A DNA stretch of 64,000 nucleotides, taken from contig NC_135251.1 of the NCBI RefSeq assembly GCF_964204865.1, forward strand, positions 11,222,001 to 11,286,000, read 5' to 3'. The translations under genes were made by a program, and so were the position numbers. The notes beneath the pieces were generated by a model. It had not been told where the DNA came from and made no database searches. It worked only from the letters and a program-made list of their open reading frames with translations. This DNA is from Styela clava (taxonomy: Eukaryota). Of this stretch, positions 1 to 64,000 are shown one piece after another (the first letter of the stretch is position 1; each line of letters begins with the position of its first letter).

Positions 1-1371
1 GATACTTCATTCTAGCAATACAGACTAAAATACAAATTATATATATGAAAACCTCCGAAAGCCTATTGATGAGAAAGGAACTTGCCTGTCGGTGTGAATA
101 CTGTGTATCGGAATCAATTTTATATAAGCCTCTTTACAGCTAGCTTAAAGTGAAAGAAGTATATAATTTGATACCAAATTGCAAATATATTTTCGATTTC
201 AAATTGTATGAAGCAATATGCACCATGCCTAGGCCGACGAGAAAACGACCTAGAGAATTTGAATTGCTTTAATAAAATAAATAACTTCTGGTGTGTTATT
301 TTCGTAATTTCAAAACACCTATATTAATCGGAATAGGGTTCTTCGTATCAAAACGCTAAATTCCTAAACTTGTTCGTTATTTTTATAAATATCTTCGAGT
401 TTACATATCGTGCTGCTAATTTCGAATATCTGATAATGAATAAATTCAACTGCTCATCCCATCTCTAATAAATTTCGCCACATGACCAATGTAGTGGCGT
501 AATTGTTGCATCCATTATTTAAAAAAAAATGCTAAAATGGAACAAAAAGAATTTACACAGCTTTGTGTTTTATTAGGTTTTACTTCCGTTGTTAAAATAT
601 AAATTTCGCTTGTTGAATCATTCCGACCCTGAACGCACCCTCCAGCTTGTTAGGCAAAATCAATTGAGCGAAGGTAAAAGCTTTTGACTAGAAATATCTC
701 TAGTGTAGCAAATTCGTTCAAATTTTAAAATCTGGACAAAAATCAGTTGATACACAAAGTTCTCTAATATTCGATTTAGTATATTTCAGTTGTCACTTAG
801 TACTTCATCTTGTGAGTGAGTTTGTTTTTGTTGAACGAGGTTGTGTAACAGCGCATTTGTATCAGGAACAAGAGAGCTATGCTCAGATATATGGGCAAGA
901 TAACCAGAGCGAAATGGTCCTTACCTTAAAAAACCACAACATAACGGATAAAATAAACTACGTTCTGATGCAGCATAAAGTTACAAACAGTAGCTCTGAC
1001 GAAATCTCTCGAATCAATTTGTTATTGCGGAGGGAGAAGCGACAATCTGAAAGCAGCTTGAAACTTGTAAATAATTGATATATGAATTACATCACTTAAC
1101 TTCCAGCTGACCGGCCGTCTGTCGAAAAAGAACACCTGCTCGCGACTTTCTCCGTGCATTATTATAGATTACAACAGGTAAATTAATTCAATTAATCCGT
1201 CCTGTCATTTCTATATTTATCGCAGAAACTTTAATGTTGAATGTGACAAAGTGACGAGTAAAATAACTCTGTCTCTGATAAATATATTCTTTCATACTCA
1301 ATAAACATAATACCTTTTTGAAAAATCGTCTTTTTAAATGGGTATCATTCACACACATATTTGTCGCAGTG

Positions 1372-1574
1372 GGTGACCGTGCAATTGAACCCACGTACAT
1401 TTAAACCCATGTGTATATCCACTGGTTTAATCTATATGCGGGTGCTAAAACCCATGGGTTAGGGTTAGTATGGGTTCAACTATCCGAAAAACAAAAAAAA
1501 TTCCATAGGTGCAATAGCATACAGGTGCAATTGTCATGGGTTCAAATGTACGTGGGTTCAAATGTAATGGAACC
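1372..1574 (+). mobile_element. 203-bp MITE, family A (GG..CC ends, 9-bp TSD, telomere-like core)
   Basis: About 40-bp imperfect TIRs built of TACATTTGAACCCAC units, internal GGGTTAGGGTTAG, perfect TSD GTCGCAGTG. Other copies at 42323-42525 and 61025-61212. Confidence 0.9.
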
Positions 1575-3759
1575 GTCGCAGTGTATTTCACAACTTGAAA
1601 TTAAGACATCTTGCAATATTCAATCAATGCAATATTCATTCAAATGGTTGATATTTGTCCAATTTCAAATTCAGCGCGAATGAAAATGCCCAATCGACAA
1701 TCCAAACTTTTGCATTAAACAATCTCAAATGCTTCCTAAATGTTCCCTAAGCAGACCAAACTCTGTATACAACATTTCGACTACTTCTATACCTGACAAA
1801 TCAGTCGGAAATGGAACTTCCTCCTTTGGTACCTATTCGGCCTCACTTCAATTGAATTCAACAATTGGATACTATGAAACACCAACGACCCGATTTTAAC
1901 CTTTTACAATAGTTCTATAACCATAACAAAATGTGCGAATTCTACAGAAATGGCATACGATATGGTGGCCACAAAATGAATAATACTTTCTGCAGTTTCA
2001 TTTGCACATTGCAAAATTTGGCAAATCCAAATGAAGTTTTGTAGAAATTTATTTAAAACATAATAATATTATTTATGATTTCCGCTATTTAAAGCAATTC
2101 ACTATCGATAAAATCGTAGATTATCTCCAAAACTTTAACATGTCCTTCTTTTAAAATTTAACATTGAAGCAAAGTACCCAATGAGAACAACAATACATTA
2201 TGATATGTTTCTGCAGAACAAGATGAACAGTGCTTTCAGCTAAATGCTACTCTTACATTTTGCAATCCTTTATGCCAGAGGTGGCCGTATCATCGACTGG
2301 GATTGACTAAAATCTTCTTAACACTTTGCAATCGACTGATCGATAATAAAGCCACACACAAAAATAAATTAGTACTAAAAATTCTTGGCTCTTTCAGAAT
2401 TAATACAAATTAACAGTTAAAATGGATATTCTGATATCACTGCTGCCGTTGTGAATGAAATAAATCACACTCCAGAGTATTATCGTCTTTTGGCTATATG
2501 CATCGCATTTTCTCCTCTTATAACGCAAAACAATCTCTCCGTGAGCATCAGTTGAGGAGAATTTTTAGAATTTCGGTTCTGGTCGATAGCGATCGACGTG
2601 TTGGCCACCCCTGCTGCTCCTCATATTGGACCGTTGTGACTATATGCGATAGGCGATCATATTGTTTGCGCATAGCAATATAATAAATCAAATTTGCTGA
2701 CGGCATCCGGCGGTGACGTTTTTACTAAACATTAATCATTTATAATTAATGATCCTGCATGGAAAAGAATTAAAATTCTTGGTTGGATCAAGCTCGACGA
2801 GACATAAGTTGTAAATATCATTGTATAAATTTGGATTGCCAAATCAATTTCTGTCATTTGAAAACTACTCGGGATCATATTCTTAACGCCTATCTTGAAA
2901 TGTTAAAATTCTCTGTTATTTTATTTACATTCAGACAACTATTTTTCCCACGTCTGACTCTGCACTCATATAGAAAAATATAATATATTGATTTGAAAGC
3001 TATTTAAAATGAAAATCAATGTCGCTATTATTCAAATCATTCGTTTCAGAAACAAATTTACATAAATAATAATTTTTCCCCATTGAAAAAAAAAGTACAA
3101 CTCGCTGCAAATAGAAATCCCTTTAATTCTGCACTCCCAGTATACCAATATTTGTATTTGGGAACCTCTCATTTGCCTTAAAAGTATCGGATATACAGTA
3201 TACAAGTATACAGTATAACCTCAGCATCCAAACATAACAACAAAGCATCGCCAGACTGATCGATTTAAATTTTCTCGTTCGTTAATATGATGCATAGTTA
3301 GTGCCAACACGATTTCAAGACTTATCGTATTTAGTAAAAATAACATGATCTCTTTCAACGAAATAGTAAGTATATTTGTGAGCTTTCGTTAGATCATGGT
3401 CTAACTTCTTCAAACAATACAAGATATAACTGTAAATATAAAAGATCATATAAATTTAGTCTATTGTTGATTTTCCTATAACTGGATATGGATGCTATCG
3501 TATCATCTTAGAATAGCCGGTCTAACTGATGTGGTTGGGTTGGGGTTCGTCTATTTGTGTAGTTTCCTTTGTTTGTTTTTGAACCTTATTTGTTTGTATT
3601 GTTGTTGTTGTTTTGATAGTACTGTTTGTCTTTTGGTTTTATATTTGCGTTAAAGCCACTTCTCCGTTTGAGTTTTAATCTTTTCTATTGATTCCCTGTG
3701 GTTGCCGAGTCTTCATTTTGACATACAGTTATCGAATTTAGTCAACGTTTTGAATAGCT

Positions 3760-4045
3760 CCACGGGGCGGGTGCTTCAAGCTGAGAGTTGAGAAAACGCA
3801 ACCACACCTCTGCTTACCCTGCGTGGGTTCGCAGGTTCGATAATAATTAATCGAGGAATAATTATGTGCGAGCAAATTGATGGACTCCTCGTCGTCGTAG
3901 GGTGGTTTACGCAATCGGTGGCAGGTTGCACTGTTACGGTTTTCTCTACCATAAAGTCCACGCATCTGCAACAAACGCTAATTAAACTAATTCCACACCG
4001 GACATGGGCTTGTAACCGGACGATAAACTGTGTTTCGCCCCCGAG
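3760..4045 (+). mobile_element. Probable tRNA-derived SINE family (3 diverged copies)
   Basis: B-box-like GGTTCGAT at about 3833. The body (TGGACTCC..CGTAGGGTGGTT..ACCATAAAGTCCA.GCATCTG) recurs at about 62725-62935, and a 3' part recurs at about 22360-22500 ending AATCCTATC. Confidence 0.55.
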
Positions 4046-5130
4046 ATAAATATGTAAATGCTATCCTAAACAGAAAATTTCATCAGGAATGAATAAAAAA
4101 TCGAGAGTCATTTTATAACAGCTGTATGAAACCTGTCTCATCAACGAGTTCGTCGCTTGCATGATAATTACACGATACCTAATTATACCTGTACTATTAT
4201 GCTAATTACTTTCCTAGTGTTATTATGGAGAAATGGTTTCAATCGGCTTTCGAGTAAAATAGTTTCTATACGAGAAATGCGTAGTAATTGTAGGTGTTGA
4301 TTCAGACACGCGCCACTTGTGCTTCGCAAAATTACAATTACTGGCTTTCTGCTGGAAAGTATAAAACAAACGAGAAGCTGTATATAGCCAGGGCCGGATA
4401 ATGCGTTTTACATTCCCCTAAGTACTGACTTTGGTGCCCTAAATATCTATATATATATATATATTAGTATAAATGAATGCCGAAGACTCTTTAATCACTT
4501 AGGATAGTAATATTGAAACTGGTGATATTTTTAGGAATAAATCTCATACCTACAAACATTTATACAGTGGTTTAAAATGATATCTGAGCACGACAAACAG
4601 GCAAATATTTACTCCAATCGGGCTAAAATTGAGGTCGGTCTCTTCTGACTAACTCAAATTATTTCATCCAACACTGAGGCACCGTTAAAATTAGCTATGG
4701 AAAATGCTGTGCTGCTGCCATTCCCTTGCTTCCATAAGCACGTATAGCCTGAACATGACTTTCTACTGTGTTAGCTCTATCTGAGAGGATTTAATTGTGC
4801 ATGCAAGTAATTTTGTGTTACATTTCCTAAAATATTATCAATCAACTTGAGTATGTGTATTATGCGACAAAATGTCACAGCGCTGGTTTAATTCCATAAC
4901 AAAGGACACGTCGCCCCACTCGGAAATGTCATCTATGCATTTTTTATGATTTATATTCTTTCAAAAATTCGGAAATGACAGTATGATTGTCAGCGGAAGG
5001 TTATCAAAAACGTGAGTCATATTGAATGAAAGTGGAATTTTAACCTTCAATTTCCAAAAACACCCAATGTGTTTCAGTGCAGTGGGGACTATACCATTTT
5101 ATTTATCTAAAATCTCTTTTCTTACGTATA

Positions 5131-5240
5131 CGGAGTGTCTAAAAAATTGTGCCCGACCTCACAGTAGTATCAACTAAATATTTATTTAAACTTACAATTG
5201 TTATCACTACAAAATCGGGCGAGATCCTTTGGACACCCTG
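5131..5240. mobile_element. Small decayed Tc1/mariner-type MITE
   Basis: TA|CGGAGTGTCTAAA ... TTTGGACACCCTG|TA. Confidence 0.55.
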
Positions 5241-6986
5241 TATAAGTGAAACATATTTTAATCATATACACTCACAATGAACATTTTCCTTTTCTAACAA
5301 ACTTATCGGTAATTCAAAGCAAGTTATCATGAAGAAAATTTAAAGAAAGACAAATCTATTTTAATCCAACAAACGTTTAGTCGTGACACCGGGTCATGTT
5401 AGGTCTCCGAAATGTGTAATCAATCGGATTTTAATGATCAATACCAGGCAATGCGCATATTTACTAGTAATCATTCAAAGCAGTGGTTCCCGAATTATTA
5501 TGGCACATTCCTCCCTCGTACCATTTGAAGCTCCTAATCCTCCCCACATATAATTTTATTTGTAATTTGTTGTTATTCAAGAACAAATTTTGCAATACGT
5601 CATACATGCAACTCACAGTCGCATATATATATACGTACATTACAATATTGCTGCATACGCAATAAACATTAGTGATACTACACGCAAATACAAAGTATAC
5701 CCCAAGTGTTAAAAGGTAAATAAATTCCAAATTTCCGAGAATAAATATATTTTCCTTTATAGCAATATTTTTATCAACTTTCAATTAGTTTTCGTTTTCT
5801 ATGGCCTCAGCTAAAGCATATCGATGTTTCAAGTAAAATTGAACAATTCCGCACACCTATATGTCTATGTACATACACATATGAATCACTTTAATATTCA
5901 TATAACTATGAAATAATGTCTGAACTCACTTCGCTGTGCTTCAGATTTAATTTGGTTTAAAGGTTCAAAATAATTTCTCATTACTAACTAATAATTAAAC
6001 AGAATGAACTCGAGTAATCGGTGAGGTATTTATACAATGATAATTATACACCTCTAAGACGACTTGATACTTTGTTGTCTGATATAGATTTCTTGTACGA
6101 AATCCTTCCTCTGACCCTGAAAGAATTGAAATTGCTTAAAGAGCGCGCCCGTTTCTGTCTATTTCCTGTTTCATTGCATAGGTATATTATACAGGCAAGT
6201 TGAGCTAATTATTAGCAAAAATATTTGACTGAAAAATCGATTTTAATTAGCATGAGTGGCTGTGGATTGTTTTTTCCTTTTTACACGTACAGCAATGCGT
6301 ACAGCACAATGCGTATTTATATGGTGCCTTGTACGTCATATAGTAAAGACTTTCACCGCACATACACATGCACATACACATTTGATTGTTCTGGGATTTC
6401 CATCAAGAATGTTACAGAACCTTGAATCTGATATGAATATTCAATAAATCAAAATTTTCCATCGGTATCTGTCGCTATGGAAACGGCTGTATATTTAATT
6501 AAACAAGCATGAACTATCCTATACTGAATAGAATTTTTATTATATTGAATTCCAACCCTTTCATTCTTACTTTCCATACTTCAGATACAGACGTGACGCA
6601 CAAAATATTGAAAAATATGCCGACTTCGTTTGTCAAATGGCTATTTGAGTCTATAGCTTATAATAATATGCTTCAACAGCTAACCGGTATCAAGTCCATG
6701 TAAAGCGTCGAAGTACTTAACAGCACTTCAGACAATCGTAATTACTATGAAGAAAAATTAGGAAAGCCATATATAGTTGATATCTCGGATGTCGAATATT
6801 TTAAAATTCAATTAACATTATGGATTGCAATCAAGTTATGAGTATTTGCAATAAAGTTGGGTATTTGTGTGAAGTATTGCTTCGGTAAACGAATGGTGAG
6901 TAGATATATTGCCACCTAAATACAAGAAACTTCATTGGACAGATCAATAATAGACAAAATAATTAAATTGGTAACAACAACTAATA

Positions 6987-7098
6987 GACGCTCCGGAAGT
7001 ATTTGTACCAAGATGACGCACAACCTGAACAGTTCTAACCTGGTACACATGCTAAGTTCAGGTTGTGAGCCATCTTGGTACGTATACTTCGGGAGACC
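6987..7098. mobile_element. About 110-bp fold-back MITE related to family B
   Basis: Near-palindromic; TSD AACTAATA/AACTAATG. Second copy at 56470-56579. Confidence 0.8.
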
Positions 7099-9671
7099 AA
7101 CTAATGAACTCTTTAGGCATTAAAATGCTTATAGATTTCCATTTAGTTACAAATTCTCTTGCTTTGCCCGAAAAATACCAACGACCAAAATAATAGGATA
7201 AATCCGCGGAATGTCAAAATATTACTTTTGTTTGTTTATGGTTATGTTTATGGTTTATTATGTATAAAGAAACTTTTTGTCTTTGAAATAAACTAAAACG
7301 GCATCATAATGCCATTTCAACAAACTATGTATTCCATATAATTTACTGACAATGGAGATAATAATTCTACAGACGATCTTACGGACGAAACGCCTTTTAA
7401 ATGAACCTTCTATCTAGAGTTTCATATCAAGTTTTGATAATCTGTACCATTCAATGGTTAATTGTAATGTATTTTACACTGCCTGGTGTCCATCGTGCGA
7501 TATCGCCGTGATAATAAAACGTACATAAAAACAGTCAATTTAATATCTATTCATAAATCATAAAAGGTTCTAAGATCTTGTCACTGCATTAGTTGCTCAT
7601 AACTTCGCTTTGAGATCATTTTTTGCTTGGGAATGAGTGCATGGGACCTTGCTTTTAACAAATTCTCCTATAAAAAAGTCTTTCCGTACGATCTCCGCAA
7701 TCATTCTCACTGGACACTTCCAAAATCACTTTTACACAGACCATACCTATTTATACGCGGCTCTTTATATACTGTAGTGACAAACTATATGCTTCAAGCT
7801 TTACGTTAGGTTTTTTTGACGAAAACCCAACACAAGACCAATCTTCATTTTCGAACAATTCACTAAACATTTTCTCTAAAAATATTCAATATATATTCAG
7901 TCAATAGCTTTTGACCTAAACTCTATACTAGACTCGCCTTTATTTTGGAACAATTCACTAAACATTTGCTTTAAGAATATTCAACCAATATTTCCAAAAG
8001 TTCAACAACTCATCTCGTTAAATTTTATGAACTAGACATTTTCTACACTGAACAAAGCCGGATTTCCAGACACAAAAGCACCGAGGGAGCCTATACGCGA
8101 CCGCAAAGTAGATTTGGAAAGTGGAATTCTTGTCGGTTGTTGTTATTTAAATTGCCTCCGATTGCCTGGTTGATAATAACCATCGGTTTCCAACAACAAA
8201 ATCCAAACATTCGTAGGAAGTAATGTAATCACAACAAGATTATATCTGGTCATACAAAGGAAAAGCATTCTATAACTATATTGGTTAATTTGAATAAAGT
8301 AATTCTCAGTTCCGCTTCTACCGTTGTTTTGATTATACTAGTAGTACTCATATTCGAAATGTTAAAACAACAATTCGGTACAAGTACTTGATAATTCCTT
8401 TATGACCGATTTATTGTAGCTTTATTTTTCGTAAGGTAGGAGGCACATCTTTGTTTAGATCACGGCCATTGCGTCAACTCAAAAGTATGTTTAAAATCAA
8501 GACTTCAAATATCCAATGAGTTTCCAAGCTCAATATTTAAATGTCAAAAAGTTCCAATTTTAAATTTCAGTTGCTCAACCTAACCTAGGCGATGAACGAT
8601 GCTACCAAAAGTCATTTAGGCTACATTGTATACTTACACCTGGTGCACTTACTAGTAATAATTTATCGCAAACTGTATTTCATAACCATATCCCAGATTA
8701 CCGTTTTAAATGAGTCTACTATATTATTCCAGAACTCAGTCTTATCCACACTGAAGTATCTGAACAACCCTAATGATAAGTGTTTCTAACAGTTGTGGAG
8801 TGCCATTATACTTTAAATGACGCACAATAGCTCTTTAGTGAAACTACAGTAGTGCGCTGACCATATCCCAAATATCGACAGCGAATTTAGGTACTAAGAT
8901 AGCGTAGTCGTTTTTATTTAAATATTTTGGAAGTATATCCAATATTTTATCTATCCAAACGAGCGTAGAAACCAACTGGCAGCAACTACCTCCCTATTAT
9001 TATAAACATATTGTAAATACGTAACGTACACGTTTTTTAGATACTTCAGGGAGAACAAATACTTGTTGTATATATATCCGTATTTTAGGCTAATTTCAAT
9101 TAACTTTACATTTCTACTTCGAATAAGATCTAGTAAAACATGGGCCATTCTTGTCATGATATCTTAGGTATTATATTGCAAAACCATTATCAAGATATTC
9201 TAAAGGAGTGAAACTGTGTAACAATAACTATTCAAATAGTCCATGAGCTTTTAGATCATGGGAAGAAACTAGAAATAAAAGCCACTCCACATCAAAACAA
9301 ACAGAGGTATTGTCGTTACGAGTTTAGTCGTCGTGCAAAACGAACAAATTAAAAAAGTGCTAATAATATTTATATCGCAGATATCATTAAAACAAGAAAA
9401 TAATTTGCTAACAACACTTTTTTTGACATTTTTGAGTTAGTTTCCATCACAATTTTCGTCACGGGCTCATGATGTTGAACTCTATTATAATGAAACTCAA
9501 TTTTGACCGGTTACAGTATCATTCGAAAACTAGTTTATCTGTCAACCTAATCAATGTTTTTTTTTATTTTTATGTTTATCTATTGTCTGGCTTCCATTTT
9601 ACATGGCACGTTTCCCAGACCTACAAGAATATTACGAATCCAATTTGATGAAGCTTGCTGTAGGTAGAGCA

Positions 9672-10240
9672 ATGGTATCAGTTTATTAACTCTCGTTGAG
9701 TATGCGCTATTCAACCATTTATGAAGGTACACGTTTCCCTGTTTTAGGTTCACCCAAGTTTAACACAATATTGTGATTCGAATATATAATCTCCTGGTCC
9801 GAATTAAAAAAAAAGAATGAATGAGATTTGTCATCACAACAGAGATATTTCCATAAGCAGAAAGCATTCTATAATGCAATCATACAGAGGTACACATAGC
9901 GTGCGACAACTGTGGCGATACAAAAAGGTTTCGTTGAACGTGGAAGTTTGGATATCCGCGGTGAAATATAGTGTTACAGAAGTACAGAGATGGGTAATGG
10001 AAAGACTCCATAGCGTAAAATTATTTCAGAGAACCTTCGTCGAAACCCTGGAAAAGCTCCACCGAACCGCAGGGGTTCGATCGAACCCAGGTTAAGAAAG
10101 ACTGCTGTATGGTATCAGTTTTACTGTCGTTGAGTATGCGCTATTTTACCCTCCATGAAAGCACGTGTATTAGGTTCATCCAAGTTCAACACAATATTAG
10201 GATGCAATAATATAATCTTATACAACGAATGCAATAAAGA
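9672..10240 (+). repeat. Local diverged direct duplication (about 125 bp) separated by a hAT right-end fragment
   Basis: ATGGTATCAGTTT..CGTTGAGTATGCGCTATT..TAGGTTCA.CCAAGTT.AACACAATATT..ATATAATCT at about 9672-9793 and about 10109-10218. Confidence 0.75.
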
Positions 10241-10853
10241 ATACCCAATATGATTATCTTCCAATTAGCGCCCGAACTGCAAACCCTTCCCATAGACGAA
10301 ATGTCGTGTCGCTGTGCTTATTTTAAACGTATTGTGATCAACTGTGTTTTTCTGAACTTGTCTCTCCAAAAGATATTCCAGTCATCATACGAGTTCGGCT
10401 TCGAACTCTCATTCGTTTACAGTCTGTGTATCTATTGGACTGAAAAATTTTTTTTTTCCCAAGAACTCCAGTTATGTGTTCCTCAATACCTCATTGCTGG
10501 TATTGCCTAAATGTTTTAGGTCTCACGCTTAGTCGATATTTACTAGCGCATAATTCTACAGTATAATCTATCGCCCGTCCTCTCAAAGGGGGCCCATAGA
10601 GCAGTTTGTTGGAGGGGCCACAAGGCTTAGCGAGCGCAAAACCGATTTTACTTTACCGATTACACTTTACAAAAAAAAAACTCCCCGTTCTTATAGTTAA
10701 GGTTATTTAACAGGATGTTTCAAATTCGTTGAGCATGAATTGTTTAAAAATAATGGGATTTGAAACCGACCATTCAAATTTCTGAGTGAGTACGTGTGAC
10801 CTTGCTTTGTCACCGAGTTTCGTTAAACTGATACCATCCGTTAAACATCCGTT

Positions 10854-10984
10854 GTTTCGAATTTCTATACAGAAAAACTTCATCAGGGCATGATATGGAA
10901 AGGACACAAGTGGATATATATGTCCTATACAAGTCCTTTCCATATCATGCCATGATGAAGTTTTTTTGTATAGAAATTCGAAAC
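10854..10984. repeat. About 130-bp near-perfect palindrome
   Basis: About 52-bp arms GTTTCGAATTTCTATACA..GGAAAGGAC and GTCCTTTCC..TGTATAGAAATTCGAAAC (2 mismatches) around a short spacer. Confidence 0.9.
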
Positions 10985-11518
10985 GTCGGCAAATTACATC
11001 GTTTTGCTAACACCGGTTGTGCTTCATTTATTATCAACATGAATTTACCTGGTGGCAATCATGCACAATGCAGACCGAAGTCAAAATATTGTAAATGACT
11101 ATAGAACACCGGATAGAACTTCGAATTTAGTAGCAATGATTGGTGAGTGACCTCATAACGGCGGCTAACGTCATAACGGAGGTTTTTGATAGCACATAGT
11201 ACGGTACCTAATTGAAAACCTCGAAGTTAGGACGTTTAGTAATTTGACAGTAGGCCTATATATAATTTGAGAAAAGGTGGATCCTCGTCACAAAACTTTT
11301 GGATTGTTCATCCTTCTGCAAAGAGCATTAATTCGTGCAATCTTAACACTGTTGAGAAAGAATCGATGATTGAGCTTTCACATTGTCACAGTTTTGGATA
11401 TATCTTGAAAACGAATATCCCGAGCTCAGTGACAGAGCCATTTAATTACTGCTGGTTATTGTTACAACTTACCTCTATGAGAAAAGCTTTTCATTACTTA
11501 TCGATCTTAAGATCGGTA

Positions 11519-11660
11519 NNNNNNNNNNNNNNNNNNNNNNNNNNNNNNNNNNNNNNNNNNNNNNNNNNNNNNNNNNNNNNNNNNNNNNNNNNNNNNNNNN
11601 NNNNNNNNNNNNNNNNNNNNNNNNNNNNNNNNNNNNNNNNNNNNNNNNNNNNNNNNNNNN
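11519..11660. other. Assembly gap
   Basis: Run of 142 N. Confidence 1.
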
Positions 11661-12243
11661 GCGAAAGCGAGATTGAATCTGCTCCGGATTTTGCATGTGC
11701 ATTCATCTTATCTCGGACCAGAAGCCTATTGATTTTGGGCGAATTATGTCGTATAATTAGCTAGTTATCAATCAATTATTGATATAGTGATCTAGATTTT
11801 TGTAAAGCGAGAGAATTTTGAAACCCGCCGAGTGTGTGTGTGCGATGCGCAGTCCGCAAGTTACAAGAGCGGATGAATCGAAACTGCAGTTTCTGTTTTG
11901 GGGGATCCCCTAACTATCGATCGATAAGTCTTCGGTTTCCAACCGATATTCTCGTTGTTAACTCTCATCAAGACCAAACAGAGAAATCGTTTGGGAGTCA
12001 ACGCTCTACTTCGCCTTGCAGAAACTTCATTAGAACTACGTTTAACACGTACAATATCAAAAACAAAGCAGTAAATTTCTCATTAAATTGGATTGTCTCT
12101 TTTGCACCGCCTACTTCTGTCGTAATTGCATTCTTTTGATTATACTTTGTGTTCATTATTGGTTAATTTTGAAGGTCCGCAAAATTTGTTTTAAAATTTT
12201 ACCGGTCCGCGAACTGAAAAATTTTGAGAACCACTGCTTTAGA

Positions 12244-13603
12244 GCTGTGGTTTCCAAAATGGGGGTCGCGTGACGATTTTCCAGGGTCGTCAAATTTCTG
12301 TCAAACAAGCGCACACAAGCGACCAAGATTTGAAAGTTAGAATGTGGAATTTGTTTTGGTCGCCAAGTATCGCAAAAATGCCTAACTTCTGTTTTTTTCA
12401 GTAATAATTTGGCACATTTTTGTCCAAACGGCACCGAAAATGATCAATAAAACTTTCTTGTAATACTTAACCTTTTCAGCTAGTCAGCGGGTTTTCGTTT
12501 ATTAATTTGTGCAACCAGGGAAGTTGAATGATGTGCTTGGAAGTCTAAATTGTTATCTGTTTTTTCTACCGGTTTAGTCGGGAATATAAGCTAACAATTT
12601 TGGCATCATAAAAAACTAAAAATCGAATGCGGATTCTATTAGCCTGGGATGGCTATGTCTGATAACTAATTATTAATGTTATGGCCTAACAATATAATTC
12701 ATACCGGGTGTTTTTGCAACCAGCAGTATTACAAAAAATGCCGCCTTGATGTCAAAAAATTAGTAATTACCCTCCTGTACATCATATTTGGTAATCAATC
12801 TATCTGGAGTTATTTTGTAAACATCGGTCCGAAAAAAAGCTGACGAATTCAAACAGATTTTAAACTGAATGTGAGAGGCAAGATACCACAATGCTTGAAT
12901 GATATGTTGGCAAGTTGTGTCAGTGTCAAGAAAATATAATTGAAAACGTCATTTTAGAATCTTATGAGCCATGAGCACTTTACAGAGTTAAGATTTGGCT
13001 TTGAAAATCTTATCGATGTTCAAAAGCACTTAAATTTGCGGAAGCCTTTTTTCCATTATAAAGAGTTTGAAATCTTACTCTAAATTTAAATATAGAAAGA
13101 CTTCTGCTGGTTTTTGCATGATAAACACTGATCAATGTGTTTGCACAATAAAAGTGGTTGTTCTGTATTGTATGTTTAGCTATTCCCAGCACTATTGCGG
13201 CATGCGAACAACGCTAAAATAATTTCATGGCCTCCGGAGCCGACAATCTTAGACCACCAAGTTCTAGCATAACAAAAGTAAAATTTGTTTAACCTAATTG
13301 GACACGTTTAGTGGCCATAACGATCGTTTCAAAATTTTGTTGTTATTGTTATTTTCTTTCGTCATTATCATTAAAAAATCGCTTTTCTCTTCGAATACTG
13401 GACCAATTGCTTTGAAATTTTCAGTGGTTAAAGATAAAATTTTTCTCCAGAAGGCTATTACTTTTTTTTCGCTATGACGTCATCAAAATTATTGCCATTG
13501 GGTCCTTATATTTGAGCATAGCTCTCTTGTTTTATCTAATATGGCAAAATTTGTTTTGAAATTTTACCGGTCCGGGCGAACTGAAAAAGGTTGAGAACCA
13601 CTG
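12244..13603. mobile_element. Cluster of decayed or nested hAT-Charlie MITE pieces
   Basis: Left end C(T)GTGGTTTCCAAA at 12244; right ends GAGAACCACTG at 12236 and 13603. About 12250-12450 has a diverged inverted copy at about 19245-19440. Confidence 0.55.
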
Positions 13604-13987
13604 GTATAGACTATAGAGCATATAAAACCACACCGTGAAATTTTACAAAATTAAAATTAGAACCGATGTCTTTTTAATATGGTTATGGTATATTTGAAGA
13701 CTCTGTGAAGTAATCTGTAAGTTTTATCTCTATAATTCAGTCATTGAATTGAAAGAATTTCTGTTTATAAATAAACTTTGATGTTTTTGTTCCCCGAGGC
13801 ATATTGTGCTGTATAGCTGTATATGGAAGGCTGACATATTTTTTAAAAATGTGGTGAGGAATCGGTGACAAAGTTTGGCGTTGTTTGCAAATTGAATGTG
13901 CGAGAAAAGATAAATTAGGCATAAATGGAGCATGTTAATACAGGTTAAATTTATATTTTAAACTTACACTCGATTGGCAGATTCAAA

Positions 13988-16900
13988 ATGATTAGCATTA
14001 TTTCGAAGACGAACGTGATTATACTGACTTTGGTTTCGATTATTTCGTGCGAGGATTTATTGGACTGTAAACTAAAGGAGGGTTGCCACATCGCTCAATG
14101 CGATCCGGCTCCAAGGTCGTGGATCAATCATAACTTTAACCTTAAAGAACAAACCAACAGAAATGAGTATCCAATTACGTGTAAAGATAGAAAAGCAGGA
14201 TTATCAGACGATGCTATGAGTATTATATCGGCATTGGCGATCGGTGGCGGTGGAAGGCAAGGTCAAAAACCTGGACCCCAAGGACCTAAAGGTGAGACCG
14301 GAAAAAAAGGTGCAAAAGGTCAAAAAGGTGCACGAGGTATAACTGGGACAATTGGACCAGAGGGTGAAAAAGGGCAGCGTGGATTAATCGGACCGAGTGG
14401 AATGAAAGGCTCTAACGGCCAGTCGGGACAAACCGGTCCTAAAGGTACAAAAGGCGACTCAGGCGGAGAGATAACCAAAGATATTTTACAATCAATTATT
14501 GCAGGTGCGTTGAAATCATCAACAGTGTAAAGTGTATTATCTTGTTCCACTCAAAGTTGGCATCTACATTATTTAGAAGTATCCAACTGCTGACTTGCCC
14601 ATAACCGGCCATTGTCAATTTGTCCTGTATTAACTAATTATAGAAAATGCTTTGTATTTTTGTTCCTATTCTAATTCGCGTAATTTAACTTAGCTTTGAC
14701 AACTTTGCGAATAGTTGAACATTCATTTTTGTTTCGCTGATCCAGGATTATGCTCGTATGGATACGCAAGTCGATGCTACCTTCCACTAATGAACCATAA
14801 AGTCTCACACTCCCAAGCTGCAGAAATTTGTGTTTCGATCGGAGGAAAACTTGCTGACATTCACAGTAATAAACATTTGGAAGGTCTGAAGCAACATATA
14901 GTTAACTATAGGGATAAAGTCAACTTTCGAACATCTTTTTGGACAGCAATGAAATTCGAACGCCCTGTGAGTGTTTTTTATTTTATACAATTATGAATTA
15001 GAAATATTGGCAGTTCCACCTTAAAAATATTTAATACACAAGAAAAATTTCCAATAATGTTTTTTTTGCACTTTGAAATATCTATCATATTTAATTGTAT
15101 ATACCGTAGATTACTGATATACAATTATCATAGCAAACCAGCTGCTGTAAAAATGCTGAAAGCATGGAGGTACGTTACTGCTGCAGCCCGTAATCACTGG
15201 CAGCAAAGATTACAAGATACAAAAAGAGTTTTTCGATCGTTTCTCTGAACTCTTAATGTGGTTGTTGTGATTTTTGTACACCTAGTGCAGTGATTTTCAA
15301 CCGGTGTTCCGCGGAACACTGGTGTTCCGCGACAGACCTCCAGGTGTTCCGCGAAAAATTGCTTTTTAGAAGTATTATGACGTCATTCGAATAATATAAA
15401 TAGAGTCGATTTGAAAACGGCGAGTCAGACTTTTGGAAAGTCGGTATAAAAAACTTGTAAGAAATGACAGGCCATATTCCCTTTTAATAGACTTTATCTC
15501 GGCGTGTATGTTTAGTGATCCATTCCATTCTTGACCGAATATTGTTTCAAAAATGTGAGCATTATACTCGACCATGAATGGAGTCATCATCGGAGTTGAT
15601 TACATTCGTTGCATTTTGAAGCTTTTCTTGCAGTAATAATTAGGGCGTGGGCATCATCAAAATCGTCAAGTGAAGTGTTGAATTTGCAAATTGCGTAAAT
15701 AAAATTGTGAATTTGTAGGTAACGATTTTAGCTATGATAATGGTCGCAGTATTGTTTTGTTGGGAAAGAAAACGTTAAAACTCGAGGTGATTAATTCTAA
15801 TCAGCGTCTAATCAGCACAAAAGCAATTGGGCAAAAAATTGTTTACATTTTTTTTGGCATCAGGTCGCGCATGGAGGATATCGTTAAAGAAGTGCTCTTC
15901 ATCGTCATCTCGCCACGTAGAAATGCCTTTATTTCAGCTTTTAAATCAACATTCAGGATTCACGCAATCACAGATTTATCTAATCACAGTATCTAATTGA
16001 TTTACTCCGGAAATAACACTGACACCAGTGTGGTGCATACGAAACTCAATTATCGTCTTGATAAATGTGTACATCTCGTTGTCGATAATGATAATATTAT
16101 TCGCTAAACTGGGACGTTTAATTTGCAAACGACGATAAGTTAGATCCAAGCCAACGCAAAGGATAAAAATCAGAATAAAATTAAGTTGGAATTTAAAATC
16201 GCTCCCTAATGTCATTAACATCTGTCGCTAATGTGAACGCATATAGTTATACCAAAATATGGAACTTCGATCTCCGCCGTTCGGCAAGAATTAATACTTG
16301 CGCACAAGAACAAAGGCGGTAATATGAAAATGTTCAGGGAGCAAAAAAAGTAGCGATTATGACGAAATTAAACAGTAAGAATCACTTTGCTGCCAATTTT
16401 CAATGTTTCTATTAATTTCCAAATCGACCTCCGACCTTCTGGACTCCTGATGCGTATAAAAAAAACGCGAGAAATTGAGAGCCGTTGAGAAAAAGATGCG
16501 TGTTTGTCTCTCCTCAATTACCGAATAAATTATTTGAAACTCACCGGAACAGACCTAAATATTACACTAAAATACCGTTTCTGTTTCTAGCTATCGTAAT
16601 CATAGTATTCATAAGCAAACTTGCAAAAACATATATTTGTACCGTACTTTAGCTCTTGTAGCTCTGAAACGGAATGTGTCACGTCTTTTCCTAAAGTTGA
16701 CAAGCTATATTATTGATTTCGTTATTTTATTTTCATGCCGAAATGATCGACGTCAGTTAATTGCATAATATAGTTTATTTCCAAAAATTTCGTTTGGTGT
16801 TCCGCCACAATTTCAGATTAAAAAAAGTGTTTCGCGGTACAAAAAAGGTTGAAAATCACTGACCTAGTGGACCAAGTGATATCAAATTTACGGTACTCCC

Positions 16901-18638
16901 GCAGTGTGTGTACCAGGTTAGGGTAAGCAATAATTTTATTCAGATTTTCCTCATTTTAGTTCTATTATGAGTTCGGCGACTGTCTGTGTTAGCCCATCGG
17001 TTTAAGTCCCTTCACAAAACTTGATGTAGAGTAGGCGAACAAAATTAGTTACCTCCATATTGGTACGCATAATTCTGGAGCGCCAAATTCACAGCATTTG
17101 AAGCCTTCAAAAAGCTTTTTCAATTTTGTTTGAGTCCCGATATTTTATACAAACTTCACTTTAATATTTCATTTCATGAACTAACATTTTAATTAATATC
17201 GAAACATTTTATTCCGTCATACTAATCCGTTGATCTATTCAGCAAAGTAGGATCTCGACTGGGGCCTGAACGTTGCCCTTTTGTTTTGTTTGCCCGTTTA
17301 GTATTATTTTGTTGTTATGAAAAAAATGACTTTTCTCTTTAAACTGGACAAATTGTTCTGGAATTTTCATGGGTTGAAGATTGTATTTTTCTTTAAAAGT
17401 TTATTACTTTCATTTATTTTGTTAATTTTTGTGGGTTCTATGAAACTCGTTCCCATATATTTGAGCAGCGCTCTCTCACTTACTAAAGCAGCGTTGTTTC
17501 GTTTTCTAATTATTGTGTTCGAAACTCAATTATCTTATTTCAGACATCACGTATTCTTCTAAGTCAGTGGTTCTTAAAGTATGGGTCGCGACCCAAACAT
17601 GGGTCGCGGAAGGTTTAAAAATGGGTCGCGACAAGGTCGTCAATGCAAGGGCAATTTAAGAGGAGAAGGACGAATTTTCAGCTTCCCCAATGTTTCAATT
17701 TAGCTTCTAAACTCTGGTAATGAAATATAAAATTTCATTCACGGAAAGAACTGTCTTGAGCTCATTGTTACATCACAATTCTGATATGCCAGTCACGTGT
17801 ATTATTTTTATGGTATCGGTAACCATGCACGTCGCTTGTCGTTGTGTTGACCGCATGGAATGTCGTCTTAGTGGATTAAAATAACCAAAAATGGGTGTCT
17901 TTTTGGTAATGAAAATTGTAATAGACGACGCAATGAAAAAGCTCGCTTCTCGACATTAGATTATTCAATATCTAGAGAAAATGTGACTTCATCTCGAGGC
18001 ACCATTTACCGCGAACGAAGCAATGCGTGCACATGTGACGAGTAAAAAGTTGTATATTGGCCAGAGATACCGAAGGCCAGTTAGGATGTCGTGTTTGCGA
18101 CGGACAGCGGACGCCTTTTCTGCTACAATTCGCGACAAGGCACTTGTGCGAGCGAGGATATTTGGCACTGACTGTTATCAAAACTAAGCTCGCAATCGCT
18201 TCGATACCCGTGACAACTTGCGTATGCGTTAAGTAAAATAGAGCTGTCTGTGTATTGAAGATATAAGAAAAAGGAAATTTCAGTTTCATCAATCTCACTG
18301 AGTCAATGGACTGTTTCTAATAAATAGTTGTCTGTATTTGAGTCAAACTGTACTAACATTAAAAACACATTTTGCGTTTTTTAGGATTGGGTCGCGAGTA
18401 TTCATAAAACTCAGATTTGGGTCGCGCTTGAAAAAGTTTAAGAACCACTGTTCTAAGTGACAACACAGAAGCAAAGTTTAAATATAAATGGTATCGAAAT
18501 TTTCCACATTTTGGTTTTGGTTACGACGAAATTGCCTGGCAACCGCAGTCGGATGAATTCCTCAACATGATCGAACTACAAACATATCATCCTCTCTGTG
18601 AAATTGTTCTTTACGAGAGTGATGTATTGAAGAAGTGA
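13988..18638 (+). CDS. Collectin-like secreted protein (signal peptide, Cys-rich N-terminus, collagen region, C-type lectin-like domain); last exon interrupted by a hAT insertion
   Basis: Exon 1 is 13988-14504 (hydrophobic signal, 21 uninterrupted Gly-X-Y triplets GPQ..GDS, donor gtgcgt, phase 1). Exon 2 is 14746-14966 (LCSYGYASRCY..AAEICVSIGGKLADI..FWTAM, donor gtgagt). Exon 3 is 17544-17564 plus 18459-18638 (TSRILLS|DNTEAKFKYKWYRNFP..HPLCEIV..TGA), in frame once the element and one TSD are removed. About 312 aa. AATAAA at 18675. Confidence 0.85.
15288..16861. mobile_element. Non-autonomous hAT (Charlie-type) element in collectin intron 2
   Basis: Perfect 15-bp TIRs CAGTGATTTTCAACC, perfect 8-bp TSD ACCTAGTG (15280-15287, 16862-16869), subterminal GTGTTCCGC repeats; 1574 bp. 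Confidence 0.93.
16892..17084 (+). mobile_element. MITE family B variant (about 195 bp, high copy number)
   Basis: GGTACTCCC..CCAGGTTAGGG..CAAAATTAGTTACCTCCATATTGG..CTGGAGCGCC with TSD AAATTTAC/AAATTCAC. Further copies or fragments at about 20282-20465, 20753-20968, 21905-22095, 32178-32392, 60166-60280 and 63181-63220. Confidence 0.85.
17565..18450. mobile_element. Non-autonomous hAT (Charlie-type) element inserted in collectin exon 3
   Basis: Perfect 14-bp TIRs CAGTGGTTCTTAAA/TTTAAGAACCACTG, perfect 8-bp TSD TTCTAAGT (17557-17564, 18451-18458), subterminal TGGGTCGCG repeats at both ends; 886 bp. Confidence 0.95.
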
Positions 18639-19543
18639 CTGTATACAAGACATCAGACGTATGTTTTACAATTTAATAAACCAGTGGTTCTCGAACGTTT
18701 TGAGCCGCGCCCCCTATTTTAGTATTTGTTAAGTCTCGCGTCCCAACTCAAAAATAACTAGCTAACAACCAGCTACAAATAGCAATTAGTAGGGTGAAAG
18801 TGTGTTTTATCCAAAAATCACGTTGAAAATACTAGGATAGAACGTAAATACCCAAAATAAAGAAATGTAAATATTCAAAATAGGGCGGGCAAGATCAAAT
18901 CTATTGAATATTTTTATTTTTCACGCCTCCTCAAAAATTGTCTACGCCCGCCCCTGGTGAGGCGGCTCGTAGATTTTGGACACGTAAACAAAGCGCTTTA
19001 GCTACTGTCGAAACCTAAAGTGTAAATACTTCGCCAAACACCGTATGGTAATTAATATCAAACTTATAAAGCACCTAATTAGGAGCCGATCACCAATTAA
19101 AGCAATTTTGCTTTGTATATTCCATAACCAAGCGGCTTTCATAACAAACATAATTTCTCGCAATCCTATCAAAAAGTCCAATTTGCGTACCAGCGGGTCA
19201 ACAACTTATTCGGATGTAACATGATCAAAAAAGTTATAAAAAGAATCGAGCAATTTTGGCGCCGTTTGGACAATACATGGTCCAGTTATTGCTCAAAATA
19301 TCCGAAGTTGTTAATTTTACGGTACTTGCCAACCAGCACAAATTTCACTTTCCAATTTTCAAATCCTATCACTCGTGTGCGCATGTTTGACAGAAATTAG
19401 GCGACCGAGGAAAATCTTCACGCGACCCATAGTTTGGGAATTTTTATTTCAAAATGGTTAATGGCGTAAAAGACCCTTTATGTTATTTGCATCATAAACT
19501 TATTAATAACAACAACAAAAAGAAGTTGGCGCCAAATATAAGT

Positions 19544-19688
19544 TATTCTATTCAATTAAAGAGTCCAGCTGCACACTAACACAAATGTATTTCTTTAACG
19601 TCTGAGGAAGTCTGACTCTGGTCGGACGAAACGTTACAGAAATACATTTGTGTTAGTGTGCAGCTGGACTCTTTAATTGAATAGAATA
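19544..19688 (+). ncRNA. Inverted repeat enclosing a minimal hammerhead-ribozyme core (Penelope-like-element type)
   Basis: 58-bp arms (19544-19601 and 19631-19688, one mismatch). The loop is CTGAGGA-A, then a 7-bp stem II GTCTGAC/TCTG/GTCGGAC, then GAAA, continuing CGTTA (palindromic AACGTT followed by an NUH triplet). Confidence 0.7.
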
Positions 19689-20028
19689 GTCATGTTTATT
19701 CCAGCTACAGTATCCTTGCAGTATACGCATACGGATCCACTAGCATAAAGGCGTAGAGAAAAGATAGGAAGTTAGTCTCGCGCAACCCAACTCAAATTTA
19801 AAACATAAGTTATCCGCTTTTTTAGCTTTTATTTGTAACTATCGTTTTTCAACACTTAAAAGATATTCCGTTATAAAATCAAACACGTTTGCACGATTTC
19901 CAATATATTCCAAGATTATACTTAGAATTAGAAAAATAAAATTAAGTGAGGTTGATAAAATTTTATTTACTCATTTGAACACTCGGATTAAATTATTTAT
20001 TTGAACTTTTTAAATGGATTTTCTTTTC

Positions 20029-23000
20029 TTAATAACAAGATATAGGAGATAGAGTGTATCTAGTTTTCTCGGACATCTCAACAGTTGGATCTCCCCCAAA
20101 GCATAACCTGATAAAACAGAGTATTATTTTATACTTAATGTATAAGGTGCTTTAATGGAATTAAATTTGAAAAACATGTTTGAATATTCTATGAAGGTTA
20201 ACTGAAGAAAATTGTTAATAGATTGTTCCTTTTAACACATTGATACGGACAGGCAGTCGAGTGCATATATATAAAAAAGTTGGTCGCTACAGAAGTATCC
20301 ATACCAATATGGAGGTAAATAATTTTGTTCGTCTATTTTACATCAAGTTGTGTAAAGGAACTGTCACCTATGGACAGAGGGATAATCACTTGGCCAACAC
20401 AGACAATCTTCAAACTCGTAACGCAACTAAAATGAGAAAAATTGGTACACATACTAAGGGAGTACGAAAAGTTGTATTTGTCTAGTTGAAATAGTATTCT
20501 TATATTAACGGCAGGGACACTCACAGCTGTTGGGTAGCTCCCACCCACACCGTCACGTAATCAATGGTGATGTAGTCTCTTCCGACATTTATTTCTTGTT
20601 GTTCCCATAACAATTTGACGTAATCGATCGTTCCTGGGTTGTAATCATAATATACGAGTGAACTATGATATCCTCCCGGACGAAGCTCGTAAACAGTGCT
20701 AAACCAATATGGCTGAATTTAGTTCAATCTGAATCTTTATAATTCAATTTTTGGCGCTCCAGAAGTGTGTGTAACAATATGGAGGTAACTAATTTTGTTC
20801 GCCTACTTTACATCAAGTTGTGTAAAGGGACTGAAACATATGGGCAGGGGGTATATTCAATTGTGAATTCAATTCAGTCCCCAAACTCGTAATAGAACTA
20901 AAAAAAGGAAAATCGGAATATAATTATGTCCTAACCCTAACCTGGTACACACACTATACGGGAATACCCTTTTTTATATCATATTTCACAAACTCGTGCA
21001 AAAGGCAGCACGAATTACATTACTTCATTTCCTACTAATCATTTCCAATCATTTCTTTGGACCATTTCTAAGACAGAAACGGAATCCTATCTATTATACA
21101 GCAATGTAGCAGTTATATTTAATGTTTATTGCATAAATTCCAGTGCATACGCAAATACCGCTCCTTCTTTATATATTCCTACAAAATCGCGTGTTTGGGG
21201 AATTGTAAGCAACATGTGAATTAAATTTTCGTAGTATTTAGTATATATTGATAAACTAAACAAATCTTTTCGTGGGAAAATGAAACCTGCGAAAACCTGG
21301 GCAAGCCGGATTAAGATTGCGAAAACCTGAAACCCTGGTTTCGAAATAATATATTCGAATTTGTACACACTCACAAATACTATTTCTACTTCATATAATT
21401 CTACAAAACCTCGCGTGTTTGAGTACCCATCTAATAAAATGTCATTCAAATATTCAAATCAATTTACTCTGCTCCGCCAATCTGTTGTTGTTCAGTATTG
21501 CCACTGGCACCGTACAAGGTGAGGTACAAGCTTCCATCTATACTTTTGCTGTTGGAACCGAGTCTCACTCCAACATCAGACATGTACTCTGTGTTTTAAC
21601 CAGGCAGCATTTTATTTAAGTATATGCGCTGATCTTAATGACTGATGGTTGATATGATACTAATTTGATTGAGTTATACAATCGATTTACCGTATCAAGA
21701 ATTAGTTATAATAAATATTTGCTGCAGCGCAAATATAACAATCTTTTATATCTCTTAAAATATAAGCATGGTATACAACTATTCTAATTTGAAAGCGGTA
21801 GCCGCGATTTACTTTGCTGTTAAGAATTAGTTATTCATGTTTCTGCAGCAGGAATATGACATTGCCAATTTGGATTAGCCGACTATAATTTTTGTTATTA
21901 TATTGGCGCTCCAGGAGTATGTGTATCAATACAGAGGTAACTAATTTTGTTCGCCTACTTCACATCAAGTTGTGTGAAGGGGCTGAAGTCCATGGGCAGG
22001 GGGCGTATTCACTTGGTTACACAAACAGTTCCCGAAATCGTAATAGAACTAAAATAAGGAAAATCGGAATAAAATTATGGCCTAACCCTAACTACGGAAG
22101 TAACAAATTTTGTCCTTATTTTAATGTGTGAAACCAAGTCGGAATTCAACTTACCACAAAACGGTGGAAGGGCATTGGTAGACAAATAGGTCTGCGCTTT
22201 GTATACTTGTGAAGCATATTTGTCAGCATGATATCCCATCTGAGGACAACCCTGAAATCGTGGTGGCGTTATAACAGAAAAATATTTTATTTTGAAGTGG
22301 ATTAAATGCATTCAATTAGTATGAATTCCATAATAATGTGAACAACGATTATATATCCAATCAAAACATGCATCTGAAACAAATAACTGGTTAACTATTC
22401 TCATACCCGACATGGACCGGTAACCGGATGAGACCCTTGTTTCACCGTGTAATTAAGCAGCCTTCCCTTTCTACTGGGATAAATAATAAAATCCTATCCA
22501 GTAACCAGTTCTATCCTAAAAAAATAAGTTTGAAATGAATGCGGCAATTATTATTCAGAAATTGTTACCAAAAATATAATCTAGAGAATTTATTCACAGC
22601 GTTCACATTGGGGTTCTTACACACAAAATATGTTATTGTCCATAATCATTCAAAAGTTGCCGTTTTTGATATTTTTTGTATGCGTATTAAACGAGTAACT
22701 TTCTATGGACTCGAGATCCTTTCAACTACTGTTGAAAAATTATGTTCAATCATCTACTCACAATCGAAAATTTCCTATAATAAGCAACACTATTACTAAG
22801 ACCTACCGTAGAGTCGCAATCCAAACATTTTCCTGCTAAGAACTCGTTATAACTAAGACAAGGATATGACTTGAAAGGACATGTTGTCGTGATCGATTCA
22901 GTGAAGAATTTCACAGCTCTGATATGATTACAGGCAACAAAATCTCGCGTTCCATCAGTAATCCCGTCGATACCAATAATTGTGGAGAGAGCATTCTTTA

Positions 23001-26000
23001 TATATAAGAATAATTGTATTGAATTTATTTTTCAATATGTTTTTTATTGATATTGTGTTAATGAAAAAAGCATTTCAACCTACGTAAGATATTGTGCTTA
23101 TAAGCAGAATGCGAAAATTTTCAAAATATTCAAAAAAGGGCGGAATTTTAGAAAGATGGTGTTACTTGTACTCAATAACATTTAACATACTGATGGGTGG
23201 TGAAACCTTGGGAATTCCGAATAGCCATTTGAAAAAAACATATACTCTATATAGTCGAACGTGAAAAGAAATTCATTTTGATTTCAAGGTAAAGTTCAAA
23301 ATTAGCCTATTGGAGATTTCGAATACGGTATGAAGTGTTAATCCTATTTAATCGAATATGATAACGAGCTATATACAAAATGACAGGCTTGTTTACGGGA
23401 ATGGGATTCCCATGGGATGGGACAGCTCACATTTTTATTTCCCATGGGACACGTGGGACACGAAAACCGTATGATTTTCTGGGAGAGGATAGTAAAACAC
23501 TTCGTTATGGATTTCGTGTCCATATATTTGAGCATAGCTCTCTTGTTAGTTATAAAGAGCAAAATATATTCAGCCCTAACAATATACTTACTATACTATA
23601 CAATATACAATATACTCGAAGGGGATGATGGACACATGCATAATAGTTATGAATATAAAGTTAACAAAGTCCGTAAATTTTGCTGTGTTGCATGTCCCTT
23701 CGTACATGTAGTCCTATTTAGTAGACGCTAAACCTAAATGTAACAATTTTTATTGAATTTTATTCTAATGGGAATCCCATGGGATGGGATGGGACAGCCA
23801 TAATTGCTATGGGATGGGAATGGGACAGAAAAATATGTCCCATAGACAAGCCTGCAAAATGACTTTACATGAGGGTGGAAACAAAAATTTGCTTTATCAT
23901 TACACCTCTTCCTCTATCTACAAATTTGCTTTGCACTTCAATTACTCAGGTATTTTTTCTTATTCTGCACAACCTATTGGTTGTTAATGGTGCTTCCAAA
24001 TAAACATGCACCTAAGAGTCATTGCAATCCACGTTTAACTACTGGATAAAAATATCATATATATTAATCTACATATAATGTAATGACAGTGACCTGATCG
24101 CAACCGGGCTGTTGGTATCCAGCATTTGGCCAGAAATCTACATGGCCTGATTGTTCACCGGTGCCAAGACCCATATCCGTTATTTTTTCCGCATCGCTAT
24201 GAATTACATCAACAAAGTCGGCATCTGTCTCGTCCAACCGAACTTCAGCGGGGGTTCCTTCAAAATACGGGCCCGCTGGATCAAGGCCTAGAACATGTAA
24301 TATTCAGTGGTAATAGGTGGCAAAAGTTAGTTTTGAAGGGTTTGTCTAGGCGCTTTTGAGAACGCATCGCTCTACTAAAATTGAATCTCCTTTAAGATCC
24401 ATACCCCTTCCCCCAAAAGAAGATTTTTTGCAGTTTTATCGGAGGAATTTTGCTTTTTATTTGCTGTAGTATTATTGATATCTTTTTTTTTTTTTTTTAA
24501 ATATTACTATGATACTTATCCATGAACTCCATTCATAACAAACTACTTCAACTGTAAAAAACGGGAATGAGTATTGTACATAACACCTGCAACTAGCATA
24601 GGAGATTGAACAAATAAAGTATTTTTTGCATAGGAAAGGAGGAGGAGCAGTTTAGTTTTTCGGGGTGCGGTGACCTAAAGGTAATTTGTTAGATTTAACT
24701 GTCTTTTGTTCCATTTAAAATAGTATCTCCTCTGAGATCGTTATATATTAGTGGCCGCTTGTTGGGGCCTTTTTCGCAGCAAAAAAAGAGTCGCTCTCGT
24801 AGTATGTGCACCAAGATGTCGGATACCTTAACATAGTATGTGTACCAGGATTGCGTTAGGCCATAATTTTATTCCAATTTTTCCTATTTTAGTTCTATTA
24901 AGAGTTCGGGGACTAGCCAAGTGACCGAAGTAGTATTTGTACCTGAAATTATGGCCTAATCCTAATCTGGTACACATACTACGTTACGGTGTCCGCCTTC
25001 TTGTTTCACATATTACGGGAGTACCAAAAAAGAAACAGAAGAGGAGGACATCGTTTCACACCTGTAATTCTTCCGAGCCTAGCGACTCTGTTCCCGGCAT
25101 ATCCGCAAGTGTGAGAACCCAAACTGTGACCGACGCAATGAAACTGAGACGGTGACATTCCGAATGCTGACTGCAGAATAAAATCATAACAATTGCAAAT
25201 TTAGAATAAATTATGAAATGCTACGTAAAAACTATCCGTGCACGAGCTTGGAATTAAAACTGAGTTCAAGTCGGAATCTTGGCTGACAATACCATTTTAA
25301 AATAAGAAATTCTAAATAACCCTTTCAGGTAGTTTTCAAATTAAGAAAATGCGAGGAAGCAGCGTATGTACATCAGTTGCAGTACTTAGGTTGTGCGAAT
25401 AAAAAGTAGAATTCTGATGCTCCGTGCAAATCACGAAATAATATGCGGGGAATCACAAGATCTATCACTGAGTGTTTTATTGAAGAAATTGGAATATACA
25501 ACAAAGACTATTTTTTTCTGTCGATTAAAAACGTTTTAGATTCAGCTAAAATTCCTGATTATGCCATCTTCTTGAGATATATATAATAACAAAAGAAGAT
25601 TTTCTTTACGCCGAAATTACCTAAATATATTTGCATGAGGACTTTTGTAAAAGTCAGCTGACCAAATATTCTGGCAACTTACAATTAAATTTTTAATGAA
25701 ATTTCCAATTTCGGCTCCTACAATCTGGGTATCTACAGCGCTGCTTGCGTAGTTCAGCTGGAGAGATGCTCCCATCCAACCAACACGAATGATATTTTCG
25801 TTGCCTTTCTAAATTATTACAAACAAAAATAGAAAATAACAAAGTGCACTATTCAACTCGGATTATGATCTATGGAGAAGCATTACTGTAAAGATGATGA
25901 AGATAATTATTCTTGACGTATGAACATAATTCATTCTTTCAAGTAATATTCAGTGCTACTCTAGCGTGAGCCCTATAAGGTTAGCAATTTAGCGTGAGGT

Positions 26001-28747
26001 CTATCACTGTATTATCCCTCAAGTGGTAGACCTACGGTGTAGTAAGTAAAGAAAGTGGCGCCTCCCGTCTGGAAAGAAGTGAAATATATACTAATTTTTA
26101 GAAGTTGTTCAGAGCGATTTAGTATAAACTGTTTTTGGTGACATATACGAAGATTTATATGCTTTTTCCTACAAAAGGGCTCTGTACATGCATTTTTCCA
26201 GTTCCGCATTTGGTACCCAATTTATTACATCCTGGGTAAGGTGTTTGTGATTGATTGAGGCCCGAGTTATGTTAAAGACGATACCAAAGTAGATAGGTAC
26301 GTAACGTTTTAACCTCCAGGCTATCTTGCCCATACCATCGGTATGTATTAAAATTGAGCAAAAAATATGTTTTAGACAACTCTTAACTTAACGCTCAAAT
26401 TGTTATAATTTGAGTAGAGTAGACCGACCTTATTTGCAATGCTATTTGCAACGATATTGCGATAACTAAAACATACATTATTTTGGTATTTTATGAATGT
26501 TTTATAAGGTGTAGGCTACATATGGCGGTAGACCTCACGCTAAAATAGCACCGAAGAATTTTTATTCATAAATATATATATTATTTTAGGTTCCTATATT
26601 ATATTCCGCACTGGCACTTAAATTGCATACATAATTGAGTTTCATAAGTTTGCCTTGTGTATAAATATTTAATTCCTTCCAATACAATATACAAACATAA
26701 AATAACATTTCAAGAATATGAAAAAACTTACAGCAAGAAATGCGTTAGACATATCACTTAACCATGCAACATCTCCATTATCGACGTAACCATGCACTAT
26801 AAACCTGGTAAAACGACTTGGGTCGAAAGTTGACGAACTGGAATGATAAATGTTAAAAAGTTTTTCCAAGAGTTCACAGTGTAATATTTTGAATATAAAG
26901 CCATTATGTATATATTCGCATGATGATTAACATGAGCAAATAACTTGGGCAACTTTCAAATAAATCTAATATTAACTGGTATCAGCAATGAACGCGACTT
27001 TTTTATCGGAGAGCGGAAATGTTGTTAAGTTCGGCGTCAAAAGATGTTGTCTATGTTTTAACCAATCTCAAAACTTATATTACCACTGACCTATGCCTGG
27101 AGTTTTAATATCAACTTCCCACAAATACTGTTAATATGTACATGTTCAACTGGAGAAGTTTTCACCGAGCATTCCGATATCATAAAAGATTATTTCATGC
27201 AAATGAACAAATAAACACACTTCGAGAAACAAAGCAATAAATGTGATGAAAGAAATGATCATAGATTCGGTTTTAACACCAAAAAGAAAACAAAAATAAT
27301 GCCAGTCGTAACCAATTACAATCAAACCAAACTTTTCAGGACTATCGAATCAAGTTGACTACCAAAAGATACCGTGTCTCCCCGAAAATAAGACCTACCA
27401 GGAAAATAGTACCTAGACTGAATTTTAAAAATGATATTAATATAAGCCCTCCCCTTAAAATAAGAGTCCATAGTCAATAACGCAAATATTTTTTTCGACC
27501 TAGTCGATAGCAAAAAATCTCTCCTACACGTTTTACATGGTTAATAACTGTCACGGATTTCATCATTTTATCACCCTTAATATATATAATATTGGATATA
27601 CTTCATCCGGGTCCGTTTACTGTGAGACTCCGACCACCATCAGGTCGTGAGAAAAAAGAGCTTCCCGCCTCTTCTCCGGTCGCCGCGCTGGCGGCCGGTC
27701 GTGTTTTCCTGTGTTCGCTGTTTTAAGTGTTTTTAACTGTGAAGCTGCCTCAGAATAAACCACAAATCCGGAATCTGAGTCTTCTGATTCAATACACACG
27801 GTAGCTACATCTTTCTACCGTGACATAACCAATGTTTTGCAGTTATTTGGAATAAAAACGTTTTATTTATAAGTAAATGGATATCGTAAATCTCTACTTG
27901 TAATCTTGTTTTTGATAAATGAAAATATAAGACATCCCCCGAAAATAAGCCCTGGTGTTATTTTTCGGAAGAAAAATGAAATAAGACCCAGTCTTATTTT
28001 TGGGGAAACACGGCATATCCGATTCAACTCTATAAAGATCAAGTTTCAATTCAGTTTTGGTAAACTACTAGATCATACTACTTCAATTAACTTACGAGAT
28101 GGACAACATATCGTTATAGTAAATTTGTCTGTCGTATTGTTGTCTGGTATCCAAGTAAAAGTTGGTTTTGACTTTGGAAGGGTCGTCTGGTAGGATTTCC
28201 AGTGGCCGCTGTGGAGTATCGCCCCATGGAGGTTCGTTAGTGAAACATCCAAGATCACCATAACATACTGATTCGTATCCTTGATTTAGAACAGAAAGTC
28301 ATACGTGGTATAAAAGTGTTCTCGTGAATTCAAATAAAAACAAAACAAATTATGAATAGAAATATAACTTCGAAAAATGAGTAATAGCTTCCTTTAAATA
28401 CTGAGATTTTGAAATTAATTAATCTATTTGTAGCCAAGCGGAGAAAAGATATCTTCTACGCATCTTAAAAACAACAACAAAATCTAAAACAAGTTAGCAA
28501 AAACATATATAAAAAGATTTCTTGTACAACAAGAATTCACAGAAATCTATTTTCGTTTTGCAAATTCTGATATCCCGTGATAATATAATTGAACTAAGTT
28601 AAAATAGCCGATATTGAATACAAAAATCAAAAAAGGAATCAGTTTATTAATATATACATAAAAATGATAAAAATAATCACAACATCACTTACCCAATGCC
28701 GTCATCCATATTGACGATTGAAGAAGTAAACTCAGCAGTAGAAACAT
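20029..28747 (-). CDS. Pancreatic lipase-related protein (PNLIP/PNLIPRP family triacylglycerol lipase), 11 exons, 477 aa
   Basis: Exons: 28747-28693 (signal MFLLLSLLLQSSIWMTALG), 28279-28096 (VCYGDLGCFTNEPPWG..RPLEILP), 26837-26732 (TRFIVHGYVD), 25808-25683, 25170-25062 (CVGHSLGSH, nucleophile Ser), 24287-24094 (GLDPAGPYF, catalytic Asp; GHVDFWPNAG), 22995-22807 (lid, then GTRDFVACNH with catalytic His), 22251-22155 (GCPQMGYHAD), 21588-21468, 20698-20525, 20107-20029 (PLAT domain, TAA). Sum is 1434 nt and all phases are consistent. Confidence 0.94.
23384..23854. mobile_element. hAT-type MITE in a lipase intron
   Basis: TIRs CAGGCTTGT(T/C)TA, perfect 8-bp TSD CAAAATGA, subterminal ATGGGA/TCCCAT repeats; 471 bp. 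Confidence 0.9.
24790..25025. mobile_element. MITE family B copy
   Basis: Collinear with 46009-46244; TSD AAAAAAGA on both sides. Confidence 0.8.
25952..26551. mobile_element. Probable MITE with TIR GTGCTA.T.TAGCGTGAG
   Basis: Inverted ends GTGCTACTCTAGCGTGAG and CTCACGCTAAAATAGCAC; no clear TSD. Confidence 0.55.
27372..28013. mobile_element. Tc1/mariner-superfamily (pogo/Tc2-like) MITE
   Basis: TIRs CCGTGT(C/T)TCCCC(G/A)AAAATAAGAC, TA on the left flank (CA on the right), subterminal AATAAG(A/C)C repeats. Confidence 0.8.
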
Positions 28748-31700
28748 TTTAGCAAAATAAGATTAACAATATTAGGAATAGTCTAAAACAACAATTACGT
28801 TGGTAAATAATATAGCGCGAAGATAGGCTGTAATATGCTATGACTGTCAATGCAAATTTCAGTCATATTTTAAGCATATTTCAGAACAAACTGAATGAGT
28901 TTAGATATCACATGGTATTTTTTTCAATTGTTTTGATTTTTACCAGATCGCAATCGTACCTAATTCGGAAAAACACGGGTGGACATGGGGCCCATATATG
29001 ACATATATATATTTCTACAAATAATACCCTAAATAAAACCGCGAACAAATTTGTGTTGGCACGAGTTCATCTTTCCTCCAATATTTTATGACTAAATGTT
29101 TTCTATTATAAGTCTTCAGACTAATGCAACATATATCTATATCTCTGTGTCATCCGCACATCATATATAGCATATAAAAGTCAAGAAAATACATTCCTTC
29201 TTATCTGCCAAGAAACTATCGTGCGATCGCGAATATAGGAGGCCACAAGGTACTTGAAATTAAAATAAATGTATTCCATCACATATCGTCTATGGCCTTA
29301 AAATAAAATGAAGCATTTTTATTTATGATATATCATAGGCCACGATTAGATGATAATTTTCTGTTAAGTAATTCAAGTAATACGTCACTTGTAAACAATT
29401 ACACGAAACTATACTAATTTGAGAAAATGTGTTTGTTTTTGCTGACGTAAAGCAGGTGCATATTCCCATGCTAGGTTCGCTTTGATAAACCGATTTACGC
29501 CATTCAGACATGAGTACACATTCCACCACACTAATTGTATTATTAAAACAAAAAATATATGGACACAAAGTTTAAAACGTCGTAGTACGGGTATGCAATC
29601 TGTCACAACAGACCAATGATACGATGTCATAAAAAGTGGAAGACAGGCATTACGATATCATAAAAACATGTTTCCCTGAGTGAAAATTATGCAGCGCATT
29701 TTAGACGAAATATCAGATCTCACAAATTTTTTTTAAAAATAAATAAAAGTAACAGATTTTCAGTAAAAAATACAATCTTTAACCACTAAAAATTTCGAAG
29801 CAATTGGTCCATTGGTGAATGAGAATATTAACTACAACATTACTCTATAACAAAACGATCCATAGCTCCAGTTTAATAATACTCAATACTCAACTCAATA
29901 ATTAATAGATCAATAAGATGTTGCATATCATTTAATCCTCCACAGCGCAACTACCTGAATATGAATCAAATGATTATCCAATAAATTGTAAAATCCACAG
30001 AGAGCAGTATAGTGTATTAACAAAGCACCATGCTCATAAATTAATTTATTTTTATCTCGATTGATAGTTCCATGTTGCTTTTTATCGACTTAATTTTTGG
30101 CGATTGGGGCAATAACAAGTGCCGATAGACGTAATGACAGATAAGGCGCGCAATATTTTATATAAAAACTTATGTAAACACAGACTAAAATACTGATTAT
30201 GAACCAAATGAAGGCAGTGGCAAACAAACTTGAAATGTACTTTCGAAATTTTGTGAAATCGTGATGCACACCTTTTTAACAAGGTTATAAGCATTGGCGT
30301 TTAGCACTAATATTCAGAAGCAATTAACAGAAATTTGAAAGCTCTAGTAAAATTTGGATGACAAACTACTTTTTTAGCCAATGAGCCAATTTAACTTATA
30401 AGACTGAGGCCTCCTAATCATCCAGTCAATGTGTTTTTTTGCAAACAATGATTATAACGTGCACTATCAAATCACCTAGATTGAATTTTTATTCATACAT
30501 AAAGGCTACATATAAGACGGAACTGTTTTTAAAGCAATAACGCCACTGGATTTTAGTATGGGCAATAAAGCAGTAAATGATCCATACATTAGGTGCATCG
30601 CCTCATGAGGCGCACGTTTTAAAGTACGCCTTATGGTCCTTTAAATACGTTAAAGGCACAGTTTACTGCTCGTTTGTTTATTTCCAACATCTGCCTGTTT
30701 CACAGGGTCAAAGTCAACAGACGTCTGCGCTATGATAATTAGTATTTTTTTTGGTAGCTCTCCAAGAAATAAAAATTGCTTTTAGTCATAGTTGATTTGA
30801 GAGCAAATAAAGTAGTCAGCCACTGAAATTTAAATTATAGTCGGAAATAAAAATTCTTCCCTTCGCATAACAGTTAGAAAAGTTCAGAACATGTTTCAAG
30901 ACTTCCTTATTAATATTACTCATATGTTTTTTTTACTCCTAGTACTGTATTATTGTCATCATTTTTCATAGGCCTACGCAACGCTATTATATTTTTTTTT
31001 ATCCGACCTATCATCTCATATTGACATTGCTGTATCAGTGTGGCATATACCAGTAATATCATTTCAGCTGATGTTTCATGACATTGGTTTGCATAAACTT
31101 CCATCAACAGTTTTTTATTTCTATTTCCGAGATTTTTATAAATACGTACTAATTGCATTCGATTTGTATATTTTGAGTCCGGTTTTATTGCATATATTTT
31201 ATCTTATACCAAATAATAGAAACAAAATTAAAATGCATTCTGTCACGGATATATATATATATCTTGTGACTGAATATATATAGTTGTGCATAATTGAAAC
31301 AATATTGAAACATTGAAAACAAACATTTAAAAAGTACGCCTTTACATACTGAACTTGCTGATAAAACTTGCATCGTGATAAAGTAAATATATATGTATTT
31401 GAGTGTAGTTGCAACTCAATAAGTAAAAAACGTAAAAAGAAAAAATCAGTAATATATATCGATAATTCATATTAGTTATGTTTGTTCTCTGAGAAGTTTT
31501 CTTATGTATATTTGAAAGTTCCAATTCTTTATTCCTAATTTCAATACGTTCATACATGTAGTCAAAGGATAAGTTTTCAATAAAGTAACTTTATTGACAC
31601 AATGTATCATATTTGCCAGAAATATGAGTTTTCAGTCATAGATTATAGCGCAACGGAAAGATTTTATTTCTGGTATTTTAAAATTGAATTTATTTTCAAT

Positions 31701-31920
31701 GAGGTTTTTGCGAGATCATTATATTATGCTACTTCGACTTATATTTGGGAGTTGTGTTACCGTGGAAAAATGAATCATATTGGGAAAATTTTTTGCGTCA
31801 TCAATCCCGCCATCTCAACTGCCAATAGACATATATAACCGTAAAAACTATTACACATACTAGTATATATACATAGTTCAATGTTATTGATATATAAATT
31901 TGCATTTAGAAAATGCTATG

Positions 31921-34900
31921 CTATTTCTTTTTGTCCGTGGATGCTTCTGCTACTTCATTAATATCGATGTCAGAATATGGATGTAATTCAGGGTCCTCAC
32001 TTTCTTCTTCTTTGTCGTTGATGTCGCAATAAAGGTTGGACGTTGTCAGAAAAGAAGAGATGGCTTCGTAGCAGAAATTATATTGTTTCTGAATCAGAAA
32101 GGAAAATAATTGCTCTTCGATGCAAAAATATATATAACAAATAACATAATATTATATTGAAAATCTAATAGCTAAACGAGCCCTCCAGAAGTGTGTCTAC
32201 CAATATGAAGATAACTAATTTTGTCGCCTATTTTACATCAAGTTATGTAAAGGGACTGGAGCCTGTGGGCAAGGGGGGTATATTCACATGGCTAACACAG
32301 ACAGTCTCCGAACTTGTTATAGAACTAAAATGAGTAAAATCGAAATAAAATTATGGCCTAGCCCTAACCTGGTACAAATACTTCGTGAGTATCGATTAGC
32401 AGATGGGGCGTTTGGAAATTGCTTGAAACGACGATAAGTCGTTGGGTGGTTGTAACGCCCGATTACACCAAAACAAACTAATTTTATAATAAACCACACG
32501 TAGCACAAATGGGCATAATTCATGTAGATTCAACAAATTCGTGAGATGTTAAACATTGTGGAATGACTGGTAAAATTAGAAAAAAGTAAATTTTATTATC
32601 CTATTAGAAATCATATTATTTGAATCCTGTACATATATTTACAAAACTTCGTGTCACAGATAAAATAGTAACTTACCAAGGTCTGAACCATGCCGGGTCT
32701 ACAGTCCCTCAAATCTTTCACCGCCCGAAACACGTCAATCTTGTTTTCGTTCTTGACTCTTGCAATAAGGTTGACAATTGCACAGAACACACCAGTACGG
32801 CCGGCCCCATCGCTGTAATAACGATGTAAGGAATATTATCTTTGGTGGTACATCTGTTGTAGAGGTACAGACACACTCTTCTGTAGTTTATTTATCTCAA
32901 TTGGCAACTTACGTTAGAGTATTAGAAAATGTGACCTAACTTTGGAATAAAATTAATATACATTTTTTAAATACTTTTAACTGAATAGCGTCACCGTATG
33001 AAAATATTCCAGAAGTGGCCAATAAAGAGACCAAACACTTCAAGTTATATATATATCTTGCCGTTGCCATTTTTCGCCGATTCTCGTTGTCTGCTATCGG
33101 TGTGGCTTCGATATATCTCGATAGCCAAAGTTCAAATTACCTCAAATAAAACGATTCTGTGCTTGAAATTTGGCAGCATGAAAAGTAATAGACATTTTGG
33201 ATTTTATTATTTCAAAATAAATCTTAGTTGCTGGTTTTTGCAGTTTCTTGTCATCAATGAAAAATGATTTATTTTGGCATTCACATACTAACATTGTTCC
33301 ATATTTGACCTTCTGCGATCTGGCAACTCATTTTACAACTTTAGGAAGTTGCACGCAGAGCACAACCTGCTGTTAGGTTTGTGGGACGATGGTATGAGAT
33401 GTCATCAATCAATTACCTGCAGTGAACCAGCGCTGCACTTGCATCTGATTGTGCAAGATTTTCGTGCATTTTGTTAACAAGTTCAAGAACGGAAGAAATA
33501 TCACATGGTGATTTGTCAGCTTTCCATCCGGTGTACTGATACTGTACAATTTTCTGAAGAATGAATTACGTGAGTTATATTTTGTTTAAATGACACATTA
33601 TTTTGACTAAAGTTATGAAAGCAAAGTGCGATTCTAGTTCAAATATATATGTTTTTTATTTCAAATCAAATAGCCAGTAAATCTGTCAGAATCAGAACTA
33701 TGATATTAGGATAACATTAGATTAATCTGTCAATTTTGAACCGACGTTTTTTCTACTTTGACAAATAACTACGAATATGCGTATTTATATTGGTGTCTTA
33801 TCCTTCATTTGCTGTTCTGGGGTTGACAATTGATAACATACTATCTCAGTACACCAATTAGGTTACAGACTTAACTATGTCCTATATACAGTATCAGCAT
33901 TGTTACTTCACTCTATCTAACTAAAGTCTAAACGGATATTGTTTGCCTGGTCACTCGTCTTAGATTATTATAAAAAGGATACTGACAAATCTGTAAATCC
34001 AGACAGGACCCTGTTTGTTCTTATCAGTGGTTAGTGGCCTAACACTTATGATTAGGGTCATAGGCGTAGCCTTTGGGGCATGCCCCCTCCCAAAAATTTT
34101 CGAGAATTCCATTCTTAAACCACCAGTTTTGTGGCAATCTTGTCTCGTCACGCTTTCTGGTTGTCATTGTTACGTCACAAAGACTTGGCCGTTCGCTCTT
34201 ATTAGCAGTTTGGGAAAGACAAAGACTGTTTCGTTAGCTTTCGGTCAGTCTCTGGTTTGTTCTCACCGGTTTTTAAACGCTTGGATTTTGATGACCAAAT
34301 TACTTCGATGGCTAAATTTAAACAGGCGAAATCGATAGTTTTTTTTCAGCGGAATAAAGAGTCGCTTTCCTCAAAAACGTCAATAAGCGCTACTCAGGCT
34401 GTGGATGCACCGGTTGAGTCAGTTACGTCTATCACTTCTATTCCCGAAGATAAACTAATATTCGAAGAAGGAAAAACAAACGATCTTGGATTTATTCTTA
34501 AGAAACATACGCAGCTTACCGATGCGGAGAGGTACAGGCATCTAACTTCGGATGGTCCGAAAAACGTGACGATTTTGGATACCGTTAGACAAAGTCGTCA
34601 TAAATTTCTCAAAAAATGGCTTGACGATGACAGATTTTGCAGTTGGTTAGTTTACACCCAACTCTGTGATGGGGGTGGTTTGTGTAAGATATGCATCGTC
34701 ATGCAAGAAGCATGGAACTCTCCGGGACACTGCTTTTGTTACGAGACCATGCATTGACTACAAGAGATACAGGGCATCTAACTTCGGATGGTCCGAAAAA
34801 CGTGACGATTTTGGATACCGTTAGACAAAGTCGTCGTAAATTTCTCAAAAAATGGCTTGACGATGACAGATTTTGCAGTTGGTTAGTTTACACCCAACTC

Positions 34901-37900
34901 TGTGATGGGGGCGGTTTGTGTAAGATATGCATCGTCATGCAAGAAGCATGGAACTCTCCGGAACACTGCTTTTGTTACGAGACCATGCATTGACTACAAA
35001 AAATTTATGGAAAAGGCTGTAGCCCACCTAGACACAAATTACCACCGAGAATCAACTATAGCTGCGAAAAACGCAAACAAAAGAAAACAGACGAATATTG
35101 ACTTCCATTGTCAAGACTGTCATGTTCTGTGCTTCGGGTAACATAATAAAAAGTTGTTTATTAAAATGGATTTTGTATTCACAAAAAGCCAGCTGAGTTG
35201 TTGATTCAGATTGCTTATTGATAAACTGTTGTTGTTTCGCGCTTGAAGAAGGGGTGTCTTAAACCCAATATAATTTCTAAAATTTTCAAATTTAGCCCCC
35301 ATCCCAAAATTTTGGGCTGGCTACGCCACTGATTAGGGTATAATGTAGTTTATTAGTATAGGCTAGTGCTAGTACTGATAATGCGCGTGGTGCATAACAA
35401 TTTTTACATACTTTTTCGTAACTGCCGCCTAACTATGTCATTGTTTTGTCACAATGATGTGATTGCTACTGCAAATGAACGTTGCCGAGCTCCGACAATA
35501 ATGACAGCTGTCTGGTCAAAATAAACATCAACTCAAACGCCAGTGGCTCATGGAAGCATACTACCGACCACTGCTATACATTAATGCAATATGATACGAT
35601 ACTAAGTGTTTAGTACCACAATCGTATGGCCTTCTATAGAAAGAATAAAGCGACGATAGGAAATAGTTATGTACCAAAGTAAGGAATAATCTCAAGAAAG
35701 TATACACACAGCCGCTGCTGTACTTTCATGAAATATGACACATTACAGAGTGTATTGCTTATGATGGGGAATACAGGCTTAGTACCACACTCAAACGTAC
35801 CTTCAATAAATTGGATAAAACATGAATCTGAAATAGCATCAACCCAATACAGACTAATTTTGTGCACACACACGGCCAATGCTGAATAAAGGTACCGCAT
35901 GGGGCTTTAATAAATGGAGTAAAATAATAATAAGGGATAGTTACGTATAACAGAAAGACAAATCTCAAGCGAGCAAACGTGTGGCACCATGGCACAAGGC
36001 AGAGTATATTATATATCTAATGATAATTAATAGTACCACACTTACGTTGACTTTCATAAACTGAGTAATGCGACGATAAGAAATAAGAAGGTATTACACA
36101 AATAAGGAATAATCTCAAGCAAACATACGCGCGGCCACCGCTTTACTTACTTGGGGAATAATTATGTGTATACTTCACAAACTAATCACAAGAAAGCATG
36201 AGTGCGGCCATTGATACACTTTAATGAAATGTGATACAACACAGTACCACACGCACATTGACATTCCATAATATGAATAAGGCGACGATAAGGAATAGTG
36301 AGACATTACACAAATACGGATGATCTTCAACAATCATATGGACTTTTAGGGAATATGACAGAACACTGAGTATATACCAAATTGCGGTGTTTAGTACCAC
36401 GCTCGCATAAGTATTCAGTTAATTGAGTGAAACGACGATAAGAATAATTGTGTATATGACGTTTATACAGACTAACTTTAAACAATCATACGGCGGCCAC
36501 GGTTATACTTTTAAGGAATATGACAGAACACTGAGTATAATATACCCATTGGCGGTGTATAGTACCGCACACATATGCGATATCAGTAAATAGAGTAAAA
36601 CGAAGATAGGGATTAGTTAGGTTTTTCTATGGATCCATATAATTTTTTAAGCAAACGTACGGGTATTGCTATACTTTCATGAAATATGACACGACACACA
36701 ATGTATTGCTAATTTTGATGAATAGTATCACATTTATTAGGCCTTCAGTAATCAACGCGAAGTAAATAGCTCAAGGTGATAAGAGGTACCGCGCTCATAT
36801 GTACTTTTTTTAAATTGAGTAAATCGACGATAAGGAATAGTTGTTAATCCGCAACAATCAGTTTAAGCGTAATACTCATTTGTAATCATTTTTTTAAATA
36901 CTGTTTTAGCCCTCCTGGGTGGGGGGCCAGGGTTACTGGCGCAGTACCAAAATAAAAGTACTCAAAGTCAGAAATGAGGCGAAGTATCGTACCATGATCG
37001 TATGGACGCATTGTCGGGTAACGCATTGTCCATACGTGAGAAACTTATGTCGATGGGTGGAAGGTCGCACAGTGGTGTTAAATTGAGTCATGTAATTCAT
37101 ATAATAATTAACCTAAATCAGAATGTTGAGTTTTATCGGTAATTTATTTTGCATATTTTACGTTATGCGATGGCTATCCAGATGTTTAGGATTTTAAATA
37201 ATTTATCAGGCAAGAAACGTCTTGTAAAAGTCAATCTGCTTCCTCTTTTTGAATAGTACTGTTTCGGTTGCTTAAGTCATACAGGAGATATTTTGCATTG
37301 GACTTCAACAAGATGTGTTAATTAAGCTGATATAATACATATTTAGTTAACTAGTATCTCATTTTGGGCATGCCACCGTAGCATTTAAAAAAATCAGGAA
37401 TAATACTTTTTTATCTATGATAATTCAAAATATTCAATAATCGTCAGATTCGTCATGTTCAATACTAATATGTTCATTGGAAATTCCGCTTATGTAAAAC
37501 TGTCTAGCGTTGTTTAATAGCAAAATAGTTGCATAGAGTGATGTTTGGTTTAAAATCAAAGATTGTTGTCATTTTTATGCCTAATGTTTACTTTTTTAAA
37601 AATAAAAATAGATGAGCATAACACAATTTATTTTTTAATACGACACGGCATTTGAAGATAAGAACCTATTTTTAAAACGGATACACACAAATGACTCTGG
37701 ACTAATGTTACGATAATAAATATTAGATATAGCACATATATATTATTTCACGCGGTGTTCAGTGGTCATTTCATTTACTTAGAAAATAGATTTACTATTT
37801 GATTTGTTCTTATGCTATAAATCTTTATTCTTCTGGTTGAATATTTAGGTTTGGCCCATAAATATTAATCCAAAGGTCAAATTTTTTTTTAGATACATCC

Positions 37901-38003
37901 CATTCTTTACTTTAAGATTTAATTTATAATATTATACGACACGATACAAATGTCTAAGGAAGGTAATACGGAAAGTTTTAACGTCCATTCGACAACCATT
38001 GCT

Positions 38004-38043
<40 letters not shown>

Positions 38044-41000
38044 GCTACAACAAAAATAGTATAAAGAAACAATCATTCTATCGATGCGAATTAATGGAGG
38101 TGTTAAATCGGGCAGTAGATTTAGACAATATGTAACTGGCAACTAAAATATTTTCATAACATAGCATTTGGCTAATTACCCGTGAATATGTTTCACGTGA
38201 AATATTCATCTCTCTTTCAATTATGTCGCCTACGAATTCTTGTTTGAGACTGATCGTCATATTCCTTATCGTTATATCATCCTCACTTGATTCGGGCCAG
38301 TACTGTGCGCATTGTTCCTATAATTGAATAATCGCAATAATTTACATGTTACTAGGAAGGTCATTATTGATATATATATACATTTCGTGAGAATATCACG
38401 ACGTGCTGTTAACAGTCCATGATTTCATTCAGCAGTTGTTTAGTTATTTATTTAATCTCTACTGACATTACCCTTTAAATGAGAGTCAAAGTAGTAAAAA
38501 CATTAATAAAATTTATCTTTTTTAGCGAATGTTTTGTTATTGTGTTGAAGTGGTAAATTGACGCAAATGCTTCTCTTCTCGCATTTTATGAAATATTATA
38601 GTAGCAGATAAATCAATAATACCTTTTTATCATTTGTGCACTTCGTCAGCATTATGATAGTATTAATACTATTATCAATAATACATCTCCAAAAATATTC
38701 GATGGATGATTTCATTGGTCCTTGCGTAGCAAACATTCTTGTGGTATCATACGTCTGAAAACAAGTGAAAGCTTATGGATAACAGTATTATTATCGGTTA
38801 ATGTCAAAAATAATTTTAAACTAATTACGATTTAGTTGATTCAGTCCACACAAAAAATTATTATTCTAAAGAGTTCTGCAGGCAAAATGCAAACTATTGA
38901 ACTGTATTCGGTTGGCTAGCTAAATTATTTTATCCATATAATCATATATACCGTTTTCATTTAAACCTACCAACCAATAATCAGACTATGTGTTTAACGA
39001 ACCTCGATTACAGATGCGTTTATATAAGGCACATCAATTTCGTTCACTTGCTTGAGTATGATGACACGATTTCGTTCATCTAATAACATAAAATAAAAAT
39101 AACAATCTTTTATTTTCACTTCAATCTATATTTCATTACACCCAACGTTTAATAAAACAGACATGTCTGCACTTCTCTCTGTAGGTTTGTGGTATAGAAA
39201 AATAACGATTGTATGAAACTTCAGGTAAATTTGATGAGACGACGTCTTGGTACCTTTCTTGGGACCCAGAGCCTAGTATCGGCAAAATGAATTTGTTGAC
39301 TTTAATAACATTGCCATGACTGGTCTTCAGTTTGCGGTATTTTGAGAACTCTCGTTTTTCGTGTTTTCTTATTAAAACACAACTGATTATGTCAAAACAT
39401 GTTGAATTTTGGTAAATAAAAGTTTGCATCAAATTGTGAACAAAATTTGACAATGATTAGTCGTTGCATTAACTTCAGATTTTGGAGAAGACTTTGACCA
39501 CTTTAACTATATATATAGCTGGCACTCACATGGCACAATCTCTTTGCATCTGTTCATCGCACGATTCCTAGACGTGTCGCCATGTTTGGTCTGATTTATT
39601 GGGCCGACCAACGAGAGGTTTTTGAACTCTTTCTCCAACCTTTCAACGATTTCTGGTTTACTAAGTAGGAAATGGCATGATTTAATCAGCTGCTTTATGC
39701 CTAGGTACGGTCCTAATTTTTTTTATTCGAAATACGAAATAGTAAACAAAATTAATTTTTGTTTATCTGGTACACATAAGTGGATTTTGAGAAAAATTCA
39801 AAGAGCGAGGTTTCAGAATTTACAATATACACCGCATAAACCTTTAAATTAATATAATCGTTTTTAAAAAATAGAATGTACAACATGAAAGATCGAGGCA
39901 TAATTTTAACTCTCACTTTTCCATAACCTTTGACACGGAATCTTGATCAATATCTGTTTCTTTCATCAAATACCATTCCAAAAGTAGTTTGTGAACGAGA
40001 ATGTACTGATCCTGGTTAACAAAGGGCACAATAATGAAAATGCATTTTGTTACTGATAATAGCATTACTTGCAACTAGTTTTGCTCAGATTTGTATTGAA
40101 TTACGTATCCTGAATGTGGAAATTTGATACGATATGAAAAAGGGTTAATTTTAATTTTGCACAAATTGAAATGATATTTTTGTGAAAAGATCTAATTTGA
40201 TTGCACGAATATTAAACGGCTCAAAACTTACACAGGTCTGAACAAACTGCACGCGATATTCCCGCATTTTTAGAACGCATGCGTAGACATCAATGGAGTT
40301 CTTTGCTTCGGCTTCTTCCAGTGTATAGTCATATGCGATAAACGCGCCTGTACGTCCAGCCCCAGCACTTTTTCATAAAATAATAATTCAAATTTTTTAA
40401 AAATGACGTTAAAAAAGGTAGTTACAAACGGAAACACTATCAAGACTATTCATTTTGCGTATATTATCAGATACAGTATAAATATCGAATAAAATCATCC
40501 CTTTAGCACCCACATTTCAATCCAATATTTATGCACCAACCTGCAGTGACAAATAATAGGCGAGTTTTTGTTGGTTTTAGCGTGCTGCGACATCACTGAG
40601 TTATAAAATTTGATCAAATTTGTTGTTGTTACCGGTACTCCGTGATCAGGCCACCGGATGAAATGATATTGATAGACGGGTTTTTCCTCCTGCAGAGAAC
40701 ATTTTAATATATTGTTCGTTAACCCAAATTTAGATATTTTTTTCAGTATTTTTATCTACGAGCTAAGGTCAATCAATAAATATTTAATATGGGTAACTTA
40801 TGCCCTTTCGATTCGAAATGCAATCGAACATACATTACTTTCCGTAGTGAGAGCGAATGTACGAACTACGAAACTTCCATAAGTTGCTTCGTTTTTGTTT
40901 TCCAGTTTGACATCACCGTACATCCTTGTTACTCCTTGATCGGGCCAGTATTTTTCACATTTTGCCTAAAAAGATGAAATCTGGTTTAACCTTTTGGTAT

Positions 41001-44000
41001 TAATTTCATTTTGATTTGAAGCCGATAAGGCGCCCAGTATGGATCTCCGCCAATGCAGGGAATCTGCAAGAGAAAATTGTACCGAAAGTGCATGTTCATT
41101 TTGAGCCCTGTGCATCTGGTAGTTATTTTTGTTCGGAGGTAATCCTGTGGCTAATAATTGAAACATTTTTACTTAAATTCCCAAAGCTTTCTCAGTTTAT
41201 GGACTAACAAGACGGACGACGGAGAATTTTCTTCCTCGGAGGGTAGCATTCTCGGAATTTTAATACTCGACTTGCAGGTTGACGAAGAAATAACGAAAAA
41301 TTATGAATAAAGGAAAATTTCTTACGATCGGCATGTTTTTCCGCTGCTGCCATGGAAACGAAATATCAATTTGGACTTTAGGAGAAACGCGCATTACCAG
41401 GGAGACAGAATAACCCACGTGAGAAATGTTCAATCAAATCGGCTCAGCCAGATACATGGACAGACAATCAGAACGACTTAGCATAGAGCGGAGATCTAAT
41501 AATCACAATAAGAATGTCGCATATTGGTATACATGAGTTCTAAGTATTTTACCTTTGAAATGCGATATCAGTAATATTTATTGTATCATGTGGAAAATGT
41601 AATGCAAATGCAAACTTACTCTTCCACCCTCGATGCAATTTGTCAGCATTACAATAACTGAGACGTTCTTTTCTGTCACCATTCTCCAGAAATCATTAGC
41701 TGTGTTTGGTAAAGGTCCTTGAGATGCAATGAACTTTTGATTTTTCTTGTAACCCTGGATTCGCAATAAACCACTGTTTCAAATTTTTATCACTACACTT
41801 CCAAATTATTATAGTTTTAAAGATAGCTTTGGATAGCTAAAATGAATAGCCTATAGCTAAAAAATTTGATTTTAACACATAACGGATTTGCTTATATTTC
41901 TATACTAAAAGATTGGAATTAATTTTGGAACTTATTCCAAAAAAATGAATTGGGCCTAGTGAATGACCAAAGTTATCATTGAAATAATTTTCGTAGCTGG
42001 TCTAGACTTTGGTATAAATATAAATGATTGGTTATTTGGCGTTACTAGCGGGAAACAACTTCAATTTTCCACTTGCAGACAAAATTAGTTAATTCCAATC
42101 TACCTTAATATAGCTTGCGTTGATGTAGGTTGCATCACCCTCACCTCTAAGAATCACTCTTGAAGTATCGCCTGCAAATTAATTGTATTTGAATTTACCA
42201 AGTATTTTAGTTCTGACGGGGACAAATATGTGGAATAGAATATAATACATGTTTTCGGAAATTTGTTTTTATAATTCGTTATCATGCAATTGATACAAGG
42301 TGACTTGTCATGTGAGTCAGTTGGTGACCGTACATTTGAACCCACGTACATTTGAACCCATGTGTATATCCACGGGTTCAATCTATATGCGGGTGCTAAA
42401 ACCCATGGGTTAGGGTTAGTATGGGTTTAACTATCCGTGAAACAAAAAAAATTTCATCGGTGCAATACCATACAGGTGCAATTGTCATGGGTTCAAATGT
42501 ACGTGGGTTCAAATGTAATGGAACCGAGTCAGTTATATGTAATTAGTGTGTGTGTTTATCACGGAATTGATAGACAATGTTAATCGATTTGACCAATTTC
42601 TGACGGCCCTAAAAACGAGCAGATATAACTTTATATTTACTATAAATTATTACTATTGGTAATGTTAATTAGAATTATGAAAAACATTGTTTATGGTTTT
42701 GAATAACAAAACAAACAGCCAGCTGCGAACACCGGTAACACATAATGTTATGCCTAACGTACACGGAAGTATATTCTTGTATCTATTTTTCATTTTTAAT
42801 GCGGAGGCAGAGGCGATTTCCGTGGAGTATTCAATTGCTTTAGCTTCTTCTTTTAAAGCCTGTAATATCAACAAAAAATATTTGAGCTAACTTCCGAGAC
42901 TCGTTTTTTTATGCATTTAAACTGCGCACGGATTTTCCCAAATTTTCAATATAGGTAGGTAATTCTAGTTATTACTAAACTTATTTTGACAATTGTTGAT
43001 TGCTTCACATTTACTAAACCAGGCATTCAAACGATAAATTATATCCATATGTGGCCTGATAAATTTTAGAGTTTATTTCTTGAATATTATAGTAAACATG
43101 GTATTTTTAATAAGAAGTCCATCAATTGAACCAAACAAAATATTTAGCTTTAAATTAATCAGCAACTAGATACCTCAAATTCGTCTCTAAACTTTTGACT
43201 ATCTTTTGCTTTCATGGAGTTGTAAATAATGAGCAATTGATCCATTGGTATACTGGTGGCTGATCTAGGTTCGGTTTCGTCCATAGCAAAATTTGCATAG
43301 GCGTGGTCTGGAAATATGAATCTTTTCATTATATGGCAACATGTTACATATTTATGGCTTATTCAAAGGCGTGGCCAAGGTAAGAATTGGATTAGGTTGC
43401 TGGGTCCAATATACATTTGAGTGTTTCGTATAAAAGAATCTGAAATTCATGCGTATATACCCGTCCTCTCTCCAAGTTGTTGCATGCCTATATCAAACGA
43501 TGCTTTTTTCAACGTGTCTCTTTTCCTGTGAAAGTTGTAATGAATCACTAATATGAAAAATCAATTCCATCACCATGCGGATACTTTTTTAAAGTAGCAC
43601 TCAAGCTTCTCATTTTAACGAAGTATTGATGTTGAAGCTTTGTGGACGTTATTCAGGGTTGTATGCAGTAGTGGGATTCAGTCGGTTCGCACCGGTTCTA
43701 TAGAACCGTCTCATGGAATTTTATGAGATCAGCGAACCGGTTAGCATTACTTGTAACTCTCAATGACCTTTTGTAACAGAACCGGGTGAAAAATATGGCT
43801 TTTGTGATAGAACCGGCTGATAAAATAATTGAATCCCACCACTGGTTGTATGTTGTATTTGTTTGCAGTATATTTATTAAACGACTACTCTGATATATGC
43901 CGAAGCTATGTAAACGACGCATATCAGGTGCCTTCAATGATTTACCGCAAATCAAGGTTCGATCCATTTTAAATTCTGATCATGCTAATATTTTTGCTTG

Positions 44001-47000
44001 CTGATATCTTGCTACTGTTTGCGACTTTACTGCAGATCGTTTCCCAAAATTGATTAGATTGTTTCAATTGTTGTTGACATCCTGCGTGCGCCATAATAAT
44101 ATTTTTTTTACCCGACCTACAGCAACCACATTCGCGTGTTTTGTTATTGCACTAAGTCACAACAAATTGAATATGGAAGTATTTATATAATAATTTATAA
44201 ATATTCTTTTATCTAAAATATAGTCCACCCGTACATTTAGGCAATGTCACAGTGTATGATCTGACATGCATGTTCCATTTTCAGCTAAATTTGTTAGAAG
44301 GCATATTATTTTTGTACTACTAATCATCGCAGTTTAATGGTTTATCAAAAATTTGCTACAATATGATAATCTTTACTGAAAAATATCAACATCATATAAT
44401 AAATGTCAAAATAGTGATATAACAATATGTGTTCTTTATTTTTAATCTGTATAACAAGTGGTAAACATACTTTTTGAAAAGAATTCCGACGATTGCAGCG
44501 AGACAAATTACAGCAATAATCGCCACAACGATTGCCGCAACGTAAGAGTTTCCACCTAAATAAAATAAACCAATTACCATGTACATTATTGCTAAGTACA
44601 TCTAAAGAACTTTAATTTAGCTTCTACTTTCTTAAACAGGAACAAATTTTCCTGCACATGCTAGTTGTGTTCGTGTAACACTATATACAGTGTACCTATT
44701 TCTGTTTGATAGGTGGCATAAGGGCAATGGTATTACATGTATGAAAGTTGCCCTTCAGGTATTTCAGTCCATCTTCCAAATAAATGGAAATGAATGTACT
44801 ATGTAATAAGTAATGAGCTCATTTTCCCGGAAGCTGTTGAAATAACTTGTATTATCTAACCATTATTCTTAAATCAGGATACCTGGTTGCTCGGGGTCCG
44901 TTGGCGCTTTTTTGTAAAATAAAGTGGTATTGCTTGTTTTAAAATAAGTCTGTCCGTTCTCTCCATAAGTGGTTGTTACGATCTGTACACTGAAACAAAA
45001 AACATAATTTTGTACCATTTGGCGTGACGAATATCTATGTAGAAATTAGTAACCTACACCTTGCGTCACTGGACACACTTAGTACTAGATTATGAAACGA
45101 GATTTCGGCCTTTAGGCTATGATCTCTACTCTATTAACTCGGGAATACACAAAATTCTAATGCAAAGCAAACCCGAATGTGGCTTCGTTCTCCAGATTTC
45201 GATTATTTCCTTCAACGAATCGTATATTGCTGTCCGAACGCTTTACCCTCTTCAAATCAGAAGGAAAACTCAAGTTGCACGAACTCTTTGATTCATCTCC
45301 CAATTTTCGAGTGAATGTTTCGTTTTTATCTATCTTGCTTGCTACATCAGACCTATATTTTAAATGGATCCAATCAAATTACACATTTTAGACTCATTTG
45401 TTATATATATAACAGTGTCATGTTTTGGAAGATGTTTTAACATTTGTTTTTTAAAACGCGTTTCATTTAAAATGGCGTAGAATGACCGATCGCGAATGAA
45501 TATTACATTTTTTTTTCGGTAAATTTGGTATCTAGCGGTCGCTAATATAAATTTTCAAAAACTGAATTTTTAAGTAGAATGACTAGAAAATACCTTGTAA
45601 TAGCAATTGCGATATAAGCATCGTTGTTCATTAATTTCTTCGATTTAGCTTTCTCCATCGCGACCAACAATTGTTCATGTCTGTAATCCAAATTTGTGTG
45701 GTTGGCATCTGGCTTGTAAGTAAGAATGATGTAAAAGCAGCTGAAATACAGAATAAAATAAAATTTAGATTCAGTATACTCTCTAACTGTAAGCTTTAAA
45801 TGTTACTAAAACTGAAAAAGGTAATTTTTGAGATATACCTGACCACAAAGTCGTTGGTTAGAATGGTTTATATTGTTATGACGCCAAACTTCATGACCAT
45901 TTATTGAAAATTTACAAGTCAAGTCAATTTATTCGCCCTCCAGTACCGCAGGCGCGACATGGCGTTGTACTACTGTTTATTCCAATTTGAAAATATGACT
46001 TAAATAACGGTGCTCCCGAAGTATGCGAACCAAGATGGCGGACATCGGAACGTAACATGGATAACAGGTTAGGGTTAGGCGATAATTATTTTCCAATTTT
46101 CCTTATTTTAGTCCTATTATCAGTTCGAAGACTAGCCAAGAGCCTCCCGTAGTATTTATACCTAAAATTATGGCCTAACCCTAACCTAGTACACATATTA
46201 CATTCCGATGTCCGCCATCTTGGTTTGCATACTTCGGGAGCCCCTAAATAACATATCATCCACACTTGAGGCAATATGCTAAGTGCGTCGAACCTCGCCA
46301 CCTTTAAACACGAGTACATACATGGAAATTCGAATAAATAAAATTAGTTCTTACGTAATTGGACCGTGGGATTCATCTGGCGCAGGTATGCTAACCTCTG
46401 CTAATCCATTCGAAGGAATTTGTATTGTCGGAGGTAGTATTGATGCTGGAGCTGAATACAATATAAATAGTGATTTTATGTCGCAGTCTAGCTGTGAAGC
46501 AGAAATTCATGACAATAATTTATTATAAATTATTCCAAAGGAAATATGTCCCATCGAACTTACGCCCTTGTTCCGTGACACAGCCATTTTCTATAACTAC
46601 GGGTTGACCCAAGCCGGCGCATGTTTTAGCACGCACAGTGAATGTGTAGTTCATGTTTAATCCAACTGTAATAATTTTTGAAAAGTCATCGCTTGATGTG
46701 TCGAACTCTTCAGTCATTGACCACTGGGCGTACGTCGTTGATGCGACTTGGGCTATCTTAGCTTGCGATGTAATCTGCCAAAAGGTTAAACATGTGAATA
46801 TAGCATAAAACTATTTTTAATATATTCAGAGATCATCTGTAAAAAGATTGTAGCAGTTAAATAAAGCTTATTTGATGACAACTTGTTGTGCTTTTTATAT
46901 GCATCGTTCATTCGATTATACCTTGAATCCCGTAATTCCGTCGTTATTGTTTGCTTTCCACGAAAGGTGACACATTTTGGAGTTTTTCAACATATTAACA

Positions 47001-50000
47001 CGTAACTGATTTACTGGATAAGGAAGGGTCGCATCCGTTCGCACAGTTCTAGTTGTCACTAAAGGGTGGGTACATATATCTGGACAGACGGTGATCTGAA
47101 ATATATTTGATAAATCGTAAACCCGAAATAATCAGATACCGGAAACTGTAAATGGCGGGCGCATTTTACCTAACCTGAATTATATTTAATCAAAATACGT
47201 GATTGTTTTATATTTCATTGAATATTCACCTAAAGATATGCGTAGTTGTTAGTTGCAATGAAAATGTATGTGCTGTAAGCTTACACTGGCTGATGGTAAT
47301 CATTTGCAGTAGTCGGTGAATTTCATCGTTTTGGATAACGCCCATTCAGCTTAAATTGATGGTTGCGATGACATATTTTGTAATTGGAATATTGGATCAA
47401 CTATTTTGTCTTGTGAGGTAGGATTCGGGTATAATTGTTAGAATATATTCTGGGGTATGATGAACATTACATAGTATAAAAGTATTTTCAATAATAAGTA
47501 TTTTTTAATAATGATAAAGTTTTTTCAATAAATAATATTTAAATTATTGAAGTTTATACTGATTTACCTTCACTTGATATACTGTAGAATGTTCTAGATT
47601 TGATAGTCGTCTGTAAATATTATCTGAATTTGTTGGTATTAAAATTTCCGGACCAACCGCCTTTATCCTGTCTGCATCATCTTTTATCAGCTCCAAGCTA
47701 TAATGTTATGAATAGAATGTATGTTATCATGCGTGGTTTTGGTATCGATGCACTGAAAATAGGTTACATTTTCAACTGTTTATTCTGATACTAGTCCTAC
47801 AGATTTTTCATATGGTAGGCTATTCAATGTTGTACTACATAGTATTATCATTGTTTAGATGTTGATGTTGTACATCACCTAATCTGATCTGTCATAATCA
47901 CTGGCCAAAAATAAATTGAACAGAGTCACCGAATAAAGTATTTTATTTTTAGCCGTACGTGTGCTTGATCCCCACAGCTTCTATTGCTGGACGCCATGAC
48001 ACTGTTATGTTTGCACTGCATTGCTCCACAATAGTTGTCATCTGTGTAGGTTTTCCAATTACTGATTACGAGAACATATAAAATATGACTTTAATTTTTA
48101 ATATAAAACAGCCGACCAAATATCACGTATCTTACCGCCTCGTTGGCAAACGAATCCGTTAGATTCCGAGCAATTTGTTGCATACCATTTCCAGCTGGGA
48201 TGCCTCATTGTTACGCAGTTAGTATTCTGTTTGTTTGATTGACCTTCGGCCCAGGCCTCAAAGTTGTCATTAGAGTTATTTGAATTGGTGTCCCAGCTTA
48301 ACATAAAGTTAAAAGTAAACAATCCAAAAATGGAACGAAATAGTTAGCTATACCGTGAAAATTAAATACCTCTCATTGCGACCTTCGTTGAACATAATCT
48401 CCCCATCTATCCATCTCCAAACTCCATCATTTCTGCTCCGGTTCGCCCCGATAAATACTGAACACATGAGAATATTATTCAAATATTTAGCTTATAAATT
48501 TAAATATAAAAATTTAATATCGGGTATACTCCATAGGTGACAACATTTTCAGTAGTATATTGTCGTTGCATCTTTGGAGATTTATGCACAGGTGATAACT
48601 GTAACGTTTTTTACTAAACGTATAACGACAATTCTCTAAAAAGAACCAATTCTCAAATATGACAACGCTGAGATGATCTGTATTTATTTAAGTGGTTAAT
48701 GTGAACATTAAAGATATTTGATCTATTAACATCTCCACGAGACTTGGATTAGATCTAAAGTTTTACGAATTTGAAAAAGTGTATATTTTCGACTCACGGC
48801 TCACTGGAGTTTTTCTGTAGTCTGCTAATGATTCTATTTGTAATTGGGTTTCGTTATTATTGATTTTTGCCAGACTTCCTCCTTTATATGAGCAATGATA
48901 TTTTGCTGTTGTATAATTTGCCCTCGCACTCATGTTGCCAATCACAATGTATGTTGAATTTGATCCCACAGCAAGGTCTTTAATAATATTCAACAGTGAG
49001 GAAGTGATTATGCGAAGGGAATTCATGCATGGCATTTTTACCTCACAATATCACGAAGTATGTTTGTCCTAATATCGTATTGCATAATACTAATCAATCT
49101 TCAAGAGATTGATGCAGTACTTAATCCCAACAAGTAAGATACTATTGAACTTATTGTAGCACAAGCTTTCAAATGGTCGTAACAAACAGTGAGCTCCAAA
49201 TCTTGTCGAATTTGAGTAATTTAATATGTGCAAAGTAATATTACCAACGTTTTGGGTACATGTTCGTTTATAACATTAGTACCAACCCGTAAATTCATTT
49301 TCTTTGTAATTTAGCCATATTATATATCGTTCCTGCTGCCCCAATATTTAAAACATAATTATGACGTAGTTTTCTTATTTCAAATAAGATGAAAAACTTA
49401 CTACGATTTAAAATCATTGTTGCTGTCGACGTGTTTTCAAACGAATTGCTGGCATAGCAGGAAATGTTTGTCATCCCCAAATATTCAAAGAGTGCGATGT
49501 CTAATTTGCTTGTATTTATTGCAACATCTTGCGTCGAATTTGTTGAAGAAGTTTTAAAAATTGATCCGACTTCTTGCTTAATCGCTAGATTTGTTCCGTT
49601 TTTAGAAAACATCCAGTGAATTTTAGGAATTGGATATCCCTCAAATGCACACATAGCTGTTGCAAAGTTGTTGTTTTCACTTATATTATTACCTTTCAAT
49701 AGAATTTCGGCTGAAAATATAAAGATACAAAGATTAGTTAAAAGAATATAAAATTTTCGTGTTTTGATATTTTCACGAAGCCCGAAAGTCTAGTTTTTAT
49801 TAAATGCATCAAATTTGTAGTATTTTTTCTTGATATCAACCTCACACATGCTTCAAAGCTATGACATATTCAGGCTTGCAATAATATGCAGATGTTGAAA
49901 ACTAAGAAATATTCGAGTCATATCTGTTAAAATATTCGATTAAAATTCGAATAAAATCAACCATACAATGTAAATAATTTTAAACAGTGCAAATAATTTT

Positions 50001-53000
50001 ATAAATCAGGTTCGTCATTTAAAATAAAAACAGCATCAATTGCCTTCGGCAGAAATGCTTACCTCTCAGAATAGAAGTATTTTCATATATTTCCATACGA
50101 CCACCAACAACATTTCTTGCCACGCATGCATACACTCCTGCATCTTTTCGCAAGGCGTTTTTCAGGTGGAGTATGGCCATAGTTGACGTGTTTGATTGGA
50201 ACACAGTTTGACTAACTTCAGAAGAAACTTCTTTATTGCCTTTATACCATTTGATTTGGGGTCGAGGAACTCCCGTTGCTTCACACGTTATATTTTGCAT
50301 CGAGTTTGGAATTATCTCAGAGGATGAGCTCATATATTTAATTCGTGCAGGCGCTGCAAATTTGTGAATACTCGGTTCAAAAGGACTATTTTGTTATAAT
50401 GGACTGTCAGTAGTTTAACAAAATCGACTTTGTATGTACCCCCCAAAAAAACGTGATTGTATAACATAATTTAACACACATTAAATAACATTGTATTCAT
50501 CATAAAATATAATCATAATAGTAAAACACAAAACACCACATAAACATTTGACGAATTATATATAAATGTATATATTACCTTCGACGACGACAGTAATATT
50601 TTCCTCTCTGAAGTAACTTTCAGGATCAATTTCTGGTCTTGCGCGGAATGTGTAAATTGTTTGAAAACTTTGACTTGAAAACGGACCAAATGTGATAGAA
50701 ACATTTTTTGAAACATTACGTTTTGTTTGGAAAGAATATGAAAAATTCAAATTTTCGAAGCATTCAATTTTGATTAGTCCGTGATTGCTGCCAACATTGA
50801 GCGTTACTGTAATTCTTCTGTTTATTTCGGTAACATATTTGCGCGAAGTTGTCGTGATATTAATTCTATCTGTAAATTTAATACGAAGTATGGTTGAAAA
50901 CGAAATGAATAATATTTAGAAATTTATTTTTCCTAGCAGTTTGCTTTTCCCCGATTTCATTTCCGAATAGTTTGCCAGAAGCTGACTGTATGAAAATAGA
51001 GGTACATAGTGACATGCGACATATTTATAATGGCGTCATCTGCTGGAATAACCTAGCTTACGTATTTATAAATTAATGCCCAGGATGAAACTATGTTAAA
51101 GCAAAGGTTGTTATCGCTCCATAGTAAACATTGCTTTTAAACGTACCATTGTCACAATGTTCCCCATCATATCCGGCGTTACATATGCATTTTCTATGAC
51201 ACCCCTTAGAAATACACATTCCTCCATTTTGGCATTCAGGGTCCGATTTACATGGATCATTCACTGTAAAAATTGAAAATATCGAAGCCTGTTTTCTTAT
51301 CATGGCTGGTAAAAACTGTTCATTTCAGTAGTTGGTAATAAAGTAAATATTACCGAATATTTTGTGTCACGCGCAGTTCAATTTATATTTTCTCGAAGTT
51401 CCCTTATAAATATCACGGGTACTCTAAACCGAATGTTTACTCGGCCTCTGCTGAGAAAATAGTACATATTTTAGCGTAATTGGTTGTTTTAGATAATTGC
51501 ATGAAACGCAAATACATTCAACAAACCCATCCAAATGTTGATATTTGATATGGTATACCGATCACCACAAGCCCACAACAACAATTTTTGAATTGCGAAT
51601 AATTCAACAAATAAATACCACGGACCCGTATTGGTGGATATACTTTTTCGATAAAAAATTATTTGATAAATTTGCAATATTAATTTCAAATGATTAGAAG
51701 TATATTTTGTGATCATATACCTGCAACTTCACATACATAGCCAATATTGCTTGTTTTTGTCTTATCGAACCAGTGCAACTTGTCCCACGTACGACTCAAA
51801 TTCCCATTTATACTCTTCCAGGAGCTAAGAGCTAAAGCAATATTGCTTCCAGGCCTCCCGGTAGCCCAATTAGAGTCAGTACCCGAATTGATACTTGACC
51901 CATCAAACCAAATCCATTTTTGCTCGTTTTTATGACCGCCTATCCACAGCTCAATGAGACCAACGTTGTTATACAATGCTTGTACTTGATTTTTAACGAA
52001 ATTCTGAATTTCCTGCACTTTTAGTATTGCAAGTATTCCTTCTAATTTCCCGCAACTCTCATTTGCAGTCAGAAAATTCATTTTGTGATTGTAATTGATG
52101 TGATATTTGCAAGATCTATTTTCAAAGAACACCTCATCTGCAAAATATTTCGAAATATATCTCTTAAAGATTTGATCTATTTTAAAGTTGTGATAATAAT
52201 GTTTCGCTGCTTCATAGAATAGTGCCTTGGGATTTTTATAAGATAACGTAGCTGTATGGCTATATTTTAACAATAGTATCATTTACCTTTTTAATCTATT
52301 TCTTGAGCATCTGTGAAATGATATACATCTATATATGTTTCATTGAATTTGATATAATGCTAGTAGTAGGTTCATGAAATGAAAGCAAAGCTTTATGGAA
52401 ATGAAAGCAAACTTAGACTGACTATGTACAATAAATACCATACTTTCACATCGGGATCCGTTGTACGGAGGCAGGCACGTACAGTTGAAGAATGGAAAAT
52501 GCGTTGTTTGCATACACTGACCATTGTTTTTGCACGGCTTCGGCGTACACTGATCTAAAATTTAAATGTAATTTAGAATTATTCTAGCTCAACCCTACTT
52601 ATTGTAGTGGTACCACTGAGCTGATAACAAACAAATATTATTGGATTTTGAAATATTATCTTATTACGTTTTTTTATTACGTGATGTACTTTACCTGTTA
52701 TTTGAATTTTAGCAACAGCGTGTGTTACATGCTCATTGACAATATTAGTAGCTACGCATGCGTATTCTCCAATACTTGTTTTATCTTGTTTCACGACGTG
52801 TAATGTTGCATGATCAGAATGGTTAGTCTGATAAATGCCAGGTGTTGTCATGTTGCTGACCGTAACATTTCCTCCATACCAATTTATAACTGGCTTTGGA
52901 TAGCCCATAGCAAAGCATTTCACAGTGTTGTTTCCCGGCTTGGTGGGTATCGCCAACGTTGGAGGTTCAATGCGAACTATCGATGCATACGCTACAGATA

Positions 53001-56000
53001 AAAAAAAATGAGAAAATAATTGGCATTGATGAGAACATCGCCGTTTTTTGTTTTTGCTATTTTCATATTATGAAGACTATCATGAATTAGATTTTGTACA
53101 TTTTCACAGTATCGTTTTTTTATCAACGTCGTTTCTTTCATTTCTATTAGTTATTAAGCAATGTAATTGTTTATGAAATAGGTCAGGGGTGGGCAACCCC
53201 TGGCACGCGTGCCAAACTTGGCACGCGAGCCCATTTATTCGGCACGCGAGCGAGGCCTAGGAAACGAGATCATTCTCTTTTAGATAAAAAGTTTTAAGAC
53301 TATCAATTATCTGATGAAAATAGGCGTTCCTTTGTTCGTTATCGATTGTTAACAATCCGGTATTTATTTGGACTCTTTTTGTCCTTTCATGACATATGGC
53401 TACAAAGCATAAATTATGACGTAACAAATGAGTGAGCTCTCTCGAAATTTTGTCGAGAAAAGCTCAGCATTCATTTGGCTACACTCTTACGTAATATAGA
53501 TCGTCTGTGCCACCCTTTTTCGTCATTTCTGCTTGATTTAAAAGTTGAACAGCCCACGTTGGTTATAGTAACTTGCTAACTTACTGTTATAAATTGATTT
53601 CGAAAAAAATATAAGCGATTGGAATGCCATTCCCGAAAATTTTCCGTGTCTTAAAAACTTTGCAACTGCATTACTCTACAATTCTACATATTTTTATGTA
53701 CATATGCTTGAGAATCTATGTTCTCAGCTATGAATTTCATTGAAACCAGTACCGGTAGTCCGTGTATTTATTTGAAAGTTAGAAAATATAAACCCAATAT
53801 AAAATATCTATCAGCGTTAATGCAGCAGCAAAGGTCTGAATGATATAGAATAAAAAAAAGTAATCAAGTCTATTTGTCGGACTGATATTTTCCTGAATAG
53901 TGAATCTGTCAGTACATGTTTAAAAGGTTTATTATTGTGTATGTTTGCTTTGAAAGTAGCAAAGGTATGTGTTTAATTTTGGTCGGCACGCGGAAGAATT
54001 TTGTCGTTAAATTTATCCACTTTTGGCAGGCGAGCCGAAAAGGTTGCCCACCCCTGAAATAGGTTATAATCTAAGAACGGAACTACACCATCATACAAAC
54101 CTTTGACAGTGACCGATATATTGGTTCTGAAATAATATTCTTCTTCATTCACACTCTCAGCTCGGAAATAATATACTATGCCAGTGCCCATAATGCCCGA
54201 TGTGTTTATAGCGAAATACAATGTTTCAATTATATTTCCGCTTGTTATAGTAGATGTTGAATTTGTTTTTAAAACTTCACCGCCAGTATTTTTCATAGTT
54301 ATTTTTGCATTGCCATCGTAAGACGTTAGATTCAAAATCACTGTAATAATGCTTCCTTGCAATGTCTCGGAAGTTCTATCCTGCGGTGTTACCGTCATCA
54401 ATTCTGAAAATTGTGATAAAATATTTATTAGTAATTGCTTTTAATAGTCACAAGAGAAATAAGTTATAAAAAGCAGTAGGTATGTTTACGACAAATTAGG
54501 GTTTCAAGGTAGTAACTTTATACGTTGTTACCTAAAAAACAATACCCACAAAATTTCTCAACTAGTTCTAAAAAATGAATTAAATAATTTAAAATATTTT
54601 CACACTTGAACTTCTGTTCATGTTTGATTGTATCCAAAAGTTTCAGGAGTCTATAGCACATTTTTCACAAAAGTTATATCCTCCCTAGAGCAGTGGTTCT
54701 CAAACGCCGGGGCGCGCCCAATTATGGCAGACAATTTTTGAGGGGTCGTGAAGCTAATCAAACATAAAAATATTTGTTAGATTTTAATATTTAAATTTTT
54801 TTATTGTTTATAAATTTCTTTATTATTATGTCCAACGCATTTTTTTGAATAATTATATTTTCACCTTTCATATGTTATTGGTAACTTATTGTTAGCTAGG
54901 TATTTTTGAGGTTGAGCGCAAGACTTGTCAAATTTTAAATAGATGGCGTGGCTTAATAAGTTTGAGAACCACTGCCATAGACTGTGCAGATGGCCTCGTT
55001 TAGAAAAATTTGCATACTGTATAATCTAATTATTTGGGGATTGCAAACCAAGTTATATACGCATAAGTATATATTCTCATTTTCGTGGAGGTAAAAAATT
55101 CTAAGTTTGTAGTATCGAATTTGCGAAGAAGACAACCTTTCAATTACCTTCGAATCTCGGCGCTGTATACATTGGGCAATATTCAGAATTTTTTTGCTAG
55201 TATTGGTGTATAGCGGAAATCGCCTATATCTATTTTCGAAGAACGCAACTCGTCGTTGTCATCTATCACGATAAAAGTTCATTTTAAGTGTCTGTCAGAC
55301 ACCGTTGTACCGATTGTATTTTCTGAAAGTAGCGCCTGACTATAGGTATTTTTAGAATAAAACTATGCAAAGAACGACGACTTTTGAATAGTCCAGTACT
55401 TTATATTACCAATAAATTAAAACTTGCTCACTTGAATGTTTGGTAAGATAATATTGAAGGTTATGAATGTAGAGGTACAACATGCTATGTGCAATACGTG
55501 TAACTAATTGTTGGATATAAACGAATCACTTTTCATATAAAACCTTATCATGATAATAATTCCCAATTATTTCATCACGAGAAGCACATTCAAAAGAGGC
55601 AATCTTGCACAATTTACCCATTACGTGTTATAGTGAATGAATCAACGAGAAATAGAGTATATTTACCACTCTCACACTTTGTTCCAAAATATCCTGGCTT
55701 GCAATTGCAACTGTATCTGTCTTTCTCGGTTGCTATAATGCAGTTCCCATGATTGGAGCAGATTTCGTTAGTGCATGTTTTATTAATGAAGGTCATATCT
55801 AAATAGTCCAATATCACTATTAAATTGCGTGAATAACACAATATTTATAATATTGGATGAGTTGAATTAAAATTCTAAAGCATTTTTAAAAATTAACACC
55901 GTTCTTCTTTGTTCTAATTTTTGTGAGTAGCTTTATTTTGGTTGGTACTTCTGTCCTTCAGACTGCCAATTAAGTTATTTATAAGTGTCGCATCATATAG

Positions 56001-57399
56001 TGTATTTGATATACGTCAAATATTTGAAACTTTTAGCCCAGACTTGATTTAGAAATGGAAATTGAACTTTAATATTACAAAATACAATTCAACCTGACTG
56101 GCAAACGTATTTATATCCAGGTTCGCAATCGTGATTGCGCCACAATCCTGTTGAAGCAAACTGACGAACACACTGGTTTTTGTTGATTTTTTTGTATTGT
56201 ATTGGACTTGTACTATCCCTGCAAAAGTTGTGAATTGTAGAGATTTATTTGAAATGAAATGTTATTACCCATAAGATACAAAGAATCCCGTAGTAAGGTT
56301 CAAATGGGCATAATCAATAGAAAATCCCCAGTCATGTTCATCAGTCTGAAGTAATTGCTCAATTAACTTAATGTATAACGATTTCTGCACAATTTTATAT
56401 TAATGAAGCTCAGTGACGCAAATGATGCAATATGGTTAGCCGACGTTAATCATAATATAGTTATTTTTTGGTACTTCTGAAGTATGCGCACCAAGATGTC
56501 GCACAACCTGAACCCTAACCTGGTACATAACCTGAGTTCAGGTTGTGTGCCATCTTGGTGCGCATTTTTCAGGAGGTCCTATTTTTCTTTCTGTGGTGGA
56601 TAAGCAAGTCGTGCTAACATTGATAGATAAACATTCGGTCGAAGTTATTGCCTGTTAGTTTCTGTGAAATATCACCGTAAACGATAAGGGAAACATCGAT
56701 GGTGGTAATTAATTGGACTTTGCTCACCACATAGTAAATGCGCGACTTCAATATATTTTTTCCTTCACTTGAGCTATTAAGCGATTGCTAACACACTTGC
56801 GATATATGTGATATCAATAAATACTTATTCGTACCATTTGGAAAATCTCAATTCACCCTCTTCATTCCAAAGCCATTTATTATTCGGTAGATAGTTCAAT
56901 CCAATCCAGATATTCTCTCTGAAAAATTGTGAAATTTCTTTCAAAATACATATTTAATAGTAAATATGCCCAATGTAATTATACCTGCTGTTGTGTGAAG
57001 ATTGATCTTAAAATTGTTCATCGGAAATTTACGAAATTGCTTATTCTCGGAAATATTCTCTATATTAAATACCTGGTGAGATTTCTTACGGCTTCGTATG
57101 TTTCACGATCCTTAATTTCAACCAGCCAGCTGTGTCTATCGGTACAAACTTTTTTGGCTGCATACCATTTCTTCCCTTGATCAAATAGTTCAAGTTTGTA
57201 TGTTCGGAAAGTAGCTGTTTCTGAGAATATTTCAGGACCGGTTGGTTAGTTTTTATTTTCCACATCACATACAAATAGTCAATTTTATCTTTTTATAATA
57301 AAACAACAATATATTTATAAACTCACGTTTTGGACTTTCTGATTGAATAGCTGAAAATAATGAACTTATCAGGATAAATATCCATATTGCGTTCTTCAT
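31921..57399 (-). CDS. Receptor-type protein tyrosine phosphatase with C-type lectin/EGF/Ig/FN3 ectodomain and tandem PTP domains (41 exons, about 2096 aa)
   Basis: Hand-spliced GT-AG exons, all phase-compatible, in transcript order: 57399-57327 (signal MKNAIWIFILISSLFSAIQS), 57220-57073, 56918-56835, 56218-56094 (CTLD1), 55798-55667 (EGF), 54403-54101 (divergent Ig-like), 52991-52695 (Ig), 52554-52444 (EGF), 52137-51721 (CTLD2), 51263-51147 (EGF), 50869-50579 (divergent Ig-like), 50353-50063 (Ig), 49710-49402 (Ig), 48977-48798, 48457-48370, 48296-48136 (CTLD3), 48061-47959, 47697-47568, 47095-46922, 46774-46564, 46451-46355, 45740-45594, 45352-45173, 44989-44883 (FN3 repeats and stalk with RVKR), 44555-44471 (TM), 43525-43461, 43307-43174, 42859-42763, 42171-42104, 41754-41620, 40965-40834, 40689-40541, 40367-40232, 40011-39917 (D1), 39660-39530, 39079-39003, 38754-38623, 38317-38180, 33553-33417, 32812-32677, 32088-31921 (D2 and stop). 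Sum is 6291 nt with no internal stop. Confidence 0.92.
34059..35331 (+). mobile_element. Internally deleted hAT element (Tip100/ZMYM1-like) with a transposase N-terminal zinc-finger remnant and an internal tandem duplication
   Basis: TIRs CATAGGCGTAGCC/GGCTACGCCACTG and perfect 8-bp TSD ATTAGGGT. Frameshifted ORFs read KFLKKW..WLVY..GLCKIC..AFVTRPCIDYKK..AHLDTNYH, typical of a TTF-type zinc finger. About 236 bp is duplicated in tandem (about 34532-34762 and 34768-34999). Confidence 0.85.
35590..36845. repeat. Degenerate tandem repeat (about 150-170 bp unit, roughly 8 units) in the long D2 intron
   Basis: Recurring ordered motifs AGTACCAC / CGACGATA(A/G)G.A.TA / AATCTCAAG / GCGGCCAC / TACTTT..AATATGACA at about 35612, 35781, 35891, 36032, 36244, 36393, 36561, 36723 and 36784. 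Confidence 0.75.
38009..38038. repeat. (TA)n microsatellite
   Basis: About 15 TA units. Confidence 0.9.
39917..42859 (-). other. PTP domain D1 of the receptor phosphatase, predicted catalytically active
   Basis: All classical motifs are present across exons: KNRYKNILP, DTSRVIL, YINASYI, FIASQGP, DFWRMV, IVMLT, KCEKYWP, WPDHGVP, ICHCSAGAGRTG, FVQTCDQY. Confidence 0.93.
42323..42525 (+). mobile_element. 203-bp MITE, family A
   Basis: Near-identical to 1372-1574; perfect 9-bp TSD GAGTCAGTT. Confidence 0.92.
43666..43844. mobile_element. Short hAT MITE
   Basis: TIRs CAGT(A/G)GTGGGATTCA, perfect 8-bp TSD GTTGTATG, internal GAACCGG repeats; 179 bp. Confidence 0.9.
44471..44555 (-). other. Transmembrane exon of the receptor phosphatase
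   Basis: GNSYVAAIVVAIIAVICLAAIVGILF followed by basic KKKR across the next junction; tag acceptor and gtatgt donor. Confidence 0.9.
46009..46244. mobile_element. MITE family B (GG..CC ends, 8-bp TSD, GGTTAGGGTTAGG subterminal motif; Merlin-like by termini)
   Basis: Long imperfect TIRs GGTGCTCCCGAAGTATGCGAACCAAGATGGCGGAC and perfect TSD TAAATAAC. A sister copy at 24790-25025 has TSD AAAAAAGA. Confidence 0.88.
53184..54056 (+). mobile_element. Non-autonomous hAT (Charlie/Buster-like) element with a decayed C-terminal dimerisation-domain remnant
   Basis: TIRs CAGGGGTGGGCAACC, perfect 8-bp TSD AAATAGGT, GGCACGCG subterminal repeats. A degenerate WNAIPENFPCLKNFA..ESMFSAMNF remnant lies near 53620-53745. 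Confidence 0.9.
54691..54974. mobile_element. Older hAT-Charlie MITE
   Basis: TIRs CAGTGGTTCTCAAAC; degenerate TSD CCCTAGAG/CCATAGAC. A related decayed copy lies near 18682-18956. Confidence 0.8.
56470..56579. mobile_element. About 110-bp fold-back MITE related to family B
   Basis: Palindromic arms around AACCCTAACCTGGTACA; TSD TATTTTTT/TATTTTTC. Confidence 0.8.
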
Positions 57400-60300
57400 A
57401 GCATTTATGCTTTTCTCAAGAACAATCTATTTTTTATGCCTAACTTCCCCAGTAGAAGAGAACGATAAAGTATAATTACTTTAGTTTCTTATAATTACAA
57501 TTACTAGCTATTTATGCACTAGATGAAAAACCGTTTGAATAAATTAAAACTTGGTACACATGATTTTCTTTATGTTGCAAATTCGGGTGTAGAAAGTAAA
57601 AACCCCAGTCGGTTCGAAGCTTATGTTTTAAAGCATAAACTTTGAAAAAGGTTGTGGCTGAGAAAAAAGTTGCAACGCACTGCTTCGATTATTTTTTTTT
57701 AAATCTTAGGTACCTGTTAGCATCATGGCTATTTTTTGCTTAGTGTTATTTTGATTTTCATTTTGTAATAATATTAATGCATTGTGTTTACTGCGTGCAA
57801 TTTTTTACAAGTCCGTTTATTCCCCACTTTGAATCCACCAATTCCCCACAAGTATGGGTCGATAGGGGAACTTACCCACCGGTTGGTTAGAAACCACTGT
57901 CCTAACGCTATAAATAAAATAATCTCCAAATTATCAAACTCAAAACGTCATGCTTCTATCTACTGCACTGCTGAAATTTAATGACGCTCAATCTGCCGCC
58001 CTATGAACTTATGAACAGAAAAGCCAGGATGTCGTATAATATTTCATACTTCCCAAATGCTCAAATATATATACAGTCTCATTATGATTTCCATCATTGA
58101 CACCACGTACAGGAAGTTTTATGTTATGCTATCATTACGGTTTGCGGTAGAATAAAATGAGGAATCACATAATCCACGTATAGTAAACCTACCTACTTCA
58201 TTGCGTTGCATTAAAAATTGTTAACCACGGGAAATTTCCAACTCTCAAGAAGCCCTAAATGGGTGGGTCAACACGGTTCTGATGATGATTATTCGAACAG
58301 TTGATTGATTGACATGTGAAAAAAGTATATAGATCGGGCGCCGTATATTTAAACACCATTTCAGTCATACGTTTTGTGAAAATGCACCAATGCTAATTGA
58401 ACTTGCCTAATTTATGATTTGCATGAATATGCGGTTGCATGCTGCGAGCAAAAATTATACCAGCTAAATTATAATATGAATTCAAAATTTAAAATGCAGT
58501 ACCGTACATTATCTTCAGTTACCAAGTTTTTTGCTTAGAATTCAGTGTTGCCGCAACCGGTGCTGAATTGGCATTGTCTGTTTTTTGTTATTTGTTTTTG
58601 CCAGCGTAAGAGCTGCAATGGCAAAATTTTTATGCCCAATTTAGCGTGTTCTTTTTATTCTTGAAATTGATCGTGACTGAGAAGTATGTGATCGAATGTG
58701 GTAGGTTGTGCGGTATTTTTCATATTGCGATCCGTCGCCAAAATGTTTTGTTGATTATCATACCGCGAACAAAACAGACATGGTCGGAATAATGCCCACA
58801 GTCCAAAACTGGTCACGCCTGATGTTGCCATAACTTCCTGCTTTTGAGCAAGTGTATATCCACGATTGCTGCTATTTGTTGTTTGGTCCATATTTGACTC
58901 GTTTATAGAGTTCACACATGGTCAAATTTTATGATGATCAGTAATGGATTAGTGAGGGCTAAGAAACAACATTTTCTAGTTCACTGTCTTGACTTTTTAC
59001 TACACAAAAAATCCGTATGGGCGCATTTAATACAACTCATTACTGTTGAGCAGGGCCGTTATTCGTTTCGACAAGCCGAATTATAATTTGCGAACCGGGG
59101 TTGGTTACTTTGTCAAGCAACATTGTTAAAATATTCTCAAATTGTCCTGTTTCCCTTGTCATAAAAAAATCATAAGGTGAGAGCTGCGGGAGGTATTAGA
59201 CCTGGATGAGCTTCAACGTGACTGCTGCATAAAAACATTCAAATATATGGAACTTAAAAGCCTTTGGTGGAATGATGCCAATGGTCCAAAAAATATCAGT
59301 GTTGTCTTGATTCTCATACATTTTATTTGTGAACAGACTCTCGGTACATGACGAGTTTTAAAAAATCTAATCACGTATCCATTCAACGTCTAATCGACCT
59401 ATACTTATTTCCAATAAAATTTTGACAATTAACACCAGATGTTGAGCTTCAATCAAAACATAGTCGTATTTTTGTGATTGTATGCGGTCTTTGTCATTCC
59501 CAATTTTTTAAGTACACCGCCGTTAGGAGTACTTACTATGAAAATCGCTGCAAACTGTACGCTGTTACTAAATACTGATTACGGACATGCATCTGAATTT
59601 GCAAACTCGGCCGAAAGTAATATTGAAAAATTACTCAGTTTTAAATGCGTGAGTCAGATATGTGTTGTTTCATATAGCAAGAAAGGTCGAATTTTGTATT
59701 AAAGCCAGGTTTATGTTATGGAACTCTTTACCCATGAGAGCTAGGTTTACATTGGTTTCAATTCAACATGTATATTTATTGCTCTTCAGAAGCATTTTGC
59801 TTAAAGTTTTAGGCAAGGCTGAGACTAAGACTATATATAAGGCCTGTGCCGATTTTCTACTTTTTGCTTGTGCTTTTGCACAAAAAAGCTGGGAGATAGT
59901 TGCGATTAGGTAATTTCAAATCATCGTGATATGAAATAAAGAATTAATGCCTGAATATATGAACACGCAAGTCGCGCGAAGGTACCAAAACAGTAAGGTT
60001 TTAGCTGTCGGTCCAGCAGGGAAACGAGTTTGCCGCAAAGATTGGCGGACAAGCTCAATGAGGCGGACTAGTTAAAAAGAATAAAAGCGTTTCCAAATTC
60101 CATAAAAATGTGGTCGCAAGTATAACAAAATAAATCAGCTTAATACTGACTTTGCACATCTCATGGGTACTCCCGTAGTATGTGTCCATAAGTTGCAGTC
60201 CCTTCACACAACTTGATGTAAAGTGGGCAAACAAAATAAGTTACCTCCATATTGGCACACATACTGCTGGCTGGAGCGCCGTGTCATGGTAAATTTAGGA

Positions 60301-61024
60301 AAAAATTTCATTCAGGCTAGAGACGTTTGAACCCATTTATAATAGAACAAATCGTTACACGAACATTGCACTTCATTGTCGTGCACATATTGTGTATTGT
60401 CCTTAAACTTAAACCAGTTATAAAATGGAAGCCCAATATTTTCGCTACGGAGGAGGCCATTTAAATTGCGATTTGTTGTAACCTCATACCTAATCGTACG
60501 CATCACTTTGAAACAAGTACACGCAGATTTATTGATTGTGTAATACTAAATCTCTAGATAGGTACACTTTTTAAAGCAACAATATGTTTTAACAACAAAT
60601 ACTATAGGAAACTACAAATACATAATGAACGAAGTATTTCAAACCATGAAGATTAAAATGATGAGAATCGTAATATTTTTACCAAAGGGCTGAGACAGTT
60701 TGTAAAATACACCACTATAACATATCATATAAACTGCATACACGTATTAAAAAGCAGGAATATTTTCCTCTAGAGAAATTACTGGCTTGGATTGGTAAAT
60801 CATTGCCAATACTAAATTATCCTTCCATGTATAGGTTTAATCAACTTGTTAAAATAAAAATGCAAATTAGTTTATAAAGTTTGTAAAATGCAATGAATAA
60901 TCCTATATGACCGAATCAAGTAACAGTCCGAGTTTTTTTTGCAATTGAACACACCCACATGTGATAGATACCTATATTGAACAAAATTGTTTCATTTCAC
61001 CTTAGCAACTAATATAGATGATAT

Positions 61025-61212
61025 GGTTCCATTACATTTGAACCCACGTACATTTGAACCCACGACGATTGCACCTGCACACTATTGCACCTATGAAAAT
61101 TTTTTGTTGTTTTACGGATATTTGAACCCATACTAACCCTAACCCATGGGTTTTGCACCCGCATAAAGATTGAACCCGCGAATATACACATGGGTTCAAA
61201 TGTACGGTCACC
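61025..61212 (-). mobile_element. MITE family A, inverted and diverged copy
   Basis: Reverse-complement similarity to 42323-42525; TSD degenerate (AGATGATAT/GAATGGTAT). Confidence 0.85.
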
Positions 61213-61314
61213 GAATGGTATATATCAGGGGTGGGCAAAATGTTTCAGTATAAGAGCCGCATGCAGCAAGTCAGAAATATGCGAGAGTCGCATAATTTTT
61301 GGAATTATTCACAC

Positions 61315-62536
61315 CAGGGGTGGCCAACCTATGGCGCATGCGCCAAACGTGGCGCATTGCATGATTAGAGGTGGCGCATTGCATCTTTAACCCTTTTCAT
61401 GCCAAAATTGTTAATTGCACTTGGCTTCTCCACGCCAAGCCGTTTTTTTGCGATTCACATGGTGACTTTTGATTGTACCTAAAATCTATTCCTTACTCCA
61501 CGTCGCCCACTTACGGCTTGTTGGAATTAGAAACAACAGGCGATTATCGACGTTAGCTTTTGGACGGACTTTATGAAATTCATTCTAGACTTTTCGCAAA
61601 AATTAGTAAAATTTACTATTTTATCCCTACTTAAGTAAAAAGTTCAGAACTTCTGGAAAAATAGAAAATCGTCATTTATCAGCTTGAAACACAGCTTATC
61701 AGCTTGAAACACAGCTTTCCATTGCTCAGACGTCCCAAATATCTCCCAATAACCATTTAACAACCAGTTGAATTGCCCAATTGGAAAAAGAGGATTTGTC
61801 CCAATTTCCTCACATAAAAGAACACCGTGAATGTGCTGCTGGTAATGGCAATTTGGCAATATACACAGAAAAAATCAAGTTATTGCAAGAGTCATTTGAA
61901 AGTCGTTTTCATGATATTTCAAAAGAAGAAGACTCTATACTTGCTTTTATAAATCCATTTTCACTTAGTGAACTAATCATAATGAAGATGCCAAGCAATG
62001 TACAATTGGAAATGATTGACTTGAAAACTCATCCATCATTGAAAATTAAATTTGATGAGCTTTCTTCAGTCCCAAGTGCAGCTGACATGATCAAGTTCTG
62101 GCAATCGTTACCCCGTGAAAATTTTCCAGAACTGGGAAAATTTGCCCAGGGTTTTATATATCTGCCATGAAACTAATTAAAAGCAAAGCGAGGTCAAGAC
62201 TTACAGATTTAAATTTGAAGAATGCACTGCTCCTCTCAGTAACAAACTTAACTCCAAGAATAAAAAAGTAAAACAGCAGCAAAAGTCTCATAAAGGCGGT
62301 ATTAAAATAAAATTGATCAGTTTTATTTATTATACTTCCTTGCTTAATTTCTATTCATGTGAAGTTGTAAATTGTAAAAACTACATATACGTGTGTATAT
62401 ATGTGTGTGTATTATAAATTTTCATAATTTCAACAAGAAGCGGACATTAGGCGTGAGAATTCAAGAGATTTACGGCGCATCTGAAACATTATGTTTAAAA
62501 CGTGGCGCATGGTATGTGAAAGGTTGGCCACCTCTG
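61315..62536 (+). mobile_element. hAT (Buster/GTF2IRD2-like) deletion derivative with a transposase C-terminal fragment
   Basis: TIRs CAG(G/A)GGTGGCCAACCT; TSD ATTCACAC/ATTTACAC. ORF 61781-62170 reads LQESFESRFHDI..FINPF..QLEMIDLK..KFWQSLPRENFPEL, followed by a frameshifted RSRLTD..L remnant. Confidence 0.88.
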
Positions 62537-62724
62537 ATTTACACGAATCATTTTGCATTGTAACTGTAAAATTGAGACTAATTTGGGAGATGCGCCTTTG
62601 TGTAGTGCGACGCGAAACCGTCGTTTGGACTATTACGTGTTGTTGGAATCCAAAACTGCGACAATATCGGCAATATTTTTTTCTTAAAATCACAGTCAGA
62701 GTATGGGTGTTTAGCACGAGTTAA

Positions 62725-62935
62725 TTCTGTAAATATGTGCGAGAGGGTTGCTGGACTCCCTGCCGCCGTAGGGTGGTTCAAGTAATCGTTGGTCGGTTAC
62801 CACTTCCTTCACCATAAAGTCCATGCATCTGAAATAAATAACTGGCTAACTAATCAATCCCATTGACTGGTAAGCCGACGAGAGTCCGTGGTTCGTCATA
62901 TGAATAAGCCGTCAAATCAGCTGTGAATCCTATCT
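62725..62935 (+). mobile_element. SINE-like family copy
   Basis: Collinear similarity to 3860-4045 and 22360-22500. Confidence 0.55.
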
Positions 62936-64000
62936 ATTGCGGCATACCACCAACACAATAACAAAAATTTGACCATTGTGACGTAAGATTTGTCGCTTGA
63001 CAAATTCAAAATTCCACGCTACAATGATTTTCATACTAAAACATAATTTGTCTTAACCATTCATGAAAACTTCTTACACCGCTCGATCAATTAAAAAAAA
63101 CTGTTACAGTTTGTCTTGGTTGAATTTGGATAATTGCCAATGCTAGCGAGAAGAGCCGCATAAAAACGCTGGCGATTCGGAGGTCTAACCCTAACCTGGT
63201 ACACACACTACGAAAGTACCCACCGATTTATAATTTGCAACTCGATTATGCTGATATTTATTATTATTTCTGAAGTATTGACAAATTGATTAAAAGATTT
63301 GCCAGAAGACAGAACATTTCGTAATGATATAATTTGAGGTGTACAACGCGTGAAAATAACATATAATCATATCCGATTGCACAAATTTATAAATTCATTT
63401 TCATCTTAATATTACAGTTGAATCATTTATTTTTTCCAGTAAAATATGCTAATTGTGTTGTTTTGCCCCACCTTTTAACATAGGCTTTCTAGAAGTTGCA
63501 GGCACGAACATTGTGGTTATTGATCTTATGACACGCGTTGTTCACTTCGCACAAGCCTGCTGTTCGGGAATTGTAACGTCATAGGCATAATTTGGACTAA
63601 TGTATTGGCTTTGCAAAGCGAAGGGACCGGGATTACTCGCACGTACCAGATTAAACTAAAGTAAACACTCGGCCGCACAACATTTGAAATTGGTAATTCT
63701 CCGCGTGTCGTACAATATTTGGCCTTCGGAGCGCAGGTTGCACACTCCTGGTGTAAAATATTCATTTTGAAATTTTTACAACGGCGTTCGCCCTCCCTAC
63801 AAGTTTACTTCGAGATTGGGCCAGGGTCATTTAAATGCGATAATAAAATAAAAATTAGAAGCAAAGTTAACTAACGTATAATAATATATACATATAATAT
63901 ATATTGTTACATGTAGTGAACAATAATAAGAGATTAGATTATAAGGGAGGAAAAAAATTACTAGTATTTAGTGATGACGAGGTCATCAAATGGATCTATT

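What the first reader, a model, noticed from the sequence alone, without database searches (positions are those of the whole stretch)
17544..18638. Young hAT insertion splits collectin exon 3: null allele or a transposon becoming an intron
Seen: removing the element plus one TSD restores a perfect ORF (ILLS|DNTEAKF), and the downstream half has no lesions, so the insertion is recent. Read-through stops at TAA 17616-17618 and truncates the lectin domain. The insertion also creates a donor-like GTCAGT at 17563 (TSD GT plus TIR CAGT). Splicing it to the exonic CAG at 18466-18468 gives CTA A|AA GCA, in frame, replacing SDNTE with K. The nearer AG at 18456-18457 would frameshift. Inference: CAGT-ended hAT elements landing after GT could be tolerated as new introns, an introner-like route of intron gain.
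Basis: partly seen in the sequence, partly recalled or inferred. Interest (0 to 1): 0.75.

Follow-up and report, generated by a model that had tools for sequence, protein, structure and literature searches.

The report
Recent transposon insertion truncating a lectin gene
A young 886-base cut-and-paste (hAT) transposon sits inside the last coding exon of a collagen-plus-lectin gene of the sea squirt Styela clava in this assembly, while messenger RNA from another animal carries the same exon uninterrupted, so this looks like an ordinary recent gene-breaking insertion and not a new intron.

Summary
An 886-bp non-autonomous hAT element (17565-18450) has perfect 14-nt inverted ends and a perfect 8-bp target duplication. 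It splits exon 3 of a three-exon collagen + C-type-lectin-like gene of Styela clava.

The current RefSeq model of this assembly (270 aa) reads into the element and stops at 17616-17618. The element belongs to a very young family. At least 40 near-full-length copies were scored, and 35 of 39 have perfect 8-bp duplications, all with TA in the middle (Buster-type hAT).

The one RNA contig that crosses the site (run X6) joins exon 2 to an exon 3 with no element and a single copy of the duplication. No GT..AG intron can produce that 894-nt removal, so it is best read as an empty-site allele. An older RefSeq protein of the same gene (305 aa, "collectin-12-like") is also uninterrupted.

I saw no 17562-to-18469 junction and no other splice within the element. 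The proposed acceptor is weak, and the better acceptors inside the element lead to stop codons.

Verdict: a polymorphic, truncating insertion. "Becoming an intron" is unsupported, but it was not directly tested in a carrier animal. The scan reached the same conclusion for a similar case elsewhere in this genome (s1-817515).

The parts
13988..14504 (+). Exon 1 coding part: signal-like N-terminus, Cys-containing segment, Gly-X-Y collagen repeats, short neck. Donor CAG|GTGCGT follows 14504.
   Evidence: ORF. Pfam Collagen E=1.3e-11. Junction 14504|14746 seen in RNA contigs X5 record 10 and X6 records 16-18. Identical to P0001.
14746..14966 (+). Exon 2: first half of the C-type lectin-like domain. 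Donor CCT|GTGAGT follows 14966.
   Evidence: Sequence. Weak Lectin_C match (E=0.0068, below cut-off). P0001 sequence. X6 record 19 ends this exon at 14966.
17544..17564 (+). Exon 3, left stump (7 codons). It ends with the left copy of the target duplication.
   Evidence: Acceptor TTTCAG before 17544. The 13 letters 17544-17556 follow exon 2 in RNA contig X6 record 19 (table 5c).
17557..17564 (.). Left target-site duplication TTCTAAGT.
17565..18450 (.). Non-autonomous hAT (Buster-type) element, 886 bp, with no long ORF.
17565..17578 (+). Left terminal inverted repeat CAGTGGTTCTTAAA.
   Evidence: pair I5 (100% complementary).
18437..18450 (-). Right terminal inverted repeat.
   Evidence: pair I5.
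17582..17632 (.). Left subterminal TGGGTCGCG-type repeats (three copies, partly palindromic).
   Evidence: families D1 and D2, pairs I10, I14, I16.
18386..18426 (.). Right subterminal TGGGTCGCG-type repeats (two copies).
   Evidence: families D1 and D2, pairs I4, I11.
17616..17618 (+). TAA that ends the read-through frame. 17 element-encoded residues are added after native residue 253.
   Evidence: C-terminus of RefSeq protein P0001.
18451..18458 (.). Right target-site duplication TTCTAAGT.
18459..18638 (+). Exon 3, right part: 59 intact codons plus TGA. This is the second half of the lectin-like domain, including its last cysteine.
   Evidence: 74% identical over 53 aa to the C-terminus of P0034. 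Covered by RNA contig X6 record 19 from 18451 to 18536.
18675..18680 (+). AATAAA, the likely natural polyadenylation signal of the gene.
   Evidence: (position list). The function is inferred.

Best explanation
In the haplotype that was assembled, a copy of a young, high-copy, non-autonomous Buster-type hAT transposon inserted into exon 3 of a single-copy Styela clava gene. It was presumably moved in trans by one of the genome's many hAT transposases. The gene encodes a secreted collagen-stalk protein with a divergent C-type lectin-like head (RefSeq LOC120336707, formerly named collectin-12-like).

The insertion duplicated 8 bp of the exon and split the lectin-like domain after native residue 253 of 312. 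Transcripts of this allele are expected to read into the element and stop after 17 foreign residues. Because that stop lies in the last exon, the message should escape nonsense-mediated decay (inferred). The product would be a 270-aa protein lacking 59 C-terminal residues, including the last conserved cysteine, so the head cannot fold normally (inferred). The allele would be loss-of-function, or possibly interfering.

The insertion is not fixed. An otherwise window-like allele with the empty site is transcribed and normally spliced in another animal, and a more divergent uninterrupted allele was annotated earlier.

Shown: the anatomy, the youth of the family, the truncated annotated product, and the uninterrupted mRNA. 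Inferred: the fate of the insertion allele's RNA and protein, and its frequency.
For: Anatomy:
- Perfect 14-nt inverted ends and a perfect 8-bp duplication.

Family:
- 40 scored matches out of 408 candidates, at 95-100% identity. 38 of the 39 other copies are full length.
- Boundaries were found in 39 of 40 copies examined. 35 of 39 have a perfect 8-bp duplication. TA occupies positions 4-5 in 35 of 35. This is the Buster-type hAT consensus nnnTAnnn (passages of PMC3517528).
- Mean pairwise substitution divergence of 12 copies is 1.3%.
- hAT dimerisation domains: 150 scored hits above the Pfam cut-off, with open frames up to 903 aa.

Gene:
- P0001 (XP_077975275.1, 270 aa) lies on a contig of 31,344,463 bases, the length of the window's contig C2. 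Its tail equals the read-through translation.
- The gene is single-copy. Exon 3 has 1 strong match in the genome, and for exon 2 the next best match is 35% identical.

Empty site:
- RNA contig X6 record 19 (263 nt, depth 3.4) consists of 14803-14966, then the 13 letters of 17544-17556, then 18451-18536. That is exon 2 spliced to an exon 3 with one duplication copy and no element (tables 5c and 8).
- By direct reading, the nine possible cut positions for that 894-nt removal give no GT..AG pair. The closest are GT..AA and TC..AG.
- P0034 (XP_039260377.1, 305 aa) is in the same 90% cluster and is uninterrupted across the site.

Domain:
- P0034 passes the Pfam Lectin_C cut-off (23.4 against 22.6 bits, residues 192-266), so the insertion site at residue 253/254 is inside the domain.
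- In the ESM Atlas structure search, 9 of 9 listed rows are Lectin_C clusters, with TM 0.69-0.77 over residues 165-305.
Against: - Only one RNA contig, of low depth (3.4), crosses the site. Logan contigs drop rare forms, and 11,703 rows were not shown, so a minor spliced form could have been missed.
- The genotype of the X6 animal is unknown. The empty site at DNA level is inferred from the absence of a possible canonical intron and from a protein model of another annotation, not from DNA reads.
- The DNA-like run X1 gave no shown contig that decides between filled and empty site.
- P0034 is only 91% identical over exons 1-2, and 74% over the second part of exon 3. It is a very divergent allele, or less likely a paralogue absent from this assembly.
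- The window copy has 7 private substitutions and several private indels. "Very recent" therefore rests on the polymorphism and the perfect ends, not on identity to a source copy.
Confidence: 0.85

Rival explanations
1. In carriers the element is removed by the spliceosome using the GT made by the duplication plus the element end (17563) and the exonic CAG at 18466-18468. This gives an in-frame product in which five residues are replaced by one, so the allele is tolerated.
For: - The sites exist and keep the frame.
- Transposons whose ends and target duplications supply splice sites are documented (passages of PMC11282704).
- Styela clava is named among introner-containing taxa (passages of PMC12130899).
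- Maize Ds1, also a hAT element, can be spliced from exons (Wessler 1991, as cited in PMC5432752).
Against: - No 17562-to-18469 junction appears among the joints shown for X5, X6 and X8.
- The donor has C at +3 and A at -1.
- The acceptor has 10 of 20 pyrimidines, against 13 and 15 for the gene's own acceptors.
- The pyrimidine-richer AGs inside the element (exon resuming at 17704, 18303 or 18385) give stops or a frameshift.
- RefSeq models this allele as read-through.
- Only 1 of 35 perfect duplications ends in GT, so the family has no built-in donor.
Confidence: 0.05
2. The uninterrupted mRNA in X6 comes from the insertion allele. The element plus one duplication copy would be removed precisely at the RNA level by a non-canonical, inverted-repeat-guided splice, as in the transposon-derived introns of the larvacean Fritillaria borealis.
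For: - The removal is exact from duplication to duplication.
- Such introns are described in another tunicate (passages of PMC11282704).
Against: - The review states that those introns are efficiently removed only in F. borealis.
- The possible end pairs here (GT..AA, TC..AG, AG..TA and others, read) do not include the AG-AC or AG-AT types that the review names as most prevalent there.
- Full-length copies of this family are retained in RNA contigs of X5, X6 and X8 (records 14, 21, 29).
- An uninterrupted gene model from another annotation exists.
- The contig differs from the window by other letters, so it comes from another haplotype.
Confidence: 0.02
3. The empty site seen in RNA is a revertant. 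The element was once present in that lineage and excised, germinally or somatically, restoring the exon.
For: The family looks recently active and the genome holds many hAT transposase frames.
Against: From general knowledge of hAT elements (recalled), excision usually leaves footprints and does not restore the site exactly with a single duplication copy. The divergent allele P0034 is also uninterrupted, which fits an ancestral empty state.
Confidence: 0.03
4. Assembly artefact: a repeat copy was wrongly threaded into the exon during assembly.
For: The family is very abundant and its copies are nearly identical.
Against: - A misjoin would not create a perfect 8-bp duplication of exon sequence with the family's own TA-centred target pattern.
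- The copy has private differences: 7 substitutions, a 10-bp deletion and a 4-bp insertion.
Confidence: 0.02

Closest known systems
Buster-type hAT MITE-like elements (for example Mar of Drosophila willistoni)
   Same: No coding capacity, short inverted ends, mostly perfect 8-bp duplications with the consensus nnnTAnnn, and many young copies (passages of PMC3517528).
   Different: A different sequence family with its own TGGGTCGCG subterminal repeats, and longer than typical MITEs (about 890 bp). Its autonomous partner was not identified. One transposase-bearing locus (L041) ends in a TIR that differs at one position but has other subterminal repeats.
Maize Ds1/Ds insertions in exons that are partly spliced out
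   Same: A non-autonomous hAT element in a coding exon, with cryptic donor and acceptor sites near its ends (Wessler 1991, as cited in PMC5432752; that paper itself is not held).
   Different: Splicing of Ds1 was shown experimentally there. Here no spliced product was seen, and the sites are weak.
Introners (intron-generating transposons), including those reported for Styela clava
   Same: The species is named as introner-containing (PMC12130899).
   Different: No splicing of this copy was seen. The family's ends carry no good splice sites. Among the seven longest flanking frames that I tested, from 38 other copies with boundaries, only one copy abuts a recognisable coding domain, and that domain belongs to another transposon.
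Vertebrate collectins (the RefSeq name was collectin-12-like)
   Same: An N-terminal segment, a collagen-like stalk and a C-terminal C-type lectin-like domain.
   Different: The head is very divergent, barely above the Pfam cut-off. By reading P0034 and the window's frame, it has no EPN/QPD plus WND sugar and calcium motifs (QPG or QPQ instead) and lacks the inner cysteine pair. No relative outside the species was found.

Membership tests
hAT superfamily (Buster group) | 8-bp target-site duplication | tested here: met
   The window copy is perfect. 35 of 39 copies with boundaries are perfect and 4 have 1-3 mismatches.
hAT superfamily (Buster group) | Target consensus nnnTAnnn | tested here: met
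   TA at positions 4-5 in 35 of 35 perfect duplications. The consensus is as given in PMC3517528.
hAT superfamily (Buster group) | Short terminal inverted repeats | tested here: met
   14 nt, 100% complementary (pair I5). That hAT ends typically begin with CAG-like letters is recalled, not tested.
hAT superfamily (Buster group) | Mobilised by a hAT transposase that recognises the same ends | tested here: inconclusive
   150 scored hAT dimerisation-domain hits above the cut-off. Of the 20 loci fetched, only L041 has a matching 10-nt end, about 740 bp after the domain. Its TIR differs at one position and its subterminal repeats are different.
Introner (intron-generating transposon) | The copy is removed from mRNA by splicing at or near its ends | tested here: inconclusive
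   No junction inside or around the element was shown in X5, X6 or X8. The only contig across the site has the empty-site form. No RNA from a known carrier was available.
Introner (intron-generating transposon) | The element and/or its duplication supply usable splice sites | tested here: inconclusive
   18 frame-keeping GT..AG pairs exist, but their acceptors have only 8-11 of 20 pyrimidines, against 13-15 for the real ones. Only 1 of 35 duplications ends in GT. No species-specific splice-site model was available.
Introner (intron-generating transposon) | Many copies form introns of unrelated genes | tested here: inconclusive
   Only a rough scan of open frames abutting 39 copies was done. 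I sent 7 of the longest flanking frames to Pfam, and 2 of them (both sides of L005) hit, both to Tc5/Brinker-type transposon DNA-binding domains. No gene annotation was available.
Collectin | Collagen-like Gly-X-Y region | tested here: met
   Pfam Collagen E=1.3e-11 on exon 1.
Collectin | C-terminal C-type lectin domain | tested here: met
   P0034 scores 23.4 bits against the 22.6 cut-off. 9 of 9 structure rows are Lectin_C. The truncated P0001 scores only 15.5 bits, below the cut-off.
Collectin | Calcium and sugar site motifs (EPN or QPD, plus WND) and both conserved disulfides of the domain | tested here: not met
   Read: QPQ or QPG in place of the tripeptide, no WND, and one cysteine in the second half of the domain instead of three. 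The motif definitions are recalled.
Collectin | Alpha-helical coiled-coil neck and trimer formation | not tested
   The single-sequence AlphaFold2 model was unusable (mean pLDDT 35.3).

The most novel reading that the evidence does not exclude
In carriers, part of the transcripts of the insertion allele are rescued by splicing. That second pair leaves 18 extra in-frame bases. The locus would then be a segregating filled/empty polymorphism that catches a hAT element at the moment of becoming an intron, in an animal already reported to hold introners.
Probability: 0.06. Interest if true: 0.65.

Novelty: new member of a known kind. Interest (0 to 1): 0.22.

Why it matters
Practically, the current RefSeq protein of LOC120336707 is a transposon-truncated chimaera with 17 element-encoded residues. 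It should not be used as the gene's normal product. The older 305-aa model or an empty-site allele is the better reference.

Biologically, the locus shows that this roughly 890-bp hAT family has moved within the time span of present polymorphism in Styela clava, an invasive species. It also offers a natural loss-of-function allele of a secreted collagen-lectin, a possible innate-immunity molecule.

For the origin of introns it would matter only if carriers splice the element out. The evidence here does not show that. The mechanism itself is already published.

Tried and rejected
- **Close paralogue or alternative haplotig with the empty site in the same assembly:** none. Exon 3 has one strong match, and exon 2's next match is at most 35% identical.
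- **Alternative terminal exon:** rejected. RNA contig X6 record 19 and both RefSeq proteins join exon 2 to 17544.
- **Relatives of the lectin-like half in other species:** only P0001 was found. The search with exon 1 found only collagen-repeat matches beyond P0001.
- **Structure of P0034 by AlphaFold2 without an alignment:** unusable (mean pLDDT 35.3, pTM 0.21). I made no fold search with it and used the Atlas look-up instead.
- **Autonomous partner:** 20 transposase loci were scanned for the element's ends. Only L041 has them, with different subterminal repeats, so this is not settled.
- **Family copies in exons:** an open-frame threshold of 50 codons flagged 17 of 39 copies, which is not discriminating in this genome. 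I tested 7 of the longest frames in Pfam, and only L005 hit, to another transposon.
- **Filled versus empty site in the DNA-like run X1:** the rows shown do not decide it.
- **Earlier notes of the scan:** nothing at this place. A similar case elsewhere, s1-817515, reached the same conclusion.
- **Papers:** Huff et al. 2016 and Wessler 1991 are not held and are known here only through citing papers. PMC9860276 holds none of the words tunicate, hAT, Styela, metazoa, Oikopleura or urochordate. Searches turned up no paper on this locus or on this element family, but none of them targeted the locus or the family by name or sequence, so I make no claim that it is unpublished. The supplements of PMC12130899 (Dataset S2, SI figures) may name the S. 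clava introner family. I did not open them, since they are closed.
Full report
**What is in the sequence**

Reading 17000-19200 shows the following.
- An acceptor TTTCAG lies before 17544, followed by seven codons.
- The octamer TTCTAAGT lies at 17557-17564.
- An 886-bp block occupies 17565-18450. It begins CAGTGGTTCTTAAA and ends with the reverse complement of that motif.
- The same octamer lies at 18451-18458.
- After it comes an open frame of 59 codons up to a TGA at 18636-18638.

The repeat finder gives the two 14-nt arms as 100% complementary (pair I5). It also shows TGGGTCGCG-type repeats under both ends (families D1, D2).

The frame from 17544 runs 24 codons and stops at TAA 17616-17618. 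The frame arithmetic is right.

**The gene**

The window carries an ORF from 13988 with a signal-like start and Gly-X-Y repeats (Pfam Collagen, E=1.3e-11). A second coding block at 14746-14966 has a weak Lectin_C match.

A protein search with exon 1 found one near-identical protein, P0001. NCBI names it "uncharacterized protein LOC120336707 [Styela clava]", 270 aa. Its sequence fixes the model:
- exon 1 runs to 14504 (donor CAG|GTGCGT);
- exon 2 is 14746-14966 (donor CCT|GTGAGT);
- exon 3 starts at 17544.

The last 17 residues of P0001 are the read-through into the element. P0001 sits on a contig of 31,344,463 bases, exactly the length of the window's contig C2. It is therefore the RefSeq model of this very assembly.

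The gene is single-copy here. Exon 3's right part has one strong match in the genome, and the next best match of exon 2 is 35% identical.

I built no joined exon model and searched none. Exons were searched one by one, and whole-protein questions were put to database proteins as returned.

**A second, uninterrupted version**

The 90% cluster of P0001 has one other member, P0034. This is XP_039260377.1, "collectin-12-like [Styela clava]", 305 aa. It runs straight across the insertion point and ends in the same conserved C-terminal stretch as the window's right-hand frame. It is 74% identical over 53 aa there, and 91% identical over the 252 aa shared with P0001.

Its lower accession number, and the different size of the published 2020 assembly, suggest it was annotated on another individual's assembly. 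That assembly has 340 Mb in 710 contigs with 1.72% heterozygosity (passages of PMC7540406), against 377 Mb in 380 contigs here. This is inference.

**The domain that is split**

P0034 passes the Pfam Lectin_C cut-off (23.4 against 22.6 bits, residues 192-266). The truncated P0001 does not (15.5 bits).

In the ESM Atlas, the stored model of P0034, residues 165-305, aligns to nine listed clusters that all carry Lectin_C, with TM 0.69-0.77. My own single-sequence AlphaFold2 model was useless (pLDDT 35.3).

The insertion after native residue 253 therefore removes 59 of about 140 residues of the domain, including its last cysteine.

Read by eye, the domain lacks the EPN/QPD and WND motifs and the inner cysteine pair (motif definitions recalled). 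It has collectin architecture, but the gene is not a tested collectin.

**The element and its family**

A DNA search of the whole assembly gave 408 candidates. All 40 that were scored match at 95-100% identity, and 38 of the 39 other copies are full length.

I fetched all 40 with flanks.
- Boundaries were found in 39; L059 failed.
- 35 of 39 have a perfect 8-bp duplication. L007, L055, L064 and L070 have 1-3 mismatches.
- All 35 perfect duplications have TA at positions 4-5. This is the consensus given for Buster-type hAT elements (passages of PMC3517528).

Twelve copies differ pairwise by 1.3% on average. The window copy has 7 private substitutions and some private indels, a number similar to the other copies.

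The genome holds at least 150 hAT dimerisation-domain hits above the Pfam cut-off, some in frames of 546-903 aa. Of the 20 such loci fetched, one (L041) ends about 740 bp after the domain in a TIR one letter away from this one, but with different subterminal repeats. The superfamily assignment is therefore sound, but the autonomous partner is not identified.

**RNA and DNA from public runs**

Twenty runs were listed. I laid four on 13900-18900: X1, which covers introns and so behaves as DNA, and X5, X6 and X8, which were guessed to be RNA.

X5 and X6 are RNA. Their contigs join exon 1 to exon 2 (X5 record 10; X6 records 16-18). X8 has nothing on exons 1-2.

The key row is X6 record 19 (263 nt, depth 3.4). 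It consists of 14803-14966, then 13 letters identical to 17544-17556, then 18451-18536. That is exon 2 spliced to exon 3, and exon 3 carries one copy of the octamer and no element.

It is the exact empty site.

Removing 894 nt can be drawn at nine positions within the duplicated octamer. None gives GT..AG. The nearest are GT..AA and TC..AG (read). The contig also differs from the window at a few letters, so it comes from another haplotype. The simplest reading is an empty-site allele of the same allele type as the window.

No contig shown joins the left exon stump to the element. No joint at 17562/18469 is listed.

Caveats:
- These are contigs, not reads.
- The key contig is shallow.
- 11,703 rows and 5 joints were not shown.
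- No run is known to come from a carrier.
- X1 did not decide between filled and empty site.

**How the insertion allele is likely to behave (inferred)**

The read-through stop lies in the last exon, so nonsense-mediated decay should not apply (established rule). AATAAA/ATTAAA signals lie in the element at 17875, 18319 and 18358 and may end transcripts early. The expected product is the annotated 270-aa protein, with stalk and half a head.

- All use acceptors with 8-11 pyrimidines in 20, against 13 and 15 for the gene's two real acceptors.
- The pyrimidine-richer AGs in the element (exon resuming at 17704, 18303 or 18385) give stops or a frameshift.
- One pair is common to every copy of the family: GT at element bases 3-4 and the AG eight bases before the right end. 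It would leave 18 in-frame bases, but both of its sites are weak too.

**Comparison with what is known**

Splice sites there are brought by the element or co-opted from the target duplication (passages of the review PMC11282704). Transposon-derived non-canonical introns are described in the tunicate Fritillaria borealis (same passages).

Styela clava itself is named among taxa validated as introner-containing (passages of PMC12130899). Which family is meant is in the closed supplements.

Splicing of a hAT element from exons is old knowledge for maize Ds1 (Wessler 1991, seen only as cited in PMC5432752).

A rough scan of the other copies gave no sign that this family usually sits between exons.

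An earlier follow-up of this scan, on another transposon in another exon of this genome (s1-817515), reached the same conclusion as mine. I did not test that case.

**Verdict**

This is a real, young, Buster-type hAT insertion that truncates a collagen/C-type-lectin-like gene in the assembled haplotype. It is polymorphic in the species, and there is no evidence that it acts as an intron. It is an ordinary kind of event and a new instance of it, with a small practical consequence for the RefSeq protein.

Confidence in this reading is 0.85 and interest is 0.22. The intron-birth reading keeps a probability of about 0.06, pending RNA from genotyped carriers.

Noticed in passing
window 13973-14966 (X5 record 9): One RNA contig of run X5 (442 nt, depth 5.7) reads 14798-14966 and then jumps back to 13973-14245. 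The exact end of exon 2 is joined to the start of exon 1. This could be a circular RNA, a tandem arrangement in that animal or a library artefact. The letters before 13973 are not AG in the window.
   Followed up: no
window 12223-12236 (-), 13590-13603 (-), 18682-18695 (+), 54691-54974: Further ends of the CAGTGGTTCT type, with 1-2 mismatches to the 14-mer. One starts 2 bases after the gene's AATAAA. The pair at 54691/54974 looks like a complete element of about 284 bp. The gene sits in a neighbourhood rich in hAT-type elements.
   Followed up: no
P0001 versus P0034: The two RefSeq versions of this single-copy gene differ at 9% of residues over exons 1-2 and at 26% over the second part of exon 3. 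That is far above the 1.72% genome heterozygosity reported for the species. RNA contigs of X5 and X6 share some of P0034's differences (for example at 14141) but are window-like in exon 3. This suggests several old, recombining alleles at a lectin locus.
   Followed up: partly
L005:1143-2583: Another copy of the family is nested in an open frame with Brinker/CENP-B-type and Tc5 transposase DNA-binding domains, that is, in a pogo/Tc5-like transposon or a gene derived from one.
   Followed up: partly
L007 (G000:C10:15360534-15361426): This is the only copy whose flanking octamers differ at 3 of 8 positions. It may be the product of recombination between two copies, or of decay at a palindromic target.
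   Followed up: no
window 17565-18451 (X5 record 14, X6 record 21, X8 record 29): Other copies of the family are present nearly full length inside RNA contigs of all three RNA-like runs, at depth 47-94 and with foreign flanks. The family is thus carried in transcripts elsewhere in the genome.
   Followed up: no

Follow-up and report, generated by a model that had tools for sequence, protein, structure and literature searches.

A polymorphic hairpin insertion with a hammerhead core in Styela clava, probably left by the integration of a Penelope-like element

What is a hammerhead ribozyme core doing inside a long hairpin between two convergent genes? The locus lies in a 64-kb stretch of Styela clava DNA (64,000 nucleotides, hereafter the window), for which a sequence-only reading had described a CTGAGGA(A) core, a 7-bp stem II with a G-U pair and a 58-bp near-perfect inverted repeat, all of which are found in the sequence. 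The answer that we arrive at, with a probability of about 0.88, is that the locus is a TSD-flanked, 5'-truncated insertion of an EN+ Penelope-like element (PLE), 254 bp in size, in which an inverted piece of the pLTR lies head to head with a pLTR-plus-tail piece, that the hairpin probably arose as a side product when the element integrated, and that its hammerhead is predicted to be inactive.

The features of the locus are collected in Table 1. The inverted repeat (19544-19601 and 19631-19688) spans 58 nt with one mismatch and encloses a 29-nt loop, GAAACGTTA begins at 19628, after stem II, and the insert holds no ORF. The hammerhead core pattern matches once in the window vs. 0.02 matches expected, and the U.G pair in stem II of this copy is U-A in other family copies. 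Two details of the earlier description change: the stem III palindrome is present, although the palindrome proper is ACGU and not the AACGUU that had been given, and by hammerhead numbering the predicted cut falls between GUU and A (19635/19636), one base earlier than the cleavage after UUA at 19636 that had been suggested.

Table 1. Features of the insertion and its surroundings in window coordinates; element coordinates (q) are counted from q1 = window position 19600.
Feature	Position	Strand	Remarks
Left TSD, 13 bp	19534..19546	+	Last 3 nt (TAT) also belong to the inverted arm's outer end; present once in the empty allele
Inverted arm	19544..19601	-	Element positions q32-q89; one substitution; outer end (19544 side) is the family's short 3' end; overlaps the forward arm by 2 nt (GT)
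Forward arm, 5'-truncated pLTR plus tail	19600..19800	+	Terminates at the long 3' end (q201)
Hammerhead core	19602..19609	+	C3-A9 (CUGAGGA) at 19602-08, extra unpaired A at 19609
Stem II, 7 bp	19610..19627	+	19610-16/19621-27; G10.1-C11.1, one U.G pair, UCUG loop
G12-A13-A14, palindrome and H17	19628..19635	+	Hammerhead numbering; palindromic A15.1-C-G-U16.1 at 19631-34; H17 is U19635
Stem I, 3' strand (ACAG)	19636..19639	+	Partner UUGU in the family, only GU in the window copy
Tail, about 112 nt	19689..19800	+	Between the short and long 3' ends
Right TSD, 13 bp	19801..19813	+	One mismatch vs. the left copy
Collectin-like neighbour, stop codon	18636..18638	+	AATAAA at 18675-80
Lipase neighbour, likely stop codon	20029..20031	-	Minus-strand AATAAA at 19996-20001, 19962-67 and 19828-33

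The family to which the insert belongs can be identified directly. A genome DNA search with the window unit gave at least 110 matches from the best 40 of 2239 candidates, most of them covering q1-q201 at 98-100% identity, and the genome holds 112 exact copies of the 32-nt core (control 0) and 193 copies of a 25-mer from the right arm. The unit (19600-19800) is identical to the ORF-bearing copy L064 at 199/201 bases, with 2 differences, and positions 905-3721 of L064 hold an intact ORF of 938 aa with an RVT_1 domain (E 2.7e-10) together with a GIY-YIG domain at the C terminus (E 4.8e-5), both above Pfam cut-offs. This ORF is flanked by direct pLTR repeats of 373 bp, 99.7% identical and each with the hammerhead core, and in the full element the tail comes to within about 35 nt of where the ORF starts. 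The family protein carries a CX2-5CxxC linker between RT and EN (motif at aa 805), which a passage of PMC8557442 assigns to the Neptune/Nematis clades. A genome-wide search for copies beside GIY-YIG/RT ORFs had been suggested, and such copies exist, L064 among them, as does a tandem array (L006/L033). The genome copies, the RT/GIY-YIG ORF and the pLTRs bear out the proposed PLE origin, the minimal type I hammerhead (in the family copies) and the inverted terminal segment; the opposite case of a single-copy sequence with no PLE association is contradicted by the exact cores and the 938-aa RT plus GIY-YIG ORF. Four further loci (L161, L162, L166 and L167) belong to a sister subfamily: their hammerhead is laid out alike, and their ORF shares 58-63% identity with the family protein. 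An old fragment, 68% identical to the ORF region of the family, lies at 27143-27330 of the window.

The insertion is recent and polymorphic. In a contig of run X1, 5 letters separate 19544 from 19818, which means that the insert is absent, and in both X1 and X2 the left flank with a single 13-mer stands directly before 19818, a result that amounts to one empty haplotype and not a frequency, as the two runs belong to one study and may represent the assembled individual. Run X1 also carries the filled left junction with no differences. The 13-bp near-direct repeat that had been put forward as a possible TSD is directly seen to be one, there being only one 13-mer in the empty haplotype. Contigs of runs X5 and X6, considered as RNA, were of low depth, that of X6 extending into an intron, and were left out; the raw reads of X17 fell short of the unique flanks.

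The empty haplotype bears on whether the locus could be a co-opted regulatory device, in which a locked ribozyme or a source of dsRNA controls the collectin-like and lipase genes. The hairpin RNA folds with −98.1 kcal/mol (z −19), is very stable on both strands in RNA folding and stands between convergent genes, at the distances reported earlier (collectin-like stop 906 bp off, lipase stop 341 bp from the right arm), so that read-through could yield dsRNA, which we regard as possible. Against a regulatory role, the insert is missing from another haplotype, is 99% identical to its source element, lies past the candidate poly(A) signals of the two genes and has a broken stem I, and we consider such a role very unlikely. 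The convergent genes look incidental because the insert is missing from another haplotype and because AATAAA hexamers, whose frequency is near chance (12 vs. 8.8), lie between each neighbour's stop and the insert. The collectin-like and lipase identities come from Pfam exon matches, with collagen and lipase above cut-off and a weak C-type lectin match (E 0.007). Two diverged copies about 470 bp apart (20280-20445 and 20750-20916, 83% identical over 102 nt) lie in the lipase gene region.

The loss of stem I in the window copy can be read directly. Family copies form this stem as UUGU/ACAG (5' strand ...CTGCTTGT), of which the window copy keeps GT alone, that is, 2 bp, and A15.1-U17 are paired in the window hairpin with an unpaired probability of at most 0.08. 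The hammerhead of the window copy is predicted to be dead because stem I is lost and the strand is taken up in the 58-bp helix. Deleting the left arm would not bring the fold back, as the inversion junction has cost stem I its 5' strand. The notion of a locked ribozyme as a functional device is thus not supported, and an opposite arm over the cleavage site is routine, being found in 22/35 head-to-head copies, while 2/35 are also without stem I like the window copy.

Folding and Rfam checks were of little use in judging the ribozyme. Folding of an intact family copy gives a stem I probability below 0.01 and does not favour the hammerhead fold. Dimer co-folding of three sequences produced that fold in none of them and is uninformative. 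The Infernal/Rfam check that had been recommended returned no hammerhead match at the locus, either at the gathering score or at E up to 10, and this miss says nothing, as the intact family copy is missed too; weak Rfam miRNA-hairpin matches, far below gathering scores, were set aside as generic hairpin hits. Among 75 related cores, stem I pairs 1-3 survive in 68, 62 and 66, respectively, and the fourth pair in 35/75, while a second PLE family has different but paired bases at the four stem I positions (24, 24, 24 and 23 of 27). Changes in stem II within the family are mostly one-sided and give little true covariation, and the 4-bp stem I with different bases in the second family lends some support to the structure across families. 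This second family, which shares the genome, has a GUC triplet, a UGCC/GGCA stem I and a tail of about 30 nt, and GIY-YIG or RT homology adjoins 6 of its loci.

The shape of the insert is also that of its relatives. The 3' ends of 139 arms at least 90% identical form two clusters, 51 arms ending at q80-94 and 62 at q195-209, which we call the short and long ends, and the tail between them is about 112 nt in the window's family as against about 30 nt in the second. After removal of 5 duplicates from 40 simple head-to-head pairs, 30 of the 35 unique pairs show one short and one long end and the other five have one unclassified end, with none short-short or long-long. The same combination is seen in 15/18 pairs found by the core pattern alone and in 12/14 new loci found without core or tail (TSDs in 12/14), so that the 35 pairs and the 14 new loci of this family pooled give 42/49, again with 0 short-short and 0 long-long; the second family gives 28/29 with 1 short-short (TSDs in 23/29), and both families together 70/78 with 1 short-short and 0 long-long, all of these counts being samples from the matches listed and not a whole-genome census. 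TSDs of at least 9 bp (mode 12-13) flank 27/35 pairs vs. 30/1190 mismatched-flank controls. The hairpin is the usual insertion form of this family. In one region (L032 and L064, C6:20744886-20752471) a 3.5-kb inverted copy, truncated at its 5' end, stands ahead of a full-length element whose ORF is intact, and this arrangement obeys the short/long rule. A literature search of titles, abstract openings and passages, with subscription journals outside its coverage, found no report of a strict one-short/one-long rule, of a tail above 100 nt or of genomic truncation at the hammerhead cut.

The hairpin might instead be a non-autonomous element or retrozyme spreading by itself. Retrozymes derived from pLTRs are described in a passage of the preprint 10.64898/2026.07.22.740005, and a retrozyme-like 360-bp tandem array, which contains three intact hammerheads and extends from the pLTR through the tail into the ORF start, is present at L033:3570-4662 (also L006 and L007). 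The window copy is nevertheless a monomer, with one family core in the window and a junction unique among the loci fetched, and every hairpin has its own junction, the repeated junctions sharing flanks as segmental duplicates do; self-spreading is accordingly a highly improbable account of the locus. Identical insertions with common flanks (L109-L113, L119, L120 and L030), which suggest that parts of C16 and C19 have undergone segmental or tandem duplication, had been collapsed before counting.

Returning to integration by the parent PLE, we propose a mechanism in which the GIY-YIG domain would nick both target strands about 12-13 nt apart and each 3'-OH would prime the copying of the leader RNA into cDNA, starting near q88 for one strand and near q201 for the other. 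The two cDNAs would run toward the 5' end of the RNA, where a hot spot near q-16 (51/112 arm 5' starts fall at q-20 to q-12) would be the likely transcription start; in the window copy they would have halted early, at q32 and q1, and the arms would have been joined via 2-nt microhomology in the ACGU/stem I region. Nicking, dual priming and joining taken jointly seem to us reasonably probable, with dual priming suggested by the end statistics. From the position of the pile-up at q-16 we infer a transcript start, and the promoter of Penelope is placed inside the pLTR in a passage of PMC2377424; an intron 3' splice site was also considered for q-16 and rejected, as there is no AG at that position. 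The RNA template was likely uncleaved, since both window arms cross the cleavage site. PMC11167929 reports that both strands are cut and extended, that the tail is delimited by two internal RT start sites and that the template is mainly uncleaved RNA, without, in the passages considered, assigning one start site to each arm, and our dual-priming proposal extends that account.

The same element could instead have produced the inversion through an antisense or cDNA template on which synthesis primed itself or folded back, the tail being set by endonuclease resolution. Passages of PMC3846280 prefer self-priming on an antisense template and passages of PMC8557442 derive the tail from endonuclease resolution, and palindromic junctions are common, that of the window lying on ACGT. 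Fold-back alone, however, predicts neither the differing outer ends (the 70/78 short-plus-long pairs) nor the independent 5' ends of the two arms, and both ends match the two RT start sites in PMC11167929, so we regard this route as unlikely, though it deserves some weight.

Short PLE hairpins may record the whole of integration, with each target strand primed at a fixed RNA site and the arm junctions marking the 5' ends of the template. In both families some 50 nt lie between the hammerhead cut and the short end downstream of it, and the long end is family-specific, 112 vs. about 30 nt further. In the second family, 6 of the 40 arms truncated within the hammerhead have their first base precisely at the predicted cut (p 1.9e-4 under a uniform null that is generous, as truncation favours short products, and with one duplicate pair left among the 40 arms), and 17/40 fall in a 6-nt window chosen after the data had been seen. 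The last-fetched set of this family has 1/10 exact (p 0.19) and 5/10 in the 6-nt window (p 0.005). No such footprint appears in the window's own family: 0/112 arm starts lie at q35-39 in a set biased to core-bearing arms, and an exact count of 3/31 becomes 2/30 once one palindrome artefact is removed, with 4/30 in the 6-nt window (p 0.43). The truncation peak of the second family is a hint of in-vivo hammerhead cleavage. Our tentative overall picture, to which we give somewhat less than an even chance, is that the family with the weak stem and GUU triplet uses mostly uncleaved RNA and that the cut peak of the second family, whose stem I is stronger, would be evidence that the hammerheads of PLEs are active in vivo and that RNA they have cut is retrotransposed. 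The window itself contains a head-to-head hairpin of the second family at 10854-11066 (inverted arm 10854-10921, other arm 10933-11066 or longer), in whose forward core C3 is changed. At L249:1500-1617, a single case, a short second-family insert with a short target duplication is nested in an old hammerhead of the first family, immediately past its cleavage position.

The locus itself is minor, one polymorphic stub, predicted to be dead, among more than 100, and more likely a commonplace side product of insertion than a switch for genes. The formation of inverted PLE ends and the in-vivo cutting of the hammerheads are stated as open in passages of PMC8557442 and PMC11167929, the latter noting no RNA reads that end at the hammerhead cut, and the pair of families in this genome, one of which includes copies with an intact ORF, with their mapped ends and differing tails and footprints, are ready substrates for both questions.

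Compared with known systems, as they appear in passages of the papers cited, the insertion agrees with those of EN+ PLEs such as Pen2a of Adineta vaga (PMC3846280; PMC8557442) in having a head-to-head inverted 5'-truncated copy, a one-sided tail and a TSD, and a parent with a single RT plus C-terminal GIY-YIG ORF. The TSDs are mostly 12-13 bp in the Styela clava family vs. 8-10 bp in Pen2a, and its tail of about 112 nt departs from the 30-40 nt in print for EN+ PLEs, the second family having the usual length. The hammerhead of the family matches the minimal type I hammerheads that PMC4209133 describes for metazoan PLEs, with a 7-bp helix II, a predicted 4-bp helix I, an extra nucleotide between 9 and 10.1, G10.1-C11.1, palindromic 15.2-16.2 and a location in the pLTR in sense to the ORF, whereas the window copy differs from them in a helix I reduced to 2 bp and in the pairing of its core to the inverted arm. 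The element Poseidon PAc of Anolis (PMC11167929) is similar in its two internal RT start sites bounding the tail, its cut and extended strands and its uncleaved template, but there the ORF starts within stem II instead of about 200 nt past the hammerhead, and our family protein has the CX2-5CxxC linker of Neptune/Nematis (PMC8557442). Finally, the insert shares with non-LTR retrozymes (10.64898/2026.07.22.740005) that it is non-coding, hammerhead-bearing and pLTR-derived, yet those are head-to-tail tandems of intact hammerheads, whereas this insert consists of one inverted monomer whose stem I is broken.

What the first reader, a model, noticed from the sequence alone, without database searches (positions are those of the whole stretch)
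31921..57399. Receptor tyrosine phosphatase with three C-type lectin domains interleaved with EGF and Ig modules
Seen: one phase-consistent ORF of about 2096 aa links signal-CTLD-EGF-Ig-like-Ig-EGF-CTLD-EGF-Ig-like-Ig-Ig-CTLD-FN3s-TM-D1-D2. Established: the vertebrate RPTP subtypes R1-R8 use FN3, Ig, MAM, carbonic-anhydrase-like or glycosylated stalk ectodomains, and none has C-type lectin plus EGF arrays. Inference: this is a lineage-specific recognition or adhesion receptor coupling a lectin-fold sensor directly to tyrosine dephosphorylation, possibly in innate immunity or allorecognition. I consider it the best candidate for an undescribed system here.
Basis: partly seen in the sequence, partly recalled or inferred. 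Interest (0 to 1): 0.85.

Follow-up and report, generated by a model that had tools for sequence, protein, structure and literature searches.

The report
Sea-squirt lectin-headed receptor tyrosine phosphatase
This is a real, intact 41-exon gene of the sea squirt Styela clava, already in RefSeq as an unnamed protein, that joins three lectin-fold domains, EGF and antibody-like modules to a double tyrosine phosphatase; it belongs to a large sea-squirt-only gene family of untested function.

Summary
On the minus strand, 41 GT-AG exons (57399 to 31921) give a 6291-nt CDS of 2096 aa with no internal stop. The order is signal, CTLD, EGF, X, Ig, EGF, CTLD, EGF, X, Ig, Ig, CTLD, two FN3-like domains, stalk, TM, PTP D1, D2.

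My exon chain translates to a protein identical to RefSeq XP_077966184.1, "uncharacterized protein LOC120335592 [Styela clava]". The gene is therefore already publicly annotated as one gene, but unnamed.

D1 keeps every catalytic motif. D2 has the usual weakened form. None of the three lectin-fold domains has the EPN/QPD and WND sugar and calcium motifs, so "lectin sensor" is not supported as sugar binding.

The architecture is not unique. Styela has over a dozen lectin-bearing RPTPs, and Ciona and Phallusia have them too. About nine further PTP loci lie within 0.6 Mb, next to phosphatase-less relatives with tyrosine-motif tails.

The N-terminal CTLD is 81% identical to that of a phosphatase-less neighbour, while all other modules are 30-50% identical to any retrieved paralogue.

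I found no paper describing the family. An immune or allorecognition role is untested, and no RNA evidence could be obtained. This scan had already noted the family on other DNA of this genome.

The parts
57327..57399 (-). Exon 1: start codon and signal peptide (aa 1-24)
   Evidence: ATG at 57399; an in-frame stop lies 10 codons upstream; hydrophobic N-terminus; same start as RefSeq P0144.
56094..57220 (-). CTLD1, three exons (57220-57073, 56918-56835, 56218-56094), aa 25-143
   Evidence: Weak Lectin_C on the first exon. One of the 3 Lectin_C stretches in P0144. The C-terminal half aligns to DEC-205 CTLDs. 81% identical to the N-terminus of the phosphatase-less P0017.
55667..55798 (-). EGF1, aa 144-187
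   Evidence: PF00008, 27.4 bits. 86% identical to the EGF of P0013.
54101..54403 (-). X1: family-specific beta-sandwich module, aa 188-288, phase-1 exon
   Evidence: No Pfam match. Three hits among 1.84 billion representatives, of which only Styela P0001 is a family member. AF2 model has seven strands at pLDDT 64.7; Foldseek finds generic Ig-like sandwiches.
52695..52991 (-). Ig1, aa 289-387
   Evidence: Ig_3 31.3 bits, I-set 30.8 bits.
52444..52554 (-). EGF2, aa 388-424
   Evidence: PF00008, 24.9 bits.
51721..52137 (-). CTLD2, single exon, aa 425-563
   Evidence: Lectin_C positions 2-106 of 107, 32.8 bits. In the alignment to DC-SIGNR, RPG stands in place of EPN.
51147..51263 (-). EGF3, aa 564-602
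   Evidence: PF00008, 26 bits.
50579..50869 (-). X2: second copy of the family-specific module, aa 603-699
   Evidence: No Pfam match. Aligns with X1 and with the genomic paralogues.
50063..50353 (-). Ig2, aa 700-796
   Evidence: Ig_3 55.7 bits, I-set 52.5 bits.
49402..49710 (-). Ig3 (probable), aa 797-899
   Evidence: Only sub-threshold Ig matches. Colinear with the second Ig of Styela paralogues.
48136..48977 (-). CTLD3, three exons (48977-48798, 48457-48370, 48296-48136), aa 900-1042
   Evidence: Lectin_C C-terminal half 38.6 bits, N-terminal part 16 bits. Best Lectin_C stretch of P0144 is 919-1041.
46564..48061 (-). Two FN3-like domains, four exons (48061-47959, 47697-47568, 47095-46922, 46774-46564), aa 1043-1248
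   Evidence: The exons alone match no Pfam family. fn3 scores 24 bits in P0027 and 31.6/29.8 bits in paralogues. Atlas neighbours are RPTP FN3 arrays, scores 0.94 and 0.93.
44883..46451 (-). Membrane-proximal stalk, four exons (46451-46355, 45740-45594, 45352-45173, 44989-44883), aa 1249-1425
   Evidence: No Pfam match. Conserved at 32-36% identity in Styela paralogues both with and without PTP domains.
44471..44555 (-). Transmembrane exon (TM about aa 1430-1452)
   Evidence: The only strongly hydrophobic 19-mer window after the signal peptide.
43174..43525 (-). Juxtamembrane region, two exons (43525-43461, 43307-43174)
   Evidence: Placed by homology to P0027; identical to P0144.
39917..42859 (-). 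PTP domain D1, seven exons, about aa 1521-1790
   Evidence: Y_phosphatase matches on the exons. NRY, WPD, HCSAGAGRT and QTCDQY are all present.
32677..39660 (-). PTP domain D2, six exons, including a 4.6-kb intron (38179-33554)
   Evidence: Y_phosphatase matches on the exons. HCSDGAGRT is kept, but NRC replaces NRY and WKAD replaces WPD.
31921..32088 (-). Last exon: acidic C-terminal tail and stop codon
   Evidence: Stop at 31923-31921. First AATAAA lies 226 nt downstream.

Best explanation
The region is one intact gene of Styela clava, RefSeq LOC120335592. It encodes a 2096-aa type-I membrane receptor protein tyrosine phosphatase.

Shown:
- The ectodomain was built by duplicating a four-module cassette (CTLD-EGF-X-Ig). 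It continues with a further Ig, a third CTLD, two FN3-like domains and a stalk, and carries 43 N-glycosylation sequons.
- The cytoplasmic part is a tandem D1-D2 of the R4/R2A kind. D1 has all catalytic motifs. D2 has the catalytic Cys and Arg but lacks the KNRY tyrosine and the WPD aspartate.
- The gene is one member of an ascidian-specific, tandemly expanded family. It lies beside phosphatase-less relatives with the same kinds of heads.

Inferred:
- The membrane-distal CTLD/EGF head binds a protein or other non-canonical ligand rather than sugar through calcium.
- Engagement, clustering or exclusion of the large glycosylated ectodomain controls where D1 dephosphorylates membrane-proximal phosphotyrosines. 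D2 acts as a regulatory or docking domain, as in LAR, RPTP-alpha and CD45.
- The tissue, the ligand and any immune role are unknown.
For: - Gene structure: 41 GT-AG exons and 2096 aa, identical to XP_077966184.1.
- Whole-protein Pfam: 3 Lectin_C, 3 EGF, 2 Ig and 2 Y_phosphatase stretches.
- Colinearity: the Styela paralogues P0025 and P0026 are colinear with the window from 57218 to 32653.
- Motifs: D1 and D2 motifs, a single TM and 43 N-glycosylation sequons.
- Cassette duplication: aa 37-373 align to aa 440-782 at 27.7% identity over 358 columns, E 2.5e-26.
- Cytoplasmic part against PDB: PTPRA 428 bits, PTPRE 389, PTPRS/F 364-371, CD45 342, PTPRZ/G about 295.
- Family: many Styela, Ciona and Phallusia proteins carry both PF00059 and PF00102.
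- Tree: all 26 ascidian rows form one clade with 99% SH-aLRT support. The window gene groups with P0026, P0025 and P0022 at 94%.
- Genomic cluster.
- No EPN, QPD or WND motif.
Against: - No transcript evidence could be obtained here. 'One transcript' therefore rests on an identical RefSeq model whose supporting evidence I could not inspect, plus colinear paralogues.
- Enzyme activity, ligand and expression are all untested.
- Loss of the EPN/WND motifs does not exclude non-canonical glycan binding.
- The tree lacks vertebrate R1, R2B, R4 and R5 sequences. The R4-like placement rests on PDB bit scores only.
Confidence: 0.75

Rival explanations
1. Built-in inhibitory arm of a paired-receptor family. 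The phosphatase form and the phosphatase-less, tyrosine-motif-tail forms share near-identical ligand-binding heads. The PTP form would directly erase the phosphotyrosine signals that the tail forms generate. This would be a functional analogue of ITIM/SHP-1 inhibitory receptors, but with the phosphatase covalently attached.
For: - Head similarity: signal plus CTLD1 is 81% identical over 143 aa to P0017. P0017 is a 564-aa receptor with a TM and a Tyr-motif tail, encoded about 357 kb away on the same chromosome. EGF1 is 86% identical to that of the phosphatase-less P0013. Every other module is only 30-50% identical to any retrieved paralogue.
- CTLD1-type first exons: copies at 79-90% identity head both PTP-bearing loci (C2:11.33, 11.40 Mb) and loci without nearby PTP hits (11.498, 11.643 Mb).
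- Styela P0011 has the same ectodomain order ending in a Tyr-rich tail.
- Two assembly versions of this gene differ at 78 of 1168 ectodomain residues against 5 of 643 cytoplasmic residues.
Against: - There is no expression, ligand or substrate evidence.
- Head sharing can come from recent duplication or gene conversion without any functional pairing.
- The tail motifs are not canonical ITAMs.
- The excess of ectodomain differences may simply reflect lower constraint.
Confidence: 0.22
2. A developmental or neural adhesion-type RPTP, working like LAR or RPTP-mu in cell-cell contact and axon or tissue patterning, and unrelated to immunity.
For: - Ig and FN3 modules with a tandem PTP are the LAR/R2 design.
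- Automatic names for the paralogues are mu-like, delta-like and F-like.
- LAR-type proteins are the nearest non-chordate and vertebrate hits, at 34-37% identity.
Against: - The family is tandemly expanded, fast-diverging and ascidian-restricted. That is unlike conserved single-copy developmental RPTPs.
- A separate LAR clade exists in the tree.
- The heads are CTLD/EGF, not Ig.
Confidence: 0.15
3. A true calcium-dependent carbohydrate-binding (selectin-like CTLD-EGF) receptor that senses glycans and switches the phosphatase.
For: - Three Pfam Lectin_C domains.
- CTLD immediately followed by EGF is the head arrangement of selectins (established knowledge).
Against: - No EPN, QPD, WND or close variant occurs anywhere in the 2096 aa.
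- CTLD2 has RPG aligned to the EPN of DC-SIGNR, and lacks both cysteines of the inner disulfide.
- CTLD1 and CTLD3 best match CTLDs of DEC-205 and the IgY receptor.
Confidence: 0.07
4. A gene-model artefact: two adjacent genes (a lectin/Ig receptor and a PTP) wrongly chained, or a decaying paralogue.
For: - No RNA evidence was obtainable here.
- An older RefSeq model (P0027, 1842 aa) began inside X1 and lacked the first 257 aa.
- Phosphatase-less genes with the same ectodomain do exist.
Against: - All 40 junctions are GT-AG and in phase, with no stop in 6291 nt.
- There is a single TM, followed in phase by juxtamembrane and D1 exons.
- No tail exon of the phosphatase-less type matches the window. 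P0011 matches stop at 46565.
- The current RefSeq model is identical.
- Four Styela paralogues and Ciona and Phallusia proteins have the same fused layout.
- All D1 motifs are intact.
Confidence: 0.03

Closest known systems
Vertebrate R4 receptor PTPs (PTPRA, PTPRE)
   Same: Best-scoring solved relatives of the cytoplasmic part: 428 and 389 bits over D1-D2. They share the tandem D1-D2 with an active-type D1.
   Different: R4 ectodomains are very short glycosylated stubs (established knowledge). Here the ectodomain is about 1400 aa of CTLD, EGF, Ig and FN3 modules. Orthology was not tested, because no R4 sequence was available for the tree.
R2A receptor PTPs (LAR/PTPRF, PTPRS, PTPRD)
   Same: Ig plus FN3 modules, one TM and a tandem PTP. 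They score 364-371 bits in PDB and are 34-37% identical to the Styela paralogue P0022.
   Different: LAR-type proteins form a separate, fully supported clade. They have no CTLD or EGF and are conserved low-copy genes.
Other ascidian lectin-RPTPs in public databases (Styela P0022, P0025, P0026; Ciona LOC100183702 and LOC144746766; Phallusia A0A6F9DQN0)
   Same: Same domain vocabulary and the same cytoplasmic clade. P0025 and P0026 are colinear with the whole gene.
   Different: Identity to this gene is only 35-56%. The numbers of CTLD/EGF/Ig modules vary. All are automatic, uncharacterised models.
Phosphatase-less Styela receptors (P0011, P0017 and relatives)
   Same: Same ectodomain modules and stalk, in the same chromosomal cluster. 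The head of P0017 is 81% identical to CTLD1 here.
   Different: They end in a short tail with several tyrosine motifs instead of D1-D2.
Sea urchin PTPRLec (Byrum et al. 2006, Dev Biol 300:194)
   Same: As I recall it, a lineage-specific RPTP with a C-type lectin ectodomain, proposed to act in immune defence. The citation exists.
   Different: Its content could not be read here, and no sequence was compared. No echinoderm protein appeared among the best 120 cytoplasmic-domain hits, so independent domain shuffling seems likely.
Selectins and mannose-receptor-family CTLDs
   Same: The CTLD-EGF head order is as in selectins. The C-terminal halves of CTLD1 and CTLD3 align best to CTLDs of DEC-205 and the IgY receptor.
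   Different: Selectin CTLDs keep EPN/WND and bind sugar through calcium (established knowledge). These CTLDs do not keep those motifs.

Membership tests
Classical receptor-type protein tyrosine phosphatase (tandem D1-D2) | Signal peptide and a single transmembrane helix between the ectodomain and the PTP domains | tested here: met
   Hydrophobic N-terminus. There is one strong hydrophobic window, aa 1430-1452, and none elsewhere.
Classical receptor-type protein tyrosine phosphatase (tandem D1-D2) | D1 with the KNRY, WPD, HCX5R(S/T) and Q-loop motifs | tested here: met
   NRY, WPD, HCSAGAGRT and QTCDQY are present. Y_phosphatase scores 473.8 bits with 2 stretches.
Classical receptor-type protein tyrosine phosphatase (tandem D1-D2) | A second, membrane-distal PTP domain | tested here: met
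   The D2 exons match PF00102. HCSDGAGRT is kept, with NRC and WKAD variants.
Classical receptor-type protein tyrosine phosphatase (tandem D1-D2) | Phosphotyrosine phosphatase activity | not testable with these tools
   Needs recombinant D1 and a pNPP or phosphopeptide assay.
Vertebrate RPTP subtypes R1-R8 | Ectodomain composition of one of the subtypes (Ig+FN3 only; MAM+Ig+FN3; carbonic-anhydrase-like+FN3; FN3 only; short stub) | tested here: not met
   Pfam finds Lectin_C x3 and EGF x3 beside Ig. No MAM or carbonic-anhydrase domain was found.
Calcium-dependent carbohydrate-binding C-type lectins | CTLD fold recognised by sequence profile | tested here: met
   PF00059 scores 107.8 bits with 3 stretches.
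Calcium-dependent carbohydrate-binding C-type lectins | EPN or QPD triplet plus the WND motif of calcium site 2 | tested here: not met
   None of EPN, QPD, WND, EPS, EPD or QPN occurs in the protein. RPG aligns to the EPN of DC-SIGNR.
Calcium-dependent carbohydrate-binding C-type lectins | Measured glycan binding | not testable with these tools
   Needs a glycan array with and without EDTA.
Paired activating/inhibitory receptor families (KIR, Ly49, SIRP-like logic) | Closely similar ectodomain heads on receptors with different signalling ends | tested here: met
   CTLD1 is 81% identical to that of P0017, which has a TM and a Tyr-motif tail. EGF1 is 86% identical to that of P0013. All other modules are 30-50% identical to any retrieved paralogue.
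Paired activating/inhibitory receptor families (KIR, Ly49, SIRP-like logic) | Tandem gene cluster | tested here: met
   PTP-bearing and PTP-less loci lie on C2 at 10.87-11.71 Mb.
Paired activating/inhibitory receptor families (KIR, Ly49, SIRP-like logic) | Co-expression in immune cells and opposing signalling | not tested
No expression data were reachable.
Paired activating/inhibitory receptor families (KIR, Ly49, SIRP-like logic) | Elevated ectodomain polymorphism | tested here: inconclusive
   The two RefSeq versions differ at 78 of 1168 ectodomain residues against 5 of 643 cytoplasmic residues (Fisher p 2e-10). There are only two sequences and no dN/dS.

The most novel reading that the evidence does not exclude
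Ascidians run a paired-receptor system in which the inhibitory partner is not an ITIM receptor that recruits a cytosolic phosphatase. Instead it is a receptor with the tyrosine phosphatase built in. Recently exchanged CTLD/EGF heads would give a PTP form and a tyrosine-tail form the same ligand specificity, and the balance between them would set the response, possibly in haemocyte self/non-self or microbe recognition.
Probability: 0.2. Interest if true: 0.75.

Novelty: new variant of a known kind. Interest (0 to 1): 0.42.

Why it matters
Receptor tyrosine phosphatases are classified by their ectodomains, and ligands are known for few of them.

A chordate lineage has multiplied an R4/LAR-like phosphatase on lectin-fold, EGF and Ig heads, and keeps phosphatase-less twins with near-identical heads next door. 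That offers a natural experiment on two questions:
- how ectodomain recognition is coupled to phosphotyrosine removal;
- whether inhibitory signalling can be hard-wired rather than recruited.

It also shows that gene names transferred automatically ('mu-like', 'delta-like', 'alpha') hide a distinct ascidian family.

For this single gene, however, the sequence is already public and its function is entirely untested.

Tried and rejected
- **RNA evidence.** The one-transcript question therefore could not be tested with reads.
- **Joined model.** The joined spliced model was not handed to any search tool. Searches were made exon by exon by reference. Whole-protein searches used the public ids P0027 and P0144. 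Exons were joined only inside local scripts, to get the CDS length and compare it with public proteins.
- **Rfam.** No family matched on the window.
- **X1 module search.** Against 1.84 billion representatives there were three hits. Only Styela P0001 was a family member. The two bacterial or metagenome hits are unrelated beta-sandwich repeats.
- **Short-exon PDB search.** A single 45-aa D1 exon did not discriminate between RPTP subtypes.
- **Literature.** Nine searches found no paper on lectin-bearing RPTPs in ascidians. The Botryllus allorecognition paper PMC12582321 concerns unrelated Ig receptors. The Styela endostyle atlas mentions only PTPRQ. Byrum 2006 is not held.
- **Alternative exon.** I looked for a tail-type alternative terminal exon in the window. 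No match to the tail of P0011 was found.
- **Canonical lectin reading.** Rejected on the motifs.
- **Species.** I first took the genome for a different ascidian, because the older model P0027 is only 95.5% identical. That was wrong: the current RefSeq protein is identical.

Full report
**What is in the sequence**

The window has about 34% G+C and eukaryotic exon-intron structure. I listed the stop-free segments of the minus strand between 57426 and 31924 and scanned them one by one against Pfam.
- EGF matched above threshold at three sites.
- Lectin_C matched a complete single-exon domain at 51716-52282 and a C-terminal half at 48101-48343. Weaker N-terminal halves lie at 57063-57245 and 48766-49050.
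- Ig_3/I-set matched at 52582-53067 and 50022-50393, and weakly at 49298-49789.
- Y_phosphatase fragments fall into two consecutive domains.

Enumerating splice sites gave in-phase GT-AG junctions throughout. Introns between ectodomain modules are mostly phase 1.

**The gene model and its public counterpart**

The family-specific module X1 (window:54102-54401:-) was searched against 1.84 billion representative proteins. It found only one relative, a Styela clava protein.

Walking from that protein through two word-indexed searches reached three kinds of Styela protein:
- phosphatase-less receptors, such as P0011;
- receptor PTPs with the same ectodomain, such as P0022, P0025 and P0026;
- P0027, 'uncharacterized protein LOC120335592'.

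tblastn of these proteins against the window showed that P0025 and P0026 are colinear with it from 57218 to 32653. P0027 matches it at 65-100% per aligned segment. The best matches of P0027 anywhere in the window's genome all lie in this gene.

Using these proteins to choose among in-phase splice pairs gave 41 exons, a 6291-nt CDS and a 2096-aa protein with no internal stop. The 90% cluster of P0027 holds a second member, XP_077966184.1 (P0144), which is 2096 aa long and lies on a 31.3-Mb contig. My translation is identical to it at every residue.

The window is therefore Styela clava.

The older model P0027 started at an internal methionine inside X1 and lacked the first 257 residues.

I did not pass the joined model to any search tool. 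Joining was done only in local scripts, and whole-protein searches used the public ids.

**Domain anatomy**

Whole-protein Pfam on P0144 gives 3 Lectin_C, 3 EGF, 2 Ig and 2 Y_phosphatase stretches. In residues, the order is:

| Residues | Module |
|---|---|
| 1-24 | signal peptide |
| 25-143 | CTLD1 |
| 144-187 | EGF1 |
| 188-288 | X1 |
| 289-387 | Ig1 |
| 388-424 | EGF2 |
| 425-563 | CTLD2 |
| 564-602 | EGF3 |
| 603-699 | X2 |
| 700-796 | Ig2 |
| 797-899 | Ig3 (probable) |
| 900-1042 | CTLD3 |
| 1043-1248 | two FN3-like domains |
| 1249-1425 | stalk |
| about 1430-1452 | TM |
| after the TM | juxtamembrane region, D1, D2 and an acidic tail |

Residues 37-373 align to residues 440-782 at 27.7% identity over 358 columns (E 2.5e-26). 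The CTLD-EGF-X-Ig cassette was therefore duplicated internally, as another note of this scan proposed.

X1 and X2 match no Pfam family. An AF2 model built from eight genomic copies is of modest confidence (pLDDT 64.7). It shows seven strands, and Foldseek returns generic Ig-like sandwiches (carbohydrate-binding modules, CARDB, complement MG domains) with query-normalised TM-scores of 0.6-0.74. 'Ig-like fold' is reasonable, but X is not an Ig-superfamily member by sequence.

FN3 is marginal by Pfam. It is supported by the paralogues and by language-model neighbours that are RPTP FN3 arrays.

**Catalytic and binding motifs**

D1 has NRY, WPD, HCSAGAGRT and QTCDQY, the complete set for an active classical PTP.

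D2 keeps HCSDGAGRT and QTLKQY. It has NRC in place of NRY and WKAD in place of WPD. These are the two positions whose change explains the weak activity of LAR D2 (established knowledge). D2 is therefore most likely regulatory.

None of EPN, QPD, WND or near variants occurs anywhere in the protein.
- In the HMMER alignment to DC-SIGNR, CTLD2 has RPG where the lectin has EPN. CTLD2 also lacks both cysteines of the inner disulfide.
- The C-terminal halves of CTLD1 and CTLD3 align best to CTLDs of DEC-205 and of the IgY/PLA2 receptor.

These are lectin folds, but probably not calcium-dependent sugar binders.

The ectodomain carries 43 N-glycosylation sequons.

**Relatives and evolution**

A search with the cytoplasmic region of P0022 listed Lectin_C plus Y_phosphatase proteins from three ascidian genera:
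- thirteen Styela proteins among the 120 best hits;
- two Ciona intestinalis loci, LOC100183702 with 3 Lectin_C stretches and LOC144746766 with 3 EGF and 2 Lectin_C stretches;
- one Phallusia mammillata protein.

Outside tunicates the nearest proteins are LAR-type RPTPs (34-37% identity) and amphioxus RPTPs that carry fibrinogen-C domains.

Against solved structures, the cytoplasmic part scores best with PTPRA (428 bits) and PTPRE (389), then PTPRS/F (364-371), CD45 (342) and PTPRZ/G (about 295).

I built a quick maximum-likelihood tree of 36 D1-D2 regions.
- All 26 ascidian sequences fall in one clade (99% SH-aLRT), apart from the LAR clade and the amphioxus clade.
- The window gene sits in a Styela-only clade of 15 sequences (96%), next to P0026, P0025 and P0022 (94%).

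Two caveats apply. Only SH-aLRT support from a quick search is available, and several branches are long. No vertebrate R1, R2B, R4 or R5 sequence was available, so orthology to R4 is not established.

**Genomic context**

The window is C2:11222001-11286000 of a 377-Mb assembly. Profile and protein searches of that genome show the following.
- There are at least 152 PTP exon matches genome-wide.
- About nine further PTP-bearing loci lie on C2 between 10.87 and 11.45 Mb.
- At least five of these lie on the same strand just beyond the window. They carry a CTLD1-type first exon 7-28 kb upstream of their PTP exons.
- Further along (11.49-11.71 Mb) lie loci with the same heads and X modules but no PTP hits. 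Instead they have exons like the tyrosine-rich tail of P0017.

**A mosaic head**

I compared each module with all retrieved paralogues.
- The signal peptide plus CTLD1 is 81% identical over 143 aa to the N-terminus of P0017.
- EGF1 is 86% identical to that of the phosphatase-less P0013.
- Every other module is only 30-50% identical to anything retrieved.

P0017 is a 564-aa CTLD-X-EGF-CTLD-EGF-TM receptor with a tyrosine-motif tail, encoded at C2:11.636-11.643 Mb.

The closest genomic copy of the first CTLD1 exon (90%) lies at 11.498 Mb on the opposite strand, in a locus without PTP hits.

This pattern fits recent exchange or duplication of the membrane-distal head between PTP-bearing and tail-bearing genes. 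It is the basis of the paired-receptor reading, which stays a hypothesis.

The two RefSeq versions of this gene differ at 78 of 1168 ectodomain residues but at only 5 of 643 cytoplasmic residues. The differences are patchy: Ig2 and Ig3 are 99-100% identical, CTLD2 is 90% and EGF3 is 82%. With two sequences and no DNA for the older one, this cannot separate diversifying selection, gene conversion and relaxed constraint.

**Literature**

Nine full-text searches found no description of lectin-bearing RPTPs in ascidians.
- A 2025 Botryllus paper describes Ig-type allorecognition receptors with ITIM/hemITAM co-receptors. It mentions only CD45-like RPTPs in passing.
- From memory, Byrum et al. 2006 named sea-urchin RPTPs with lectin and scavenger-receptor ectodomains and suggested immune roles. 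The reference exists, but the paper is not held. That precedent is unverified here.

**Earlier notes of this scan**

Earlier notes had already reported, on other DNA of this genome, clusters of 'phosphatase-less twins' and two other lectin-tipped RPTPs. I reached the phosphatase-less relatives independently before reading those notes. I confirmed the species assignment myself.

**Verdict**

It overstates two things.
- The lectin-fold domains lack the sugar-binding signature.
- The architecture is already present in public databases for several ascidians, although uncharacterised.

The most likely mechanism is that of other tandem-domain RPTPs. Ligand- or size-driven positioning of a large glycosylated ectodomain would control access of an active D1 to membrane-proximal phosphotyrosines, with D2 as regulator.

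The more novel possibility is a paired-receptor system with a built-in phosphatase arm. The mosaic head and the mixed cluster suggest it, but it is untested.

Noticed in passing
window 33554-38179 (intron inside D2); tandem copy at 34528-34999: This intron is 4.6 kb, while the gene's other introns range from 73 to about 1260 nt. It holds a 236-bp unit repeated twice at 97% identity. The 34-36 kb stretch is richer in G+C (0.40 against about 0.33). It is probably a transposon-derived insertion.
   Followed up: partly
G000:C2:11286674-11315283, just beyond the window's right end: The next gene on the same strand is a paralogue with the same layout. Its PTP exons lie at 11286674-11292335, a CTLD2-like exon at 11301875, an X module at 11305080 and a CTLD1-type exon at 11315140.
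   Followed up: partly
G000:C8:15223717-15224415, C1:7564771-7565478, C3:11270852-11271553: Three loci match the whole Y_phosphatase profile (positions 1-234) in a single uninterrupted open frame of 445-910 aa. They are intronless PTP genes in a genome whose other PTP genes are split into many exons. They may be retrogenes or non-receptor PTPs.
   Followed up: no
Public proteins P0041 and P0046 (Ciona intestinalis): A Ciona protein auto-named 'receptor-type tyrosine-protein phosphatase alpha isoform X2' has almost the same cytoplasmic region as LOC100183702. The newer model of LOC100183702 carries three Lectin_C stretches. The 'alpha' name therefore hides a lectin-bearing ectodomain.
   Followed up: partly
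Public proteins P0053-P0056 (Branchiostoma): Amphioxus RPTPs close to this clade carry fibrinogen-C domains (PF00147) on their ectodomains. This is a second case of a lectin-like recognition fold fused to a tandem PTP in an invertebrate chordate.
   Followed up: no
Older RefSeq model P0027 compared with window aa 258-2096: The two public versions of this gene differ by 83 residues, of which 78 are in the ectodomain. The differences are concentrated in X1, CTLD2, EGF3, X2 and Ig1, while Ig2 and Ig3 are 99-100% identical.
   Followed up: partly
window 11519-11660: A run of 142 N lies outside the gene. It was left untouched.
   Followed up: no
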